DNA from: a virus
Taxonomy: Duplodnaviria > Caudoviricetes
IMG/VR virus record: IMGVR_UViG_3300027857_000022
Coordinates: 1 to 55,055 of that record
Reading direction: 5' to 3' (one strand)
Length of the DNA: 55,055 nt
In this document: piece by piece, positions 1-55,055 of the stretch
Layout of the letters: each line of letters opens with the position of its first letter
Position numbering within the stretch: position 1 is the stretch's first letter
The notes under the pieces: generated by a model
Databases searched by the model: none
Seen by the model: the letters and a program-made list of their open reading frames with translations, nothing else
What the model was told of the DNA's origin: nothing
Translations under genes and position numbers: made by a program

Positions 1-3
1 CGC

Positions 4-243
4 TCACAGGTCAGGGGGATCCACTCGAGCATTGGCTCGCTCCTTTCCCGCTGTTAGGCAGTCGACCCATCTGTCTAAAATCTGCTGCTGCCGACTCCCA
101 TTATACGATGGCTGCGGGCATTCCCGGTGCCAGGCCTTCTTGAATACCGGATCGTAGAAGATTCCACTACCGACTTCGATCCGATAGCCACACCTGGGAC
201 ACGTGCCTGCGAATTTCGCGTACATGAGATACGCACCTGGCAT
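4..243 (-). CDS. Small Zn-ribbon hypothetical protein
   Basis: AKFAGTCPRCG...WHREC motif; RBS AGAAAGGA before ATG at 243. Confidence 0.7.
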   Translation of the reverse strand: MPGAYLMYAKFAGTCPRCGYRIEVGSGIFYDPVFKKAWHRECPQPSYNGSRQQQILDRWVDCLTAGKERANARVDPPDL

Positions 244-370
244 CAAACGATCCTTTCTATTGTTGAGCTTTACACTCAAGTATTGCTCACTGAGAGCCAC
301 TATTTTTGCGAAATATGGACGAGACATCCCAATCTATCAATTTGTTGAGTCATAGCCCTTCTCGTCCATT

Positions 371-808
371 TTAGCGCGATTCTGAGGCATCCTTACGCAG
401 CTGCGTCCTGTGGAACAAACTGACGGCCACCTCGCATCGCGGTCTCTCTCGATCCACGAGCTTGCGTGTGTATTTCTCCACGATCAGATTATCATTCAAT
501 CCGATGCAATCGAATATCGCATCTATCACCGCTTTCTCACCTCCATCGATATCGCGACGCCAGAGCGTTGGAAAGTAGAAATCAATCGTGATTGAGAGTG
601 GTATTTTGCCTTTGGCTTTCTGGATATGATAGATCGTCATCCAGTCGAAGTTGCCCTTTTGCATATAAAGCTTGGCATGTGCCTCTTGCTTGAATGATCT
701 CAGTTCATCTGACCCGTAGAACCTGCCCCTACCAGATTTATAGCTGGCATTGATCCCTGGTGGCAAGGGCAGTGTCACACGGAGTACCTCACCAATCATT
801 GTCTGCAT
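371..808 (-). CDS. rusA: RusA-family Holliday junction resolvase
   Basis: LPLPPGIN, RRDIDGGEKAVIDAI, GLNDNLI motifs; located after the helicase. Confidence 0.85.
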   Translation of the reverse strand: MQTMIGEVLRVTLPLPPGINASYKSGRGRFYGSDELRSFKQEAHAKLYMQKGNFDWMTIYHIQKAKGKIPLSITIDFYFPTLWRRDIDGGEKAVIDAIFDCIGLNDNLIVEKYTRKLVDRERPRCEVAVSLFHRTQLRKDASESR

Positions 809-1031
809 CTTCTCTCATCCTTTCCTCGTATTGTACGACACACGGACAGCACCATATCTTGAGTCTTTCATGCCATACAAACTTCTCGACACTTCTCAGG
901 CACGTAATGCGTTCGCAGTAGCCGTGCTTGCCGCAGTAGAGCGTGCCTGACGGGCTCTTGAGCGTGGCATCCTTGCCACACGTGATACACGGTCCCAGTG
1001 ATGGCACGGCAAACAATTGCTCTTGGATCAT
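789..1031 (-). CDS. Cys-rich hypothetical protein
   Basis: Several Cys clusters; coupled to neighbouring genes. Confidence 0.65.
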   Translation of the reverse strand: MIQEQLFAVPSLGPCITCGKDATLKSPSGTLYCGKHGYCERITCLRSVEKFVWHERLKIWCCPCVVQYEERMREDADNDW

Positions 1032-1033
1032 TG

Positions 1034-2392
1034 TTAGTCCTCTCTTCCTTGGGTTAATTTCTGTTCAAGATTGTAAAACGCTGTAAGCTCTGAGTTGAAG
1101 TACAGCTGTACAGGCTCGCTGGTTGTCGGGCCGTTGCGATGCTTAGCAATCGAGATCTCTGCAATATTGCGCCGCTCAGCAGGAAGCTCGTCAAGCTTGC
1201 CAGCCCGAGCTGCATAATATTCCTCTCGATAGACAAACATTACGATATCCGCATCCTCTTCTATGGCACCGCTATCGCGTAAATCTGCCAGTTGTGGATG
1301 CTTGTCAGGTCGGTCCTCTACTTTCCTGGAAAGCTGAGCAAGAGAAAGCACAGGTACGTTAAATTCACGCGCCATGTTCTTGAGGCCCTTGCTGATCTTG
1401 TTGACCTCCTGCACACGATTCTCAGTCGGCTCGTCGGGAGCAACTAAGCCCAGGTAGTCAACAATCACTAAATCCATCTGACCATACTGTCTAGTCAGAC
1501 GGCGCATCTGGCTTCGCATGGAAGAAAGCGGATTGCCTGCGACATCGTTGATGTAGAGCGGTAGACTTGCAAGCCTACCCGCCGTCTCAATCACCTTGTC
1601 CCATTGCTCATCGGAGAGCCATCCCGACTTTAAGAGATGGAGTGGAATACCAGCAGCAATGGACATCATACGATCATTCAGCTGCGGGCGGTTCATTTCA
1701 AGCGTGAAGATAGCAACGCTTGAACCATGCATTGCCGCATTGTAGGCCATTGTAAAGGCCAGAGCACTCTTTCCCATCGAAGGCCGACCTGCCAGGATGA
1801 CCAAGTCCGACTTCTGCCAACCGCTGGTCATCAAATCCAGATCAGTAAAGCCCGATGCAACCCCCGTGAACGTGCCACGATTGGCATGCAGATGCCCCAG
1901 ATGCACAAGGTACTCGGCCATGGAGTCCGCCATGGTCACAAAGTCCCCTGAGACCGAGCCGCGCTCAACTGCTGTCAGCATGCTCGCAGCTTTCTCTAGC
2001 ATCTGGCTATCTTGTTCATAGGCCAGGGCTGCTACTTCACCAGCATAATGGATAAGCCTGCGGGCTGTAGCAGTTCTCCCCACGATGTCGGCATAGTACT
2101 CAACATTGCCACTGGTCGGCACACAGTTGGTGAGTCCCGTAATATAGCTGGCTCCATCAGCCTCACCCAGCTTGCCACGCCGCTCCAAATCATCACAGAG
2201 CGTCATGTAATCCGCAGGAGTCCCCGCTGCACTCAACTGGACGATCGCCTCGTAGATCACGCGGTGTGCATTTCGGTAAAAGTCGGATGCCTGAAGGAGA
2301 TCACTTACCAAGTCGTAGGCCTCTGGATCAATGATGAGGCTGCCTAAAACCCCCATCTCAGCATCGATATTGTGTGGAAGCAATTTCTCCAT
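1034..2392 (-). CDS. dnaB: Replicative DNA helicase
   Basis: LPHNIDAE N-terminus, Walker A GRPSMGKS, VIVDYL, LAQLSR, DLRDSGAIEEDAD, AKHRNGPT. Confidence 0.97.
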   Translation of the reverse strand: MEKLLPHNIDAEMGVLGSLIIDPEAYDLVSDLLQASDFYRNAHRVIYEAIVQLSAAGTPADYMTLCDDLERRGKLGEADGASYITGLTNCVPTSGNVEYYADIVGRTATARRLIHYAGEVAALAYEQDSQMLEKAASMLTAVERGSVSGDFVTMADSMAEYLVHLGHLHANRGTFTGVASGFTDLDLMTSGWQKSDLVILAGRPSMGKSALAFTMAYNAAMHGSSVAIFTLEMNRPQLNDRMMSIAAGIPLHLLKSGWLSDEQWDKVIETAGRLASLPLYINDVAGNPLSSMRSQMRRLTRQYGQMDLVIVDYLGLVAPDEPTENRVQEVNKISKGLKNMAREFNVPVLSLAQLSRKVEDRPDKHPQLADLRDSGAIEEDADIVMFVYREEYYAARAGKLDELPAERRNIAEISIAKHRNGPTTSEPVQLYFNSELTAFYNLEQKLTQGRED

Positions 2393-3513
2393 CAGTTCAC
2401 CCCCTGGCTCATGAACTGTGCCCCAAGTGCTCGCATTTTGGCAAGTGGATCAATAATCGTACTTTGCTTCTTTGGCTCTTTAAGCTTCTCAGCACGCCGT
2501 CGGGCTTGCTGCCACCCATTGAGATATTTTGCATTGGCAAGGTTGCCTGGACTGACCGTTTTGTCCTTAAGGTTAGAGTCGCTGCTAATCTGCTTGTCAG
2601 TAAAGTCGTAGAGGCTCTTGAAGTCCTCAAAGCTATGGACATGCTCAGAGAGCATCCCCCAGTGCTCTTTGTTGGTGAGGTTGACCTTAACGGCAAGGCC
2701 AAGCTCACGCCACCACTGATGCATTTGCTTCTCTTGCTCGTTATAGATGGCTAATGGGTCCAGTTTATCCGTATTCCTGGTCTGTGGTGGCTTGCTCGCT
2801 TGCTTTTCCACAGTGGTGGATAACTCGGAGGAGATTGTGGACAAATGTTCGACACTGGATTCAGAGGTTTCGCCGTTTGAAACGGAAGTACTCGAAGAGC
2901 TAGAAAGAGAGTGAGTGGATGAGGGAGCGAATGAATCCGATTTTTCCGAATCGGGAGCCATTCTTTCTTTCTTTCTAAAGTGTTTTTCTAAAGTGTCTTT
3001 CTCTGATCGAGGGGTAGATTTTGTACCTCCGAGGGGTAGATTGTACCCCTCTGATGGGTAGTTTCTACCGGGGGTAGTTTCTACCGGGGGGTACAATCTA
3101 CCCCCGTCTTCTACCATCTTAAGCGCATATGATTTTTTCGTTCTTGCTTGATCACTGGTGTCAACTTCACAAATGAGATAGCCGTGATCGACCGCTGCTT
3201 TAATGCCATCTTTCACACTGCGATCGCTCTTTAGCCCAGTGCCTTTGTCCATTCTAGTCCCATCAGCTCGTTTTCTCCCATGCATGAATTCATCAACAGA
3301 GATAGTTTTGGGAATACCGTATTCGTGATATCCCCAGGTGTGTCGCAAAACATATTGGACTACTTTCAATTCGGAGAGGTTGTTAATGCCCGCACAAATA
3401 TCAATCCACTCGTTGGGCATGTGGAAAAAGTTTTTAGTTGGGGGAGTAAATCCTTCAAACATCATGGATACACCATCCTTTCGTGTACCCGCGATTTGCA
3501 TAGCCGTTGACAT
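2392..3513 (-). CDS. Replication initiator, lambda O-like architecture (alternative start 3465)
   Basis: N-terminal wHTH-like domain (SELKVVQYVLRHTWGY), internal iterons, Ser-rich linker; directly upstream of dnaB. Confidence 0.85.
   Translation of the reverse strand: MSTAMQIAGTRKDGVSMMFEGFTPPTKNFFHMPNEWIDICAGINNLSELKVVQYVLRHTWGYHEYGIPKTISVDEFMHGRKRADGTRMDKGTGLKSDRSVKDGIKAAVDHGYLICEVDTSDQARTKKSYALKMVEDGGRLYPPVETTPGRNYPSEGYNLPLGGTKSTPRSEKDTLEKHFRKKERMAPDSEKSDSFAPSSTHSLSSSSSTSVSNGETSESSVEHLSTISSELSTTVEKQASKPPQTRNTDKLDPLAIYNEQEKQMHQWWRELGLAVKVNLTNKEHWGMLSEHVHSFEDFKSLYDFTDKQISSDSNLKDKTVSPGNLANAKYLNGWQQARRRAEKLKEPKKQSTIIDPLAKMRALGAQFMSQGVN
2960..3105. repeat. Putative origin 1: five quasi-palindromic GGGTA(G/C)-N3-5-(C/G)TACC iterons (3011-3104) plus purine/AT-rich tract
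   Basis: ggggtagattttgtacctc, ggggtagattgtacccc, gggtagtttctacc x2, ggggtacaatctacccc inside the initiator gene; adjacent tttctaaagtgt x2. Confidence 0.85.
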
Positions 3514-3643
3514 TTCTTGGTCAAGGATGCTATGCTACAAATGTGCAGGGTACACCCAGGGTTGTCTCTTCTAAGTTTTCCAGGCTCGAGAGGCAACCTG
3601 ACTGCCAAATTTTCAATTGTTTGCCACCAAGGGGTGGCTTTAT

Positions 3644-3841
3644 TTATTTCTGGTCTTCTTTTGCTTTGGTATTCTTTACAAGGTAATCCTCTATCGCCTC
3701 CGGTCTTACCCTCCAGCGACCTCCAACCTTGACGGCTTCCAATGTCCCATTGTCGATGAACTTCTGGACTGTACGCCGTTTGATCCTGAGCATACTGGCG
3801 ACCTCGTCCAGTGTAAGCAATGCCTCTGCCATAACGATCAT
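3644..3841 (-). CDS. Excisionase-like (HTH_17) DNA-binding protein
   Basis: LLTLDEVASMLRIKRRTVQKFIDNGTLEAVKVGGRWRV; RBS AAAGGAG. Confidence 0.85.
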   Translation of the reverse strand: MIVMAEALLTLDEVASMLRIKRRTVQKFIDNGTLEAVKVGGRWRVRPEAIEDYLVKNTKAKEDQK

Positions 3842-3873
3842 GTCTTTCTCTCCTTTCCTCATAGTCTGATGTA

Positions 3874-3908
3874 AGTATAGCACAAAGATGTGAAAGCACA
3901 ACATCTTT
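3874..3908 (-). promoter_or_regulatory. Extended -10 promoter (TGcTATACT) with overlapping inverted repeat AAAGATGT-N9-ACATCTTT
   Basis: Directly upstream of the HTH-initiator-dnaB operon. Confidence 0.55.
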
Positions 3909-3936
3909 TCGCGTGATACCCATAAAATTCATAAAC

Positions 3937-4317
3937 TCACTCATATCGTTTACGCTGCCTTTTCTTCTCTTTCTTGAACTTCAACGGTAGCTCTAGTTGT
4001 CCAGCTTGTAGCTTTTTATCGCGTTCTTTGCGATAGTGAGTACTTCTCGCTTTTCTGGCATGCTCAAACACGTCGTGCTCTAGGTGACAGACTTGACAGA
4101 GGATGATAAGCTTAGCTCTAGCATTTTGGGGGTCATGGTTGACGTGAGCAGCAATTGCCATGACTTTGTAGGGACGCCCGTGCTTGCTTATCCTGATTTC
4201 CCCCTGCTTGGCTCCGCATTTCTGGCAAGCATAGCCAGCCCGCTTTTTGTGCCAGCGGGCTCGTCGTGCAAAATTGGGATGATAGTGGCTCTTATCCCAT
4301 CGCTGCCATCCACTCAT
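3937..4317 (-). CDS. HNH-like Zn-binding endonuclease
   Basis: CQKCG ... AHVNHDPQN ... LCQVCHLEHD. Confidence 0.75.
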   Translation of the reverse strand: MSGWQRWDKSHYHPNFARRARWHKKRAGYACQKCGAKQGEIRISKHGRPYKVMAIAAHVNHDPQNARAKLIILCQVCHLEHDVFEHARKARSTHYRKERDKKLQAGQLELPLKFKKEKKRQRKRYE

Positions 4318-5534
4318 CCAACAACCTCCGCATCTACAATGTCAGTGCCGTTGTAGGAGAAGGGAACTGCGTCTACAGAGCTATCTATGAACGGATCGGC
4401 TTGGTTGTTACGCATCTGTCCTAGAGCTGAGAGGGCTCGCTCTAGGATCTCGACACATTGCGCTTGTCTTGCCCAGTCGTCACCTTCTAGGGACTCCTGA
4501 TCAATGAGAGAGGGCATTTCAGAGACGAACTTTGCTATAGCTACATGGAGGTCTGATGTGTCCTTACGCCACTTTTGACGGATACGAGCACGCCCTACAG
4601 AGGCTTGGGTCTCAGCAGACATCAGGCGTGCCTCTTCAGAGAGCCGCTTGTTGGTTTCGGCTATCTTTGCATTGTAGCTACGGATCTCTTCAAGACTCTT
4701 CTCTTTTGCGTCTACCAGCGTCTTGTAGGTTGCAAGTTGAGTCTGAAGCTCTCTCATTTTGTCTTGAGCTTCCTGTGGAATAGTCCCTTTTGTGGTGTCA
4801 AGTTCTGCCTGTAATTCGTCTATCTTGCCTTGCATCTCTGCTATGTTGTTCTTGACCGACTCAGGTAAAACTTCCTTTTCAATCTCCCTGATCTCGATTT
4901 GAGGGGCTGTGATAGCTTCTAGCTTCTTGATCTTTGCGTCAAACTGCTCTTTCAGGGTTTCAAATTCTGTCTGGAAGGATGCTTCTTTCAGGGTAAGTTG
5001 CTGCTGTGCCGCTCTAGCGTCTGCTTTGGCTTTAATTGCATCTGCTTTAGCTTTAGCTTCTGATATCCTTGCCTCTTTCTCTGCTTTCTTAGCCTCTGTA
5101 ATATCTCTGACTGTAGGACGTATGTCACCTGCAATTACTTGATCAACAATCTCATCAGACGCAGAGGTTAATTCTTGAATAACTCTGGGAGAAAAAGTCG
5201 ACACATGTCGACTTTTTTCGTTTCCAAATCTATTGAATGCTTTCATTGCATAAAACGCGCTTGACCTCTCCAATCCAACTTTTTTTAACCATCCTTCAAA
5301 CTTGCCGTGCAATCCTGCATTTGCTTTTATTAGTCTATCTTGTACTAATAAGAGTCTTTCTCCAGACTCCATAATTTCATTAGCAGCTCTTTTCCAGCTA
5401 GCCCGTATTTCATACTCCTTTTCCATGACAAATTCACGATCTTCAGGGTCAAGGACCTCATAGCGAAATTCGTCAACCTCTTGCTCTTGTGGCAGCTCGT
5501 TATCAAATAGGGTCAAGTTCATCTCGTTATTCAT
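4314..5534 (-). CDS. Coiled-coil protein with DUF3102-like N-terminal region
   Basis: IMESGERLLLVQ...HGKFEGWL...SAFYAM pattern, long coiled coil, internal DNA palindrome. Confidence 0.6.
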   Translation of the reverse strand: MNNEMNLTLFDNELPQEQEVDEFRYEVLDPEDREFVMEKEYEIRASWKRAANEIMESGERLLLVQDRLIKANAGLHGKFEGWLKKVGLERSSAFYAMKAFNRFGNEKSRHVSTFSPRVIQELTSASDEIVDQVIAGDIRPTVRDITEAKKAEKEARISEAKAKADAIKAKADARAAQQQLTLKEASFQTEFETLKEQFDAKIKKLEAITAPQIEIREIEKEVLPESVKNNIAEMQGKIDELQAELDTTKGTIPQEAQDKMRELQTQLATYKTLVDAKEKSLEEIRSYNAKIAETNKRLSEEARLMSAETQASVGRARIRQKWRKDTSDLHVAIAKFVSEMPSLIDQESLEGDDWARQAQCVEILERALSALGQMRNNQADPFIDSSVDAVPFSYNGTDIVDAEVVG

Positions 5535-6507
5535 TAGTAGCCTCTCTCAATTTCTTCTGGACTTCTTCTCGTTTGATCAATTCATTGCGTATGAACTGTT
5601 GTGCTTCTCTTGAGGAATCATGGAACATTTCAACAACAGGGGCTTGTAGCTGTTGCACAATGCGAATATCCTTTTTCGCGATATCCGCATATTTACCAGC
5701 AAGATTGGCCACGCCTGTTCTGAACTTCAAGAGCTTTTCCATGAGTGCAAGTTTTCTCTCAGGGTCGAGATCCATGCTCTTAATTTGTACGAGAATATCT
5801 TCAGTGTCTATGGCCTCAAGTTCTGCCATAGCAATTGCTCTTGCTTGGGCTCCGATGCCAAGTTCATTGTGTGCATGATGAGTTGTTCTAATGTTGTTAG
5901 CGGGTGCCTCCCAATGGGCTCGCAGCATCGTAAAAGACGCTCTCGTTTCTGGCAGGAAGGCACGTCGTCCTTGGGGAAAGAAATGATTGACTTGTCCATC
6001 TAGGGTTATCAGCTCACAGACAAGATCGAACCATGCAAGTTGCTCATTGGTTACAAGCGACCACTTTGCAGGCTTGCCGTTCTTATCCGTTTTTGCGCGA
6101 AACCATGCACTGAGTACGTTGGTGATTTCTTCTGTATGAGGATAAAAGCGATAATTATTCAGCTTATCTACAATAAACGGATTAAGCTGCAAAAATCCTC
6201 TATCCTCAAATTGCTTCTTTCTTTCCTTGCCAGGGTCCTGCTTTTCGACAACAGACCACATACCAGCCATGCCACGGGCCGTAATGGGTATCTCTTCCTC
6301 TTCCTCTACTCTATGTCCACCAACGATGACTTTCTTCATATGCTTTACCATGATCGATGCAGGTTGCCTTAGCTTCACAAGTCTTTCTTCAATGGAAGTA
6401 GGAAAGAGTACATCAAGAGCCTTTAACTGTAACTTAAACTCTTTCTCCCTCCAGTCCTCAATAACATCGTTTGCTATGCTGGGAAGGTAGGATGCTAGAT
6501 CTAACAT
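5527..6507 (-). CDS. Hypothetical protein (326 aa)
   Basis: Long ORF with RBS, overlapping the next gene; no family recognised. Confidence 0.8.
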   Translation of the reverse strand: MLDLASYLPSIANDVIEDWREKEFKLQLKALDVLFPTSIEERLVKLRQPASIMVKHMKKVIVGGHRVEEEEEIPITARGMAGMWSVVEKQDPGKERKKQFEDRGFLQLNPFIVDKLNNYRFYPHTEEITNVLSAWFRAKTDKNGKPAKWSLVTNEQLAWFDLVCELITLDGQVNHFFPQGRRAFLPETRASFTMLRAHWEAPANNIRTTHHAHNELGIGAQARAIAMAELEAIDTEDILVQIKSMDLDPERKLALMEKLLKFRTGVANLAGKYADIAKKDIRIVQQLQAPVVEMFHDSSREAQQFIRNELIKREEVQKKLREATNE

Positions 6508-6519
6508 GTTTAAACCTTT

Positions 6520-6726
6520 CTATGCACTTTGTGCACTGATAATACTCCGTCGTAGCGCATCCGATGGCCGACAAACGATGTCGTGATAGTAGAAGTCCAT
6601 CGCGGCGCAGTCGTCGCAAATGACGATTCGTTCGTCGGGAACGTCGGGATTCTCGTAGTGTGCAAGGTCGTCGCGACCTCCGCAATCGATGCACACATTC
6701 GTCTCGTGGTCGAAGATGTAGTTCAT
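6520..6726 (-). CDS. Small Cys-rich hypothetical protein
   Basis: CIDC...CDDC; RBS AAGGAG. Confidence 0.6.
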   Translation of the reverse strand: MNYIFDHETNVCIDCGGRDDLAHYENPDVPDERIVICDDCAAMDFYYHDIVCRPSDALRRSIISAQSA

Positions 6727-6768
6727 AGCCGTTGCTCCTTGCTCAGTCGTACGCAATATGCGTACACC

Positions 6769-6999
6769 TCATAGATCTTCCCATGTATGGATCGTGACAA
6801 CTGCATCTTGTGTCTGATCTAGCCACTTCAAGCCAAAGGACTGACCACAAGCACAAGAAAAGACATGATGTGCACTAATTGTGTAAAATGACCGATAAGG
6901 TTCAAATACGGGCATTCGACATTTCGGGCAGACGAGCCAGATGCTATGCGCGTGGATCGTCCACGACTCAATAGGTGTGCCGTGCTCAAGGTCACTCAT
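6769..6999 (-). CDS. Small Zn-ribbon hypothetical protein
   Basis: CPKC...CACG; ATGA overlap with the upstream gene. Confidence 0.65.
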   Translation of the reverse strand: MSDLEHGTPIESWTIHAHSIWLVCPKCRMPVFEPYRSFYTISAHHVFSCACGQSFGLKWLDQTQDAVVTIHTWEDL

Positions 7000-7322
7000 G
7001 GCTGTTGCTCCCGTAAGAATGCTTCCATCGCGTCGAGATGCTTTCTTGCATTTTCCACGATGGCTTGCACGTTTTCTCTGTGCATCGTGCCATCCATGTC
7101 GACGCTGTCCTTGAGCTGCCATTCAGCATGACCTACCATGGCACGGGCATTGTCGACAATGTGCTGGAAGTGCCAAAGAAGCCCGTGGTGGCTAATGCGT
7201 GTGTGGATGAGCTTTTTCATTTTTCTCTCCTGTCGCAGCTGATGCACGAGTATGAATGCAATGCGCAGTGGTAGTGGCAGTAGCGCAAAAAATATGATAA
7301 GCACGTCAAAAAAGAGATTCAT
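6996..7322 (-). CDS. Hypothetical protein
   Basis: ORF coupled to neighbours; start uncertain (internal RBS before MKKLIH). Confidence 0.6.
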   Translation of the reverse strand: MNLFFDVLIIFFALLPLPLRIAFILVHQLRQERKMKKLIHTRISHHGLLWHFQHIVDNARAMVGHAEWQLKDSVDMDGTMHRENVQAIVENARKHLDAMEAFLREQQP

Positions 7323-7732
7323 GCGCTTACAACCTCAAAGCTGCTCTCCACGAACTCTGCACTGAAGCATTTGAATAGATCCTCAGTGGCGAGCGAGAGC
7401 ATGTCGCCCCAAGGCAAGGCGTCTTCTTTAGCCTCTTGCCAGTACTCATACTCATCACCATGTAGCGCATCAATAGCTGGCTCAAAGAGGTGATGACTGT
7501 TTGTATTAACACGTGGGAGAAATTCATCAACAAATGACTCATGGACTTCAAGTGCATTTGTGCATGCATTCACCATCATGTGCAGGAGCATCTCCTTGTC
7601 AGCTGTGAGAAAGCTCAACAGAAGCGCAAGATCGTACTTGGCCTGATCATTGTGTATTGGCGCATCGTTGCACGTGACATCAAAGTCGAAGCTTATGCGG
7701 ATACGCTGCTTGAGCAACTCTTGTCCTATCAT
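7319..7732 (-). CDS. Hypothetical acidic protein
   Basis: ATGA-coupled ORF. Confidence 0.7.
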   Translation of the reverse strand: MIGQELLKQRIRISFDFDVTCNDAPIHNDQAKYDLALLLSFLTADKEMLLHMMVNACTNALEVHESFVDEFLPRVNTNSHHLFEPAIDALHGDEYEYWQEAKEDALPWGDMLSLATEDLFKCFSAEFVESSFEVVSA

Positions 7733-7950
7733 GCAGATATTTCCTTCCTGCCATAGCCGTGCTCAATTGCATACTTGATGAGCAGCTCTTTCTTGTGCTG
7801 CCCTGTCTTGCGCATAAGCTTATAGGTATAGTCGTATACAGTGGAAATGCTAATGCGAAGTTTGCTGCCTATATCTTTGTAGGTGTGAAGTTCTGCAAGT
7901 AGACAGAGAACTTGCTGTTCTCTTGGTGTAATGGGACTTTTACGTCTCAT
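7729..7950 (-). CDS. Stand-alone LuxR/GerE-type HTH regulator
   Basis: ITPREQQVLCLLA...YKDIGSKLRISISTV...LMRKTG...LIKYAIEHG. Confidence 0.9.
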   Translation of the reverse strand: MRRKSPITPREQQVLCLLAELHTYKDIGSKLRISISTVYDYTYKLMRKTGQHKKELLIKYAIEHGYGRKEISA

Positions 7951-8340
7951 AAGAGGACCCCCTTCTCCCCAAAAATGCGAAGTAATACCAGCAATTATAC
8001 CGTAATGGTGACAATTTTGTCATCACAGGAAAATTACGGTATTTATGGATATCGAGTTAGCTCAGACGTACGGAGAAGCGGAGTTAGGCAGAAGAGGGTG
8101 GATCAGAATCTCGTAAGGTCGTGCGGACATGTTGTGTGGGTACTGCTCTGTTCATGTGATAATCCCCCTAGTTTCTTTGGCTGTGCGGAGTTTCGTGCAA
8201 TAGCCATTTTTCTTAATTATGCATTATTGCAAGAATATTCTTTGGGGGGTAGTTGTAGAGAAATGGTAATGATATGGTTGTAATTTTGAAAAAGGCATGA
8301 AGAAATGCACAGACCTTGTTTGGCCTGCGCAACAGTTGAC

Positions 8341-8550
8341 TTATATCTTTCTGAAAATGTCTTCTGGCTCTATCTCAAAGGCGTTTGCTAGCTTTTCTAG
8401 TGTCTCAGGTTTGGGCCAACGGAGCCCATGCTCTAGTTGTTGAATGTATCGCGGTGAAAGATCTGCCTCAGCAGCCAATCTTTCTTGTGTCCACTCCCTG
8501 TCTTTTCGGAGTTGTACTATTCGTAATCCTAGTGACCTCGGTAATGACAC
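8341..8550 (-). CDS. XRE/Cro-CI family HTH regulator
   Basis: LRKDREWTQERLAAEADLSPRYIQQLEHGLRWPKPETLEKLANAF. Confidence 0.9.
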   Translation of the reverse strand: MSLPRSLGLRIVQLRKDREWTQERLAAEADLSPRYIQQLEHGLRWPKPETLEKLANAFEIEPEDIFRKI

Positions 8551-8658
8551 TGACCATGTCCTACATTATTTTGCAGGGATTGTAGCCTTGTTACAGAGCT
8601 TAGAACACGTGCAGATTGTTCGTGCTATAATAGAGAGATAGATATTTGTGGAAGGAAA

Positions 8659-8886
8659 TTGCACGTGAATCAAAGTGAAATCGCTATTATCTGCACATCG
8701 ATTGAGCGAGAGTACGAAGCGGCGTGGCGGGCACTCTACGAGTATACCGAGGTAGCAGCTCATCAGGTCATCAATGCGAAGTACGAGCGGATGGGGGAAC
8801 TGATGGAGAATCTCAGCTGTCATGTGGGGAAGGAAGAGGCTGCGAAGATCCTGCTGCGGACAATGGAAAAGGCCCCAGAGCATTGA
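8659..8886 (+). CDS. Hypothetical protein divergent from the XRE gene
   Basis: 75-aa ORF with RBS GGAAGGA (probable GTG start at 8665). Confidence 0.65.
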   Translation: MHVNQSEIAIICTSIEREYEAAWRALYEYTEVAAHQVINAKYERMGELMENLSCHVGKEEAAKILLRTMEKAPEH

Positions 8887-9081
8887 AACCCTGGGGCCTG
8901 GCGATTATCTATTATCGCTTGTACCACGTTGTCATAACTCTCACGATGATATGTTCTTTCCTGCATGATCTGCACTGAAATTTCATCGTAGCGCGTACAA
9001 CGCCTTCAAAATCGAGGTGGAAGTAATGGAGGAAGCATGCAGCTTTGAGCTGACGGAGCTGCTTCCTAGTGACCACGAATC

Positions 9082-9864
9082 TCATGACGCCTCCGCCATT
9101 TCTACGTGCTCAATTTCTTGTTCGAGAGCCCACAACTGGCCCTCATCCAAGCTGATGAGATCATCGGCCTCCAGATCTAGCTCAAGGGCTGCGGAGATGT
9201 ACTCTACCATCTCCTGTTTGTTGGCGTAGAGCCCCTTGGCACGCCCCGCCTTGAAGAGCTGGTTCAGGCGTGCCTTCTTCTTGTCGGCTTCAGTTGCCTC
9301 GTGGATTTCTACCACGGGCATGCTTACATGGTCAGCTTGTTGCATCTCTTCGTTGGTGTAAATCCCGCTCATCTCAGCAGGAAAGGCACGTCTGAATGCA
9401 AGACTTTCAGCGCACTTAGCAGTCATCACATCGGGCATTTTTTGCCAAATCGTGCTGCTAGGCTGGGCATAGCTGGTATAGCGTGCAACGCCCCAAACAG
9501 GCTGCTCAAAATCCTTGCGCAAGATGCCAATGCGTGCCGCTGCTGGTGGCTCGGGCTTCAACCACACGTCAACCCATTCACCGTCAAGCCCACACCACTG
9601 AGGACCGATCTGGCCAGCATATAAGCCTGTTCTCTCTGCCATGAGCCTAAAGCCGTCAATGCTCGTTTGCACAACCATTTGGCCCCCACGCACAACAGCG
9701 TAAATCTGCCTTGCCATGGGATTGAGACGATAATGCTTGCACACTTCGATGAAAAGCAGAAATTGTTCTGGTGTTGTGCCTTTTGCAACGGTCTTACGAA
9801 TAAGTTCTAATTGCTCGTTATCAAACTGCTGCCGTGGGACTAATGTCCTGATGTTATTCTCCAT
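9082..9864 (-). CDS. bet: Bet/RecT-family ssDNA annealing recombinase
   Basis: LNPMARQIY, QTSIDGFRLMAERTGLYAG, WQKMPDVMTAKCAESLAFRRAFP, GIYTNEEM. Confidence 0.93.
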   Translation of the reverse strand: MENNIRTLVPRQQFDNEQLELIRKTVAKGTTPEQFLLFIEVCKHYRLNPMARQIYAVVRGGQMVVQTSIDGFRLMAERTGLYAGQIGPQWCGLDGEWVDVWLKPEPPAAARIGILRKDFEQPVWGVARYTSYAQPSSTIWQKMPDVMTAKCAESLAFRRAFPAEMSGIYTNEEMQQADHVSMPVVEIHEATEADKKKARLNQLFKAGRAKGLYANKQEMVEYISAALELDLEADDLISLDEGQLWALEQEIEHVEMAEAS

Positions 9865-9980
9865 ATGCTATACTCCTTGTCCTACTGTGTTATTATTCTA
9901 TCGGGACTGGCCTTCGACAACCAGTCCCTTCCATCCCAGGGGAAGGCTTATTCCGACTACTTTAGGCCTTCCCATCCACG

Positions 9981-10190
9981 CTACCGATCCACAGGGTACA
10001 CGCCGTACACCTGTGTCGACTCATCCCAGACGACAAGTCCGCCAGGGATCTTCTCTTGCAACGCATCCGCTTCTTTCTGCAAGATACGATCAAGATCAAT
10101 AATATTCTCCAGTTCAACGATTTTGCTAGTGAAGTGTCGGCGAACACTTGAGATGATCGCCAGCTCCTCCATCATTTCTTCAATGGTCAT
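9981..10190 (-). CDS. Hypothetical protein
   Basis: RBS AAAGGA; 69 aa. Confidence 0.65.
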   Translation of the reverse strand: MTIEEMMEELAIISSVRRHFTSKIVELENIIDLDRILQKEADALQEKIPGGLVVWDESTQVYGVYPVDR

Positions 10191-10202
10191 ATTTGTCCTT
10201 TC

Positions 10203-10604
10203 TTATGAAACCCTAAGTATCGAGAATGGGCGATTCCCGTTCAACGGCGCACTCAGCATATCGCGCCGCTTCGAGATGTCTACTATCTTCGAGACAACGG
10301 GCTGTACAGGCAACTTGTCCTGCGATTGTGCAACCTTCGCAGCTGCAACCAACTTTTCGTGTCGGCACGGCTTCGTCGCAGCACAACTGCACTTCTTCTC
10401 ACCAGTCACATCTCGAACGATGTACCACATGTTCTCGCCCAAGCTTGCGGCCCTGACGGCTGTGAACTTCTCACCTTGCTTCAAGGTGACGACCGCGCCG
10501 TTCTCACCCTTGATCGTCATGTCCTTGCGGGCTGTCATCGCGACTTTGTCGGTCCTGCTATCGAAACTGAAATTGACTGCGACGTATCCTCTCGTGGTTG
10601 CCAT
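10203..10604 (-). CDS. SWIM Zn-finger-like protein
   Basis: WYIV...CSC-x5-CRH motif; first gene of a leftward operon. Confidence 0.65.
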   Translation of the reverse strand: MATTRGYVAVNFSFDSRTDKVAMTARKDMTIKGENGAVVTLKQGEKFTAVRAASLGENMWYIVRDVTGEKKCSCAATKPCRHEKLVAAAKVAQSQDKLPVQPVVSKIVDISKRRDMLSAPLNGNRPFSILRVS

Positions 10605-10656
10605 TGTCGTTGCCTCTCTCGCTGTGGTTCGCGTCCCTCGTTCTTGGGACAGTCAT

Positions 10657-10800
10657 AGTATGCCACAAAAATATTTGTCTGTCAATGGTTTTTGAGACCA
10701 ATTTTGAGCAATTTATAAAAATCAAAAATATTGGCAGGCAAATATTGACAGACAAACTTTGGTGCTGTATTCTATGAGGGGCAGGGATATTTGCCTGTGA
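10657..10800. promoter_or_regulatory. Divergent sigma70 promoters with repeated CAG(A/G)CAAA(TAT) operators (switch 1)
   Basis: Leftward TTGACA(10685)-17-CATACT; rightward TTGACA(10745)-17-TATTCT; four operator copies. Confidence 0.8.
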
Positions 10801-10834
10801 AATATCCCTCATGTTTCATGAAAGGAGGGCATAA

Positions 10835-11071
10835 ATGAAGAAGGAGTGGATAACAGCGAAAGAAGCTGCTGAAATTATCTCAGCAAATAGCGGTCGTCCC
10901 ATCATTCAGCAGTATGTCCGAGAACTAGCACAAAAGGGTAAAATCACGTATAAGCCATTTGATGGACGTACTAATGTCTACCTGCGCTCGGATGTGGAAA
11001 AGATCAAGGTTCGCATCAAGAAGGTAGCAGACAGGCCAGACCAGAAAACAAAACCAGAGGAAGCGGCTTAG
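10835..11071 (+). CDS. HTH DNA-binding protein (MerR/Xis-like), paralogue of 19828..20103
   Basis: EWITAKEAAEIISANSGR...YVRELAQKGKI...YLRSDVE; strong RBS. Confidence 0.85.
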   Translation: MKKEWITAKEAAEIISANSGRPIIQQYVRELAQKGKITYKPFDGRTNVYLRSDVEKIKVRIKKVADRPDQKTKPEEAA

Positions 11072-11184
11072 GCCGAACACGCGGTACTTGCCCTTGTTGA
11101 GGACCCTAGGAAAGTTTATCGACACGGTTAGCCACCGCGTGTTCTCAACCCTGTAGCCTTAGTATAACATGGGGAATTTTTACG

Positions 11185-11568
11185 ATGGCAGACGAGGAAG
11201 TATTCCCGGGTTTCTGGCATCCTAACAACAATGAAGGATTTTCCAAATTGCCACATGAACTGATAGACCGTCTCAATAAGATTGAAAGCCTCTCAGAGCT
11301 AAAAATCATCCTGTACATCATGCGCCACACGTGGGGATTCCAGGAATTTGAGAGAGGCAAAAAAATCACTACAGATGAGTTCATGCATGGCAGAAAGAAA
11401 GCAGATGGTACTCGCATGGATAATGGAACCGGACTTAGTGACTGGGGCGTTAAGGATGGTATTGCTAAAGCTCTGAAGCATGGGTATGTTCTTTGCGAGA
11501 TAGATAACCGCGACAAGGGCCGCATTAGGAAGTACTATAAGATCAATATCTACGTTGATCCTCAGTAA
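11185..11568 (+). CDS. Truncated paralogue of the replication initiator (N-terminal DNA-binding domain only)
   Basis: LSELKIILYIMRHTWGF...DEFMHGRKKADGTRMDNGTGL aligns by eye with 2392..3513; stops where the iteron linker begins. Confidence 0.85.
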   Translation: MADEEVFPGFWHPNNNEGFSKLPHELIDRLNKIESLSELKIILYIMRHTWGFQEFERGKKITTDEFMHGRKKADGTRMDNGTGLSDWGVKDGIAKALKHGYVLCEIDNRDKGRIRKYYKINIYVDPQ

Positions 11569-11571
11569 GTT

Positions 11572-11770
11572 AGATGGGAGAAATTCTCCCATCTGGTAGG
11601 AGATCTGCTCTCATCAGTCAGAGATTTACTCTCATCACATAGAGCAGATCTCCTATCGATCAGAGAAAGAAACTCATATAGAAAGAAACCTGAAGGAAAG
11701 AAACGAGTGAGAGAAGCCGCATTCGCGTTCCTCGCTCTCGCTCGCCCGCATTCGCCCACTCACTCTTTCA
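11572..11770 (+). repeat. Putative origin 2: four GAGA...CTC(C/T)CATC-type quasi-palindromic iterons plus conserved downstream tract
   Basis: agatgggaga-aat-tctcccatct, ggagatctgctctcatc, agagatttactctcatc, agagcagatctcctatc, then tcgatcagagaaaga identical to origin 1. Confidence 0.7.
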
Positions 11771-11956
11771 CTCCTTATGTTCTCCATACACTTGCAAGCT
11801 GAACTTCTGCATGAATCTCCCAAGATGCTGCATCATAGCATCGCGGCTCTCTGATGGTCGCTCTAATTCGAGTTGTGCCAAGGTATCAATGAGAGCCTTC
11901 ATAACAACTTCTGCCTCTTCTGAAGAAACGATGAAGTCTATATGCTTATCTTGCAC
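11768..11956 (-). CDS. Hypothetical protein
   Basis: RBS GAGGAGGA before GTG. Confidence 0.65.
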   Translation of the reverse strand: MQDKHIDFIVSSEEAEVVMKALIDTLAQLELERPSESRDAMMQHLGRFMQKFSLQVYGEHKE

Positions 11957-12203
11957 TGTTTCCTCCTCATTTTCTCAGTGTGAATAGAGTGGCCTGTAAT
12001 TGCCGCCATGGTCTGAACAGCTGCCAGATCTACCACCCGATTTCGAGAATGTATCATCGTTGCATTCCTCTTGTTGGGATCATAGGGCGGTTGTGGCCCG
12101 TTCGGATACTGGTTCATTTGTGTCAAAATACCCTTTCTTTGTGCAAAGAGACTAGACGTGCAGAGTTGCAAATATGCACTATATATACGCATATATAGCT
12201 CAA

Positions 12204-12512
12204 TTATACCAAGGGCATAGGCGTTGGGGTAGCAGGCGGATAAGTCGGCGTTGGCTTAGGCCTCGTGGTAGGTGTTGGAGTAAGCGGACTGTGGGAGAAG
12301 TGGCTCACTGCAGGATGGAAACTCCCCTGCGAATGCAGCCGACTTCCCGTGATGCTCTCTCCAATACCATTCGGATTTGAGCTACCCTTCTTGCTTGCAC
12401 GCAATGATTTGACGAATGCAGGCCTGGGTGCTTGCGCCTGGCTCGTTGCGACGAAATAGGCCGCAGGCACAAGAAAAGCAAATAACGAGAGTAGAACAAT
12501 TATTCGTTTCAA
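12204..12512 (-). CDS. Secreted/membrane-anchored Pro/Thr-rich protein
   Basis: Signal-like KRIIVLLSLFAFLVPAAYFVA, PTPT tail; RBS AAGGAG before TTG. Confidence 0.55.
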   Translation of the reverse strand: MKRIIVLLSLFAFLVPAAYFVATSQAQAPRPAFVKSLRASKKGSSNPNGIGESITGSRLHSQGSFHPAVSHFSHSPLTPTPTTRPKPTPTYPPATPTPMPLV

Positions 12513-12648
12513 AACAATTCTCCTTGTTTCAAGATGGTAATGCAAATATTGCACATGAATCAGAACGAGTGAATGAGGCGATGATAACAGACGGGCATAA
12601 CGAGTTTTACGAGTTTGCGAAAACTGATCAAAATTGGTCGAAAACCCC

Positions 12649-12678
12649 TTGACAATGCGACGCAGAAAGTCGTATAAT
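12649..12678 (+). promoter_or_regulatory. Consensus promoter with TGCGAC-N7-GTCGTA inverted repeat in the spacer
   Basis: TTGACA-18-TATAAT. Confidence 0.8.
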
Positions 12679-12716
12679 ATCTATAGATGATAGAATTACT
12701 TGAAAGGACGAGGAAG

Positions 12717-13148
12717 ATGAATATTTCTGAACTGAGCGAGCATAATGGAGTCGAGACTTATTTCCACGTCACCACAGCGTGGAATTGCAATGAGATTGCC
12801 AGACATGCTCTTGAATCCGGCAAAGTTGAGCTAATTGGGCGTCCGATGGGAGATCACGAAGAGATCCGTCGCGGGGCTGAATGGTCGGAATATTCAAGCT
12901 GGTCTGAAGGCGTTGCGTACGCCACGGATTTCTACAATCGTGATAACTGTTGGGAATATGCGGGTCAGGATCGGCATACGGGTGCCATGTTCGTGTTGGG
13001 ATGGAATGGTGCTGATAAGGAAGCAGAAGATGAGGGTGGCGAGTATGTTGTTCCTCTGGACGGCTACGACGTGATAGCCGTCGTGACCCTGGATGAGGAT
13101 GATCAAGAGATTGTTCAGAATCCGATGGAGTGGGCAATTGGCAGATAG
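12717..13148 (+). CDS. Hypothetical acidic protein
   Basis: RBS-preceded ORF just after the promoter. Confidence 0.75.
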   Translation: MNISELSEHNGVETYFHVTTAWNCNEIARHALESGKVELIGRPMGDHEEIRRGAEWSEYSSWSEGVAYATDFYNRDNCWEYAGQDRHTGAMFVLGWNGADKEAEDEGGEYVVPLDGYDVIAVVTLDEDDQEIVQNPMEWAIGR

Positions 13149-13410
13149 CGAGTATCAGTCGGCAGAGCGGGTGCTGAGTCTGCTGCTCTATCTCCTTCAA
13201 AAGCAGCAGGGAGCAACACGTGAGGAAGTCTATCAGCATGTGCCATCCTATCGGCAAGCTCCCTCTGAGTCGGCTCAGCGTAGGATGTTTGAGCGCGATG
13301 TCAAGCAGATTGAGCAGGTCGGGTTCAAAGTTGAGCGCCAACGGGGTGGTCCGAGCTTGGTAGTGAGGCAGAATGCCAAGCACGCAATTTACAAAGTCTC
13401 AATGCCGTAG
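13138..13410 (+). CDS. Stand-alone winged-HTH resembling the N-terminus of PafB/WYL regulators
   Basis: ERVLSLLLYLL...TREEV...VPSY...RRMFERDVKQIEQVG; no WYL domain follows. Confidence 0.75.
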   Translation: MADSEYQSAERVLSLLLYLLQKQQGATREEVYQHVPSYRQAPSESAQRRMFERDVKQIEQVGFKVERQRGGPSLVVRQNAKHAIYKVSMP

Positions 13411-13438
13411 AGCTGCTAGGAGATAGCAGCTCTTTTTT
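13409..13438 (+). terminator. Intrinsic terminator
   Basis: agagctgcta-ggaga-tagcagctct followed by a T run. Confidence 0.85.
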
Positions 13439-13517
13439 GTGCGCTACAATGGCGCAGAACAGGCATTTGCGACTTTCTAGCAAATCTAAAAATTGGTCAA
13501 AAATCAATGCAAAAGGT

Positions 13518-13550
13518 ATTGACAAACAGACTTATAAGTCGTATAATAAA
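13518..13550 (+). promoter_or_regulatory. Consensus promoter with palindromic operator GACTTATAAGTC (copy 1 of 33-bp repeat)
   Basis: TTGACA-17-TATAAT; identical to 14732..14764. Confidence 0.9.
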
Positions 13551-13600
13551 GATAGTTAAGCGATGGGCTTACACAGAAGTTCAAAAACAAGGAGAAAACA

Positions 13601-13999
13601 ATGGCAACCAATCTTCAACTCCCAGAAGGATACACAGTTCGCAAAGTCGGCAATGTTCTCAAGGTCGTCCCGATGAGAAAGGTTGCCATTGTGAAGAAGA
13701 AAGCAATGCCCAAGAAGATCGAAGTGTCAATTCATCCGTTCGGCTCATATCGTGAGCAGTTATGGATTGGGAAAGTCGTTAATGGGGAATTCGTCAAAGA
13801 GTCCCCTCTCTATAAGGAAGTTCAGGCAGGAAAGATAGTTGCCAAGAAAACATACACTGGGAAGTTTGGAAAACCCTCCACATCGGAGGACTGGGAGATT
13901 ACCATCCCAGATGGTTTTCCGATGGCTCTTGCCAAAAGTCGTCTGTCTGATACCAGCTTTGTCCGAAGAGATACAGAATACGAGGTGTTGTGTGGGTAA
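13601..13999 (+). CDS. Hypothetical basic protein
   Basis: RBS AAGGAG; 132 aa. Confidence 0.75.
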   Translation: MATNLQLPEGYTVRKVGNVLKVVPMRKVAIVKKKAMPKKIEVSIHPFGSYREQLWIGKVVNGEFVKESPLYKEVQAGKIVAKKTYTGKFGKPSTSEDWEITIPDGFPMALAKSRLSDTSFVRRDTEYEVLCG

Positions 14000-14222
14000 A
14001 ATCGAAGAGTATCTGCCAGTCGGTCAAAGAGTTCGGTTTGAGTCAGAGGGCATGCGGGTATGGCAATATGGTCAGATTGAGGGCCATTATGCCACGCGTC
14101 ATCAGGGGAATATGGTTGCCCGTATTCGCCATGATGACGGGCAAATCACGGACATGCCGCATTGGTTTATTGATGCACACGAGCCTCGTAATTCCCTAGT
14201 GAAGAAGGTGAAAAATGCCTAG
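13992..14222 (+). CDS. Small hypothetical protein (SH3/KOW-like pattern)
   Basis: LPVGQRVRF...YGQIEGH; RBS GAGGTG before GTG. Confidence 0.6.
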   Translation: MGKIEEYLPVGQRVRFESEGMRVWQYGQIEGHYATRHQGNMVARIRHDDGQITDMPHWFIDAHEPRNSLVKKVKNA

Positions 14223-14691
14223 ATCAGGCCGGCCCGTATCCAAGGGCCGCACACAGCGGAATTACCAGTTCGATAGAGGCATTGCTGCCTTTATCGACAA
14301 TCTTCCGAATGGGAGCCGCTCCGATTTCGTTGCAGATCTCCTTGAGAAGGGTTTGCAGCGGAAGCTTGAAGAGGGGCTAGAGGCATTCCTTGTCTCTCCC
14401 GACTTCCAAGATGCCGTAGAGAGCGCGACAATTGTTTCATGGAAAGGGGATGAAGTCCGTATTGAAATTTTGCCAGATGGCTCCTGGCGCAAGATCTACT
14501 ATGGCCATGGGGAATTTGCCCAAATGAAGTATGAGTCCCCCGGGGCAATGCTCCTCATCCCCTCTCTTGATTGTGGCGAAATGCCACAATTCATCGAGCA
14601 GGGTGGCACAGAGCAAGAGTGGTTCGATCTCACCTTTGCCAATGAGCGGGATGAAATCGAGAAGGAACTTCGGAAGGAATTAGTTGGGTAA
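14215..14691 (+). CDS. Protein with N-terminal ribbon-helix-helix-like region
   Basis: GRP...RNYQFDRGIAAFIDNLPNGSRSDFVADLLEKGL. Confidence 0.6.
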   Translation: MPRSGRPVSKGRTQRNYQFDRGIAAFIDNLPNGSRSDFVADLLEKGLQRKLEEGLEAFLVSPDFQDAVESATIVSWKGDEVRIEILPDGSWRKIYYGHGEFAQMKYESPGAMLLIPSLDCGEMPQFIEQGGTEQEWFDLTFANERDEIEKELRKELVG

Positions 14692-14731
14692 AATGGGTTT
14701 TTAATGGATGTGAAAAATTCATCAAAAACCC

Positions 14732-14764
14732 ATTGACAAACAGACTTATAAGTCGTATAATAAA
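14732..14764 (+). promoter_or_regulatory. Consensus promoter with palindromic operator (copy 2 of 33-bp repeat)
   Basis: attgacaaacagacttataagtcgtataataaa; preceded by inverted repeat aatgggttttt...aaaaacccatt. Confidence 0.9.
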
Positions 14765-14837
14765 AGTATCGAGAGGGATTACTCCCTCTCACAGTGCCCG
14801 TCCCGCGAGACGAGCAGAAAGGAAAAGGAACACAACC

Positions 14838-15125
14838 ATGTACACATACAATTTGGAGTCCTCGATGGCTGATCGTCTCAATCTCGATGAGTTCGCGAGC
14901 AGTCGCGGATATGAGGATGCGCGAATACTAGAAGGAGAGTTTGATATAGAGCAATATGCGCATTCGCTGGTCGATTTGTCACTAGACGAAGACGATCAAC
15001 TAACAGACGATCCAGAAGAGTTTCGCTTACGATTCGTAGATTCGTATGTCAAGGCTTTCCTCGAGGGGAGAAAATCTCTTCAGGAGCAAGCGCTGCGAGT
15101 GCAGCGAGAAAGGATTGAACGATGA
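14838..15125 (+). CDS. Hypothetical acidic protein
   Basis: RBS AAAGGAA before ATG. Confidence 0.7.
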   Translation: MYTYNLESSMADRLNLDEFASSRGYEDARILEGEFDIEQYAHSLVDLSLDEDDQLTDDPEEFRLRFVDSYVKAFLEGRKSLQEQALRVQRERIER

Positions 15126-15310
15126 GAAACGACATTTATATCTCTAGCAGAGAGAGTTACGAAGAAAGTGATCGGGCCTCAGCTTACCTCATAAAGGAGT
15201 ATATCGATGTTAGTACAATTCATGAGATTGTGATACATCGAGAGGATGGATCTGAATATCATATATTAGGTCCTGAGCAGATAGGGGAGTATTTGAGAAG
15301 AAATTCTTGA
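15122..15310 (+). CDS. Hypothetical protein
   Basis: ATGA-coupled. Confidence 0.6.
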   Translation: MRNDIYISSRESYEESDRASAYLIKEYIDVSTIHEIVIHREDGSEYHILGPEQIGEYLRRNS

Positions 15311-15388
15311 TTATTATCGGGGTTCTATATTGTTTCAATAAGTTGATCGATGCCTCTCCAAAAGTCGAGAGGCATTAGGGGAAATAAC

Positions 15389-15739
15389 ATGAAAGACGAA
15401 CTGACACAGCAAGAGCAGGCAGATGTGGATTTCTACAATAAGATACATCTGTTTAATTCTCACAAAGTGAATGGTATCTGGCAGGAGAGGTATCCCGAGA
15501 AGCAAATCATCTCTGGTCTCTCAGAAATAGATCAAGGGCGATATTATAGGGGACGAGAGTTTGATTTTTTAGGGCATTCTTCTATGAATGGAGTGCCCGT
15601 AACAGCAGAGGATATCCGAAGTCAGTTACGGAAAGAAGGAAAATATCCGTATTGCCTAACATGTGGTTCCTGCAATAAAAATATATCGCAGGAAGAGATA
15701 AAAGAGTATTGTCTCTTTATCAATGGGAGTGGCGTCTGA
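15389..15739 (+). CDS. Hypothetical protein
   Basis: ORF with RBS; C-terminal CLTCGSC. Confidence 0.65.
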   Translation: MKDELTQQEQADVDFYNKIHLFNSHKVNGIWQERYPEKQIISGLSEIDQGRYYRGREFDFLGHSSMNGVPVTAEDIRSQLRKEGKYPYCLTCGSCNKNISQEEIKEYCLFINGSGV

Positions 15740-15832
15740 AAAGGTAGTTCATCGGTTTTTGCCAGTTCTACGGGACTGGCAGCATCGGGTGAAGTGCCCG
15801 AAATACTTTAGTAGTCGAGAAAGGACTAACAA

Positions 15833-16210
15833 ATGCAATTCCGTAATTTAACCCCACATGCCATTCGCATCCGCTTGGATGCAAGCAATGAGCCTCAGCC
15901 TTTGGAGAGCGATATTGTTCTTGAGGCCGAGAAATCTCCTCTCCGTATCTTGGAGAAAGTCGTTGAGCATCATCGTCAAGGCGATGTCCTCATTCGCACT
16001 ACGCAACTTGGTGATATTGAGGGTCTCCCTGAGTATGAGGATGGCGTCAGGCTGGTTGTCTCGATGCCCGTTGCCGAACGAGCGTATGCCCTGGGGCGGC
16101 GCGATGTACTTTCCCCCGATACGGGTGCGGATGCCATTCGGTTCAAGTTGCCAAATGGCAATGAAGGGATCTATGCCGTGCGTGCATTGCGCTATATCGT
16201 CGGAAAGTAG
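15833..16210 (+). CDS. Conserved phage hypothetical protein (NLTPH-type)
   Basis: NLTPHAI...EGLPEYEDGVRLVVS...RRDVLSPDTG pattern common in phage small proteins. Confidence 0.75.
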   Translation: MQFRNLTPHAIRIRLDASNEPQPLESDIVLEAEKSPLRILEKVVEHHRQGDVLIRTTQLGDIEGLPEYEDGVRLVVSMPVAERAYALGRRDVLSPDTGADAIRFKLPNGNEGIYAVRALRYIVGK

Positions 16211-16497
16211 TCCTCAGTTAGTTCTTGCCGATCTTGCGGGGTCGGCAAGCGCAAGCCAAGTCGGCTTGGTAGTCCTCTCAAGCCTGAGAGGAGAAAGGAT
16301 TCGAGAAGAGGAAATAGGTGCAATCATCATAGATGATGGGGATGTCATTGGAGAAGATATAGAGTGTGTTGAGTGTGGTATCGTCATTCTTCCCAAGAAT
16401 GTGTAGTTCTTTGTCGATCCTGCCCATATCGTGCGGTGTGGGCAGCAGTGGGCAAACGGGCCCTAGAGTGGTTTCAAAAAGAAAGGAGCGCTTAAAA

Positions 16498-16743
16498 ATG
16501 AGCGCAAGTCAGCAAGATCACACGAAGTTCGGCAATCTCATGCTGAGCATGGCCCAGCAGACGGGCCGCATTCCCAGTGCAGAAGACGCACAAAAGATGC
16601 ATGAAGTTTTGGATATCTTCGCTGCGGATATGCAGCAGGAAGATCCCAATGGAAGCATCTATTGCAATTGTCATGGGGAGCCATGGCGCAATCGTGATGT
16701 TGATATCTGGGGGAATTGCCCCTGGACGAGAGGAGAAGAGTGA
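16498..16743 (+). CDS. Hypothetical protein
   Basis: RBS AAAGGAG. Confidence 0.65.
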   Translation: MSASQQDHTKFGNLMLSMAQQTGRIPSAEDAQKMHEVLDIFAADMQQEDPNGSIYCNCHGEPWRNRDVDIWGNCPWTRGEE

Positions 16744-16934
16744 TGAATAATCAATCGTCAGCTCCCTGTAAATATTGTGGGAGCAAAACAGAGAATTTGG
16801 ATCAGTATGGAGAGCATGCGTGCCAGGGATGTATCGAATTCTTCATGGTGCATCCCACGCCTCCGGTTGCTCCTCCTGAAGGATCAGTCTTGATCCCCCT
16901 AGCAGGGGAGACGATCAAAGCGTTGAAAAAGTAG
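16740..16934 (+). CDS. Small Zn-finger hypothetical protein
   Basis: CKYC...CQGC. Confidence 0.6.
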   Translation: MMNNQSSAPCKYCGSKTENLDQYGEHACQGCIEFFMVHPTPPVAPPEGSVLIPLAGETIKALKK

Positions 16935-16968
16935 TAGTGGGGCAGCAATGCCCCTTTCAGGAGGAATC

Positions 16969-17154
16969 ATGTACGCAGTTGCATTTTTAAATGCGCGGGA
17001 GCGCTTAGTGGTTTGGGCCGTAAAGGCTGATAATGAGGAAGAGGCAATTAAAAGAGCCTTCCAATTAAATGAAGAGGGCGTCTACCCTCTTGTGCCTCCA
17101 AGAGTTACCATTATCGAGGAAGATTTCTGCATCTATCATGCAGATAATGATTAA
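16969..17154 (+). CDS. Small hypothetical protein
   Basis: VKADNEEEAIKRA motif; RBS AGGAGG. Confidence 0.65.
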   Translation: MYAVAFLNARERLVVWAVKADNEEEAIKRAFQLNEEGVYPLVPPRVTIIEEDFCIYHADND

Positions 17155-17160
17155 GGAGGA

Positions 17161-17541
17161 ATGATGCAGTATCAATTCTCAGCTCAGTTTTTGTCTCAAA
17201 TCGTGCTTCTTGCAAAAGAGATCGCGTTCCATCAGCGTGGAGAGCGCAAATTGCAGGATGTGGGTGTGCTCATCGCAAAATATGAGCACGAGCAGGAAGA
17301 ATTGACAGAGTCGGAGCATCCAGAGGAAGAATGGCCAGATCTCCTCTACTACGCGCTCTGTATAGCGGCTCAAGGAGAGCCAGTGTATCTTTCTCAAGTT
17401 CAGCATGAGCTAGAGCGCTCTGGGATATCTCAAGAGCAAATTGAGAGAGCTACGCTCGCAAAGTATCGCATCCGCGCTGAAGGCCCCAATTCTAAAGATT
17501 TCATTCGAGAGCGTGCTGCAATCCAAGCCGCTCTCCAGTAG
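17161..17541 (+). CDS. Hypothetical protein, weak MazG-like helical motif
   Basis: EHEQEEL...EEWPDLLYYALC. Confidence 0.5.
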   Translation: MMQYQFSAQFLSQIVLLAKEIAFHQRGERKLQDVGVLIAKYEHEQEELTESEHPEEEWPDLLYYALCIAAQGEPVYLSQVQHELERSGISQEQIERATLAKYRIRAEGPNSKDFIRERAAIQAALQ

Positions 17542-17568
17542 TGCCACATTGGGAGGCTTATTCGTTGC

Positions 17569-18321
17569 TCACAGCTTGCCATGCCTCCTCAGCAGCTCTC
17601 GTGCCTTCTCTGCTTGCTCGGGGGTGAAGTAGTTGGTGTATCGTCCCTCTCGCGCAGTCGGTACCCTCATTCTCTCCAGTTGCTCACCGCGTATGCCATT
17701 CTTGAGCCAGCCCTCAAAAACGGTGAGCTTGATGCCGATCTGCTCTGCAAAGTCGGTCGAATGTAATGTCCCCTCTGGCAAATCAGCAGGTACGCTGAAT
17801 CGCGCCACAATGCGATTCTGGGCTTGTTGCTGGGCTTTTGCCTCCTCTGCATCACCTCGCACTCTCAAGGGCGTATTTTGGGGTTCTGGTCGCGATGTCG
17901 AGATTATGTAGGGACTGGTAGGGACTAATAGGGAGGTATTGGACAAGGCTTGTTCTAAGGTCTCTATTCTGTGGGCTTGAGCTGCAACCATCTCTTCAAG
18001 CTGAGCAATCCTGTCCTCTAGCCTCCTTATGCTGTCCATGGCATCCCTGGTATCCATGCCCAAGGATGGTGCAGACTCCGCTCCTATGGACTCCTTGGCC
18101 AGCCATGGACGCGCAAATTTTGCTTGTTCCTCCTCCCATCTGATCTTGGCATACTCGACTTGTCCGCCTGGAATAGCCAGCCATCCACGCTCTGTGCGTT
18201 CGGCTACAAGCTCCCCTCGTTTCAGCATGCGCCGTACTGTCTTTGGATCACACCCAATATATTTAGCTGCCTGAATTGCATTATAGAATGGCAAGATAGT
18301 TCTCCTCTCCTTAGACATCAT
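17569..18321 (-). CDS. HTH + coiled-coil + C-terminal domain DNA-binding protein (candidate partition protein)
   Basis: YNAIQAAKYIGCDPKTVRRMLKRGEL; heptad region IRRLEDRIAQLEE; internal repeats. Confidence 0.7.
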   Translation of the reverse strand: MMSKERRTILPFYNAIQAAKYIGCDPKTVRRMLKRGELVAERTERGWLAIPGGQVEYAKIRWEEEQAKFARPWLAKESIGAESAPSLGMDTRDAMDSIRRLEDRIAQLEEMVAAQAHRIETLEQALSNTSLLVPTSPYIISTSRPEPQNTPLRVRGDAEEAKAQQQAQNRIVARFSVPADLPEGTLHSTDFAEQIGIKLTVFEGWLKNGIRGEQLERMRVPTAREGRYTNYFTPEQAEKARELLRRHGKL

Positions 18322-18383
18322 GAGACAAGGAGACTATGCCATTACGCGGGCGACGAGTCAACGAATTTGTGTTCGTGGGCATG

Positions 18384-18409
18384 AAAAAGCCCGGGCTACT
18401 CACCCGGGC
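18384..18409 (-). terminator. Intrinsic terminator
   Basis: gcccggg-tgagtag-cccgggc followed by ttttt on the minus strand. Confidence 0.8.
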
Positions 18410-18454
18410 CGACGTACATTGACCTGCACCTGCGTACCGATACGCAGAGATTGA

Positions 18455-18904
18455 TCAACGCACGTTCACTGTTTGCTCAAAGCCTGTACCAACGACTTTC
18501 ACCGATTGCCCTGGTCGCATGACGAGATTCAATGCGTACTCCGATGATTCAACATAGGGCAGGGCAAAATGCACGATGGTGCGATTGCCTTGGAACTCCT
18601 CCGCCTTGAAGGACTGAGAATGTGAGAAACCAACTTCGACCGCATGTTTGCGGCCTGCGATGACATAGAATGGAAGGTCGCGGCTGATCGTTATGGTAAG
18701 CGCATCGGTAGTCTTGACAACTACCGATGCGTGCGCAGGAACACTGGCGAGAGCGCACTGGGTGATTGGCGCGTCATTGCCAATCACCCCAGAGAGCAAA
18801 TCTCCACTCTTCATCAGAATCCATACAGAGAATTCACGAAGTCCTGTGATGGAGAGAGAGAAATTGCCAGAAGTGATGCGGGGACACACAATGAGATCAT
18901 TCAT
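18455..18904 (-). CDS. Hypothetical protein
   Basis: RBS AGGAGG; start MNDLIV. Confidence 0.65.
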   Translation of the reverse strand: MNDLIVCPRITSGNFSLSITGLREFSVWILMKSGDLLSGVIGNDAPITQCALASVPAHASVVVKTTDALTITISRDLPFYVIAGRKHAVEVGFSHSQSFKAEEFQGNRTIVHFALPYVESSEYALNLVMRPGQSVKVVGTGFEQTVNVR

Positions 18905-19157
18905 CACTTGCCTCCTTGCTTGCGATCTGTGCCATGTCCATTGCAGATCGCATCCTTTGCACCGCACGAAGCTTTAGGATGAATGCCACGCTATATGCAA
19001 TTACAGCACTTGCAAGGTACGCGGCAATAAGTGCACTCATCGCGTGCAGCGTGTCAAGATGCATATTTACTGCCAATGCTGTGAATAACGTGATAAGACA
19101 AGCATGCAGGCAAAGATTGTCGGCGAGCTTCATGAGCTTGGTAATCCGTCTCATCAA
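18897..19157 (-). CDS. Small two-TM membrane protein
   Basis: Two hydrophobic segments. Confidence 0.6.
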   Translation of the reverse strand: MMRRITKLMKLADNLCLHACLITLFTALAVNMHLDTLHAMSALIAAYLASAVIAYSVAFILKLRAVQRMRSAMDMAQIASKEASDE

Positions 19158-19294
19158 AACACCTCACGCTCTACATAGGATGGAATACGATTGAACTCAT
19201 CCAATTCTTGCATCTCATATATCGGATACACATTTGTGAGGCCATTGGGGAACCGCTCGTTGTACCGCTGCTCCCAATGATCAAGGTTTCGCAT
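19154..19294 (-). CDS. Small hypothetical protein (46 aa, not in ORF track)
   Basis: RBS AAGGAG; MRNLDHWEQRYNERFPNG...EREVF; stop overlaps the next start. Confidence 0.6.
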   Translation of the reverse strand: MRNLDHWEQRYNERFPNGLTNVYPIYEMQELDEFNRIPSYVEREVF

Positions 19295-19342
19295 CTAATG
19301 CTCCTTCTGGAGAGTACCATTCCGGCACCCTCCAGCTCCTTT

Positions 19343-19543
19343 CTAGGCATAAATGTCGAACAAACTGACATACTGACTACGGGCTTGCGCCTCAACGTAC
19401 CACGCCTTCTCCTGCTCACTGAGCATATCCCATGCCCAGACACCAAAGGCGCCGTTGTGATGCGTGCGCACGATACGGATAGGCGTTGGGACTTGCTGTT
19501 CGGGACGCTCGTCGGTTTGGGTTGCGACGATGGTGGTTTGCAT
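19343..19543 (-). CDS. Hypothetical protein
   Basis: RBS TAAGGAG; first gene after the leftward promoter. Confidence 0.65.
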   Translation of the reverse strand: MQTTIVATQTDERPEQQVPTPIRIVRTHHNGAFGVWAWDMLSEQEKAWYVEAQARSQYVSLFDIYA

Positions 19544-19658
19544 GGTAATATCTCCTTAGTTTGTGGTAACTTGCTAGGAGCCAGGTGGCTCCGACTAGGC
19601 CCGCTCCTCGCCAAAGTAAGCGGGCCTTTTTTTGTGCCCTCCAATTGAGGACATTCTT

Positions 19659-19785
19659 AGTATACCGCATGTACGGCAATTTGTCAATAGTTTTTGCCGT
19701 GAAAATACCGCACATAACGAAATTTGGCAATTTTGAGAAACTCGTCCCCAAACCACTTGACAAAATGCCGTTTGTGCGGTACTAT
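19659..19785. promoter_or_regulatory. Divergent sigma70 promoters with repeated AAWTGCCGT-n-TGCGGTA operators (switch 2)
   Basis: Leftward TTGACA(19687)-17-TATACT; rightward TTGACA(19757)-17-TACTAT; near-identical spacers and a third partial copy between them. Confidence 0.85.
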
Positions 19786-19827
19786 CTAACTGTGCACTAG
19801 CACACGAGTGGTTTGACTTAAGGAGAT

Positions 19828-20103
19828 GTGGCTATGCCAGAGGAGCAACAGCCGACTAGTGAGGGAGATGACAAGCTACAAGAGTGGTATACCGCTAGTG
19901 AAGCCGCAAAAAAGCTAAGCGAAACCAGCGGGAAACGGATTGATCCTGACTATCTGTTCAAGCTTGGTCGTATGAAGAAAGTTCGCACTATGAAGCTGGG
20001 TAAACGGGTAACTCTCTACAGCAAAAATGATGTGGATAGTTACAAAGTCGGAGGTAGGGGAAGAAAGCCTACCAAGGATAGTAACTCATCAAAAGCGGCA
20101 TAG
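19828..20103 (+). CDS. HTH DNA-binding protein, paralogue of 10835..11071
   Basis: EWYTASEAAKKLSETSGKRIDPDYLFKL...LYSKNDVD. Confidence 0.85.
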   Translation: MAMPEEQQPTSEGDDKLQEWYTASEAAKKLSETSGKRIDPDYLFKLGRMKKVRTMKLGKRVTLYSKNDVDSYKVGGRGRKPTKDSNSSKAA

Positions 20104-20269
20104 CCCGGCGTGCGTCATAGCTTGGGAGCCGACGACGCACGCACATAGACTACTTAGTTGAAAGTATAAATGCCTTGCAGCATGTATGCAATGTGACATA
20201 TGTTCTATAGCGAACAGTGCACCGTGTGTGCAAGAAACGCAAGTTCCAATGAAGGGAGGCAACAGTCTG

Positions 20270-20563
20270 ATGAACCTGAAGAAAGCGCTCTTCTTGAGCA
20301 AAAGCGGCAAAGTATCGCTGGTTGAAGGTCCATATTGCATTTCGGTTTCTCTGGCTCAAGAGGAAAGGCCTTTCATGAGACAAGAAGAAGGGCCTTTCTA
20401 TCGGGATGTTCTCATTCTTGAGGTATCTCATTGTGGTTCAGATCCTCATGTGCATGAGAAGTTCTATGATATTGATAGTATTGATAGTATTGAGACATTT
20501 CTTCATGACAAAGGTATTTCCACGGAAGGATGGGATACCGGAGATAAAGGGGTGAATGAGTGA
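20270..20563 (+). CDS. Hypothetical protein
   Basis: RBS GGGAGG before MNLKK. Confidence 0.6.
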   Translation: MNLKKALFLSKSGKVSLVEGPYCISVSLAQEERPFMRQEEGPFYRDVLILEVSHCGSDPHVHEKFYDIDSIDSIETFLHDKGISTEGWDTGDKGVNE

Positions 20564-20895
20564 ATCATCCGACACGTGAAGAATTCAATGCCCTGGCCGA
20601 AAAAGTGCATCGGCTCGAACAACAACAAACCGAGCCGATGCGGGTGACGCGCATTGAGGTCGAGCAAAAGGATCTGGTTCTCACCTTGGAGAAGCACACG
20701 GCGATGCTGCAAATGTTGTCTGAGCAGTCCGATCGGCACACAGTAGCATTCCAGCAGATCCAAGTGCTCATCGCTGCTCAGACAGAGGTTATTAGTGCAT
20801 TGCAGGCTGAAATGATCAGTATGCGAGCAACACAATCCGATCATGGCGAGTTGCTCAGAGAGATCTTAGCACGATTACCAGAGAAAGGAGCATGA
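20560..20895 (+). CDS. Coiled-coil hypothetical protein
   Basis: PTREEFNAL...LLREILARLP heptads; coupled to neighbours. Confidence 0.7.
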   Translation: MNHPTREEFNALAEKVHRLEQQQTEPMRVTRIEVEQKDLVLTLEKHTAMLQMLSEQSDRHTVAFQQIQVLIAAQTEVISALQAEMISMRATQSDHGELLREILARLPEKGA

Positions 20896-21143
20896 TGGAA
20901 GAGATCAAGTATCCGATCAACGGCTTCAGCAATGCTCACGAGGTCATTGCTGAAGCCGAGAGAACTAGGAGGCCGATCCGTGATCTGATCGGTAGGGGAC
21001 TGCCAGAGGACTACACTCGCGAGCAAATTCTAGAAGCGTATCGCAAGGGCGAGTGTAGTGAAGGGTATGTAGCGCAAAGGCTCAAGATAAGCCGCATAGA
21101 GATTAGAAGTATTGTAGGTGAATTGTCAGAGAAAGGGGAATAG
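20892..21143 (+). CDS. UPF0175-like HTH (antitoxin-like) protein
   Basis: AYRKGECSEGYVAQRLKISRIEI. Confidence 0.6.
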   Translation: MMEEIKYPINGFSNAHEVIAEAERTRRPIRDLIGRGLPEDYTREQILEAYRKGECSEGYVAQRLKISRIEIRSIVGELSEKGE

Positions 21144-21152
21144 ATGAAATAG

Positions 21153-21323
21153 ATGAATATTAGCATCTACTTAGATGACGAGCAAGAGCAGGCAAATAAA
21201 ATGATTCTGCCAGATGATGTTGTTGCGATAATCGACAAATTGCGCAAAGATGGAGAATCGCGCAAAGATGTCATTATTCGTGTAATGCGTGAGTTGCCTG
21301 CTGCTAGGTCCTTGTCCGACTAG
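21153..21323 (+). CDS. Small RHH/antitoxin-like protein (56 aa, not in ORF track)
   Basis: LPDDVVAIIDKLRKDGESRKDVIIRVM. Confidence 0.5.
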   Translation: MNISIYLDDEQEQANKMILPDDVVAIIDKLRKDGESRKDVIIRVMRELPAARSLSD

Positions 21324-21403
21324 CAGCAGGCTCACCCTAGATGTAGTAGGGCTATCAGCAGTCTACCAGAGCCTGATAGCCAAAGCAAGGAGGTATCAGG
21401 CTA

Positions 21404-21727
21404 ATGACCTACAGAGTATTCATTCCAAGCGAGAGTCTGGTCAAAACGGCCCGATGGACGCTGCAAGCCCTCGCAACAATCTGCGCCGTGACAGCCTGTG
21501 CGCTAGTCTTGATTGGCGCACTGCACGTCATGGCTTGGCTGTGCAGCTCGCTCATTGTGGTTATCCATGCGATGGCCTCGGTGTGCCATGAAGCCATCGC
21601 TGCTATCGGTGGCAGCCCCGAGAACGTCGTCGTTGTGTGCATCGTGTGGCTATTACTTGTTTTGAGTGTCAAAGCCACATGTATTCTGTTCTCGTCTTTT
21701 TTTCAAGCGGAAGGGGCAAGGGCATGA
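21404..21727 (+). CDS. Small multi-TM membrane protein
   Basis: RBS AGGAGG; 2-3 hydrophobic segments; ATGA-coupled to the ATPase. Confidence 0.7.
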   Translation: MTYRVFIPSESLVKTARWTLQALATICAVTACALVLIGALHVMAWLCSSLIVVIHAMASVCHEAIAAIGGSPENVVVVCIVWLLLVLSVKATCILFSSFFQAEGARA

Positions 21728-23277
21728 ATAACCGAGATGCCGTCCTTATTGGACTCTGTTTGTTTGCCGTGATCATGCTCGGCTCGTTCCTGCTCCTGCT
21801 TGACCCGAGTGTCCATCTCCGGTTCCTTGAGGCGGTTGATGCTGTGGGCAGAGGGATAGAGATCCTTTTCGCTGTGGGCATCACCCTGGGCAGTGCTGGG
21901 ATCGGCGTCAAAATCTGGCGCGGGCGTCATGTGCTGGTGGTCAAAGATGGCAAGGATGGGCAGATTGCGCGGGCTGTTGTGGTACGTGGGTCTCAAATTG
22001 TGCAGATCGGATCTGCTGAGCTTGGACTGAGCGAGCTGCTGAAGTTGCAAGGCGATCTCGTCAGTCAGCAGAAGGAGCATATGCGCGTGATTGATGCGGA
22101 GTCCAAGGCCATACGCACAATGCTGCCACTTCTGGAAGCATATGGTGACGATGAGGACACAGTGGAAGATCAGCAAAGAATTGAAGCTCCTCAGCTCTAT
22201 ACGCTCTCTGATCAGCTGGCATGTGGCCAAACAAGTCTGAACGAAGAAGATAGTCTTGTGGGCTATGTCGATGATGAGCCGCTACGGGGGAAGCTCTTCG
22301 ATGATGACGGGAATATGTTCGACTCGGTGTTCGTCTTCGGTGACCAGGGCTTTGGCAAATCCACCTTTGCCACGTACCTTGCAGCTCTCACCGTGTTGCA
22401 TCACGGTCGCTTCATCGTGATCGACCCAGATGCTGAGTTTGGGCAGTCGCTCTCTGTTCGACTCGGGCCATTAGCCAACGAGATCTTCTTGCTCTGTCCG
22501 ATAGCGGATACTCCACAAAAGGCCGCCCATGCCGTCGCTCTTGCAAGAGATGAGCTAGAAAGCCCTGGGGACTATCCAGTGTTGTGGCTCATTGATGAAT
22601 TTAGCATGATTGCTCGTCAAGCTACAGGTGGTACAGGCAAATGGTCAGAGGTTGGGAAAGAACTGATTGAGCTGACGGAGGACTGGGCGACCCGTGGGCG
22701 CAAACGAAGACGGCGCGTCGTCGCCTTCGGTCAAATTCCCAACGCGAAGCGATCCGGTGGAACGGAGTTCCGTGACTCGACCACAACCGTCTGCTTTCAC
22801 CTGAAGAAAAAGCGAGCACAGATGGTCCTTGAGGATGAGGCGGAGATAGCACCGGATCTCGGCCCTGGTGAGGTGATTGTTGTACCAGCGAGGTCATCGG
22901 AGGCAAGTTACCGCATGCAACTGCCAATGCCGGATCGTGACGGATTGGTTCAGGTAGCAAGGACTATGGCTCAAATGGCTTTTGAAGGGGGTGCAGATGG
23001 TTCAGAGTATGTCAAACTAGAACGATCGAGCACCCCCTTGGCACCCGTTCAGCACCCTTCGAGCACCCTCTATGAACCGTTTGTCGTTGACCATGAGACT
23101 GCTTTCAAAGTGAAAGTTCAGCGGATACGTGAAATGCGTGCCCAGAACAAAAATCAGGAGCAGATCATTGAGGCAATTTACGGTGTGAGGAAGGGCGGGA
23201 ACGCAAAGTATGCAACAGCTCGCGATGAGTACCTCTCTATCATGCAACTGCTTGCGTCAACGGAAGGAGAGGTATGA
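21724..23277 (+). CDS. Membrane-anchored FtsK/HerA-superfamily ATPase (TraB-like architecture)
   Basis: Two N-terminal TM segments, Walker A GDQGFGKST, Walker B LWLIDEF, RGRK...Q motif, C-terminal HTH-like NQEQIIEAIYGVRKGG. Confidence 0.8.
   Translation: MNNRDAVLIGLCLFAVIMLGSFLLLLDPSVHLRFLEAVDAVGRGIEILFAVGITLGSAGIGVKIWRGRHVLVVKDGKDGQIARAVVVRGSQIVQIGSAELGLSELLKLQGDLVSQQKEHMRVIDAESKAIRTMLPLLEAYGDDEDTVEDQQRIEAPQLYTLSDQLACGQTSLNEEDSLVGYVDDEPLRGKLFDDDGNMFDSVFVFGDQGFGKSTFATYLAALTVLHHGRFIVIDPDAEFGQSLSVRLGPLANEIFLLCPIADTPQKAAHAVALARDELESPGDYPVLWLIDEFSMIARQATGGTGKWSEVGKELIELTEDWATRGRKRRRRVVAFGQIPNAKRSGGTEFRDSTTTVCFHLKKKRAQMVLEDEAEIAPDLGPGEVIVVPARSSEASYRMQLPMPDRDGLVQVARTMAQMAFEGGADGSEYVKLERSSTPLAPVQHPSSTLYEPFVVDHETAFKVKVQRIREMRAQNKNQEQIIEAIYGVRKGGNAKYATARDEYLSIMQLLASTEGEV
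23030..23079 (+). repeat. GCACCC x4 at exact 11-bp period
   Basis: Starts at 23030, 23041, 23052, 23063; degenerate GAACCG at 23074; inverted GGGTGC at 22989. Confidence 0.85.
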
Positions 23278-23729
23278 TGTCGCTCTACGAGAGGTACCGA
23301 CTTGAGCGGGCTGTCAAGACGGACATGGAAGATCTGCCAATGAAACCAAGATCAGCACCGACGGTCAAGCGCAAGCCTGCATCATCGGCATCGAAGAGTC
23401 CTCGTCGCCGATCCACTGCAACCAGGAACCAAACAGCCAAGACCACGGCAAGGCCTGTAAAGCCGCTGCCACCGTTGGGAGCAAAGCAGACAGAGCAACC
23501 ACGGGACCGATTGGGGCGCTTCGCTCGCAAGACGGGTGCTGTGCTCTGGTCTGGTGCCAAAGCTACAGGCCGTGCGATCCGTGGTACTGCTCGGGGTGTC
23601 AAGCGCATACGTTCTGATATGCGGCGACGGGCACGCCTTGAGGAACGGGAACGGCGGGTAGCCCTTGCCGAGCGTGAAAAGAAGCTTGGATTACGCAAGA
23701 AAACAGTAATTCGTAGGAGGAAACGATAA
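23274..23729 (+). CDS. Very basic (Arg/Lys-rich) protein
   Basis: Coupled on both sides; contains QPRDRLGRF. Confidence 0.7.
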   Translation: MMSLYERYRLERAVKTDMEDLPMKPRSAPTVKRKPASSASKSPRRRSTATRNQTAKTTARPVKPLPPLGAKQTEQPRDRLGRFARKTGAVLWSGAKATGRAIRGTARGVKRIRSDMRRRARLEERERRVALAEREKKLGLRKKTVIRRRKR

Positions 23730-24730
23730 TGAACTGGCAAGCTGTGTATAGAGTTGGAATACGCTTGGTATTCTTGTTTGCATTTGTTGCATTTTTGAGT
23801 GCATCTATATCGCACGTAGCCGTATTCTATCACAACTTTGAGGCCGACAAATCGAATTGGGTAAGCCCGTATATGTTGGCTATTTCCATCGATTTGACAG
23901 CGCTTATGCTGACCATTGGTGTGATGTTTTTCGGCAAAGGAATGCCCATTCATGCCAAGATTATCATCTGGCTTTTTATCTTTGCATTAACGGGGTTTTC
24001 CTGGGCTGTTAACTGGGAGTATGCGAGTACGTATCAGGGGACAACAGACATCAAAGCAAGTCCGTTTTTACAGATGCTCAATCCGATTTTAGCTTCTAGT
24101 TTTGCCTTTCTTAATCTGGCCTATTCGTTTGTTTCTGGCTACTTCGATTCGAATGAGAAAACAGCAGCCGAATTACAGGCTGAAGCTGATCGTTTAGAGG
24201 GTCTTGAAAAGGCCCAAAAACGTATCGATGCGTACAGGGAACGGACCCGCAAAAAGAGCTTGATCCAGGCAGCCAAAGAGACACTCATTGAAGCCAAAGA
24301 GGCCGTAAACGAGCTGAAAAATGGAAGTGATGAGGAAGTCGAGAGTTCCCCTAAAGTGGAAGTGAGAGCCGAGTCAAATGTGGAAGTTTTGGAGGAAGTC
24401 GACATGGAAGTTTTCCCCCAAGAAAATGGAAGTGATGAGGAAGTTGATACCGACCCAGAAGTGGAAGTCTTAAGTGTTGTTCCCTTCCATCCATATGGAA
24501 CTGCTGACTTCCCCAAGACTTCCATCAAAGAGAAGATTGCACGGAAGAAGTTGTTCACGATTGCCCAGGCTGCGGAGGAACTCCAGTGTACCCCGAGGCA
24601 TGTAAGAAACCTCCGCAAAGATGGAACTCTTGCTGCCGATGAAAGCGGCCTTATCATAGCAGCAAGTCTTAAATCTTATAAAGCTAAGAGAAAGTCAAAA
24701 ATGGATAGAGACGCTATTGACAGCCACTGA
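23729..24730 (+). CDS. Four-TM membrane protein with coiled coil, acidic linker and C-terminal HTH (SpdA/SpdB2/DUF2637-like architecture)
   Basis: FLSASISH...PYMLAISIDLTAL...SWAVNWEYA TM block; FTIAQAAEELQCTPRHVRNLRKDG HTH. Confidence 0.7.
   Translation: MNWQAVYRVGIRLVFLFAFVAFLSASISHVAVFYHNFEADKSNWVSPYMLAISIDLTALMLTIGVMFFGKGMPIHAKIIIWLFIFALTGFSWAVNWEYASTYQGTTDIKASPFLQMLNPILASSFAFLNLAYSFVSGYFDSNEKTAAELQAEADRLEGLEKAQKRIDAYRERTRKKSLIQAAKETLIEAKEAVNELKNGSDEEVESSPKVEVRAESNVEVLEEVDMEVFPQENGSDEEVDTDPEVEVLSVVPFHPYGTADFPKTSIKEKIARKKLFTIAQAAEELQCTPRHVRNLRKDGTLAADESGLIIAASLKSYKAKRKSKMDRDAIDSH
24323..24523 (+). repeat. GGAAGT array: nine direct and two inverted copies
   Basis: Direct at 24323, 24334, 24358, 24382, 24394, 24406, 24428, 24439, 24463; ACTTCC at 24507, 24518. 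Confidence 0.85.
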
Positions 24731-24788
24731 TACAATTCTGGCAGGATATGTAGAGCATCCATGCAAGTGAGTGAAAGGAAGAAATATC

Positions 24789-24974
24789 ATGTCGAACGAA
24801 AGTGGACTCTTAACTGTGAGTGAAGTGGCTCAGCTTCTGCGTGTGGATTCGACAACTGTGCGGCGTTGGATTCAGAACGGTGTCCTTGAGGCAATTGTCT
24901 TACCTCATAGAAACAAGCGCCAAGCATACCGGATTAAGCGTGAGACGCTTGATAGTCTGCTGCAAGCTGCATGA
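24789..24974 (+). CDS. Excisionase-like (HTH_17) DNA-binding protein
   Basis: LLTVSEVAQLLRVDSTTVRRWIQNGVLEA...YRIKRETL. Confidence 0.9.
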   Translation: MSNESGLLTVSEVAQLLRVDSTTVRRWIQNGVLEAIVLPHRNKRQAYRIKRETLDSLLQAA

Positions 24975-24992
24975 GGCTTGCCAGATGCGAGG

Positions 24993-25020
24993 AAGACCAG
25001 CTAATGTGCTGGTCTTTCTT
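24993..25020 (+). terminator. Intrinsic terminator
   Basis: aagaccagc-taatgt-gctggtctt followed by a T-rich tail. Confidence 0.7.
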
Positions 25021-25108
25021 GTCTTTTGGCATATGCGCGATATGGTATACTTGCTCTATGTGGTCGGACATTCGCAATTTAGGATGTATGTGCAAGGAGT
25101 ATTCACAT

Positions 25109-25636
25109 ATGTATTACGAGCAATCAGCCTACAATGATTATACAAGGCCAGGATACTACGCAAGAGAGTATCGCAAGAGAACAGGAAAGATGCGTAGGAT
25201 ACATGCAGAAGAACTCGCGAAGAAGATGGAAAAGCGCACGGGTCCCCTTGCAATTGAGGACATGCCGACGACGCTTGTCCAGAGTGTGCGCTTGCCACAA
25301 GAGCAAATCGAGCAGATGATCGATGAATCGAAGAATTTGCATTCTCAGAAGATAGAGATTCCCCAGCCTTCAATGCCGATTGACGTGCATGGGAGGCCGT
25401 ATTTGGGGATCATCAATCCGTACGAGGATACCGTACGGCTGGCCGAGCAATTGGTGCTAAAGTTCCATGCGATGCGAGGGGGCTATCCTGGCATGATCTA
25501 TCTATCAGCATTTCGCTATCTTACGCGCAATAGCAGTCATTTCTGCATAGGGAATACGCTTATCCCCTATGCCTATGATCCCCATAGCGTCACTTTCGAT
25601 GTCATGGTGCGTGGGGAGAAGATCTTCTCATTGTGA
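25109..25636 (+). CDS. Hypothetical protein
   Basis: RBS AAGGAG before MYYEQ. Confidence 0.7.
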   Translation: MYYEQSAYNDYTRPGYYAREYRKRTGKMRRIHAEELAKKMEKRTGPLAIEDMPTTLVQSVRLPQEQIEQMIDESKNLHSQKIEIPQPSMPIDVHGRPYLGIINPYEDTVRLAEQLVLKFHAMRGGYPGMIYLSAFRYLTRNSSHFCIGNTLIPYAYDPHSVTFDVMVRGEKIFSL

Positions 25637-25827
25637 GTCCTAAATTAGCTGTTAGTATATATGTTGTGATGCTTCTATTATACGTAGGAGCTTGTTTTAT
25701 TGGCATGAATGGCATCCATTGATATGCAAGACAATGACACATCCAGGCTCTATAACATCTCAGGTTTTCTCTTGCGATGCAGAGAACAAGAGGTTCTGCA
25801 CCGCATCCCGATCATCATCTACTATCA

Positions 25828-26145
25828 TTATTTCATTCCTGATACAGCAAGCAGCACATGCCACATGCAGATAAGCATGATCAAAAGCGCAAATGTACCC
25901 AAGCATATCCAGGTGATGCGGGCTGCCAGCTTCTCAGGATCGAGTGGCTCTTTGAAGATGATCGGGAGATCTTGCTGATAGGCAGGCTTGGGGAGCCCAT
26001 CATGCCAATTTGGCTTTTGCGCTTTTTCTTTCCTCTGAATCTGATCCCAGGTTGCGAGTCCAGGCGCAACGGGCATTTCGCCCGTGTCGGCCCAGGATGG
26101 ATCAATGCTTGGTGGACCTTGCAAATGATGTGGCTCTTTGATCAT
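25828..26145 (-). CDS. Hypothetical protein with C-terminal TM segment
   Basis: RBS GAGGTG; hydrophobic C-terminus. Confidence 0.6.
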   Translation of the reverse strand: MIKEPHHLQGPPSIDPSWADTGEMPVAPGLATWDQIQRKEKAQKPNWHDGLPKPAYQQDLPIIFKEPLDPEKLAARITWICLGTFALLIMLICMWHVLLAVSGMK

Positions 26146-26266
26146 ATCGCACCTCGTGAAGCATGCCAATCCAGACGCACTTAGAAATAAGGGCTGAACA
26201 AATTTCAGGTGCAGACCACTGGACTGGATTGGCATAGATCAATTGTACAAGCAATGGAACGTCTGG

Positions 26267-26470
26267 TCAAGCTTGTTTCGGTGGCATTTCCACTGGTGTG
26301 GGCTGCGGACCTGTGAGTTGATTGCTATACCCAAACCAGTGCCCCACAGCTAATCCTGCCATGATGAGAGCTGCCTCGTGTGTTCCTTGGTCTTGTGTGA
26401 AGACGAGTAGGATTCCACAAAAGATCAGTGTGGTGATCGTCACTGCAAGATAGACAAATGTTGTGTTCAT
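26267..26470 (-). CDS. Two-TM holin-like protein
   Basis: Two TM segments and an AVGHWFG motif; in the lysis cluster. Confidence 0.6.
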   Translation of the reverse strand: MNTTFVYLAVTITTLIFCGILLVFTQDQGTHEAALIMAGLAVGHWFGYSNQLTGPQPTPVEMPPKQA

Positions 26471-26931
26471 GAATATTTTCTCCTATTAGAACGTTGGATA
26501 AGATCAATGAGCATTTTCGTCTGCTTGAGCAGCTCCTCATCTTGCGCTTCCAAATGATGCATGATTTGCAAGATATCTTCAAATGTCTTATTCGTTGTAT
26601 TGAATGACTCTTCTGCCTGTAACTCAGCTTTCCGGCTGAGTACATTCTGGCCGACTGAGAGCACCGGAAGAGCCCAAAGCTGCACAAGATTACTTAGAAA
26701 CAATAAGAAGGTAAATGGGTATGGATCGCTTTTGAATCTCCAAATGCCAAAGGATGCTAATGCCATCCATAAAAGCATCCAAGCAACTAAGATGTAAAAT
26801 GCTTGCATGCTTCCAAATCCCTTCGTGATCATCACAGCTACCCGCTGATTGAAGCCAGTTTGCTCAGCTGCATGTAAATGGTTCACGTTCTGCGGCTTAT
26901 GTAGATGAGGATGATGCTCAAATAATGCCAT
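26467..26931 (-). CDS. DUF1003-family membrane protein
   Basis: GSMQAF...DPYPFTFLLFLSNLVQLWALPVLSVGQN. Confidence 0.85.
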   Translation of the reverse strand: MALFEHHPHLHKPQNVNHLHAAEQTGFNQRVAVMITKGFGSMQAFYILVAWMLLWMALASFGIWRFKSDPYPFTFLLFLSNLVQLWALPVLSVGQNVLSRKAELQAEESFNTTNKTFEDILQIMHHLEAQDEELLKQTKMLIDLIQRSNRRKYS

Positions 26932-26941
26932 AGCACATCTC

Positions 26942-27388
26942 CTAATGTAATGCTACGCCAATAAGAACTCCTGCAAGCGTTCCTGCAGTCACAATGGCGA
27001 GAAAGAAGAGGGCAGATCGTAATGCGCCGCCCGCCTCGTTGTCATAGCGTGCCTTGATCCATCCAAAGAGAAGTGCGACGAGGGCCGTGCACGCGTAGCT
27101 CCACCACTGGACATAGGACAAATGCAGAACAACAGGCAGAAGAGGCGCAAGCCCACCGATGAGGAACGCACCTCCTGTCGAGAGCCCAGCCATCCACTCG
27201 TTTTGGTCGGCCACAGAACGCGCCGCTGCATATCCGCCTAGCCCCATGCTGATTGCAGAGGCAGCTACAACCCCGATCATGGTCGAGAGCAAGTGGCTTC
27301 CAACAACCCCGCTTACCGTCATGATCGTAACTAATGTCGTCACCAGCCCGTCATCAAGGCCCAGCACAACACCGCGTAACCATTTCAT
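26942..27388 (-). CDS. VIT1/CCC1-family membrane protein, short form
   Basis: LRGVVLGLDDGLVT, AISMGLGGY, FLIGGLAPLLP, LLFGWIKA. Confidence 0.85.
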   Translation of the reverse strand: MKWLRGVVLGLDDGLVTTLVTIMTVSGVVGSHLLSTMIGVVAASAISMGLGGYAAARSVADQNEWMAGLSTGGAFLIGGLAPLLPVVLHLSYVQWWSYACTALVALLFGWIKARYDNEAGGALRSALFFLAIVTAGTLAGVLIGVALH

Positions 27389-27735
27389 GCGATCTCCTCC
27401 TCATGAAGCGAGATGGTTGTGCTCTTTTTGTTGTCTTCTATATCTACTGAGTTATCTGATATGGTGATGATTATCCCTCTCCTTTCAAGCGCTTTGCGTA
27501 TAACTTCTATGATACGATTGAGATGAACATTATCCTTCCTTATATCTTCTATCTTTCCTCGCAAAAGCATTAGCTCGGCTTGCATTGCAGCAATTGCACG
27601 TTGTTGTGCGTTACTTGCCTCCTCACTTATTTTGCTTTTTGACATGGACTTGCCTGATATGATTGCCACAATAAAGACAATCAGGATCGAGAGCAAGCCC
27701 GCAATGGAATTAAGACTTTCGATAATGGCATTCAT
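27385..27735 (-). CDS. N-terminal TM + coiled-coil lysis-cluster protein
   Basis: Single TM segment followed by heptads. Confidence 0.65.
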   Translation of the reverse strand: MNAIIESLNSIAGLLSILIVFIVAIISGKSMSKSKISEEASNAQQRAIAAMQAELMLLRGKIEDIRKDNVHLNRIIEVIRKALERRGIIITISDNSVDIEDNKKSTTISLHEEEIA

Positions 27736-28052
27736 ACGCCCTCTTTGGGAAGCATAAAGACGGCGGCTTCGATGGCGCTCTCCACAGCAGATATGTCAGG
27801 CAGAGGCAGATGGAAGGCAAAGAAAAGCTGGGTCACAATCGTGATAGCAAGCTGTTTCTTGGCAGACCCTAACAGCGACCCGCTCTGCTGCTCAACTTGC
27901 CGCACGGCCATTTCTGCAAATTGCGCAAGAGCAGGGCGTGTGTGGTCTGGCAGCTTTTGTGCCCATACACGAGAAAGCCAGATTGCCTCAAGAACCGAGA
28001 GAAATGTCCCAAAGACGAATATCAATGTATTAACGACTTGAGCCCAATTCAT
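27732..28052 (-). CDS. Holin, LL-H family-like
   Basis: AEMAVRQVEQ...GSAKKQLA...SAIEAAV; follows the endolysin. Confidence 0.8.
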   Translation of the reverse strand: MNWAQVVNTLIFVFGTFLSVLEAIWLSRVWAQKLPDHTRPALAQFAEMAVRQVEQQSGSLLGSAKKQLAITIVTQLFFAFHLPLPDISAVESAIEAAVFMLPKEGV

Positions 28053-28061
28053 GACAATCTC

Positions 28062-29027
28062 CTATTGCACCTGTACAAGCTTCATAATCAAAGCGATGTC
28101 ATCGGAGATTTGTTTGCCAATTGTGCCAATCTGTCCAATGTTCGATGAGGCAAGCAGTGCCTTCAATTGAGCAATCTCGGCTGTCATTGCTGCATACTGC
28201 TTTTGATACCACAGCAGCTCTTGGCCCAGCCAACCCTCAAATACTCCCATCTTTTCTGTATATTCAAGCCGCTTCCAGCGAAACATTTGCGCTTGGCCTC
28301 CTCCAAGGCTCGTGTTACTCTGCTCTAGAAGGTCGAGATGCTGTTCTGGCTCAAGTGGCCAGTTTGCTGGGTCCCAATTAGGATCTGCCAATATATGATC
28401 GCGAAATCCTAAAATAACAGAAATTCCATTAGGGGCTGTGAGAATTTTGCTGGTTGCGTTGTCACTCCAACCAGTGGGAACGTTATTCATGTTTGTATTT
28501 CCTTTTAGGTAGTTGTATAAGTCTGACCAGGGATAGGTGCCAGGGCAGCGTGCACGATTCACAGGGTCCATAGAATAGTGCCCGGTAATTCCCCCACTAC
28601 TATCTGCCCATCGCATTGGGATCCCGTTTCGCTGGCAGATGTCGGCAATAAGAGCAAAGCTTGCTGCTTTCTGCGCAGGCGTGAGATCTGTAGCGTTGGC
28701 ATCGTCAGGCTTGACGTGCTCAATGCTGATCGTGACATTGTTGGGGTTGGGATTACCGTCAACATTCCACCATGGATCATGGCCCGTCGTAACGACTCCA
28801 TTTGCCCACGCGCCATCACCTTCATCATTGCACTGCACTATTTGCCCGTCTTGACCTATCACATAATGGGCACTAACGGGATTGTCTGATCCTTGCGTAC
28901 TTTGAAAGTAGGATGCAATAGCTTGTGCAGAAGTGCCTCCTGCTGTACCATGCAAAATGACCCATCGTGGCTTAAGGCCATCGCGCCCCAGGAATGCGTT
29001 GCTGTTACGCATTTGAATAATGTTCAT
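28062..29027 (-). CDS. Endolysin, N-acetylmuramoyl-L-alanine amidase (Amidase_2)
   Basis: VILHGTAG, VSAHYVIG, TISIEH, ITGH, RARCPG. Confidence 0.92.
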   Translation of the reverse strand: MNIIQMRNSNAFLGRDGLKPRWVILHGTAGGTSAQAIASYFQSTQGSDNPVSAHYVIGQDGQIVQCNDEGDGAWANGVVTTGHDPWWNVDGNPNPNNVTISIEHVKPDDANATDLTPAQKAASFALIADICQRNGIPMRWADSSGGITGHYSMDPVNRARCPGTYPWSDLYNYLKGNTNMNNVPTGWSDNATSKILTAPNGISVILGFRDHILADPNWDPANWPLEPEQHLDLLEQSNTSLGGGQAQMFRWKRLEYTEKMGVFEGWLGQELLWYQKQYAAMTAEIAQLKALLASSNIGQIGTIGKQISDDIALIMKLVQVQ

Positions 29028-29427
29028 AAGGATGCTCCTTTCTCATTCGGAGCTTTCGCCTTCTCAGCTTGGCCCTTTCCCTCGTCATTTTCTCTTTGCA
29101 TTGAGCGCAATATTTCTGCGCACGCTTTGGCATTGGAGCAAAGCAGAGAAGGCAAGGCCTTTGCGGCCTCTCCTTCTCTGCATACTCTCTGCGGTTCTTT
29201 GCATTGATAAACTCCTTGTGCTCTTGGTGGTATCGTGCACTCCGTTGTGCAATATGCGCTTTATGTTCAATCGTGTATTGCCTCTTTTGAGCCTTGATGT
29301 ACTCTTTGTTGTCCTGATAACGTTGTCTCTCGCGTTCGTTGTAGCACGCAGAGCAGAGGAGACCAAACTTTGGGAATGGAGCACCTGTCTGCTCGCTCGC
29401 GTGACATACTTTGCAGAATCGACTCAT
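29005..29427 (-). CDS. Zn-finger/basic helical protein resembling HNH-endonuclease N-terminal regions
   Basis: CKVC...CSAC, Y-x-x-(N/H)-K-(E/A) repeats, CLLC...CAQC; no HNH motif. Confidence 0.65.
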   Translation of the reverse strand: MSRFCKVCHASEQTGAPFPKFGLLCSACYNERERQRYQDNKEYIKAQKRQYTIEHKAHIAQRSARYHQEHKEFINAKNRREYAEKERPQRPCLLCFAPMPKRAQKYCAQCKEKMTRERAKLRRRKLRMRKEHPYEHYSNA

Positions 29428-29436
29428 TTTATTACA

Positions 29437-29673
29437 CTATACATCGCTAATATAGTGCCAAGTATACGTGTCGGTTATGGTGGAGCTGTAATTGATATTA
29501 CACGAATTAATATCATAAGGATCTGATGTATCTGTAAATACAAACAGATTTACTTGTCCTTCTTCAGTGTATAATGGCCCAAAACTCGTAACATATGCTA
29601 TATGAATTGCGCCATTAGCATCCGTAAAACGGACCTCCTGATTAATCGTGGGTAATGTTGATGGTGCTGCCAT
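29437..29673 (-). CDS. Small conserved phage protein, paralogue of 43801..44082
   Basis: PTINQEVRF...AYVT...VNLFVF...TWHY. Confidence 0.7.
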   Translation of the reverse strand: MAAPSTLPTINQEVRFTDANGAIHIAYVTSFGPLYTEEGQVNLFVFTDTSDPYDINSCNINYSSTITDTYTWHYISDV

Positions 29674-29688
29674 AATTTTTGCCCTTTC

Positions 29689-30234
29689 TTAGCTAAATCC
29701 GCCTGAAACAAGACATAATACAGTAACAAGATTGCTATCAGTAAATGCCCCAAATGATGATGGAAGTACTGTCAATCCCGTTGTGGATGATATGACAGAA
29801 TCTATCATACCAGCGCCTGATGCCTGCCTGCCGAATACGCTATTTGCGATAGTAGATAGGAATGCTATCCAATAGTTACCGGGAGAGAGCAATACATTGG
29901 CTGTCAAGCTTTTTGTGAATACACCTGTTGCTGCTGCATTCGCTCCCGTGTGTCCCTGCAAATTACCAGGTCCTCCATTTGTGCCCGTTGAATCATAAAT
30001 GCCCAGGTCAATATTTCCTGTTGGCGATCCTGAAAAACAACATCGCATCTGTGTAAGAGTAACAGATGCCAGCAATGTGTATAATGATGCATAGGCTTGT
30101 CCTGCACTTACTGTAAAAGTCCCCGTTGAATTTTCTATGCCGGGTGTAAATACAACAAGTGGAGCGACTAGCCCATTATCAACTGTCGTCGGATATCCCA
30201 TCAGAGCGCCTCCAATCGTATTCGGATAAGGCAT
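29689..30234 (-). CDS. Virion structural/fibre-associated beta-sandwich protein
   Basis: GNIDLGIYD...LSPGNYWIAF; Gly/Ser/Thr-rich; in tail cluster. Confidence 0.65.
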   Translation of the reverse strand: MPYPNTIGGALMGYPTTVDNGLVAPLVVFTPGIENSTGTFTVSAGQAYASLYTLLASVTLTQMRCCFSGSPTGNIDLGIYDSTGTNGGPGNLQGHTGANAAATGVFTKSLTANVLLSPGNYWIAFLSTIANSVFGRQASGAGMIDSVISSTTGLTVLPSSFGAFTDSNLVTVLCLVSGGFS

Positions 30235-30243
30235 ATATCACCT

Positions 30244-32625
30244 CTATTTCCCGTAAACATTCAAACTATGCGTGAATGTAGGCGTCGCTGTCCCGCCTAC
30301 AATCCAGCGCAATCTACCTGTTAATCCTAAACTCTGATTGTATGCCATGCCAGCACCTATACTCGTGCTAAGCGTGTTTGTTGCTGCTGTCAGTACTGCT
30401 GATTGCCAAAGAACGTAGTAGATACCATCAGCGCCTTTACGTTCCCAAAAGTACTGGATTGTCGGATTTGTTCCTGATTGCGCGGTAGTATTGATATCGA
30501 TGGAAATCTCAGTATACGGTCCTACTGTGAGATCTCCACTATTTTGTGTTGAGCCTGATGTTTGTGTAGATGCCAATGTGTAGACAGCGACACTATTGCG
30601 CTGTATTGCTACCTGTCCTGCACTCCCGAGGAGAATAGGCGTGTCACCTGCTGTGCTATTCTTTCCGTAGATGGACGTTCTCAGCTCAGTATTGCTCTGA
30701 TCAGCAGCAAGTGCTGTTCCCCCAACTGCCTGAATAATACTGGTAAGGCGCCCACCTGCATCGATGCCAAGCTTGTTTGTCCCCCCACTATCAACAAGAA
30801 ACGAATTGACAACCCATGGTGCAAATGTTTGCGGAATAGCATGAGCACTGACAGTTACATTACCGCTACTATAACCTGAAATGCGTGCACGTATTTGTTG
30901 CAATCCTGCACACGACGCAACAAACACACCAGTGCCACCAGAGGCAGTTCCAATGAAATTAATACCCAGCTGAGAAGCTTCAAGCGCATTGAATGTGCTT
31001 CCATCTTCATTGCCTTCAAAATTAATGAGCGCACTAAATGATCCTGTTATCGTGAAGACAACAGTGGACATGCCCAGTACACTGAGAACAGTACCATTGC
31101 CATTTGTGGAGGCTGCGCTCTGAAGCGTTGCTGAGATAGAGCCAGAAGCCTGCAATGAGACGTTTCCTGCGCCAGCGCTACCCTTCCAGCGATCCATCGT
31201 GGAGCCATTCCAGATCGCCGGATTCTCCATCACGACATTCGCCGCTGCAACCCCATCACCAGTTGCACTCCGCTCTAGGTAGAATTTGCCGTCCACCGGG
31301 TTGTACAAAGCCTCTTCTTCGATGCCAACGCCTGCCGCTGTAAAACCATTCAATCCAGGGCCAAGGCCAGAGAATTGATCCCACTCGACTGTTGAGTTTT
31401 GTGCATGAGAGAAAGCTGTTGCATTCTGAAGCGGCACACTGGTTGATCCTGCTGTGTACCCTGTTCCGACATAGTTTGCTTCTGGATTTGCACCTGCTCG
31501 ATCAAGGATGATTTGCTGGCCAGCCATAAGCGTGGTTGGAGCTGAGTTAAGGGTGAGTGTCGTGGAGCCAGCGGCTAGCGGATTATTCGAGATGGAGCCA
31601 CTGCCAAGCGCTTTGCCCTGTACATTGCGAGCACGGTCAAACTGGAGACCTGAGATCACGTTGGAATTGTTGAGCGGGCCACCTGCATTCCACTCGTATT
31701 CTGCTGCAACCGCCGTGCCCTGTCCTGATGCACCGTCTTTTTCACCATTGGCAGAACGGTCAAACTCAAAGTTGCCTGCAATGCTGTTATAGAGATAGGT
31801 TGCACTTGGTGAAAGTCCTGTACCAGAAACCATATCCCCAACAGTTGCATCACGCGCTTGATTGAAGTGATACCACGTGATGCTTTGCCCATTGGCATGA
31901 TTGTTCTTGAGGATCGCGTGAATATGCGTTCCATCGTCTACGGTAACGACCTCGGTAGACTCAACATTATCTGAGGTTGTGATAATGTCTCCGGCTTTCA
32001 GGCTAGCCGTGGATGCCAAGACGATGGACTGTGAGCTTGACGATCCGGTAACAGCCCCATTGAATGTCGTTGTGAGAGCAGGTCCGGCAAGCTGCTGACT
32101 GCCTGATGGAATTCCTACCGCTGCAACAGCATCAAGCCCCGTGCCACGCTGTCTATCAAGCAGCCCGCCAGGATTGAGAATTTGTGCTACACCGCCAGTA
32201 AGCAGTCCGTTCCCTGATCCGAGGCTTTGATTGTCCGCACTGTGGAACTGCGTAACAGTTGCTTCATTGCCTGCTTGATAGATGCCCATCCGCAAGTTAG
32301 GATGGGATGAGCTTTCGACAAGAGCACCCTGTAAGTTTGTGCCATCTGAGCCGCCAATCTGAGTAGAAGAGGCAGGCGCTGCACTACCATCGGTTCCCAC
32401 GCTTGGATTAGAAGCGGAGATGGAGCCTGTGATTGGGAGTGGCGCAGAGTTGGATACAGCAGTCTCCGTCCCCGCATTGTTGAATACGACCTGTGTTCCA
32501 ATCGGGTGCGTAGGCGCGGCACTGCCATCGGTGTACTGCGTCCCTGATGTTCCTCCAGCCTGAAGCTGAGCAAGGATTGCCTCTTGTGTGCTTTCCCATG
32601 CTCCCGTTCCTGGTGGTACTGTCAT
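30244..32625 (-). CDS. Large virion fibre/minor structural protein
   Basis: 793 aa, G/S/T/A/N-rich, modular. Confidence 0.75.
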   Translation of the reverse strand: MTVPPGTGAWESTQEAILAQLQAGGTSGTQYTDGSAAPTHPIGTQVVFNNAGTETAVSNSAPLPITGSISASNPSVGTDGSAAPASSTQIGGSDGTNLQGALVESSSHPNLRMGIYQAGNEATVTQFHSADNQSLGSGNGLLTGGVAQILNPGGLLDRQRGTGLDAVAAVGIPSGSQQLAGPALTTTFNGAVTGSSSSQSIVLASTASLKAGDIITTSDNVESTEVVTVDDGTHIHAILKNNHANGQSITWYHFNQARDATVGDMVSGTGLSPSATYLYNSIAGNFEFDRSANGEKDGASGQGTAVAAEYEWNAGGPLNNSNVISGLQFDRARNVQGKALGSGSISNNPLAAGSTTLTLNSAPTTLMAGQQIILDRAGANPEANYVGTGYTAGSTSVPLQNATAFSHAQNSTVEWDQFSGLGPGLNGFTAAGVGIEEEALYNPVDGKFYLERSATGDGVAAANVVMENPAIWNGSTMDRWKGSAGAGNVSLQASGSISATLQSAASTNGNGTVLSVLGMSTVVFTITGSFSALINFEGNEDGSTFNALEASQLGINFIGTASGGTGVFVASCAGLQQIRARISGYSSGNVTVSAHAIPQTFAPWVVNSFLVDSGGTNKLGIDAGGRLTSIIQAVGGTALAADQSNTELRTSIYGKNSTAGDTPILLGSAGQVAIQRNSVAVYTLASTQTSGSTQNSGDLTVGPYTEISIDINTTAQSGTNPTIQYFWERKGADGIYYVLWQSAVLTAATNTLSTSIGAGMAYNQSLGLTGRLRWIVGGTATPTFTHSLNVYGK

Positions 32626-32679
32626 CGTGCTATTCCTTTCGTGTTACTATTGTGAGATATCACACGTTTTATTCAGAAA

Positions 32680-32925
32680 CTACTCCCCCTGAATCGAGAT
32701 CGAAAATAGGGCTCCAGGGCTACTTGAGCCACCTATCTGCCATCGCACACGTCCCGACGCTGTAATCTCCTCAGTTGTGGCACACCCAGGGCCGATTGAG
32801 CGTTTATAGTCGACCATAAGACCTCTTAATGGCATATTGCCGCTTTTGTCGATTTGTGCTAGACTTGCGGCTATGAAGAATCGCCTCATATCCGTGTGAT
32901 ATGTCTTAAAGACGATCTGTATCAA
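32680..32925 (-). CDS. Hypothetical protein
   Basis: RBS GGAGGGG; fills the gap between tail genes. Confidence 0.5.
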   Translation of the reverse strand: MIQIVFKTYHTDMRRFFIAASLAQIDKSGNMPLRGLMVDYKRSIGPGCATTEEITASGRVRWQIGGSSSPGALFSISIQGE

Positions 32926-32937
32926 TAGCGTCCCCTC

Positions 32938-34575
32938 CTATACAATGCCTACCCATGTGCTGCTACCTGTCTTGACGTAAATGCGTTGATTTGCTATTGA
33001 CGGCGTGTCTGTACGAAAGTAGTAGTCACCTTGGCTTCCGATTCCGCTTCCTGGTGCTCCACTGCCAGACATGAGAGACGAACCGCCATTGAGGTTACAA
33101 GGTCCACCGATAACAGTGAATCCGCCGTCATCAACGCGAAAGATTGTTGATGAAAATGCTGCATTCAGCAATTGGAATGACCCGTTGCTATTCCTGAGCC
33201 ATTTCTGCTTACCCGGGTTTGTCGGGTCGTCCAATCCAAACGAGGAGGATGATCCACTTCCAGGAGCCTCTACCGTAAGCGGGCCAAACTGCTGTACGAC
33301 GGTCCCTCTCGAATAAAGTGCTGACTGCGTATCGGTAAGCGGCTGCCCGCCAAAAATGTTGTAGAAATTGACGAAGTTGTTTGCTCCAGAAGATCCTTGA
33401 TGCACGTGAGCAGTAACGTTGTTGCCATCAAAATCAAACTGGTCGAACTGATTATCGTGTTGTGTGCCATTGATTGCTATATTGTACGTTCCTGCTCCTG
33501 ATCCTGTATTCACAATGTAGGCTTGCAGGAAGTCATTCATGTACCCATCACCGTCAAGCAGGAGAACAGCCTTACCCGGCGTTGCGAGATTTGCAAACCA
33601 TGATTGGATAAAACGGTTATGGTGTGCATTGTGGATTTGTATACCATTGACAGCAGTGTAACTATCAATGATCGTATTCATAAACCAGTGGAAAGTACCT
33701 ACTGAAGATACTGCTGCACTAGCATCGATATTGATGCCTCCCAATCCCTGTGTATTGTAAAGTGCAGAAAAATCGTTGAAATAAACACCGCCTGTATCAG
33801 TGAGTGTTGTTCTCGCATAGTGGTACCCATAACCACCATTATTGCGACATGTCACATGTGCGAAATGTATCTCATTGCCAATTGTCGCATCTCCTTGTAC
33901 GAAAATGGCGTCACCTGATAGCCCGGTGATATGCAAGTTCTGAAAGCGTGAATCCAAATCGCCACTAATAGAGAGTCCAATTGCGCCACCGTTGATACTG
34001 CCATCAATCTTGAGATTGCTCACATGACAGCGTGTGCCATTTGTGATGGTAATAGCTGTGTGCCCGGAAGTTGGGGCAAGGATAGAGGCAGTTCCTACCC
34101 CTATTATGCTCACATCAGTAAGCCCGGAAAGCGTAATTCCTGAGTATTTATAGATGCCGTCAGGAAAGAGAATGGACCCGCCACTTGCAGGAAGAGCAGC
34201 AAATGCCCTTGCAATGGATGTGTCACAAAGTGACGCGCCCGTTATGTCTGGATTATAGTCTTTGATATTGACAGTTACACTTGCACTTGTAGAGGCATCA
34301 AGATCTGCGATCCATCGGCTTGCTTCACCACTCCAGACAAGAGAGAGAGAAGCATAGGCAACAACAGTAACACCTGAATCGCTGCCACTCACGAGACTCT
34401 GTGCAGGATTGGTATGAAAAGTCATCGCATAGGGAGAAGTATTCACAATCTTGAGTGGCTGATCTTCCCGCCATCCCCCCTGCAACTGAACTCCGGTAAC
34501 GTTCCCACTGAGCGTGATAGTGATACTATTGCCAGTCACCGCGATGATCGAACCATTTACCACGGCTATACTCAT
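32938..34575 (-). CDS. Tail spike with pectate-lyase-like beta-helix
   Basis: VNIKDY...GGSILFPDGIY, parallel beta-helix repeats, C-terminal GSGAPGSGIGSQGDYYFRTD. Confidence 0.85.
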   Translation of the reverse strand: MSIAVVNGSIIAVTGNSITITLSGNVTGVQLQGGWREDQPLKIVNTSPYAMTFHTNPAQSLVSGSDSGVTVVAYASLSLVWSGEASRWIADLDASTSASVTVNIKDYNPDITGASLCDTSIARAFAALPASGGSILFPDGIYKYSGITLSGLTDVSIIGVGTASILAPTSGHTAITITNGTRCHVSNLKIDGSINGGAIGLSISGDLDSRFQNLHITGLSGDAIFVQGDATIGNEIHFAHVTCRNNGGYGYHYARTTLTDTGGVYFNDFSALYNTQGLGGINIDASAAVSSVGTFHWFMNTIIDSYTAVNGIQIHNAHHNRFIQSWFANLATPGKAVLLLDGDGYMNDFLQAYIVNTGSGAGTYNIAINGTQHDNQFDQFDFDGNNVTAHVHQGSSGANNFVNFYNIFGGQPLTDTQSALYSRGTVVQQFGPLTVEAPGSGSSSSFGLDDPTNPGKQKWLRNSNGSFQLLNAAFSSTIFRVDDGGFTVIGGPCNLNGGSSLMSGSGAPGSGIGSQGDYYFRTDTPSIANQRIYVKTGSSTWVGIV

Positions 34576-34578
34576 GAC

Positions 34579-34944
34579 CTAAATCTTCCTAATCTCTATC
34601 TGTGAAGGTAAACTATCGTACACAAGACTACTAATCGTTGCCTCTGCCAGGACCTCAAATAGCTCAACACCCGGAAGTGCGCCGCCGACTGCTGAACCAA
34701 GTGCCGAAGCTGCATAGGCATTTGTCATATCAGAGGAGGAGAGGTTGTAGGTAACAACCCCTGTGCTCTGATTTGGACTTGAGAACGTGCCACCACCAGC
34801 GACTTTCTGCCCCGTCGAGAGGCTGCGAAACTTGAGCGTAAACGCGCCAGTCGTAAAGCTCGCTGGGATGTTCCCATAGGAGTCGACAAACGAAACCGGA
34901 ATAGGCGGCGCATCTGATGTTGTGAAGTAGAATGGGACACTCAT
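34579..34944 (-). CDS. Tail adaptor, BppU N-terminal-like
   Basis: GVVTYNLSSSD pattern, upstream of the spike gene. Confidence 0.55.
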   Translation of the reverse strand: MSVPFYFTTSDAPPIPVSFVDSYGNIPASFTTGAFTLKFRSLSTGQKVAGGGTFSSPNQSTGVVTYNLSSSDMTNAYAASALGSAVGGALPGVELFEVLAEATISSLVYDSLPSQIEIRKI

Positions 34945-34996
34945 CTACATAGCCTCCTTTTGTGTTACTACTGGGATTTGTGCACGTTTATCTATT

Positions 34997-35095
34997 ATGA
35001 ATAAATTGTTACATATAGTTACTGCGATCCTCTTCATGGCGTTCCTTGCCTTCATAGCCTGGATTGTCATCCTCATGCTGTGGTATGGCGGATAG
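34997..35095 (+). CDS. Possible 32-aa single-TM peptide (not in ORF track)
   Basis: MNKLLHIVTAILFMAFLAFIAWIVILMLWYGG; fills the intergenic gap; no clear RBS. Confidence 0.45.
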   Translation: MNKLLHIVTAILFMAFLAFIAWIVILMLWYGG

Positions 35096-35548
35096 CTACA
35101 TGACATAGCCGTAGATCATCCACTGCTGCAAAACGATATTTCCACTTGCGGCCTTGACATCGATTTGTCCACCGGATGAAACAGGCGCAATAACCATGCC
35201 ACCAACTGTGTACTGATTGGCAACAGGCCCGCTCAATCCCCAATATTGGCCAAAGGTTCCCCCGTGAGGTGCGCCCTGCATATAGCCCCCAGCTGTACTG
35301 GCAAAGATGCCAATGCCTAGCAACACGGCAAGAACACCCGATGATGGGATACCCCCAACACCTGTGCATGTGAGGGTGGTTGTATTACCAGCATTCACAG
35401 TTGGATTGGTCGTGAGCTGATAGGGCGAGCCGAGAAAGTAAATTGCACCTGCGCCCACTAGGCACGTCTCAATATTGTTGAACAGGCCCGCGTCCAGGCC
35501 CGGGGCTGCCCCGGATGTAAACGGGCCCGTTTTAGTATATAATGCCAT
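35096..35548 (-). CDS. Minor tail / receptor-binding protein
   Basis: MALYTKTGPFTSGAAPGLDAGLFNNIE attachment-type N-terminus; ends IYGYVM. Confidence 0.7.
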   Translation of the reverse strand: MALYTKTGPFTSGAAPGLDAGLFNNIETCLVGAGAIYFLGSPYQLTTNPTVNAGNTTTLTCTGVGGIPSSGVLAVLLGIGIFASTAGGYMQGAPHGGTFGQYWGLSGPVANQYTVGGMVIAPVSSGGQIDVKAASGNIVLQQWMIYGYVM

Positions 35549-35678
35549 GTAATGTCCTTTCTGCATGTTTTCTAGATATGCTAAAAATCTCGTAAACTTG
35601 CTTCTGAAGCGGGGTTATGCTATTCATGTTCCTCCTTTCTGGCGTTAGGTGTTTTGCATCTAACGCATTTTTTGTATG

Positions 35679-37154
35679 CTAACCTGGGTACAATTGTGGC
35701 GATGGATAGAGCGTGGGACTGGGAATCGGAGCAGCATACGCTACTTTACTTCCTGCATTCAATGCATTCTGAGGCACGTTATACCCTAGCCACTTCGAGA
35801 AAAAAATGATCCAGTTTGTGTCGAACGCACCAGAAATACATGTGATAGTATACCAAATATTCAATCCATCCTTGTCTTCGATATCCACGCTCTCAATGAG
35901 CATTTGTGTATTCATAAAGCCAAATGGCCCGTAGTTCACCGTGATGAGCTGACCAGGCACATAGCCATACACAAGCGTGGTGAACTGGAATTGAATGCCC
36001 TGGTTGCCATAGCGGTTCAGCAATGCAGATGCTTCAGTCAGTGCCTCATTGCCAGTTGAAAGTGATGTGTCATTGGTGACGTGTTCAACTATCCCGCTTG
36101 ATCCATCGAGAGCTGCCTGTGTTGTGATCTGAGCAGGATTACTCTGTACGGCTGTACTTGGGTACTGACCAATATAGGTCACCGAGAGCGTATCCGAGCT
36201 GGTGAGCTTTGTCTGAGATGAATCCTGCGTGATAATTGGTGAGTTGAGTGCCCAGTAATATTGGGAGTTGCCAGATCCCTGGATGCCTACTGTTTTTGGA
36301 GTACCATTTACGGTGATGGTTGGAGCGGAGGCTAGCCCAAAGGCCATTGTCCACGTTGTGAGCTTGCCATCGCCTTGCCTGGTCTCAGTGATAGATCCCG
36401 TTTGCGTGTATCCACCTGTCACATACTGCGTATTCCTGTAAGTAGGATTTTGACGTGTTACCTGCGGTGGATAGTTCATTTGCTCTACTTGTGTGCCATC
36501 TACGATATTATTATTGATAATGGTGGTATAGGGTACGAACCATAGTTCTTTATTCTGATCAATCATCCAATAGTAGGGAATACCCGATATGCCTGCTGCT
36601 GTAGCAAGTTGGTCAAGACATTGTGCGACCGTATTGTAGTAGAAGTTTGCAGATGGAATAAGGCCCGATCCTGATGGATAGAGCGTTGGCGATGGATAGA
36701 GTGTTGGACTTGGTTCCACTCCATCATAGATCTGACCAACAGTCACACCTTCAGCAACTAGGATCTGGTTGAGAATGGCTGTCACGATGACACCAGCCGT
36801 TCTATTGGTGTACTGCCCATAAAACACCCGCTTATCGGCCAAGTAGTGCTGGTCAACGCAAGTAAGCTGATGGAGTAAGTAATTTGCAAATCCTGGCTTG
36901 GTCGTGACTGGCTGGGTGATGTAGCCAGAAAAGACAAGGATCAATTGCCTATCGTATATTTGTATTTGCTGATATTGGGAAAACAGTGTATAAATATCGG
37001 TTTGAACGGTGAGTGTTGCCTGTGAGCGTCTCCCTACAGCGCGAGTAATTTTGAGCGTTGTTGGAAGCACAGTGACAGCCTTCCCGCCAATTTGCACGGT
37101 ATATGTCGTGTTATATTGAATTGTTGGTGAGAAAAGTGGAGTGTACTGTGGCAT
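35679..37154 (-). CDS. Minor tail (hub/Tal-like) protein
   Basis: VFSGYIT, WMIDQNKELWF, PGQLITV; PSPTLYP repeats. Confidence 0.8.
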   Translation of the reverse strand: MPQYTPLFSPTIQYNTTYTVQIGGKAVTVLPTTLKITRAVGRRSQATLTVQTDIYTLFSQYQQIQIYDRQLILVFSGYITQPVTTKPGFANYLLHQLTCVDQHYLADKRVFYGQYTNRTAGVIVTAILNQILVAEGVTVGQIYDGVEPSPTLYPSPTLYPSGSGLIPSANFYYNTVAQCLDQLATAAGISGIPYYWMIDQNKELWFVPYTTIINNNIVDGTQVEQMNYPPQVTRQNPTYRNTQYVTGGYTQTGSITETRQGDGKLTTWTMAFGLASAPTITVNGTPKTVGIQGSGNSQYYWALNSPIITQDSSQTKLTSSDTLSVTYIGQYPSTAVQSNPAQITTQAALDGSSGIVEHVTNDTSLSTGNEALTEASALLNRYGNQGIQFQFTTLVYGYVPGQLITVNYGPFGFMNTQMLIESVDIEDKDGLNIWYTITCISGAFDTNWIIFFSKWLGYNVPQNALNAGSKVAYAAPIPSPTLYPSPQLYPG

Positions 37155-37768
37155 TAGAACTCAATCCATTTAAGAGTAATTGCATACTCCTGGCTATTAG
37201 CGACATTGACCAGGGCTGTTAGACCATTACTACTCCCATTTGGTAAATAAATACCGGTATTGTTCGTTAATACCTCGGAAGCAGCTACCGTCATATCGAA
37301 AAGCCCGCTTCCTGGGAAGCTGATGGAAGCTGAATTGGTTGTAACATTTCCAGAAGTCAGAGCAGATGCACTTCCACCTGCTTTTAAATTCGTTGGAGTA
37401 AGGTTTGTATTATATGATGGATTTGATGTAGTAAGGTACAACCACGTCGTAGTATTCCCGTAATTTGCCATGCATTTAATGCTATAGATGAGTACATTCT
37501 TTCCAGATGTAGAAGGATTAAAAACAGAGATGGCGTATTGTCCACCCCCTGAGCTGCCGACTGTTTGGTTTTGTAATATGGAATAGGCCATGCCGTTTAG
37601 AGCAGATTCGATCAACATATTCGACATTACAGCCGGAGCCGTGGTGTTGGATGAGCTATCGGTGTTCTTGAGGATTGAGGATTGCATTCCCTCAAAGCCA
37701 ATACCAGGACTATAACCCTGGGCTATCGGTGTGCCTACTTGATCTTTGAGAAGTGTTCCAAATGACAT
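37154..37768 (-). CDS. Minor tail protein
   Basis: Directly after the tape measure gene; beta-rich. Confidence 0.65.
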   Translation of the reverse strand: MSFGTLLKDQVGTPIAQGYSPGIGFEGMQSSILKNTDSSSNTTAPAVMSNMLIESALNGMAYSILQNQTVGSSGGGQYAISVFNPSTSGKNVLIYSIKCMANYGNTTTWLYLTTSNPSYNTNLTPTNLKAGGSASALTSGNVTTNSASISFPGSGLFDMTVAASEVLTNNTGIYLPNGSSNGLTALVNVANSQEYAITLKWIEF

Positions 37769-37780
37769 GATTTACTCCTT

Positions 37781-40540
37781 TTACATTTTTGTTGCGACAC
37801 TATAACGGATAGCATTCGCCATGTACGGCATAAGACCGTTAGCCAGGAGCTGTCCGTTCAGATAAAGTGGCGGGGAATTGACAACGACGGTTATGTTTGC
37901 CTGGTTGCTCAATTGACTAGGGATAGTAGTGAGTCCTGGCATCGTGATGCTCGGATTTGACGCTGGAGAGAGTTGCATCGCAATAGGCTTCACAAGTTGG
38001 CCGATCGCTGTTTGCAGCTTGGGAAGAGAAGAAAGCATCCCCTGCGATAGTTGCTCCGTGATGAGTGAGCCTTGGAGGCCAAGATCAGTAAGGGGCCCGA
38101 TCTTGGCAGGCGAATGCGGGAGATGGCTACTTATGAAGCTTGTAACAGAATTCATTGCATCCCCGACCGCTCCTATCGCGCCCTTGATCCCATTCGCAAT
38201 GCCATTGACAATGTTTGTCCCTGCATTTGTTGCATTATTAATTATACCATTCCAGAAATCTGTTAATTTACCGGGCAAAGACTGAAGTGCATTCATTGCT
38301 CCTTGTGGCAAATTCCCAAACCAACTAATGATACTATTGATCATATCCGGTATGATCGAATGCCCCACGAGCTTTTCCTTCATATCAGTAGCCTTATCTA
38401 ATGCATTTTTATGTAAATTCTCCATTTGAGTAGTGACACCTACCTGCATCTCCAATGCGTGCTTTTGAACAGGATCTGATGTGTCCTTCATTTTCTGAAT
38501 AAGCTGCTGACGTGTATTATCAAGATTTTTAACCATTTTATCTTGCATATCAATTGTGGCTTGAATTGTCTTTGATTTCATATCATTTGCACTTTGCGAT
38601 GCACCATCACTCATGTCACCAAACGACTTTAGCACGCTTTTTGCCATATCACCTGCTGGTCCCGGAATATTGGACATAGCCTCAAGCAGTGGTTTGAACA
38701 TGCCAACAAGTGCTTCTATTCCGCCTTTTACCCATTGTTTGATCCCATCCCAGACTCCTTTGAGCATATCCTTGAAATCATTCCATGCTTGCTTCCAATT
38801 CCCTCCCAAGATGTCCAAACCAATCTTGATGTAGCCTGATATCAATGCCCATGCTATCTTTACTACACCTTGAATCTCATCCCACACACCCTTGAGGACT
38901 GCCAAAATCATCGGCCACGCCTGATTCCACGCAGTCATGAAACCTTGTACTAATGGTGTGAGTGCTTTAATCCATCCAGAAATGATAGGCGCAACACGAG
39001 AAGCAATATCTTCAGCAAATTGAACAACAGCTTGCGCGGCTTGCTTCACTACCGCGCCGATTTGATTCATAAAATCGCGAAAGGGCTTGACATTATTGTA
39101 GAGATACAGAAATCCCGCAACCAATCCCGCGATCGCTGCACCAATCAGCAGGAAAGGCCATGCAGCAGCCAAGGTCGCGACCGCAGCCGCGCCAGCAGCA
39201 GCCGCCCAAGACCAAAAGGCAAACACCAGGATACCCGCGATCGCACCCGCGACCGGAATGAGTACAGTTTGTAGTGTCGCAAGAGCTGCGTGATTCTTTT
39301 CAAAGAAATTGGCTAGATTCGATCCGACATCGACAACCTTCTGGATACCATTGATCAGACCAAGTAAGGCTCCCGTCACAAAGCCTGCAACAGCCGTCGC
39401 AAAACTTTGGAATGCAGGTGAGGAGAATCCGTCCATCAGCTTGCCAAGCGCTGGCAAGAGTGCCGTACCGATTTTGATGCCCAGTGTCTCAAGGGTCGCT
39501 TTGGCTTGATCCATCTTGAAATTGAAGGTGCTCTGAACATTGGTCCAACCTGTGATCGAGTCGCCACCCTTCTTCACCGCGTCGCTGATACTGGAAACAT
39601 TGCCCTTGAAGGTATCCAAGTGGCTCCCTGTCAGCTCCAGCACGCCCTGCATCTGTTTACTTCCGCCTGCGATATCCGCCAAAGCTTTCACATAGGCTGC
39701 ACTGCCTTCTGGGAACTTATTCTTGAGATGATCAGTGATGAGGGTGAGTGTATCAGGCAGGCTCTTCTTCATCTCTGAAGCGACATCGGAGGAGGAAAGA
39801 CCAATAGACCTAAGAGCATCGGCACCTTTCTTGGCAGGATTTTCCAGTGACATGATGGTCTGTCTGAGATAGGTTGCAGCGTCCGCCGCTGGCGTTCCTT
39901 CTCCCGTCATTGTCGCCATCGCACCCGCTGTATCGCGCAGTGAAACACCCGCAGCGGATGCTGTAGGAAGAATTGAGGAGAGAGACTGTGCAAGATCGGT
40001 CATGTGCGTTTTGCCAGCCGCGACCGTTGCCACCAGCGTGTTGGTGACCTCTGTCGCTTTAGAGGCTGGCATGGCATAATCGGTGAGAGCAGTGGTCACA
40101 CCATTGGCCACGCTAGCCAGGTCAGCATTGCCGACTTTCGCACCCTCCGCAGCGGCTTTGAGTACCTGCAAGCCATCGGCCCCATGAAAACCCGCGGACT
40201 CGATCATGTACATGCCATCGGTCAAAGCTTTGGTCGTCGTGCCGACCGCAGGAGCCATAGCCAGAATTCCGTCGCTCACCATCTTGATGTTTTTCTGGCT
40301 CTCCCCTGCCCCCGTCACCAGCGAAGTCATCCCAGCTTGGAAGTCACCAGCCATCTTGACGGATGCCACACCAATCCCGATCAGAGCCGCAGCGCCAACA
40401 ACAGCCGCGCCGATCGCAAACGAGCGAATGCTCGCCGCACCTTTATCAACAGAGCTGCTCACACCCTCTACTTGTGCTTTGGTTGTGTCAGCTCCTGTGG
40501 CATTGATTGCGACTGAGAGCTGAGCTGCTGTGATTCCCAT
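37781..40540 (-). CDS. Tape measure protein (TP901-like)
   Basis: 919 aa, Ala/Gly-rich helical, periodic Trp repeats, LPHSPAKIGPL. Confidence 0.93.
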   Translation of the reverse strand: MGITAAQLSVAINATGADTTKAQVEGVSSSVDKGAASIRSFAIGAAVVGAAALIGIGVASVKMAGDFQAGMTSLVTGAGESQKNIKMVSDGILAMAPAVGTTTKALTDGMYMIESAGFHGADGLQVLKAAAEGAKVGNADLASVANGVTTALTDYAMPASKATEVTNTLVATVAAGKTHMTDLAQSLSSILPTASAAGVSLRDTAGAMATMTGEGTPAADAATYLRQTIMSLENPAKKGADALRSIGLSSSDVASEMKKSLPDTLTLITDHLKNKFPEGSAAYVKALADIAGGSKQMQGVLELTGSHLDTFKGNVSSISDAVKKGGDSITGWTNVQSTFNFKMDQAKATLETLGIKIGTALLPALGKLMDGFSSPAFQSFATAVAGFVTGALLGLINGIQKVVDVGSNLANFFEKNHAALATLQTVLIPVAGAIAGILVFAFWSWAAAAGAAAVATLAAAWPFLLIGAAIAGLVAGFLYLYNNVKPFRDFMNQIGAVVKQAAQAVVQFAEDIASRVAPIISGWIKALTPLVQGFMTAWNQAWPMILAVLKGVWDEIQGVVKIAWALISGYIKIGLDILGGNWKQAWNDFKDMLKGVWDGIKQWVKGGIEALVGMFKPLLEAMSNIPGPAGDMAKSVLKSFGDMSDGASQSANDMKSKTIQATIDMQDKMVKNLDNTRQQLIQKMKDTSDPVQKHALEMQVGVTTQMENLHKNALDKATDMKEKLVGHSIIPDMINSIISWFGNLPQGAMNALQSLPGKLTDFWNGIINNATNAGTNIVNGIANGIKGAIGAVGDAMNSVTSFISSHLPHSPAKIGPLTDLGLQGSLITEQLSQGMLSSLPKLQTAIGQLVKPIAMQLSPASNPSITMPGLTTIPSQLSNQANITVVVNSPPLYLNGQLLANGLMPYMANAIRYSVATKM

Positions 40541-40780
40541 TTAATACGTCTTTCCTCTGTTACGTTCTTCAATTTGCTTTTGTGCGCTATGCTCTGCTGA
40601 CATTGCAATGAGCGCTTTGTCCGTCCAAAACACCGACTGCTCTATCAAATCCCACGGTGCCACTCCCAGATATTTGGCTGCCTGAATGAGTGCGTACCAA
40701 TCGGGTGGCTCTCCAATCAAGCCATCCGTGGCCAAGTAGCGCCCCAGTGTCCTTAATTCTGAGGCGCGACCATTTCCGGG
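40541..40780 (-). CDS. Tail assembly chaperone, frameshift (gpT-like) extension
   Basis: The -1 frame is open across the 3' end of 40753..41106 (PGNGRASELRTLGRYLATDG...); no RBS or ATG of its own. Confidence 0.7.
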   Translation of the reverse strand, partial: PGNGRASELRTLGRYLATDGLIGEPPDWYALIQAAKYLGVAPWDLIEQSVFWTDKALIAMSAEHSAQKQIEERNRGKTY

Positions 40781-41106
40781 CGAATATCCCCAGCGATGGC
40801 ATTGAAAACCGTCATCCTGAATGCAAGCGGTAATTCAGCAAAGCGGCTTGCATCGATCGGGAACATGATAGTCTGAGCTTCGTCCTCATAGACATCCCAT
40901 GATCTGATAAGATTCGCAAGTGTCTCATTAAATGATTTAAATCCCGAGACGATCGTGTCTCCATTTAAATGTGAAATAGCTTCAACATCACCTATCATCT
41001 TCTCTGTAAAGCGTCCCGGGTAATACATGATATTGATGGTATCTTCCCCCCACGTGATGGCAAGAGAAGCGGTATTAGTTGCGATTTGGTGTAGTGATAC
41101 TGGCAT
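40753..41106 (-). CDS. Tail assembly chaperone (gpG-like)
   Basis: Between major tail and tape measure; LIRSWDV motif. Confidence 0.8.
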   Translation of the reverse strand: MPVSLHQIATNTASLAITWGEDTINIMYYPGRFTEKMIGDVEAISHLNGDTIVSGFKSFNETLANLIRSWDVYEDEAQTIMFPIDASRFAELPLAFRMTVFNAIAGDIRPEMVAPQN

Positions 41107-41113
41107 ACAACTC

Positions 41114-42406
41114 CTAAAGTGATGTGATTAAGTTCGTAACGGTAACTTTTTGGGACTGACCACCTGAGCCCCAAGCCGGATCTTCGACAATATTGGCCTC
41201 CCATTCGGTTGCGAATACACCTTGCTCATCTTTGAAGTCTGTTGGTTTGTTGAGCTTGCAGGCCATATCATGCTGGAAGATATTATTGACGACTTGTGAG
41301 GTGAGTGAGGCATTGGCTGGTGTGCCAAGACCTGTGAACGTCCCGGTCAATGCATTAGTGGAATTGGCAAGAGCCCCGGTAAAGGTAACGGTGTATGGTC
41401 CACCTGCGCTTCCTGAGACGGTCACATTGCCGGTACCAATGGTTGAGAGTGCAATAAGCGCAGATTGCACAGTAGCAGATGTGGCATTATATGCAATATT
41501 TGTGGTTGTCTGCCCATTATATGTCAATGTGAAGTTACCACTCGACTGCGTACCAAGTGTGACGAGATACGTGTTATCGATGATATTTCCTTGAGCCAGC
41601 ACGCGGATATAGACCGTGTTGCCTTGCTGCAAATTGACCTGCTGCGCGGCCAGGCCCGTCGCATCTGCCTCAACGAGGAACTTCAACGTTGTCTTGGGCA
41701 CAGTATCGATATGCGCGGTATAAGATAGATTAGCGCGATTGAGTGGATAGAACGCTGCATACACGGCATCAAAAGCATAATCAAGGCTAAAACAGCGGGT
41801 GAGCTGGGTCGTGCCAATATTGGCAGAAGAGCTGTCTAGATAGACATTGAAGAATTTGCCGACCACAGGCGCAAGAGCAACGGCTGTTGGGGAGCCCGTG
41901 AGCGTGATGCCATCGCTCATGATCTGCCCAAAGCCTTTACCCGATACAGTGAATGGTGTTTTACGTGTGCCCTTGTAACCAAAGTTGTTGAGGATGCCAT
42001 ACGAGAAAGAACGGGCACGCACACTATCCCCTTGTTGGATGGTATAGGTCTGAGGGACGATGGAGCCTGTTGTCGGCGGCGTAAAGACCCAGTCTTTAGC
42101 GGTTGTCGATGTGCCGTGAGCTGCTGCTGAGACGGAGCCCATGGTTGAGGCTAGCAGATAGAGCACGCCATTGAAGTCGAGATCCCCATCAACAGTAATG
42201 TTGCTCTCTTCAAAGTTCTCTTCCTGGATCGTGTCGTATTTGTGCCCGACAGGCCGAAAGAACGACACGTTCGGCATAATACCGAAGACCCAGTTAAAGC
42301 AATTCAGTAATTTACCAGCAGGTACAGCAGTGCCTAAAGCAGATGTGCTTTCGGCTCCTATTTGCACACGTTGGTTTATATAACTTACTTCAGGTGTCCA
42401 TGTCAT
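41114..42406 (-). CDS. Major tail (tube) protein with inserted accessory domain
   Basis: Position; VQIGAEST..GTAV N-terminus. Confidence 0.8.
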   Translation of the reverse strand: MTWTPEVSYINQRVQIGAESTSALGTAVPAGKLLNCFNWVFGIMPNVSFFRPVGHKYDTIQEENFEESNITVDGDLDFNGVLYLLASTMGSVSAAAHGTSTTAKDWVFTPPTTGSIVPQTYTIQQGDSVRARSFSYGILNNFGYKGTRKTPFTVSGKGFGQIMSDGITLTGSPTAVALAPVVGKFFNVYLDSSSANIGTTQLTRCFSLDYAFDAVYAAFYPLNRANLSYTAHIDTVPKTTLKFLVEADATGLAAQQVNLQQGNTVYIRVLAQGNIIDNTYLVTLGTQSSGNFTLTYNGQTTTNIAYNATSATVQSALIALSTIGTGNVTVSGSAGGPYTVTFTGALANSTNALTGTFTGLGTPANASLTSQVVNNIFQHDMACKLNKPTDFKDEQGVFATEWEANIVEDPAWGSGGQSQKVTVTNLITSL

Positions 42407-42424
42407 TTAATCACCTCCAATGCA

Positions 42425-42883
42425 CTAATATACTTGTCCTAGTTCCATACGATACAACCCGCCAATGTTCGTCCACAGCTCTCCTGTCACAAGTTCGTCT
42501 ACCTCTAGCGGCGAATCCCGATAGCAAGAGTAAAGATAGCCCTGTGTCACGCCACCAATGACAATCCCGATAGCACCAGGCGGAAGGCTTGGCGGGCTGC
42601 CAAGCAATGCATCGATACGAGCAGCAGCAGCAGCAAGCTGAGATGTGTTATTTGCTGGTCCCACGACCTTGACCTGGAATACCAGATTTGTGAGCACACG
42701 GAAGGCATTCATGGTCACCGTGTCGATACCCGTATGAAAAGCCGTGATGATGTACGGGATGGCTGTGTTGGGCTGCGCAAGCGCACGGTTCACGCCCCCA
42801 GGTGCAAGGCTTGCCAGGGTTGCATCATTGCCCAGAGTGTTCTGAAGGTAGGCGTAACCCAAAAAAACTTCATGCCCAGCCAT
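42425..42883 (-). CDS. Tail terminator/completion protein
   Basis: AQPNTAIPYI...FQVKVVG...RIDALL; position. Confidence 0.75.
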   Translation of the reverse strand: MAGHEVFLGYAYLQNTLGNDATLASLAPGGVNRALAQPNTAIPYIITAFHTGIDTVTMNAFRVLTNLVFQVKVVGPANNTSQLAAAAARIDALLGSPPSLPPGAIGIVIGGVTQGYLYSCYRDSPLEVDELVTGELWTNIGGLYRMELGQVY

Positions 42884-43278
42884 CAGATCGCACCTCGTAG
42901 CTTGTCCTCTAAGCTGCTCATTGCATCGATGAAAGGCTGCCTATTTGCCTCAATCGCTGGATAGAAATATGGTTGTGCTGGCATACGCCTAGTACCCATC
43001 TCGACATAAATACCATAATTCGCCCCAACTGCCACATATGCCTCATACTGGTTTGGTGGTTGTTTGATCAATGGAAAGAAGCCTTTGCCTCGCGTCTTGT
43101 CATGCCGATCATGGCTTGTGTAGGTCCTTTCATAGATGGAAGCTTGCAAAGCGCCTGTGTCGACTGGAGCATTCTCAGCAGCTTGAGCTTCGATATCAAA
43201 TGCTGTTTTCGTTACCACTCGTGCAATAGCCGATGCAAGCGCATTAGCAAGTGCATTCAAATGATTGAAGTCCTCCAT
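42883..43278 (-). CDS. HK97 gp10-like neck protein
   Basis: APVDTGALQASI, YGIYVEMGTRRMPAQPYFYPA. Confidence 0.9.
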   Translation of the reverse strand: MEDFNHLNALANALASAIARVVTKTAFDIEAQAAENAPVDTGALQASIYERTYTSHDRHDKTRGKGFFPLIKQPPNQYEAYVAVGANYGIYVEMGTRRMPAQPYFYPAIEANRQPFIDAMSSLEDKLRGAI

Positions 43279-43643
43279 TAGAGTATCTCCGTAGCAATAA
43301 CGCTCAATAATGCATGATACGAGCGTGGATCTAAGATAACCTGCACAACCAGCGTTTGTGCACCGATCAGCAAATGATCTTGATGCTCGACATTTGTTCC
43401 AATAGGTAATCTGACATGCCAAGCTGCTAAGCTTCCGATCAGATAGTCATAGTTGGCAAGCTGGCCTGCTGTGGGCTCCGTCATGCCTGCTACCGTCGTC
43501 GCTACCGTGCTGAAGATTTCCGTCTCCGATCCATACGCGTCTTTTGTCGGCGTCTTGCGCTTAATCACACAAGGTTGGTCGCAAGCAGCAAACTCGACAT
43601 CATATTGTATGTGCGCTAATTCGGATGACGAGATTGGGAGCAT
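43278..43643 (-). CDS. Head closure/stopper protein
   Basis: KDAYG, LPIGTNVEHQDHL; position. Confidence 0.75.
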   Translation of the reverse strand: MLPISSSELAHIQYDVEFAACDQPCVIKRKTPTKDAYGSETEIFSTVATTVAGMTEPTAGQLANYDYLIGSLAAWHVRLPIGTNVEHQDHLLIGAQTLVVQVILDPRSYHALLSVIATEIL

Positions 43644-43650
43644 TTCTTCC

Positions 43651-43797
43651 TCACTTGTGCTTATGATGTACAGTATGATGATGATGCGCTACATGATGGT
43701 GATGTTTCACATGATGGTGATGTTTCACATGATGATGATGCTTGACATGGTGTTTCACGTGAGCATGATGGTGATGTGCTACATGATGTACTGCCAT
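43651..43797 (-). CDS. 48-aa His-rich peptide (not in ORF track)
   Basis: RBS GGAGGAG; MAVHHVAHHHHAHVKHHVKHHHHVKHHHHVKHHHHVAHHHHTVHHKHK; fills the gap exactly. Confidence 0.85.
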   Translation of the reverse strand: MAVHHVAHHHHAHVKHHVKHHHHVKHHHHVKHHHHVAHHHHTVHHKHK

Positions 43798-43800
43798 GTG

Positions 43801-44082
43801 TTACTCCTCCGGAAAGTGCCAGGTACCAGGCTTTTTTTCAGCATCATGCTCTACCTGTGCAGCATCAAAATGGCCCCAAGCAAAACCAGGATCGAATACG
43901 CGCAAATTAACCGCTGGTCGATCCGCAAAGACAACCATAACCACAGCATCTAGCTCTGCAAATGGTTCACTGCCTGCCCAATTATCGACATAATGCACTT
44001 TATCTCCGAACTCAGGCTTCCTCTGAGGAGCTACAACAGCGGGCATATCATCTATTGCAGATTCTTCACTGAAATCGTTCAT
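43801..44082 (-). CDS. Small conserved phage protein
   Basis: PEFGDKVHY...VNLRVF...GTWHFPE. Confidence 0.75.
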   Translation of the reverse strand: MNDFSEESAIDDMPAVVAPQRKPEFGDKVHYVDNWAGSEPFAELDAVVMVVFADRPAVNLRVFDPGFAWGHFDAAQVEHDAEKKPGTWHFPEE

Positions 44083-44750
44083 TATGCTCCTTTGACTATA
44101 TCGTCACTATCTAAGAGCCTCATCTTCCGTGCAGTGATCTCAGTCTGGACATCATCGCGAACCATCTTCACGACCCTCGGTTTGGCCTTACGCCTGTACT
44201 GCTCGGCTAACGTCAGCTTGGCCGTCATCAGCTGGGAACGTCGGAGATTCTGCCCGTCCACTGCAATGTCATAGGCAGAGGAGAGCGCCGCACCCCAGAA
44301 CTCAAGCAAGTCAGCAGATGCGAGATAGAGGTCATGCACACGTCCAGTAATGAAAACTGGAGGATACTGACCTGGAACCGTTGGTGATGTAAATTCCGTT
44401 GATGACGATTCAAACCAGAAATGCCCATTGATGAAATCACTCTCTGTGGGCGTGAGCACAATCCATGCTGCATGAGTTGATGTATTTACACCTTCGAGTA
44501 CGGCATCTGATTCAAACCACTGAAAACGCGAAAAATACTCGATAAAGATCACTGATGGCTGGTTATTCGTAGAAGCTGTGTTAATGATCGTCGGTGCTAT
44601 TCGCATAGGTTCGTACCGCACAAAATCCATATACTGATCACACGTATCTTGTATATCTTGATCCGCAAAGAACTGGCTTGCTCCTGATAGATCTTGAATC
44701 ATGAATCGTACACGTGAGATAATTTGTGACATACTTGCACGAACTGCCAT
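44082..44750 (-). CDS. Head-tail adaptor/connector
   Basis: RVRFMIQD...FFADQDIQ, DLYLASADLLE, DGQNLRRSQ. Confidence 0.75.
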   Translation of the reverse strand: MAVRASMSQIISRVRFMIQDLSGASQFFADQDIQDTCDQYMDFVRYEPMRIAPTIINTASTNNQPSVIFIEYFSRFQWFESDAVLEGVNTSTHAAWIVLTPTESDFINGHFWFESSSTEFTSPTVPGQYPPVFITGRVHDLYLASADLLEFWGAALSSAYDIAVDGQNLRRSQLMTAKLTLAEQYRRKAKPRVVKMVRDDVQTEITARKMRLLDSDDIVKGA

Positions 44751-44761
44751 CTAATCCGCTC

Positions 44762-45160
44762 CTATCGCGTCTTCTTTGCGGTATTCGGAACGCCTTGATC
44801 AGCTTCCATCTTTGCACGCAGTTCCTGTAGCTCGTGCATGAAATTCTCACGCTCGGCTTTTGTCTGATCCAGCTCTGCACGCAATGCCGCCTCAGTGGAT
44901 GCTAGCTCAACGTTCTGATCTGGCACAACGCCCACAGGTCCATTGCTGTACATTGCATCTTCAGAGAGCAGCCGCTTGATGTGTGCACCTGGAACATACC
45001 CTGCAATTTCATCCTTCCCTGTGCGCTCATTCTTCATGTATTGCGGCTCAAATGGCACATACACAGGTGGGATGCTTCGATCAGGGAGTTGTATCCATGC
45101 TCCCGGAACTGGTTTTGTGAGCGGTGCAGGTGCAGGTCGCTCCTCTACTTCTGTTGTCAT
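44762..45160 (-). CDS. Hypothetical protein
   Basis: Coupled ORF in the head cluster; HIKRLL motif. Confidence 0.7.
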   Translation of the reverse strand: MTTEVEERPAPAPLTKPVPGAWIQLPDRSIPPVYVPFEPQYMKNERTGKDEIAGYVPGAHIKRLLSEDAMYSNGPVGVVPDQNVELASTEAALRAELDQTKAERENFMHELQELRAKMEADQGVPNTAKKTR

Positions 45161-45420
45161 TTCTTTGCTCCTCTCCTAGGTTTAGTTTCAGGCTCCTCTT
45201 TCTTATCAGACTCCTCGTCCGCATCTATATCATCCTCATCAGGATTGCCAGGCTCCTTATTTAGCATCTCCTCAACAACTGGCAAACGTGGATCTGCAAC
45301 GATCTGATAGCCTTCTAGCATGAGTCGCTTGATGTGATCTGGGTTGACCACGTAATGCGGCGTACCTGTTCCACCCATTGCAAGCCACTCTCCATCGGGA
45401 GTCATTGGCCGTATATCCAT
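45157..45420 (-). CDS. Hypothetical protein
   Basis: HIKRLM motif; acidic/basic tail. Confidence 0.7.
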   Translation of the reverse strand: MDIRPMTPDGEWLAMGGTGTPHYVVNPDHIKRLMLEGYQIVADPRLPVVEEMLNKEPGNPDEDDIDADEESDKKEEPETKPRRGAKK

Positions 45421-45432
45421 GCTTCCGTCCTT

Positions 45433-45852
45433 TTAGTAGTTGTTCTTCGGCAATTGGAACACGGTTAAAACGCCTGTTAAGCCAGTTCCGAAGTCTAGGT
45501 TGACCGAACCATCCAATTGTGCAAATCGCGCACTTTCAAGAGGTCCGACTATGCATCCACCTGATGCTGTGTGACAGACGACGGTCAAGTCTCCGATGCC
45601 AGATCGGAACGCGGGGCCAGGAGTAGCACCTCCACCAACCCCTGCGCGAACAATGACGTTCTTATCAGAACCTGCTGTATTAGTGATGTAAAGGAAGGTA
45701 TCACGCTCATTTGGCCCCGATGGGATTGCACTCGTTGATATCGGGATATTGACGCCGTTCGTGACCAGCGTGCTATTAATCGTAGTACCTGCTGGTATGT
45801 CGATGCCACCATTGGCAGTGAGAGCCGTTGGGCTTACGCTTGTGCGTGCCAT
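45433..45852 (-). CDS. Probable capsid decoration/accessory structural protein
   Basis: Directly after the major capsid gene; beta-rich. Confidence 0.6.
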   Translation of the reverse strand: MARTSVSPTALTANGGIDIPAGTTINSTLVTNGVNIPISTSAIPSGPNERDTFLYITNTAGSDKNVIVRAGVGGGATPGPAFRSGIGDLTVVCHTASGGCIVGPLESARFAQLDGSVNLDFGTGLTGVLTVFQLPKNNY

Positions 45853-45864
45853 GATGCTTCCTCC

Positions 45865-46785
45865 TTATGGATGCTGTAGGTATGCAGCACACAGCGCATA
45901 CGGGCGGACAGTTTTCGCTCCGTAGAGCACAAGAGATTTCACGGCATCAGAGAAGCGGTATGGCGGTCGGTAGGCTTCCGTCTCGCTCAGACCTTCTGCT
46001 TTTGTCAGGGCCATTGGATGTCCTGCTAGGATCACGTCCTGTGAACCAGCAGCTCCTGTTGTGCCACCAAGATGGACAGCATTCAGGCTCTCGTAGACAT
46101 CGAAGCCTTCGATCTTGCCCAAGTAGGCATCGCTACTCATACCAGCGGAGGCATCAAGCTTTCCTGACAGGATGGTTTGACGGCCTGCATCGGTATTGAA
46201 GCTGGTGAAGCGGATGTCCTGGGTAAGATACGTTTTGATCCACGGAGGCACAACACACCAGCGCCCCGACTTGGGAACGGCTTGCTCAGTCAACTTCTGA
46301 CCCATCTGCACGATATAGTCGTAGGCGGTCGTGCCCGCGCCGACATTTGTGCTGGTAGGAACTGAGATAGTTTGGAAGCTGCTAGAGGAACCGATGAGGT
46401 TGGTTGCATCTGTATAGAAACCCGCGTAGTATTGATCCATCGTGAGCGCGAGCTTGTAGCCCGCCCACGAGATCATCTCTGCGTAGGCATCAGGATGTGC
46501 TTGTGCACGATCTACATCATCTATCGCGACGTTATAGTATTTCGCCTGTGATATAGTGAGCATTGTTTGAGCATCTGTCATGCTCTGCGGTGCGTTGATA
46601 TCGGTGTCTTTGGTGTAGGAGTATACAGTCACATCACCTATTGCATTAATTCTAACTGTATCCCCCATTTGCTTCAGTTCCCCTTCATAATCGCCGTTGA
46701 AGAGATTGCCGAAGACGAGGTTTACTCGTAGAGCAGCAAGGATTGTATCTGCCCATATTTGAGGTATAAACGAGTTGAGAGACAT
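45865..46785 (-). CDS. Major capsid protein (P22-coat-like family)
   Basis: FIPQIW, DYEGE...GDTVRI, VPKSGRWCVV, LYGAKTVRP. Confidence 0.93.
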   Translation of the reverse strand: MSLNSFIPQIWADTILAALRVNLVFGNLFNGDYEGELKQMGDTVRINAIGDVTVYSYTKDTDINAPQSMTDAQTMLTISQAKYYNVAIDDVDRAQAHPDAYAEMISWAGYKLALTMDQYYAGFYTDATNLIGSSSSFQTISVPTSTNVGAGTTAYDYIVQMGQKLTEQAVPKSGRWCVVPPWIKTYLTQDIRFTSFNTDAGRQTILSGKLDASAGMSSDAYLGKIEGFDVYESLNAVHLGGTTGAAGSQDVILAGHPMALTKAEGLSETEAYRPPYRFSDAVKSLVLYGAKTVRPYALCAAYLQHP

Positions 46786-46870
46786 TCAAATCTCCTATCA
46801 TCCTCTGCCTAACATCTCTTAGAAAGGTGCTAAGCACAAGATACAAAAGACGATCTATTCAATTGTTCGA

Positions 46871-47575
46871 TTAGCGTCTGATAATCGTGCCACCACCACG
46901 GACGAATTCGCTAATGCGTAGCTGCTCTTCAGGAGAGAGCGCAGCCCAGGCCTGCGGGCCGCCTTTCATGATTTGAGCAACATATTCCTTTGTGATTTGC
47001 TGTGGCCCGCTCGTTTGCGAGCGCGATGGATTGGTAGCACCGCCACTTGTCTGGACTTGCGGCTTGCCGACTAACCAAGAACGTTGCTTCACCAAATCCT
47101 TGAGCAGAGCGTCAATATTGGTTGGGTTGCCAGCATCGTCGTATTCAATGCGCGATCCATCAATGAGCTTGGATGCAGCATCAACATCGATGATATTGAG
47201 CTTGGATGCTTGCTTGAATACTTCGTTATTGATACGTGCTTCCTGTAGCTCTCTGAGCAACGCGCTATTCTGGGATTGGTGTTCGGCTAATTGTTGCTCA
47301 AGTTTCCGACTCGCGGCCTCACGCTTCTCAGCATCAGAGAGCTTTTCAGTTTCTGTGCGCTCTTTGAATGTCTTCAGTTCGTTGTGAGCCGCGTCAAGCT
47401 CTTTGAGTCGCTTGCGTAGATTGGCAGACTCTGAGCGTAGTTTCTTGGCTTCTTCAAGAGAAATCGTTTCGCCTTCGCCCGCCTGGGGTTCTGGTGTGGT
47501 GTTTGTGCCCGCCTGGGGCTGTGGATCTTCAGCATTTCCCGCCTGGGGATCAACTGGAGGGGTTTGTTCTGCCAT
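46871..47575 (-). CDS. Capsid scaffolding protein
   Basis: KKLRSESANLR, coiled coil, GGATNP; upstream of the capsid gene. Confidence 0.88.
   Translation of the reverse strand: MAEQTPPVDPQAGNAEDPQPQAGTNTTPEPQAGEGETISLEEAKKLRSESANLRKRLKELDAAHNELKTFKERTETEKLSDAEKREAASRKLEQQLAEHQSQNSALLRELQEARINNEVFKQASKLNIIDVDAASKLIDGSRIEYDDAGNPTNIDALLKDLVKQRSWLVGKPQVQTSGGATNPSRSQTSGPQQITKEYVAQIMKGGPQAWAALSPEEQLRISEFVRGGGTIIRR
47478..47548 (-). repeat. CCCCAGGCGGG x3 at 30-nt period in the scaffold 5' end
   Basis: cccgcctgggg at 47478, 47508, 47538. Confidence 0.85.
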
Positions 47576-47602
47576 AACTATAATTCATCCTTTGCTACGT
47601 TG

Positions 47603-47923
47603 TCAAGAGCCCGCAATCCGCTTGAGTGAATCCGGAGCATCTTCTTTCATTTGACCATAATACCTGATAAGTGCCTTTGCTGCTTTTTTCTTTTCGGCTG
47701 GTGGCGCATTGACACCACCACGTCCGCCCGCAAGTGCAGCCGCAGCAGCATGCACAGCATTTCTATTCACATTCCCGTTGGTATCCTTGACAGGAAGCTT
47801 ACACTTCGATTGCACTTTATCCTGTCCTGACGGATTTAAATCTATAAGGCATGCACTACAATACGCTTCAGTGCTAGAATACTGACTAGCACTTCCATCC
47901 CATGATGAATCTGAAAAGCCCAT
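47603..47923 (-). CDS. Conserved phage head-associated protein
   Basis: SWDGSA...KLPVKD..GNVNRNAVHAAAAALAGGRGGV...LIRYY. Confidence 0.75.
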   Translation of the reverse strand: MGFSDSSWDGSASQYSSTEAYCSACLIDLNPSGQDKVQSKCKLPVKDTNGNVNRNAVHAAAAALAGGRGGVNAPPAEKKKAAKALIRYYGQMKEDAPDSLKRIAGS

Positions 47924-47924
47924 G

Positions 47925-48116
47925 TTATGCTCCTTTTACTTTCTTTACACTATGATGCGCTACTTTCTGGACAGGCTTTGCTGTGTATATTGCTGTCTTC
48001 TGGTTCGTAGCTTTAGCCTTTGCCACTGGTGCCTTGTGCGGCTTGGGTACAGACACGTGAGGCGTCTTGACATGCGGAGTCGTGACGGATGCACCCGACT
48101 TCTTATGCCAGGTCAT
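47925..48116 (-). CDS. Small Lys/His/Pro-rich basic protein
   Basis: RBS GAGGAGG; no acidic residues. Confidence 0.7.
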   Translation of the reverse strand: MTWHKKSGASVTTPHVKTPHVSVPKPHKAPVAKAKATNQKTAIYTAKPVQKVAHHSVKKVKGA

Positions 48117-48423
48117 GATTTGCCTCCTCTCTACTCTTAACAGCTTCAGAGATACGAGTGACTAGCTCTTGCTTGAGAGTAGTGTTATCGGACATTTCGC
48201 CTTCTGGTAGGTTAGTTATATTGAGCAAGATTCTTACTCGCAATTTAGGTCTTCCAATGAATGGCTTTACAGAGATATTCTCAATAGACTCAACACGAAG
48301 ATGTTGGCCTTCTAATTTGGAGAAAGGCCAGACTAGAGCCTCTTCTAGCACGGCAGGATCCTCTACGAGTTGCGGGTCAAGTTCAAGACTGATATACTTT
48401 TGTGAGCTTTCTACAACTTCCAT
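48103..48423 (-). CDS. Hypothetical protein
   Basis: RBS AAGGAGG. Confidence 0.7.
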   Translation of the reverse strand: MEVVESSQKYISLELDPQLVEDPAVLEEALVWPFSKLEGQHLRVESIENISVKPFIGRPKLRVRILLNITNLPEGEMSDNTTLKQELVTRISEAVKSREEANHDLA

Positions 48424-48594
48424 CTACTTGCCTCCTTTCTTTGGTGACATCGGTTTCTGCTGTGCTGGTGGCACTGGTTTCGTTGGAGCTGGCTTGTTTT
48501 CCTTCAGCCGTTTGTCAGCTTTTGTTCCTTTGCTGGGGGGTCCACCACAGAACATCAGTAGTGATAGAGCAACCACAGCGATGATTTTTCCCAT
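48424..48594 (-). CDS. Small basic protein with hydrophobic N-terminus (56 aa, not in ORF track)
   Basis: MGKIIAVVALSLLMFCGGPPSKGTKADKRLKENKPAP...; RBS AAGGAG. Confidence 0.65.
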   Translation of the reverse strand: MGKIIAVVALSLLMFCGGPPSKGTKADKRLKENKPAPTKPVPPAQQKPMSPKKGGK

Positions 48595-48597
48595 TGT

Positions 48598-48888
48598 TCA
48601 TTTCTCCTTTCTAATGCACTCTTGTACCATTTCACAGAAAGTACCTATGATGCCACTGCACTCAGGCTGATTCAGAATTTCGAGAAACTCGTGAATACTC
48701 GAGCCTCTTTCCGCTCCTGTGATTTCAAGGTGTACATTACGCTTCTGATCTTTGCACAAGAGATATAACGCCTTCAATGCATGGAAAATTGCACGTCGTT
48801 CACATAACTCATCTGAACATCCTGCTTGTTGAGATTCCTCTAAACTACGTTGAACAATATTATAAATAATAGGCAAGTCAATGGTCAT
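48598..48888 (-). CDS. Hypothetical protein
   Basis: ORF in operon order. Confidence 0.6.
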   Translation of the reverse strand: MTIDLPIIYNIVQRSLEESQQAGCSDELCERRAIFHALKALYLLCKDQKRNVHLEITGAERGSSIHEFLEILNQPECSGIIGTFCEMVQECIRKEK

Positions 48889-48891
48889 ATT

Positions 48892-49125
48892 TTATCCATT
48901 TCTGCTTGCTTGTACAACTTTAAGTATATCTTGCGCATTTCTACGCTGTTCACGCCACAGCTTGACAACTTGATCCATCGAGTCCGCATCAATCACCTGA
49001 GTGATGGTCGTGGTAGGGCCAAGTTGGATTGCGACGACCAGACCTTGCGGGATGATCTGTATCCCGATATGCGGGAACTGCGGTGGCTGGTGCGGCGCTC
49101 AGATGAGCGGGATTGGTTGTGCCAT
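48892..49125 (-). pseudogene. 77-codon gene interrupted by an in-frame TGA at codon 9
   Basis: RBS AGAAAGGA; MAQPIPLI*APHQPPQFPHIGIQII...ASRNG; fills the gap exactly. Confidence 0.65.
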
Positions 49126-49126
49126 G

Positions 49127-49477
49127 TTATGTATCCTTTCTTAATGCCAGTATTGCATCTGATAGCTTTCTGTATCCTTTAAGTACCGCTTGCCATACCT
49201 TCTGCTCAGTATCGTTTCTGTATCCTTTGCTACTGAAAGTCCCGTCTGGGTCGGCTAAATTGAGCGCGGCACCAAGCGATTGCATACGAGCGTCTACCTC
49301 GTCAAGATCTCCATACGTACCATTGATACCACGATAGATCCGATAGGAGTTCATTATGCTGTCAATCGGAATACGCGTATGAGCTATGTCATCTGACATA
49401 TCAGGCGTTGGGTCTATCATCACGTGTAAGCAGTCAACACCCTGATGCTCTATAATCTCGTATCTGTGGTCACTCAT
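49127..49477 (-). CDS. Hypothetical protein
   Basis: RBS AAGGAG before MSDHRY. Confidence 0.7.
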   Translation of the reverse strand: MSDHRYEIIEHQGVDCLHVMIDPTPDMSDDIAHTRIPIDSIMNSYRIYRGINGTYGDLDEVDARMQSLGAALNLADPDGTFSSKGYRNDTEQKVWQAVLKGYRKLSDAILALRKDT

Positions 49478-49488
49478 TCTTTCTCTCC

Positions 49489-50256
49489 TTATGCTGTTAC
49501 TAATCGTTGCTGACATCTGCAATTCGGATGTGAGTCCAGATCCTCTGAAATATCGTGTACGCTTCCATCCATCGATTTGCAGAAAGGACACGCGCCTGCT
49601 TGTGCTACCCATTGCCACTGTTGCACGTCATTCTGCTGAGCCGTCAGTGACCATGCATCTCTGTAAGCATTCATCTCCTCAGTTCTCGATATCGTGAGCG
49701 AACGAAAGAGACAGATGAGCAGAGCAGCCATGATAGCACGGTCTATCATATCCGGCTGCTGGCCTATGGAGACACCTGCTATCAAAGCCTTGCCTACTCT
49801 ATCACTGGCTTCCTCTCCGAAGCCATCCATCAGATCGTCTATCGGCTTACCTTGCTGAGTGTAGCCTATGATCTTGCCAGCAGACAACGGAGGCGTCTTG
49901 ATCGTGTGAGCAGGTGCGACGGTTGCCAGTTGCGCATGAGCTGATTGCAGACCGAGCCCTGCACCGTGCGTTTGTGCTGTGAGTACCTGAGCCTTGGCAT
50001 TGCCTCCGAAGCTGTTGACTTGGCTCTTGACCAGATGCTTAACATTGCCTAGCTTATCGCCAGTATAGAGCCAGTGCAGAGGGACAGGATTGTCGGCAGC
50101 TTTTGCCTCTCCGATCTGTTTCAAGAGCGGCGTAATGTGCGGCATGACAACCAAGAGCATATGAGCATGAGCCGAGCGAATTGCTTGGGCTGTATGTTGC
50201 TCCAAAGTGATGAGCCTCTCACGATAGGATTGTACGATTTGACCAAGGCTTATCAC
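49489..50256 (-). CDS. Minor capsid/head morphogenesis protein (Mu F / SPP1 gp7-like)
   Basis: ISRTE, WQWVA...CPFCKSMDG, HPNCRC. Confidence 0.9.
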   Translation of the reverse strand: MISLGQIVQSYRERLITLEQHTAQAIRSAHAHMLLVVMPHITPLLKQIGEAKAADNPVPLHWLYTGDKLGNVKHLVKSQVNSFGGNAKAQVLTAQTHGAGLGLQSAHAQLATVAPAHTIKTPPLSAGKIIGYTQQGKPIDDLMDGFGEEASDRVGKALIAGVSIGQQPDMIDRAIMAALLICLFRSLTISRTEEMNAYRDAWSLTAQQNDVQQWQWVAQAGACPFCKSMDGSVHDISEDLDSHPNCRCQQRLVTA

Positions 50257-50582
50257 TCTTGCTCCTTTGGCAGTTCAGTCATGTCTGGGATAGACTCGAC
50301 CTTTTCTTTCAATGACCGATAATATTTGTCACCACAGAAGTGATAACGAGTAGAGTGTTCTACCAAGTCGTAGGCCCAACGCGCTATGATACTCTCCCAC
50401 TCTTCACGCCAATCATCTTGGAACGGCGTTCTTACCTCTACAATGCTTCCCTGGAGAAGTTCAGCGAGAAGCGCCTTTGCAAAACCCTGGAATTGGGTAT
50501 CCCTACTCATTTGTGCTGCAGATGGCCGTAGATGCTCAATAATCCAATCTCTCATTCTGTCTTCATTCATTCCCCATGCCAT
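50253..50582 (-). CDS. Hypothetical protein
   Basis: Inserted between the portal and minor capsid genes. Confidence 0.65.
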   Translation of the reverse strand: MAWGMNEDRMRDWIIEHLRPSAAQMSRDTQFQGFAKALLAELLQGSIVEVRTPFQDDWREEWESIIARWAYDLVEHSTRYHFCGDKYYRSLKEKVESIPDMTELPKEQE

Positions 50583-51987
50583 CCTTCTGTGCTATCTGGC
50601 TATCCTGCTGTATTGCCTGTTGAGCTTGTCGTACTGGTGGCAGGCCTGTGCCATTTGCATAGTTCTGCATCTTCTGCTGATCCTCTGCTTGACTCTTCTC
50701 TGCCTCAGCATCAGGATCGAAACCAGCACCCTGAATGAGCGTCGCATTCGAGACACCAAGCTGTTGCCAGAGAATAGCCGTTTGAGCAGCAGCAAGATCA
50801 TCTACAGGCAAAAGATTCTGCCAATGTAGATCTATCGAATAATCTGCATATTCTTCAATCGAGAGCTTGCCACACAGAACAAGCGCTGCTCGTGACAGCT
50901 CCCGTATCAGCTTGCCATAGAGTCGCTGCTTGAGGATCGTCTTCTCGATGATAGGTTGGAACAAAAGTTGAAGTGCTACACCTGAGATATTGCCTTTGGG
51001 AAGATCGACCAGCCTACCAAGGGCAACTGCTGGGATACGGCTTTGCTCATCCATATCTGAGCGAAGATCGGCCACGACGGAGAGCAGGCCCGTAAAGTTT
51101 TCCATCGCCGCGATCTTCTCGATCTTGGCACTCTCCGATTGCAGGACGATGAGATTGTCGATATCCATCTTGATCTGCGAGGCGCCTATGCCACTGGCCC
51201 ATGTGACGGGATGCCCGTGGTACTTTACTACGCGTGAAATGTTGGACAGAATAAAGTTGAGCACCTTGTTCATCTCAATCAGATCTTGCGTGAGATCCGG
51301 TATTCCCCAGGGCTCATTCGGATTGGGTAAATTCTGACAGGTAAAGATCGGCGCAAACGGATAGGGCCAGTCTTGTGGCGTACCGTCCTGCGACCATGTG
51401 CCGTTATCGCCTCTACGAGTATAATTCGTGATTGTCCATGTATCTTCTACGTCTTTCTCACCAAGCGCGTACAGATCATTCCTTGGGTCCACACGTGCGA
51501 TGATCTGCCTCTTCTGCATGTGCGTATTGACCGGATATTCGATGATATAGGCGATGTGCAGTTCGCAGTCGTCGGGAAGCGTGATAATACGCAAGAGCAT
51601 CGGATCGAGGATGACCATACGCGGTGGCACGCCGTCTTCTGATGGGATAAGCTTCACGAATGGCTGGCCACAGACGCCGCCATTCATTGCCAGCTTGGTA
51701 AGCGTCGTCATCTTGTCGTCGTCGTCGCCCCAGAAACTGTCTAGATCCTCTTGGTCATCGCACTCGATTTTGAGCGTCTGACCGAAGAGAAAGCTCACAC
51801 CCTTATCGACGATCGGCGCACATCTGTTCGACTTCACATTGTCATTTGGCTGGTCTTTGGCAACTTTGAGCGGGTCCTGCAACTCACCACGATACGCCTT
51901 CCACGCTTGCTGCATGCACTGGCGACGCTTGGTGTCGGCTTGTGTTGCAGGTGCCTCTGCTAATGTTTGGGCTTGTGTGGCTAGCAT
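50563..51987 (-). CDS. Portal protein (SPP1 gp6-like)
   Basis: NRCAPIVDKGVSFLFG, WGIPDL, GNISGVALQL, WQNLLPVD. Confidence 0.93.
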   Translation of the reverse strand: MLATQAQTLAEAPATQADTKRRQCMQQAWKAYRGELQDPLKVAKDQPNDNVKSNRCAPIVDKGVSFLFGQTLKIECDDQEDLDSFWGDDDDKMTTLTKLAMNGGVCGQPFVKLIPSEDGVPPRMVILDPMLLRIITLPDDCELHIAYIIEYPVNTHMQKRQIIARVDPRNDLYALGEKDVEDTWTITNYTRRGDNGTWSQDGTPQDWPYPFAPIFTCQNLPNPNEPWGIPDLTQDLIEMNKVLNFILSNISRVVKYHGHPVTWASGIGASQIKMDIDNLIVLQSESAKIEKIAAMENFTGLLSVVADLRSDMDEQSRIPAVALGRLVDLPKGNISGVALQLLFQPIIEKTILKQRLYGKLIRELSRAALVLCGKLSIEEYADYSIDLHWQNLLPVDDLAAAQTAILWQQLGVSNATLIQGAGFDPDAEAEKSQAEDQQKMQNYANGTGLPPVRQAQQAIQQDSQIAQKDGMGNE

Positions 51988-51990
51988 GTG

Positions 51991-52401
51991 CTATTCCCCC
52001 TCCAGTAGCTCAGGATGCTCGTAAATGTTGCCGATGACTTCTAGCTCTCCCCATGAAATAGAGCCATTCTCATAATAGCCACGATCATACTCCACGCCAC
52101 GGTCATTCTTCATATCCCACTCATCAATATTCCAGTACACTTGAAAGATCGTGGCTTCTGAAACAATCGCATGGTAGCTCCGTACAATATCCCCCTCGTA
52201 GATCTCTTGTCCTTTGCAATCCTTGAGCCCCGTGTACTGCATGAGTTCAAGGTCATCTGAGTCATGCCAACGATAGAGATCAGTATCTGCTAGAGTGTTA
52301 TAGCGGAACTCATCACAGTAACTTCCCAGCAGGTGTTCCAAGCTAAAATCAACCATTTTCTTCTGCCTCTTATGCCACGCTCTGAACTTGATCTCTCTCA
52401 T
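51991..52401 (-). CDS. YopX-family protein
   Basis: REIKFRAW, LMQYTGLKD..GQEIYEGDIV, EVIGNIYEHPELL. Confidence 0.95.
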   Translation of the reverse strand: MREIKFRAWHKRQKKMVDFSLEHLLGSYCDEFRYNTLADTDLYRWHDSDDLELMQYTGLKDCKGQEIYEGDIVRSYHAIVSEATIFQVYWNIDEWDMKNDRGVEYDRGYYENGSISWGELEVIGNIYEHPELLEGE

Positions 52402-52403
52402 AC

Positions 52404-53723
52404 CTACCTCCATATGCTCTGAATGTATGACACACCACTCTGCTGTAAATCGAAGTGTGCAACTAAGTACCGTAACGCGTCATTTCCATCATCCTGTTCT
52501 TTCACAGGATGTTCTCCTTTTTTCATGCCTTGCCTCGTATCCCAAATATATCCTTCCATTTCATCGGATAGCTCAGTTGGCTGTTTGGCGGCTTGTAAGT
52601 CTTTATCCCGTTCGACTAAGCTATCTCGCATGACGTAGATACGTGGCTTGCCATCACCAGACGGTCTCAAGCGTGAGGCAACGGCTTGAATACCATCGGA
52701 GACGGACTTGTGCGCAGGCGTGACATAGAGACCAAGGTGCCGTTCCAAAGTCGCTCTGTCTTCCGCGTCGTGGTCGCAAATCACGGCACGTGGCATGGGA
52801 TCGCCACCTCGCTCGCCCCAGTGGGATACTGCTTTGATCGTTCGTGCATGATCCTCTACCAGCGTCTTGGTCTTGTAGATCTGCCTGTAGACATAAAGCC
52901 TGCCATCGGGATCTTCAGCAGCCCACAAGCACACAAATGGATGAGTATATCCGAAGTCGATAGCCAGGTAGCGCGGCCACTCGATGGGAGGAGTATAGTG
53001 GTTGATGATGTTACGGGCAGGGTCCCAGCAATCTTCGTACACCATACCCTCAGCTGATACCCACAAACCTAGCCGATATCTCGCGTACCGAACACCTGTG
53101 AGCTGGTCGAGCTTTTCGAGATAGCGCTCACCTTCCACTGTCATCGTGCCATCGCGATTGAAGAGCATCGGGTTGTCTTCGTGGCGTGTCTCAAGCAGAA
53201 GTAAGCGCCCCATAGACTCACGTTGCCGTATCCAGTGGTTGGCAGGCCCGGGATTGACATCACCAAGCAACTGCTGAAATGGAAGCTTACCATTGCGAAG
53301 ACGAATGCTGCAGGACTCCCAATCATTTTCTTCACACTCGGTCGTCTCCTGGATATAGATGATATCCCACTCAGATGACATGATCTTGCTAGGTTTGTCA
53401 AGCCCGCCTACTGCGATGATAGAGCTGTTGGGATATTGATACTGTTGCATCGATGTCTTGAAGCGGACGCCCTGAGCAGGATGCAAGACCTTTTGTTCTA
53501 ATGTGACCATACCGGATTCAGTGAGGGAACGGCGTGTCTTTCTTGCCATAAGAGCACGCACGCCGGAATACTCCATACAGCAGTAATTGATGTATTCCAG
53601 GATACCGCGAGACTTGCCAGTCCCGGCAGGCCCTGCGATGATCAACTCAGGAGGATGCTCTATGAAGATTCTACCTATGTTTCCATAGGCTGTGTAGGTC
53701 TCCTCAATCGTTGCTACTGCCAT
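52404..53723 (-). CDS. terL: Terminase large subunit
   Basis: GPAGTGKS, IYIQE, DVNPG, AIDFGY, DDGNDALRY. Confidence 0.95.
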   Translation of the reverse strand: MAVATIEETYTAYGNIGRIFIEHPPELIIAGPAGTGKSRGILEYINYCCMEYSGVRALMARKTRRSLTESGMVTLEQKVLHPAQGVRFKTSMQQYQYPNSSIIAVGGLDKPSKIMSSEWDIIYIQETTECEENDWESCSIRLRNGKLPFQQLLGDVNPGPANHWIRQRESMGRLLLLETRHEDNPMLFNRDGTMTVEGERYLEKLDQLTGVRYARYRLGLWVSAEGMVYEDCWDPARNIINHYTPPIEWPRYLAIDFGYTHPFVCLWAAEDPDGRLYVYRQIYKTKTLVEDHARTIKAVSHWGERGGDPMPRAVICDHDAEDRATLERHLGLYVTPAHKSVSDGIQAVASRLRPSGDGKPRIYVMRDSLVERDKDLQAAKQPTELSDEMEGYIWDTRQGMKKGEHPVKEQDDGNDALRYLVAHFDLQQSGVSYIQSIWR

Positions 53724-54156
53724 CTACACCTCCTGGCATCAGCACGATTTTCTTGACGTAGTTCTGGTTCGCAAAGTCTTGTTCTGGAGTCACGTCCAAA
53801 TTGAGCAACTTCCGTCTATCCTTGCTCAGCTCAATCAATCGGTCCACTGCCCATAAGTTTGTCTTAATCTCTCCATCTTTATTTTTCGTTTCAAACGCTT
53901 CTGCCCATACTTTCTGGTGTATTGCGTCTAATATATCTTTTTCTTGTTCTCTATATTCATCAATATTCGGATGTATTCTTCGTTGCAATTCTCGTTGTAC
54001 TGCTTTGTGCGCACTTCCCCTATCGGAATACCCGCAACGTTTCGCAATCTCATCATATGTCAAACGCTGCTTCAATAGATCAATCGCCATAGCTACACGT
54101 TCAACAGCATTTACATCACGGCGTTGTACCTTCTGTGTTGGCTTGCTATTCCCCAT
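53704..54156 (-). CDS. terS: Terminase small subunit
   Basis: HTH LTYDEIAKRCGY...AHKAV, RRKLLNLD; upstream of terL. Confidence 0.8.
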   Translation of the reverse strand: MGNSKPTQKVQRRDVNAVERVAMAIDLLKQRLTYDEIAKRCGYSDRGSAHKAVQRELQRRIHPNIDEYREQEKDILDAIHQKVWAEAFETKNKDGEIKTNLWAVDRLIELSKDRRKLLNLDVTPEQDFANQNYVKKIVLMPGGVDGSSND

Positions 54157-54352
54157 GTTTCACCTCGCACTTACACTGTTTCACAGGTGGCATCCATGGT
54201 ATTTTTCCAGGCGCTCGATGCATGACAATCGATATGCAGCCACCACACACATTATGCATTACAAACAGGAAACCACCATGAGAGATGTAGAAGCGGCCTC
54301 CTGTGCGCAGGATAAATGTTCGCGGGTGGTCTATGGCGGTAATCTCAGTCAT
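54146..54352 (-). CDS. Hypothetical protein
   Basis: Coupled ORF. Confidence 0.5.
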   Translation of the reverse strand: MTEITAIDHPRTFILRTGGRFYISHGGFLFVMHNVCGGCISIVMHRAPGKIPWMPPVKQCKCEVKHGE

Positions 54353-54506
54353 GCTCGTAATGCTCCTTGAGGAAGAGATACAGCGCCTCTAGCTCTTGCG
54401 GCTCCAATGCAATACACGTGTTGCCAACGCGAAGAAGCGCCTCACCGTGTTCCAAGATCTGCGCTATCATCTCTCCTGTTTGCAGCGTTTTGCGTTCTGC
54501 TTGCAT
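54345..54506 (-). CDS. Small hypothetical protein (53 aa, not in ORF track)
   Basis: RBS AGAGGAG; MQAERKTLQTGEMIAQILEHG... Confidence 0.6.
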   Translation of the reverse strand: MQAERKTLQTGEMIAQILEHGEALLRVGNTCIALEPQELEALYLFLKEHYEHD

Positions 54507-54529
54507 GTGCTCTCCTCTTGACATCAGGG

Positions 54530-54610
54530 ATACACGCTAGTATAGCATAAATTCTACAGAAATCTATAGATTGAGAACGAATATTCTGGAGATTTTAGAG
54601 ATTTTGAATT
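54530..54610 (-). promoter_or_regulatory. Candidate late promoter: extended -10 TGcTATACT without a consensus -35
   Basis: Upstream of the whole late block; adjacent tcta(c/t)aga repeats. Confidence 0.45.
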
Positions 54611-54667
54611 GCAACTAATGGCGGTTAGTTGGCATTCTCTCATTCCACTAGGCGATGATTTGAGCAT

Positions 54668-55055
54668 TCATGCTTCGCGCTTCTTTTGCCTTGCACGCCG
54701 CCTCCATTCTCTGGAATACTTCCTATGCGCCTCTCTCTGTTCATCTGTCATGTTATGATAGTGTGCCCTGCGTTGCGCATTTCGTCGTAGTCGTGCCTCT
54801 TTTGATAGTTTTTTCCCCTTATATGGGTGTCGCTCTCTATATCTTTCATTCCGTACTTTGACTTTATCTTTGTTTTCCATGCGCCATGCAGTATGATACT
54901 CATTTATGCAGAGTCTGCATATCTGGCCACGCTTAGCAAAAGGATTTTCACCGGATTCTGGCTCACCGCACTTAGAGCAGGTGCGACTGGTCGAGGTACA
55001 TGCGGGACAGAGCGCGGTATCCCACTCCTCTTCCTCCGACTCAATGCGACCGCAG
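54668..55055 (-). CDS. Junction-spanning Zn-finger/basic helical protein (starts at position 32, continues 55055->54668, 139 aa)
   Basis: RBS AAAGGAG then ATG at 32-30: MLEWIPLTCE-R-CGRIESEEEEWDTALCPAC...CSKC...CRLC...MENKDKVK, in frame with the listed 54668..54880 ORF. Confidence 0.8.
   Translation of the reverse strand, partial: CGRIESEEEEWDTALCPACTSTSRTCSKCGEPESGENPFAKRGQICRLCINEYHTAWRMENKDKVKVRNERYRERHPYKGKKLSKEARLRRNAQRRAHYHNMTDEQREAHRKYSREWRRRARQKKREA

Follow-up and report, generated by a model that had tools for sequence, protein, structure and literature searches.

How does a tailed phage persist when its genome carries no recognizable recombinase or partition gene? The question is raised by the window analyzed here, a stretch of 55,055 bp that makes up one entire IMG/VR virus record and is a complete phage genome. 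The preliminary description proposed extrachromosomal carriage, and we regard a non-integrating temperate phage carried as a free plasmid as the likeliest of the readings considered, a plausible hypothesis to be held tentatively. Following infection, the genome would circularize and stay non-integrated, replicating from a lambda-O-type origin at which the initiator would bind four palindromic iterons within its own gene and recruit the phage DnaB. Two tripartite-operator switches would hold the genome quiet, and a TraB-like module would replace ParABS: a membrane-anchored hexameric double-stranded DNA pump of the FtsK fold, working with four phased heptamers arrayed in cis within the pump gene and with membrane or DNA-binding helpers, would transport or segregate the phage genome, as free DNA, among the compartments of the hyphae or into spores. 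The features concerned are collected in Table 1.

Table 1. Features of the 55,055-bp window, in order of position
Feature	Position	Strand	Remarks
Junction ORF, start	1..32	-	ATG at 32..30 plus ten codons; Shine-Dalgarno GGAAAGGAG upstream, ~41-49
RusA	371-808		Leftward early operon region
DnaB-type replicative helicase	1034..2392	-
Putative replication initiator, 373 aa	2392..3513	-	N-terminal DNA-binding domain; origin repeats within its CDS
Origin-like iterons	3035..3102		Four palindromic 13-mers, GGTAGwTTsTACC
HNH endonuclease	3937-4317		Leftward early operon region
RecT recombinase	9082..9864	-	Leftward early operon
Divergent control region 1	10605..10834		Three operator-like sites, ATATTGrCAGrCAAA, at 10674-10756, one inverted
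78-aa HTH protein	10835..11071	+	First gene of rightward operon 1; paralog of 91-aa protein at 19828
Stand-alone paralog of initiator DNA-binding domain, 127 aa	11185..11568	+	52% identity over 121 residues, E 7e-43
250-aa protein	17569..18321	-	N-terminal HTH_17 (sub-threshold), coiled coil; last of leftward cluster 19543 to 17569
Divergent control region 2	19544..19827		Three operator-like 16-mers, TACCGCACAwACGGCA-like, at 19663-19781
91-aa HTH paralog	19828..20103	+	First gene of rightward operon 2
Membrane-anchored FtsK/TcpA-fold ATPase	21637..23277	+	546-aa ORF; start likely 21724 (517 aa)
clt-like array	23029..23068	+	Four RGCACCC heptamers, exact 11-bp period, within ATPase linker codons
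151-aa very basic protein	23274..23729	+
333-aa protein	23729..24730	+	Multi-hydrophobic-helix N terminus, acidic coiled coil, C-terminal HTH_17 (sub-threshold)
67-aa excisionase-family HTH_17 protein	24771..24974	+	50.4 bits
221-aa ORF	24971..25636	+	Last gene of operon; no family or fold lead
Amidase_2 endolysin	28062..29027	-
Tape measure protein	37781..40540	-
Major head protein (phrog_267)	45865..46785	-	Relatives labeled P22 coat-like in plasmid records
SPP1-type portal protein	50563..51987	-
Large terminase subunit (Terminase_3)	52404..53723	-
Small terminase subunit, 150 aa	53704..54156	-	77% identity to gene directly upstream of TerL in relative G002
Junction ORF, C-terminal part	54668..55055	-	128 codons, zinc ribbon; stop at 54668

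The reported absence of tyrosine and serine recombinases, rve transposases, and ParA holds to the sensitivity of profile HMMs. Six-frame searches of the window with PF00589, PF00239, PF07508, and PF00665 gave no match at an E value of ≤1, and the sole signal from PF01656 was one of 10.9 bits, over the P-loop of the 546-aa ATPase. Family scans likewise found no recombinase or partition family among 58 distinct ORFs (Pfam), 40 (PHROGs), and 10 (NCBIfam), and the scanned ORFs included no match to ParA, ParB, ParM, TubZ, or a plasmid-type Rep family and no repressor of a known family; many ORFs of the window have no family assignment. Phage-plasmids are operationally defined by a partition system together with a plasmid-type replicase, as set out by Pfeifer et al. 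2021 (PMC7969092), and the failure to find either in the window weakens the phage-plasmid inference. The window is similar to the P1, N15, and SSU5 groups described there in that it is a temperate-type tailed phage for which an integrase is dispensable, and its size lies within the phage-plasmid range, but it matches none of the testable marker classes of that study.

By its sequence, the putative origin is of the lambda-O style, with iterons inside the initiator gene (8 strand-matches, against 0.30 expected) and dnaB adjoining. Of the two origin-like loci that had been proposed, this one stands, and the second found no support. In phage lambda, the origin repeats lie in the linker-coding part of the initiator gene, and a replicative helicase function adjoins it; the window shares the repeats within a linker-coding stretch of the initiator gene and the helicase encoded beside it. 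It differs from lambda in that its initiator has no Pfam match to Phage_rep_O, in that the phage encodes DnaB itself instead of a loader, and in that it has a second, free-standing version of the DNA-binding domain at another locus.

Both divergent switches noted earlier were borne out, each control region containing three clustered operator-like sites, compared with 0.44 and 0.57 expected, and in control region 2 one 16-mer overlaps a TTGACA-17-TACTAT promoter identified by eye. The small leftward cluster running from 19543 to 17569 encodes a membrane protein as well as the 250-aa HTH/coiled-coil protein, which is a candidate repressor. The earlier count of about eleven HTH or RHH regulators is roughly right, but only two, both HTH_17 proteins, pass the Pfam cutoff, the remainder being sub-threshold or by-eye readings.

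What had been described as a transfer-like operon is, judging from fold matches and gene content, an operon encoding a membrane ATPase of the FtsK fold. From its N to its C terminus, the ATPase has a pair of hydrophobic helices, a coiled coil, the motor, a disordered linker, and a domain of three helices, and the top fold matches of its AF2 model (pLDDT 75) are to the FtsK motor (E = 2e-10) and the coupling protein TcpA (E = 1e-8). It falls below the Pfam cutoff for every family (best DUF87, 20.2 versus 23.2 bits; no match to FtsK_SpoIIIE), and tblastn at an E value of ≤1e-5 gave no match among the 72,556 plasmid records or the 50,697 phage records. The period of the heptamer array, which lies inside coding sequence, is not a multiple of three; an inverted copy of the heptamer is present at ~22989-22994, and three consecutive pairs occur at this place alone, against 0.29 expected. 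An 11-bp-phased array is present at the equivalent linker position in five of the seven ATPase homologs examined (G002, G006:C533, G180, G177, and, by eye, G125:C14), with differing motifs. In G125:C14, a bacterial contig, the ATPase homolog is likewise followed by a basic protein. Similarity between the 333-aa membrane-HTH protein and its positional counterpart in G002 was not detectable.

Streptomyces Tra proteins are described as FtsK-like, with two transmembrane segments, and as binding clt direct repeats at the 3′ end of tra (PMC4447253, PMC3583192), and by analogy the ATPase and array of the window resemble TraB/clt. In the accounts given there of the TraB/TraA-clt-Spd systems of pSVH1, pIJ101, and pWTY27, the features shared with the window are a two-helix membrane anchor, an FtsK-type motor, and a small helical C-terminal domain; a cis array, in the 3′ portion of the translocase gene or adjoining it, that combines short direct repeats with one copy in the opposite orientation; and small membrane or DNA-binding neighbors together with a divergent regulator. 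The window ATPase differs in having no sequence-level family membership and in its length (517 aa, versus 688 to 772 aa for the Streptomyces proteins in the same two papers). The window module belongs to a Chloroflexota phage and its binding and transfer activities are putative, whereas TraB-clt belongs to actinomycete plasmids. Such a translocase module could stand in for partition. In G179, however, the ATPase is accompanied by two integrases, and it is thus not a simple substitute for integration.

There are precedents for extrachromosomal phages in mycelial or actinomycete-like hosts. In Cluster A mycobacteriophages (RedRock, Miko, and others), parABS replaces the integration cassette, and the integrase-less members are described as replicating as extrachromosomal prophages (PMC7157519). 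From that description, Cluster A and the window lineage are alike in being tailed and temperate, in having members with and without an integrase, and in actinomycete-like host biology. Cluster A phages, however, have ParA/ParB with parS repeats, a RepA or RNA origin, and an experimentally established plasmid state (PMC7157519), whereas ParA/ParB were not found in the window, where a predicted pump of the FtsK fold is the candidate for the maintenance role. The Streptomyces plasmid-phage pZL12, which is temperate, extrachromosomal, and hosted by a mycelial bacterium (PMC7157519, PMC3583192), would, going by its description, be the nearest precedent for a phage with a Tra-type translocase.

Integrases matching PF00589 are present in two of the five relatives searched (G001 and G005), relative L010 has one beside an HTH_17 gene, ParA is above the cutoff in two of eight records (G004 and G005), and a resolvase is found in G001 and G004. 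Relative G002, whose ATPase is 73% identical and whose ends overlap, has no match to PF00589 or PF00239. A capsid match was obtained in 3 of 169 genomes of the class, among them G077, in which a Ktedonobacteria contig of 2,812,935 bp contains a decayed prophage copy with stops. The integrases of the relatives and this decayed prophage suggest that the lineage is temperate. On the basis of binned MAG fragments and the same prophage, the host is probably a soil Ktedonobacterium (Chloroflexota), a group described in published abstracts as mycelial and actinomycete-like. Capsids 34 to 36% identical to that of the window are encoded by Streptomyces plasmids of 88 to 93 kb, and the one such plasmid inspected carries both ParA and an integrase. 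DNA nearly identical to the window was not found among 50,697 phage records, nor was an isolate genome found with the window phage as its own replicon. The temperate lineage, the ParA genes of G004 and G005, and the TraB/clt-like module strengthen the phage-plasmid inference.

Nearly as likely as plasmid carriage is that the phage is strictly lytic, having lost the integrase of its temperate ancestors. The operators and HTH proteins would then time early and late transcription, and the FtsK-like module would help lytic infection of a mycelial host, for example by moving replicating phage DNA across septa or by excluding other phages or plasmids. The base rate is in its favor, complete phage genomes that lack an integrase being mostly virulent, as is the failure to find an integrase, a partition gene, or a known repressor family. 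The packaging set is SPP1-like (Terminase_3, SPP1 portal, and Mu-F), and the phage is of the siphovirus type. Phages with SPP1-like packaging genes are expected to package by headful, and their genomes therefore assemble as circles; circular closure is thus expected whatever the lifestyle and carries no information about it, and a lytic phage would owe its circle to packaging and assembly only. The features originally given as grounds for extrachromosomal carriage are themselves real: the genome is closed, no recombinase was found in it, it has both switches and a transfer-like operon, and one of the two origin-like loci holds. The capsid search of 169 class genomes, which revealed no relative as a separate replicon, also agrees with a lytic life, and Thoma et al. 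(PMC4447253) raise the possibility that the SpdB2 homologues of actinophages promote the spread of phage DNA. Four observations weigh the other way: a lambdoid gene set (RecT, RusA, and an O-like initiator with DnaB) in a lineage with integrases and ParA; two tripartite operator regions with an opposed small cluster, a layout typical of immunity regions; "moron"-like membrane genes (VIT1 and DUF1003) downstream of the lysis genes; and, in G125:C14, a pump homolog beside a fragment of an actin-like (ALP_N) segregation gene, in a genome without a related terminase.

Integration of a temperate phage by a recombinase invisible to HMMs, or by host Xer at a dif-like site, appears unlikely. Candidate recombinases would include the 221-aa ORF that follows the excisionase-like gene and a 326-aa ORF, and Xer action might be helped by the phage FtsK-like protein, given that FtsK is reported to activate XerCD at dif (PMC3130261). 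The two HTH_17 proteins above the Pfam cutoff are of the excisionase family and have no partner integrase, an HTH_17 gene lies directly upstream of an integrase in L010, and the many ORFs without a family leave room for a cryptic enzyme. The four recombinase families gave no six-frame match, however, and the G001 integrase protein, used as a query, found no remnant in the window. The predicted model of the 326-aa ORF, a poor one (pLDDT 62), is mostly helical and had no PDB match at an E value of ≤0.001, and the 221-aa ORF had no usable Atlas match. In X1, the only sequencing run found to hold the phage, Logan contigs are collinear with the window at a depth of ~7 to 14, and over positions 1 to 20000 neither loose ends nor junctions with foreign DNA are seen, except for one 151-nt low-depth record over dnaB. 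Filamentous phages are known to integrate through Xer, whereas tailed phages are not known to do so.

It is very improbable that the record is a partial genome, its join an assembly artifact and a missing segment the possible site of an integrase or ParA, even though IMG/VR classes the record as linear and one Logan contig terminates at precisely position 1, where a depth of 7.3 over positions 1 to 800, versus 10.3 in the neighboring pieces, suggests a branch in the graph. Among the X1 contigs over the 1-to-20000 piece, none spans position 1. When ORFs were called on the circularized sequence, a single 139-aa zinc-ribbon ORF with a proper start ran through the join in frame, with an Arg codon formed by bases 2, 1, and 55055; of its four CxxC pairs, the first is complete only across the join, as the preliminary description had stated. 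The ATPase of the window also has a record on a 55,196-bp contig, which exceeds the window by 141 bp. The difference suggests an assembly end overlap that was trimmed from the window, 141 presumably being the largest k of an assembler. CheckV estimates completeness at 100%, all expected modules are present, each once, and a 40,324-nt Logan contig starting at 14735 would, by arithmetic, reach ~3 nt beyond 55055 if collinear. G002 has dnaB, small genes, and the TerS and TerL genes in an unbroken series on a single strand, the same gene order as that found across the join of the window.

Most worth pursuing in the window is a putative DNA pump whose gene holds a co-varying array of short repeats (coordinates are collected in the table). 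The 546-aa ORF has a likely internal start that gives 517 aa, the form given in the Atlas and in the protein collection. Its product has two long hydrophobic helices at the N terminus, seen in both sequence and model, followed by a coiled coil and a P-loop motor; a disordered linker separates the motor from a C-terminal domain of three helices. The AF2 model (pLDDT 75, from an alignment of 35 homologs) predicts a RecA-like motor fold of the FtsK type, with Walker A and B motifs: the top ten Foldseek matches were all FtsK motor-domain chains (best E 2.3e-10), further PDB matches included TcpA, the conjugation coupling protein of pCW3 (E 1e-8), EssC/EccC, and HerA, and the Walker A/B residues G, K, and D/E are invariant in the 35 homologs. 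Pfam FtsK_SpoIIIE (PF01580) did not match, and every Pfam family fell below its cutoff, DUF87 (20.2 bits against 23.2) and AAA_22 being the sub-threshold matches; the presence of PF01580 in 16 to 92% of the members of neighboring Atlas entries is a lead only.

Table. Features of the window and their coordinates
Feature	Position (nt)	Strand	Details
Junction ORF	ATG at 32, continuing across 55055|1	-	139 aa when circularized
Leftward gene run	~10,604 to 1, across the join, 55,055 to 25,828	-	
dnaB	1034-2392	-	
Initiator gene	2392-3513	-	373 aa
Iterons	3035-3102		four 13-mers
HTH_17 gene	3,644		86 aa
ORF for recombinase/partition scan	5527-6507		326 aa
Operator-like sites of divergent promoter region 1	10,674-10,756		three operator-like repeats
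Two rightward operons and small leftward cluster	10,835-25,636		nearly all ORFans
Hairpin and inverted repeat	11572-11655		repeat arms ~11597-11611 and 11641-11655
Leftward cluster	19,543-17,569	-	
Operator-like sites of divergent promoter region 2	19,663-19,781		three operator-like repeats
Pump ATPase gene	21637-23277	+	likely start 21,724
Heptamer array	23,029, 23,040, 23,051, 23,062		RGCACCC
HTH_17 gene	24,771		67 aa
VIT1 and DUF1003 genes	26467-27388	-	
Tandem repeat	43675-43749		18 bp, 4.2 copies
YopX-family gene	51991-52413	-	

A tblastn search with the ATPase found no match in plasmid and phage records. Among five long virus records related to the window, G002 carries a copy 73% identical to it and G004 distant paralogs, and G001, G003, and G005 have none. 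A relative occurs in 6 of 169 Ktedonobacteria genomes, and the window's TerL had no match in the four ATPase-bearing genomes searched (G125, G123, G011, and G075); on contig C14 of G125 the homolog adjoins an actin-like (ALP_N) gene fragment. In the window, four genes follow the pump gene in its operon. The first product is a protein of 151 aa that is very basic, the second (333 aa) combines several hydrophobic helices with an HTH at its C terminus, and the third is an HTH_17 protein of 67 aa; behind this excisionase-like gene comes a 221-aa ORFan, which had no usable Atlas match (every TM-score <0.35). The 333-aa protein shows no similarity to the 421-aa protein at the corresponding place in G002 (E 0.72).

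The four heptamers lie within the codons of the disordered linker with a period of exactly 11 bp, and an inverted copy is found about 35 bp upstream. Since 11 bp is not a multiple of three, the repeat belongs to the DNA and not to the protein. The two-copy pattern gave three consecutive matches at the array and none elsewhere, against 0.29 expected; the single heptamer is not enriched elsewhere in the genome (12 matches against 10.6 expected). A phased array occupies the corresponding linker position in five of the seven ATPase homologs examined. G002 has three AGCACCC copies with an 11-bp period, contig C533 of the Ktedonobacterales MAG G006 has three CTCGAACCG copies with the same period, preceded by inverted GGTTC copies, two further records (G177 and G180) have 11-bp repeats, and G125:C14 has, by eye, five TGAAAC copies spaced by 10 to 12 bp; none was found in the more distant homologs L131 and L132. 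Judged from sequence, the combination of a fixed place and period with a varying motif looks like a protein-binding site co-evolving with its binder.

This module resembles the DNA transfer system of Streptomyces. PMC4447253 and PMC3583192 describe Streptomyces Tra proteins as FtsK-like pumps with two transmembrane segments that work with membrane Spd proteins. In these papers, Tra binds clt, a locus that lies at the 3' end of tra or overlaps it and is made up of direct repeats of 7 to 9 bp together with inverted repeats. Among the Spd proteins, SpdB2 binds DNA, has four TM segments, and has homologs on some actinophages; transfer of pZL12, a Streptomyces plasmid-phage, requires a major tra gene. 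The architecture of the window's module is like that of TraB/clt point by point, down to short direct repeats in cis in the 3' part of the translocase gene, but the sequence family is not the same. A limited literature search found no description of a TraB/FtsK/conjugative-type system in Ktedonobacteria.

The window also has a putative origin of its own. Four palindromic 13-mers (GGTAGwTTsTACC) lie within the initiator gene, directly upstream of dnaB, and this iteron pattern gave 8 strand-matches against 0.30 expected and is absent elsewhere in the genome. In phage lambda the origin is located inside the initiator gene O, a likeness in position to the window's iterons; the window differs from lambda O in that Pfam Phage_rep_O matched neither the 373-aa initiator nor a 127-aa protein encoded in rightward operon 1. 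The latter is 52% identical to the N-terminal domain of the initiator (E 7e-43), and a stand-alone domain that binds the origin might reduce initiation. Directly 3' of its gene, a perfect hairpin with 11-nt arms is followed by a long inverted repeat enclosing two CTCTCATCA copies, an element that may act as a terminator, encode a small RNA, or bind a protein. The preliminary description counted two origin-like loci; the inverted repeat at 11597-11655 is present but contains none of the initiator's 13-mers, so that the iteron locus alone keeps support. The two divergent switches described there were borne out: each divergent promoter region has three operator-like repeats, with 4 genome matches against 0.44 expected for the first and 4 against 0.57 for the second. 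The first rightward gene after either region encodes a small HTH protein, and the two proteins are paralogous (35% identity, E 3e-10). The last gene of the leftward cluster encodes a 250-aa protein with a sub-threshold excisionase-type HTH and a coiled coil, a candidate repressor. HTH_17 exceeded the Pfam cutoff in two proteins only, those of 67 and 86 aa.

The window spans an entire single-contig IMG/VR virus record of 55,055 bp (G+C content, 48.6%) that is classed as "linear" (no end repeats detected) and estimated by CheckV to be 100% complete. A megablast search with 50 kb of its sequence had no match in 50,697 deposited phage records. The leftward gene run begins with an early recombination and replication block identified with Pfam and PHROGs (RecT, an HNH endonuclease, an SbcC-like coiled-coil protein, the initiator, DnaB, and RusA). 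After the junction ORF come TerS, TerL, YopX, portal, a Mu-F-like head protein, scaffold, and major head, and then tail genes, a 919-aa tape measure, baseplate-like genes, an Amidase_2 endolysin, and small membrane proteins. The phage functions of packaging, head, tail, and lysis are thereby complete in PHROGs and Pfam (TerS, TerL, portal, scaffold, major head, tail, tape measure, and amidase). The location of the YopX-family gene (89 bits), with TerL on one side and portal on the other, is odd for a nonstructural gene. Directly 3' of the lysis genes are two membrane-protein genes, which may be holin-like or host-conversion "moron" genes; one product matches the VIT1 family of iron/manganese transporters (60 bits), the other DUF1003 (55 bits). 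Between tail-region ORFs, a tandem repeat of ATGATGATGATGCTTCAC would read on the minus strand as runs of His codons. The packaging set is SPP1-like, with a Terminase_3 TerL, an SPP1-type portal, and a Mu-F/gp7-like head protein in Pfam, the Mu_F score of 28.3 bits being slightly below the cutoff of 29.6. SPP1-type phages package by the headful mechanism, and their virion DNA is circularly permuted. Because SPP1-like headful genomes would assemble as circles regardless of lifestyle, the window's circle is probably uninformative in this respect, and circular closure is unsuitable as evidence of a plasmid lifestyle.

The window's TerL matches 412 viral contigs, from which the five long relatives were searched. 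PF00589 integrases are present in G001 (61.5 kb, 100% complete) and G005, small resolvases in G001 and G004, and ParA above the Pfam cutoff in G004 and G005; directly upstream of TerS, a virus fragment (L010) encodes an HTH_17 protein and an integrase of 334 aa. G002 had no match for integrase, resolvase, or ParA; a 303-aa frame in it with a weak CbiA match was rejected as ParA, being by eye a P-loop ATPase of the phage recombination type. Two MAGs have the closest capsid genes (83% and 74% identity), each on a 3-kb contig; one of these MAGs, G006 (an uncultured Ktedonobacterales bacterium), also has TerL copies (77% and 73%). A capsid match was found in 3 of 169 genomes of the same class, including G077, where the locus C3:1618364-1623980, inside a 2,812,935-bp contig, carries three pieces of TerL and two of capsid, interrupted by TGA and TAA stops; this locus is a decayed integrated relative of the window. 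The integrases, resolvases, and ParA of the relatives, together with this prophage remnant, indicate from gene content a temperate lineage. Binning and the one remnant suggest that its hosts are probably Ktedonobacteria, which are mycelial and actinomycete-like. Integrase-less members of a temperate lineage have their clearest precedent in the cluster A mycobacteriophages (PMC7157519), about 20% of which have parABS in place of the integration cassette and replicate as one- or two-copy plasmids.

Taken with this ancestry, the origin and pump lead us to lean, tentatively, toward a non-integrating temperate phage that would rely on its own theta origin and a TraB/clt-like pump. Nearly as probable is a virulent descendant of temperate ancestors that would employ the module in lytic growth; if the phage is merely virulent, the question remains why it carries a membrane DNA pump and a recognition site. 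The idea that the ATPase replaces an integrase as a rule was rejected: another record, G179, has an ATPase homolog together with two PF00589 genes, so the ATPase is no simple substitute for integration.

Cryptic integration is quite unlikely for the window itself. Six-frame searches with PF00589, PF00239, PF07508, and PF00665 found no tyrosine or serine recombinase or rve at E <= 1, the control genomes being matched in every search, and no remnant of the G001 integrase was found in the window at E <= 10. Scans of 58 distinct ORFs with Pfam, 40 with PHROGs, and 10 with NCBIfam found no recombinase, transposase, partition, or plasmid-replicase family, upholding the absence of recombinase, transposase, and ParA first noted by eye. 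PF01656 (CbiA/ParA) reached only 10.9 bits in six frames, at the ATPase P-loop, and no partition system of the ParA/ParB, ParM, or TubZ type was found by this search or among the 58 (Pfam) and 10 (NCBIfam) ORFs. No plasmid Rep family matched among the scanned ORFs; the initiator with iterons and DnaB are present. The 326-aa ORF, singled out earlier for a scan for recombinase or partition folds, yielded neither: it has no Pfam, PHROGs, or NCBIfam match and only 6 homologs, and its poor, mostly helical AF2 model (pLDDT 62) had no PDB matches at E <= 0.001. It shows no similarity to the 326-aa ORF of G001 (protein comparisons of the window with G001 and G002 are single pairs). The window's DNA is present as contigs in one metagenome run (X1), which may be the source sample, with no RNA run among those listed; the X1 contigs on positions 1 to 20,000 are collinear with the window and have no joints to host DNA.

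An incomplete record, to which the "linear" class might point, is highly improbable given the evidence at the join. The junction ORF starts at a minus-strand ATG (position 32) that has a strong Shine-Dalgarno sequence upstream. After ten codons, an Arg codon takes two bases from 2-1 and its third from 55,055, and 128 more codons follow; in the circularized sequence this is a single ORF, and the first of its four CxxC pairs is formed solely across the join. The window's own ATPase is also recorded from a 55,196-bp contig; the surplus of exactly 141 bp over the window would fit a k-mer end overlap later trimmed, 141 being the largest k of an assembler. In G002 (TerL 73% identical), DnaB, small genes, TerS, and TerL are contiguous on one strand (DnaB 33% and TerS 77% identical to the window's). 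The window's RusA is dissimilar to the G002 ORF in the corresponding position. The ends of G002 overlap by ~212 bp inside TerL (L095:1-212 and L098:1265-1476), the inner 120 bp being identical and the outer part ~85%, so that this "linear" record probably closes too, via a strain mixture. By arithmetic, a Logan contig of 40,324 nt starting at 14,735 would stop ~3 nt past 55,055 if collinear. No X1 contig on 1 to 20,000 spans position 1, and one X1 Logan contig stops exactly there, at lower depth (7.3 against 10.3). The 128-aa part of the junction ORF has no locus among viral contigs and, against the five relatives, one weak match only (G002, 28% identity, E 0.005). The closure initially proposed is thus well supported, short of proof by reads. 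Elsewhere, the X1 Logan contigs are fragmented at 13518-14761 with raised depth (13.4 and 28.5 against ~10-11), which suggests a variant or a repeat common to another genome in the sample.

The observation of a closed genome without an integrase was largely correct, and the inference of possible extrachromosomal carriage drawn from it is reasonable, the pump and array being a concrete candidate mechanism for what would be a plasmid state. According to PMC7969092, phage-plasmids need a replicase, are expected to have partition systems, and can dispense with integrases, and that study uses 38 replicase profiles; with no partition system and no Rep family, the window is not detectable as a phage-plasmid by the markers of that study tested here. 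In a more speculative reading, which we regard as unlikely, a tailed phage of mycelial Chloroflexota (Ktedonobacteria) would have acquired an actinomycete-style TraB/clt-type dsDNA pump. This pump, and not integration or ParABS, would keep the free circular prophage and spread it via hyphal compartments and spores, with the recognition array co-evolving within the pump's own gene; pumping would then serve a phage-plasmid for partition and perhaps for conjugation. Because current screens target ParABS and known replicases, the number of extrachromosomal prophages is probably underestimated. If a plasmid state maintained by an FtsK/TraB-like pump and a cis array is real, it would be a maintenance route missed by these screens. 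A second phylum with mycelial growth would then have dsDNA translocation of the Streptomyces type, and the origin, the switch, and the segregation/transfer module would be tools for Ktedonobacteria, which are poor in genetic tools.

Two other replicons deserve mention. G004 (47,219 bp, 70% complete; TerL 63% identical) has ParA, a resolvase, and two FtsK-like ATPase paralogs (at 23560-23877, 36872-37270, and 16926-20385), which makes it a more typical candidate for a phage-plasmid than the window is. L128, a named Streptomyces plasmid (87,853 bp, circular), encodes a capsid protein 36% identical to the window's and, in its first 50 kb, ParA, an integrase, ERF, SSB, a WhiB-like protein, and lysis genes, and is evidently a phage-plasmid-like replicon of an actinomycete.

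Follow-up and report, generated by a model that had tools for sequence, protein, structure and literature searches.

Lambda-type phage origins are built so that one protein both recognises the origin and brings the helicase, and the origin is buried in that protein's own gene. The phage DNA analysed here (Caudoviricetes; IMG/VR record IMGVR_UViG_3300027857_000022, positions 1 to 55,055; the whole 55,055-nt stretch is called the window) has a predicted arrangement of this kind at about 3.0 kb. It also carries, at about 11.6 kb, a second origin-like site behind a much shorter initiator gene. What does this second copy do? A preliminary description had offered three options, namely a low-copy maintenance replicon, a dominant-negative blocker of rival phages, or a recent relic. 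The elements of the two sites, ori1 and ori2, are as follows.

2392..3513, minus strand: full-length 373-aa initiator (copy 1), with ori1 inside its linker-coding part
3007..3104, minus strand: ori1 iterons, five GGTA..TACC dyads
2958..3010, minus strand: ori1 purine tract, translated as RSEKDTLEKHFRKKER
1034..2392, minus strand: DnaB-like replicative helicase, directly downstream of copy 1 (phrog_19, 2.8e-106)
11185..11568, plus strand: predicted 127-aa stand-alone origin-binding protein, with a winged-helix, lambda-O-like N-domain and no C-terminal domain
11572..11657, plus strand: four dyad-symmetric iterons of ori2 (11578-11593, 11600-11615, 11621-11636 and 11642-11657; repeat analysis and pattern scan)
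11656..11670, plus strand: 15-mer with which the family-wide purine-repeat element begins, found identically in ori1 (2996-3010, minus strand)
11658..11716, plus strand: purine-strand tract with AGAAAGAAAC-type repeats at 11664, 11680 and 11695 and a degenerate fourth
11702..11776, plus strand: weak outer inverted repeat (purine arm and pyrimidine arm) around the direct repeat CCGCATTCGC, present twice (11717-11726 and 11746-11755)

The short ORF (11185..11568, plus strand) is intact, and its 127-aa product shares 63 of 121 residues (52%, E 1e-42) with residues 18-136 of the 373-aa protein. Its TAA stop occupies 11566-11568 and the iterons begin 3 nt further on, which bears out the earlier claim of an intact paralogue of the initiator N-domain that stops at the iteron linker. 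The DNA 3' of the gene had been described as out of frame and interrupted by stops. This is correct for the homology to the copy-1 linker, which continues in the +1 frame and runs into a stop, and incorrect for the ORF's own frame, which is open for 77 further codons past the TAA. The open length is not conserved in relatives (0-34 codons in 11, 120 in one), and a read-through or frameshift product was rejected on this ground. An AlphaFold2 model of the protein (pLDDT 83.3) contains helices at residues 36-49, 63-68 and 86-99 and strands at 102-107 and 115-120, that is, the three helices and beta-hairpin wing of a winged helix-turn-helix, and the ORF ends 5 residues past the last strand. Foldseek with the model gave probability 1.0 to MarR/ArsR-type regulators, the Orc1 winged helix and DnaD_N, with no match at E<=1e-3 in the PDB; the BFVD match to 'lambda GpO N-terminal' had an E value of 1.2e-3 and a TM score of 0.61. 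Pfam and PHROG profile searches at default thresholds returned nothing for the short protein: its scores against PF04492 (E 0.053, 14.5 bits) and TIGR01610 (E 0.0027, 18.1 bits) lie below the respective cut-offs of 28.7 and 45.5 bits. Weak PF04492 matches were present in 54 of 56 clade members (best 2e-5). By sequence, then, the protein is at most a remote relative of the lambda O-type initiators (PF04492/TIGR01610). No second domain was found in its 127 residues by profile searches or in the model, and PADLOC defence-system models matched neither the short nor the long protein. A split gene with a separately encoded C-domain was rejected as far as detectable homologues go, as tblastn of the C-tails of 226 long members matched only copy 1 in the window.

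Searches with the short protein yielded 106 relatives of 69-223 aa at E<=1e-10. The best 55 of these (protein clusters) are 123-150 aa long, are 56-89% identical and end 5-10 residues past the last strand; a C-terminal domain was found in none of the at least 55 clade members. Among complete ORFs in the fetched loci at >=56% identity, 12 of 13 stop 2-10 codons past the domain, the exception being the long form L039/P0003, which at 60% identity is the closest of the longer proteins. FastTree placed 65 short proteins among 242 N-domains in one all-short clade (support 89, and 96 for an inner clade of 53 rows), and the single-clade constraint was better by 27.9 lnL (p-AU 0.78) in an IQ-TREE subsample; these figures refer to 128 alignment columns, to a clade named after the first tree was seen and to homologues sampled by length class, which could exaggerate the short/long separation. 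The dN/dS ratio was 0.034 between the window and L029 (dN 0.070, dS 2.08), 0.034 for L031/L032 and 0.082 for L036/L037, and dS was too saturated to be computed for five other pairs. These codon comparisons show that the short gene is under strong purifying selection (dN/dS about 0.03). The 127-aa ORF is a working gene and belongs to an old clade of stand-alone lambda-O-like winged-helix origin-binding proteins.

We analysed the DNA elements of ori2 by pattern counts in the whole window. GAGN5CTCYYATC matched five times, at the four iterons and as the reverse reading of the palindromic first one, which sits within a 23-bp perfect palindrome (11572-11594). All five matches fall in 11573-11657; 0.11 were expected, and five were reached in 0 of 100 shuffles. 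The iterons are spaced 22, 21 and 21 nt from start to start. The ori1-type pattern GGTAN5TACC matched four times, all in 3035-3102, and four were likewise reached in 0 of 100 shuffles. Each type is absent from the other origin, confirming that the two sets differ, and the comparison shows that the predicted specificity of ori2 is orthogonal to that of ori1. The shared 15-mer occurs in exactly two copies, at 11656-11670(+) and 2996-3010(-), with 0.01 expected and two copies in 0 of 100 shuffles. Its identity had been correctly noted and wrongly taken as a tie between the two genes, as it belongs to a family-wide origin motif: of the distinct loci, 53 of 77 long ones and 6 of 11 short ones have CAGAGAAAGA within 450 nt past the domain, and a looser form of it was seen in 9 of 285 random windows. 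The motif lies within the ORFs of long members. A recent duplication of the resident long gene was rejected because the two copies stand on different major branches of the N-domain tree and the 15-mer belongs to the family at large. The purine tract described earlier is 80% purine and 63% A+T over 11658-11716 and ranks in the top 0.02% of 59-nt windows by strand skew; the cattcgc / ccactcactct motif is common to both origins in their alignment, as had also been reported. The weak inverted repeat at 11702..11776 occupies the place of a strong hairpin in relatives. Its DNA fold is not significant in the window (z -0.9), compared with z -9.1 in L036 and -6.6 in L037, where pyrimidine runs follow the hairpins. 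Overall, ori2 has the layout of an iteron-type origin, with phased repeats and an adjoining A+T-rich, strand-skewed tract.

The same site accompanies the short gene in relatives. Four iterons, starting 0-8 nt past the stop, were found in all 12 short loci inspected (11 distinct sequences, from metagenomes). A purine anchor lies 86-99 nt past the stop in the 11 of these loci with an exact match to the anchor pattern, and a 13-locus alignment of the site has 22 invariant columns, nearly all of them in AGA.AGAAAC repeats. Locus comparison thus shows a fixed predicted module: short gene, stop, four dyad iterons at intervals of two helical turns, a family-wide purine-repeat tract and, usually, a hairpin. 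The iterons themselves fall into classes that go with the start of helix 3 (residues 86-99), the predicted recognition helix of the winged-helix model.

SDWGVKDG with GGAGA..CTCC: window, L029, L030, L033
SDRGVKNG with GGAAC..GTTCC: L034-L037
SSWG[VA]QEG with TTACTG..CAGTAA: L031, L032
TKQSVIAG with TCTAAA.TTTAGA: L040, L043

Iteron sequence is thereby shown to co-vary with the N-terminal end of the predicted recognition helix in four classes, with one exception, L038, in which an SDWGVKDG helix accompanies GGTAG..CTACC-like repeats. The two recognition segments of the window had been interchanged in the preliminary description: GLSDWGVKDG is the segment of the short copy and GLKSDRSVKDG that of the full-length protein. 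Because every short gene inspected keeps matching, co-varying iterons directly beside it, we infer that the short protein binds the adjoining iterons in cis, probably as one dimer per dyad. The central idea of the earlier reading, that the window has another DNA-binding protein derived from an initiator and that this protein has different iterons of its own, is supported at the sequence level. It is very probable that protein and site together form a selected, cis-acting module.

Long and short copies are both present in the window and in L030, the two genomes where co-occurrence could be judged. The two genes are in tandem in L030 and their repeats differ; the C-domain of copy 1 is common to other long family members. 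Other IMG/VR records searched that had a family member carried a single copy in nine of nine cases (eight long forms, one HNH fusion). Five short loci have 1.5-6 kb of flank (L032, L033, L037, L038 and L040), and none of them has a long copy or DnaB nearby. Linkage to a helicase gene was seen at 9 of 43 long and 0 of 5 short loci, a difference that is not significant with so few loci.

Within the window, the module belongs to a small rightward unit, and genes for recombination lie elsewhere.

10745..10773, plus strand: promoter-like site of the unit (TTGACA, 17 nt, TATTCT; consensus scan, 10 of 12 matches)
10835..11071, plus strand: first gene of the unit, a 78-aa small HTH protein, excisionase/MerR-like (phrog_4691 1.5e-4, phrog_2474 5.6e-4, HTH_17 weakly)
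11075..11144, plus strand: conserved long-range inverted repeat with 11-bp arms in the leader of the short gene (fold and alignment)
9082..9864, minus strand: RecT-family single-strand annealing protein (PF03837 1.2e-29, phrog_2780 1.7e-65)
371..808, minus strand: RusA-like Holliday-junction resolvase (phrog_34 7e-10)

The -35 hexamer at 10745 lies inside operator-like inverted repeats (10653-10809). The small HTH gene has homologues in L029, where one precedes the short gene, and in L030, L058 and L108, where they precede family members. The leader repeat has a DNA fold of z -3.2 (1 of 200 shuffles was as good), and its alignment with L029 contains two compensatory arm changes; no known RNA elements or tRNAs were found. 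On the right, minus-strand ORFs that converge on the unit bound it after 11768, and a further consensus promoter stands at 12649. The genes 3' of the module are not conserved among loci. A family member was found in 0 of 5 phages whose capsid makes them relatives (63-77% identity class), and DNA similarity to positions 1-14000 of the window in 0 of 3; the early region is therefore mosaic and offers no close relative for comparison.

Comparison with known systems places the short protein beside lambda O and P22 gp18-type proteins (Phage_rep_O, phage_O_Nterm), whose N-terminal winged-helix domain it resembles. In ori-lambda, which lies inside gene O, a 38-bp high-AT region adjoins four iterons of 18 bp (PMC3349717), and ori2, with four dyad repeats adjoining an A+T-rich, strand-skewed tract, is similarly organised. 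The long paralogue of the window follows lambda O in having its origin inside the ORF, with a DnaB-type helicase gene downstream. The short protein, by contrast, is without the C-terminal domain through which the helicase or its loader is recruited, and ori2 lies outside its ORF. Bacillus phage SPP1 has one origin-binding protein, G38P, that acts at oriL inside its gene and at oriR 12 kb away, where bound protein is believed to stall forks and to switch theta replication to recombination-dependent concatemer synthesis (PMC3485210). SPP1 resembles the window in having a second origin-like site far from the one in the initiator gene (here 8.6 kb away) and in encoding a single-strand annealing protein, a resolvase and a DnaB-type helicase. 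It differs in using the same protein at both sites, whereas ori2 has its own truncated paralogue of different specificity, and the likeness drawn here is one of layout. ICP1 Odn is an initiator-derived origin-binding domain fused to an endonuclease domain and used against a rival's origin (PMC8263062). An initiator-type DNA-binding domain freed from the rest of the initiator is common to Odn and the short protein, and a sister clade of the short proteins adds an HNH nuclease; the short protein itself is devoid of a nuclease domain and has its target repeats next to its own gene, and family, host and nuclease type differ. Iteron plasmids (P1 RepA/incA, R6K pi) use extra control iterons or shortened Rep forms for control, not initiation. 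They resemble the present case in this use of initiator-binding repeats or shortened initiators, and differ in having one initiator specificity, whereas the ori2 protein and site would be an independent, orthogonal pair.

How might such a module act? The short protein on its iterons would build an O-some-like complex on the phage's own DNA. Because the whole clade lacks the C-terminal domain, which in the window sits beside the phage DnaB, the short protein should be unable to recruit a helicase by the C-domain route. On the model of SPP1 oriR, ori2 could be a bound, non-firing origin-like site that controls the mode of replication, its complex serving as a fork barrier that would turn theta replication into recombination-dependent concatemer formation, with RecT, the RusA-like resolvase and DnaB available for this route. 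A specific non-firing or barrier mechanism at ori2 is the reading that we favour, at somewhat below an even chance. It has to contend with conservation, as strong as that of the iterons, in the purine-repeat tract and hairpin, which form the side where a lambda-type origin unwinds, with the weakness of the window's own hairpin, and with the presence of a dedicated paralogue where SPP1 has one protein for both origins. The five flanked short loci also speak against a barrier and for a true firing origin, at which the 127-aa protein, as a minimal initiator, binds the iterons and opens the purine tract; should their whole genomes lack a long initiator, initiation would have to fall to the short protein. 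The helicase would then come through the phage DnaB directly, through a transcript or R-loop from the early promoter 0.8 kb upstream, or through host factors. We consider a firing second origin unlikely, and nevertheless a strong rival to the non-firing reading. A complete lambda-type layout is kept under selection outside any ORF. Its purine-rich strand always has the sense of transcription and lies a short way downstream of an early promoter, and the place of the module, behind a small HTH gene of the early-right unit, is the one that replication genes take in lambdoid phages. Against firing stand the absence of the C-terminal domain from all of the at least 55 members and of a stand-alone C-domain gene from the window, the lack of a helicase or loader gene adjoining any of the five short loci, and the complete long initiator that the window and L030 possess as well.

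The remaining readings are less probable. Protein, iterons and hairpin might autoregulate or terminate the early-right unit, with the origin-like features as inherited scaffold. The unit is indeed short and self-contained, strong hairpins precede pyrimidine runs in L036 and L037, and the conserved leader stem carries compensatory changes; four phased iterons with four purine repeats conserved to single bases, however, go far beyond the needs of an operator or terminator, long ORFs contain this purine motif too, and termination within them would do harm, and the window has no significant hairpin. We judge such a transcriptional role improbable. Quite improbable, in our view, is the earlier proposal of a blocker, in which the N-domain, lacking the helicase-recruiting part, would sit on the iterons of rival phages that share the origin type and shut down their replication. 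ICP1 Odn (PMC8263062) sets a precedent, the sister clade fuses the domain to a nuclease, and many iteron classes are what an arms race would be expected to produce. This proposal is disfavoured by the constant presence of cognate iterons in cis and their co-evolution with the protein, and no long initiator with ori2-type iterons was found among 118 loci: the four pattern matches there were the window's own locus and three short-clade loci. The viral contig collection gave no match and the genome contig collection seven, none adjoining a family member, with a pattern that demanded a fixed 5-nt gap and could miss sites; the closest long form, L039, has GGAA..TTCC-type repeats. The nuclease-bearing sister, in the one locus examined, had no iteron-like repeats either. 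A low-copy maintenance replicon for a plasmid-like carrier state would suit a compact cassette of regulator, binding protein and origin-like site, and a serine recombinase (Resolvase 4.3e-45) directly follows the module in L037; multimer-resolution genes are similarly placed in plasmids. No integrase family was found among the 75 ORFs of the window, which would fit, yet neither was a partition family, there or beside the module in the five loci; with the helicase-recruiting domain absent and the genes 3' of the module not conserved, this option finds no support in the window and we hold it very improbable. In favour of a recent relic stands the frame-shifted, stop-containing homology to the copy-1 linker; full-length genes in close relatives, with neutral drift of the truncated copy, had been named as what would overturn the earlier reading. 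Both the relic and this condition are refuted, and we give the relic next to no credence, because the closest relatives are all short and share the stop position, selection is strong, and the non-coding origin elements are conserved despite saturated synonymous sites; nor is the short copy close to the resident long gene in the tree.

The ori2 module points to a second replication-control module in these phages. Tentatively, and with more doubt than belief, we propose that soil phages, probably of Chloroflexota, share a widespread and previously undescribed module in which an O-type protein without a helicase domain is paired with an externalised, co-evolving origin, independently of the classical initiator, and which would be either a licensing origin or a programmable fork barrier, with HNH origin-directed nucleases as its sister clade. 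If so, a 127-aa protein that licenses an origin would be the smallest iteron initiator; alternatively, phages would have in it a programmable fork barrier dedicated to setting the switch from theta to concatemer replication. The two jobs of a lambda-type initiator are separated here, the clade keeping the recognition half and the origin DNA lying outside the gene under tight selection. The module would offer a natural system for the effect of origin recognition alone (opening, barrier or regulation), for the reading of iteron bases by helix residues, with four matched classes already visible, and for the running of two orthogonal origin-type sites in one genome. The family is invisible to current annotation because it is absent from sequenced reference phages, a search of 50,697 GenBank phage records having given no match.

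The sister clade looks weaponised, and its nuclease fusion suggests that origins are a battleground between related phages. To our knowledge, such a contest between phage elements has been shown so far only for ICP1 and PLE. If the fusion proteins are origin-directed HNH nucleases, an arms race over origins would follow and would account for the fast turnover of iteron specificities. In L061, a member of this clade, the HNH domain matches NF040563 at 5.8e-6 and the ZorE-type HNH at 7e-5.

The whole IMG/VR virus record (55,055 bases) is rated complete by CheckV. From about 25.8 kb onwards, the minus strand is taken up by structural, lysis and packaging genes, and the early region is transcribed bidirectionally from about 10.6-10.8 kb, where promoter-like sites on both strands lie within operator-like repeats.

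Early genes of the window
9082..9864, minus strand, RecT, leftward early unit
HNH protein, leftward early unit
Small HTH protein, leftward early unit
2392..3513, minus strand, 373-aa initiator (copy 1), leftward early unit
1034..2392, minus strand, DnaB-like helicase, leftward early unit
371..808, minus strand, RusA-like resolvase, leftward early unit
10835..11071, plus strand, 78-aa HTH protein, first gene of the rightward early unit
11185..11568, plus strand, 127-aa short gene, second in the rightward early unit, after the 78-aa HTH gene

Inverted and direct repeats are nested in the divergent early promoter region (10653-10809). Both -35 hexamers are overlapped by TTGACAGACAA / TTGTCTGTCAA, and ATATTTGCCTG is present in pairs. 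The arrangement resembles the operators of a genetic switch. Between the HTH gene and the short gene, the leader carries an inverted repeat whose arms are 11 bp long (11075-11144; fold z -3.2). This repeat is kept in the related metagenome locus L029, with two compensatory arm changes, and may serve as a regulatory stem in RNA or DNA form. The plus-strand genes beginning at 12687 are preceded by a perfect consensus promoter (12649-12678; TTGACA, 18 nt, TATAAT; 12/12). Between this promoter and the short gene with its downstream site lie three minus-strand ORFs (11768-12554), so that gene and site constitute a small unit of their own.

Each element listed in the preliminary description was found in its place and above chance. 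The 127-aa ORF is paralogous to the N-terminal domain of the initiator (63/121 identities, E 1e-42), and 3 nt separate its stop from a 23-bp palindrome containing the first of the four repeats at ori2, the origin-like site downstream. Iterons of this type (GAGN5CTCYYATC) occur only at 11573-11657 (5 matches versus 0.11 expected; at least 5 in 0/100 shuffles), and those of ori1, the origin in the linker-coding part of copy 1 (GGTAN5TACC), are confined within the window to 3035-3102. The 15-mer common to the two sites occurs exactly twice in the window, and the purine tract is among the top 0.02% of 59-nt windows by strand skew. The recognition segments do differ, as had been noted, but they had been assigned to the wrong copies: GLSDWGVKDG belongs to the short copy and GLKSDRSVKDG to the full-length one. 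The DNA past the stop does meet a stop in the homologous frame, which is +1, but in the frame of the ORF itself the next 77 codons are free of stops.

We inspected 12 related short loci (11 distinct sequences), and one layout was common to all 12. Four dyad repeats, about 21-22 bp apart, start 0-8 nt past the stop and are followed by an anchor of the (T)CGATCAGAGAAAGAAAC type, located 86-99 nt past the stop in the 11 loci with an exact pattern match. After the anchor come two or three more AGAAAGAAAC-type repeats with a period of 15-16 nt, and a hairpin is usually the last element (strong in L036 at z -9.1 and in L037 at z -6.6, but not in the window, z -0.9). Across 13 aligned sequences, 22 columns are invariant and almost all of these belong to the purine repeats, even though the neighbouring gene is saturated at synonymous sites. 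The iteron sequence varies by locus and tracks a segment of the protein, with L038 as an exception to the pairing.

Protein segments and iterons of short loci
SDWGVKDG, iterons GGAGA..CTCC
SDRGVKNG, iterons GGAAC..GTTCC
SSWG(V/A)QEG, iterons TTACTG..CAGTAA
TKQSVIAG, iterons TCTAAA.TTTAGA

An AlphaFold2 model (pLDDT 83.3) shows a winged helix in which this segment begins helix 3, ahead of the beta wing. The long relative L039, whose segment is SDRGVKDG, carries GGAA..TTCC repeats inside its ORF. The adjacent site is selected, and its specificity is matched to the short protein and orthogonal to ori1.

A scan of 1.84 billion representative proteins yielded 1850 relatives of the short protein at E<=1e-3; the best 150 of these are mostly 210-670 aa long, with the domain N-terminal in nearly all. 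When length was restricted, 106 proteins (69-223 aa) matched at E<=1e-10. The top 55 short relatives are 123-150 aa long and 56-89% identical, and their ends fall no more than a few residues away from the stop in the window; a search for longer proteins found none more than 60% identical. The stop position, proposed earlier as a check, is kept in 12/13 complete metagenome ORFs of at least 56% identity, which end 2-10 codons past the domain; only the long form L039 departs from this. In a tree of 242 N-domains (homologues sampled by length class; 13 of 255 domain-matching proteins dropped for an incomplete domain), 65 short proteins group in a single clade that contains no long ones (support 89, and 96 for an inner clade of 53), and copy 1 falls in another major branch. 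With IQ-TREE on a 100-row subsample, the one-clade tree beats the free tree by 27.9 lnL (p-AU 0.78), the group having been named after the first tree was seen. The short protein is under selection: dN is 0.070 and dS 2.08 (ratio 0.034) for the closest pair, window versus L029, and the ratio is 0.034 and 0.082 in two further short pairs, dS being too saturated in five. The all-short clade, the kept stop position and the low dN/dS rule out the suggestion that the gene is a recent relic.

Neither the short protein nor copy 1 reached a Pfam or PHROG threshold. On several lines of evidence, the family probably consists of replication initiators. Long forms have repeats within the linker-coding part, and a DnaB-like gene lies at most 2.5 kb downstream in 9/43 long loci with enough flank. 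Lambda O N-terminal models match weakly but consistently (PF04492 in 54/56 members, best E 2e-5; TIGR01610 at 0.0027), and domains precomputed in the protein collection include PF04492 in one long member and DnaA_N (PF11638) in three. BFVD fold matches include proteins named lambda GpO N-terminal, replisome organizer and replication initiation protein; PDB fold matches are generic winged-helix only. No relatives of the family were found in GenBank phage records, and its few genome matches include Chloroflexota MAGs (Ktedonobacterales, Anaerolineae), among others. The 15-mer is part of an element spread across this family: CAGAGAAAGA occurs within 450 nt past the domain in 53/77 long and 6/11 short distinct loci, and a looser form in 9/285 random windows. 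In long forms the element is translated, as RSEKD/ET; it is invariant also where untranslated, indicating that the constraint acts on DNA.

The C-terminal domain is absent from the short clade and, copy 1 aside, from elsewhere in the window. The short protein would bind the adjacent iterons in cis, one dimer per dyad, and a lambda-like nucleoprotein complex would form on ori2. P1 and R6K plasmids are further comparison systems. The anatomy of ori-lambda used for comparison is that given in PMC3349717. We tentatively favour a role modelled on SPP1 oriR, in which case the complex would not fire. According to PMC3485210, SPP1 oriR lies 12 kb from oriL, oriL is inside the origin-binding protein's own gene, and protein-bound oriR is believed to halt forks and set off recombination-dependent synthesis of concatemers. 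The window is like SPP1 in encoding matching RecT, resolvase and helicase genes.

Two observations count against this role: the unwinding side of the origin is kept as strongly as the repeats, and several relatives have no long copy within their limited flanks. A serious rival is therefore that ori2 is a true minimal origin and does fire, which we regard as rather unlikely. Less weight is given to a transcriptional device, which seems improbable, and to two proposals of the preliminary description: a blocker of rival phages, for which we see little chance, and a plasmid-maintenance replicon, which we rate slightly lower still. A PHROGs scan (1e-5) found no integrase or partition family among the 75 window ORFs, and no tRNA genes or Rfam families at gathering score were detected in the window (1-55055). 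Keyword searches of open-access text turned up no account of an O-type N-domain that stands alone and has an external origin, which is not proof of absence.

Major capsid proteins 67-75% identical to the window's are encoded by five phages (L127, L135, L138, L131 and L130). The initiator family is missing from all of them (0/5), which leaves no close genome for comparison, and none of the three largest (0/3) has DNA similarity to window positions 1-14000. The early region is a mosaic module.

The nearest branch to the short clade (14 rows, support 97) consists mainly of proteins of 212-229 aa (12/14), and the three that were read (L047, L061 and L108) have the same N-domain joined to an HNH nuclease. 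At L061:5998-6760, a locus from the record that also contains L011 and L003, purine repeats come after the HNH stop; they and their flanking DNA differ very little from the DNA beyond the iterons of L029. No iteron-like repeats follow the stop in L061, and its 94.5-kb record contains no other family members. According to PMC8263062, ICP1 Odn is a nuclease whose DNA-binding domain mimics the initiator of a rival and whose cutting needs the rival's iterons. The sister clade resembles Odn in joining an initiator-type DNA-binding domain to a nuclease, and the L061-type protein seems to be a nuclease, either origin-directed like Odn or homing, that took the place of the iterons. By this analogy, the sister clade suggests a conflict over origins, which may account for iteron-class turnover.

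Other arrangements of the domain were also observed. P0001 (331 aa) begins with an extra region of about 100 residues, after which come two tandem N-domain copies. L030:468-3250 encodes a 391-aa long and a 126-aa short initiator in tandem, with differing repeat types, followed by a Gp49-like gene and an HTH_37 gene, a toxin-antitoxin pair by appearance. In L037:6523-7341, a serine recombinase (Resolvase 4.3e-45 plus HTH_7) directly follows the hairpin of the short module.
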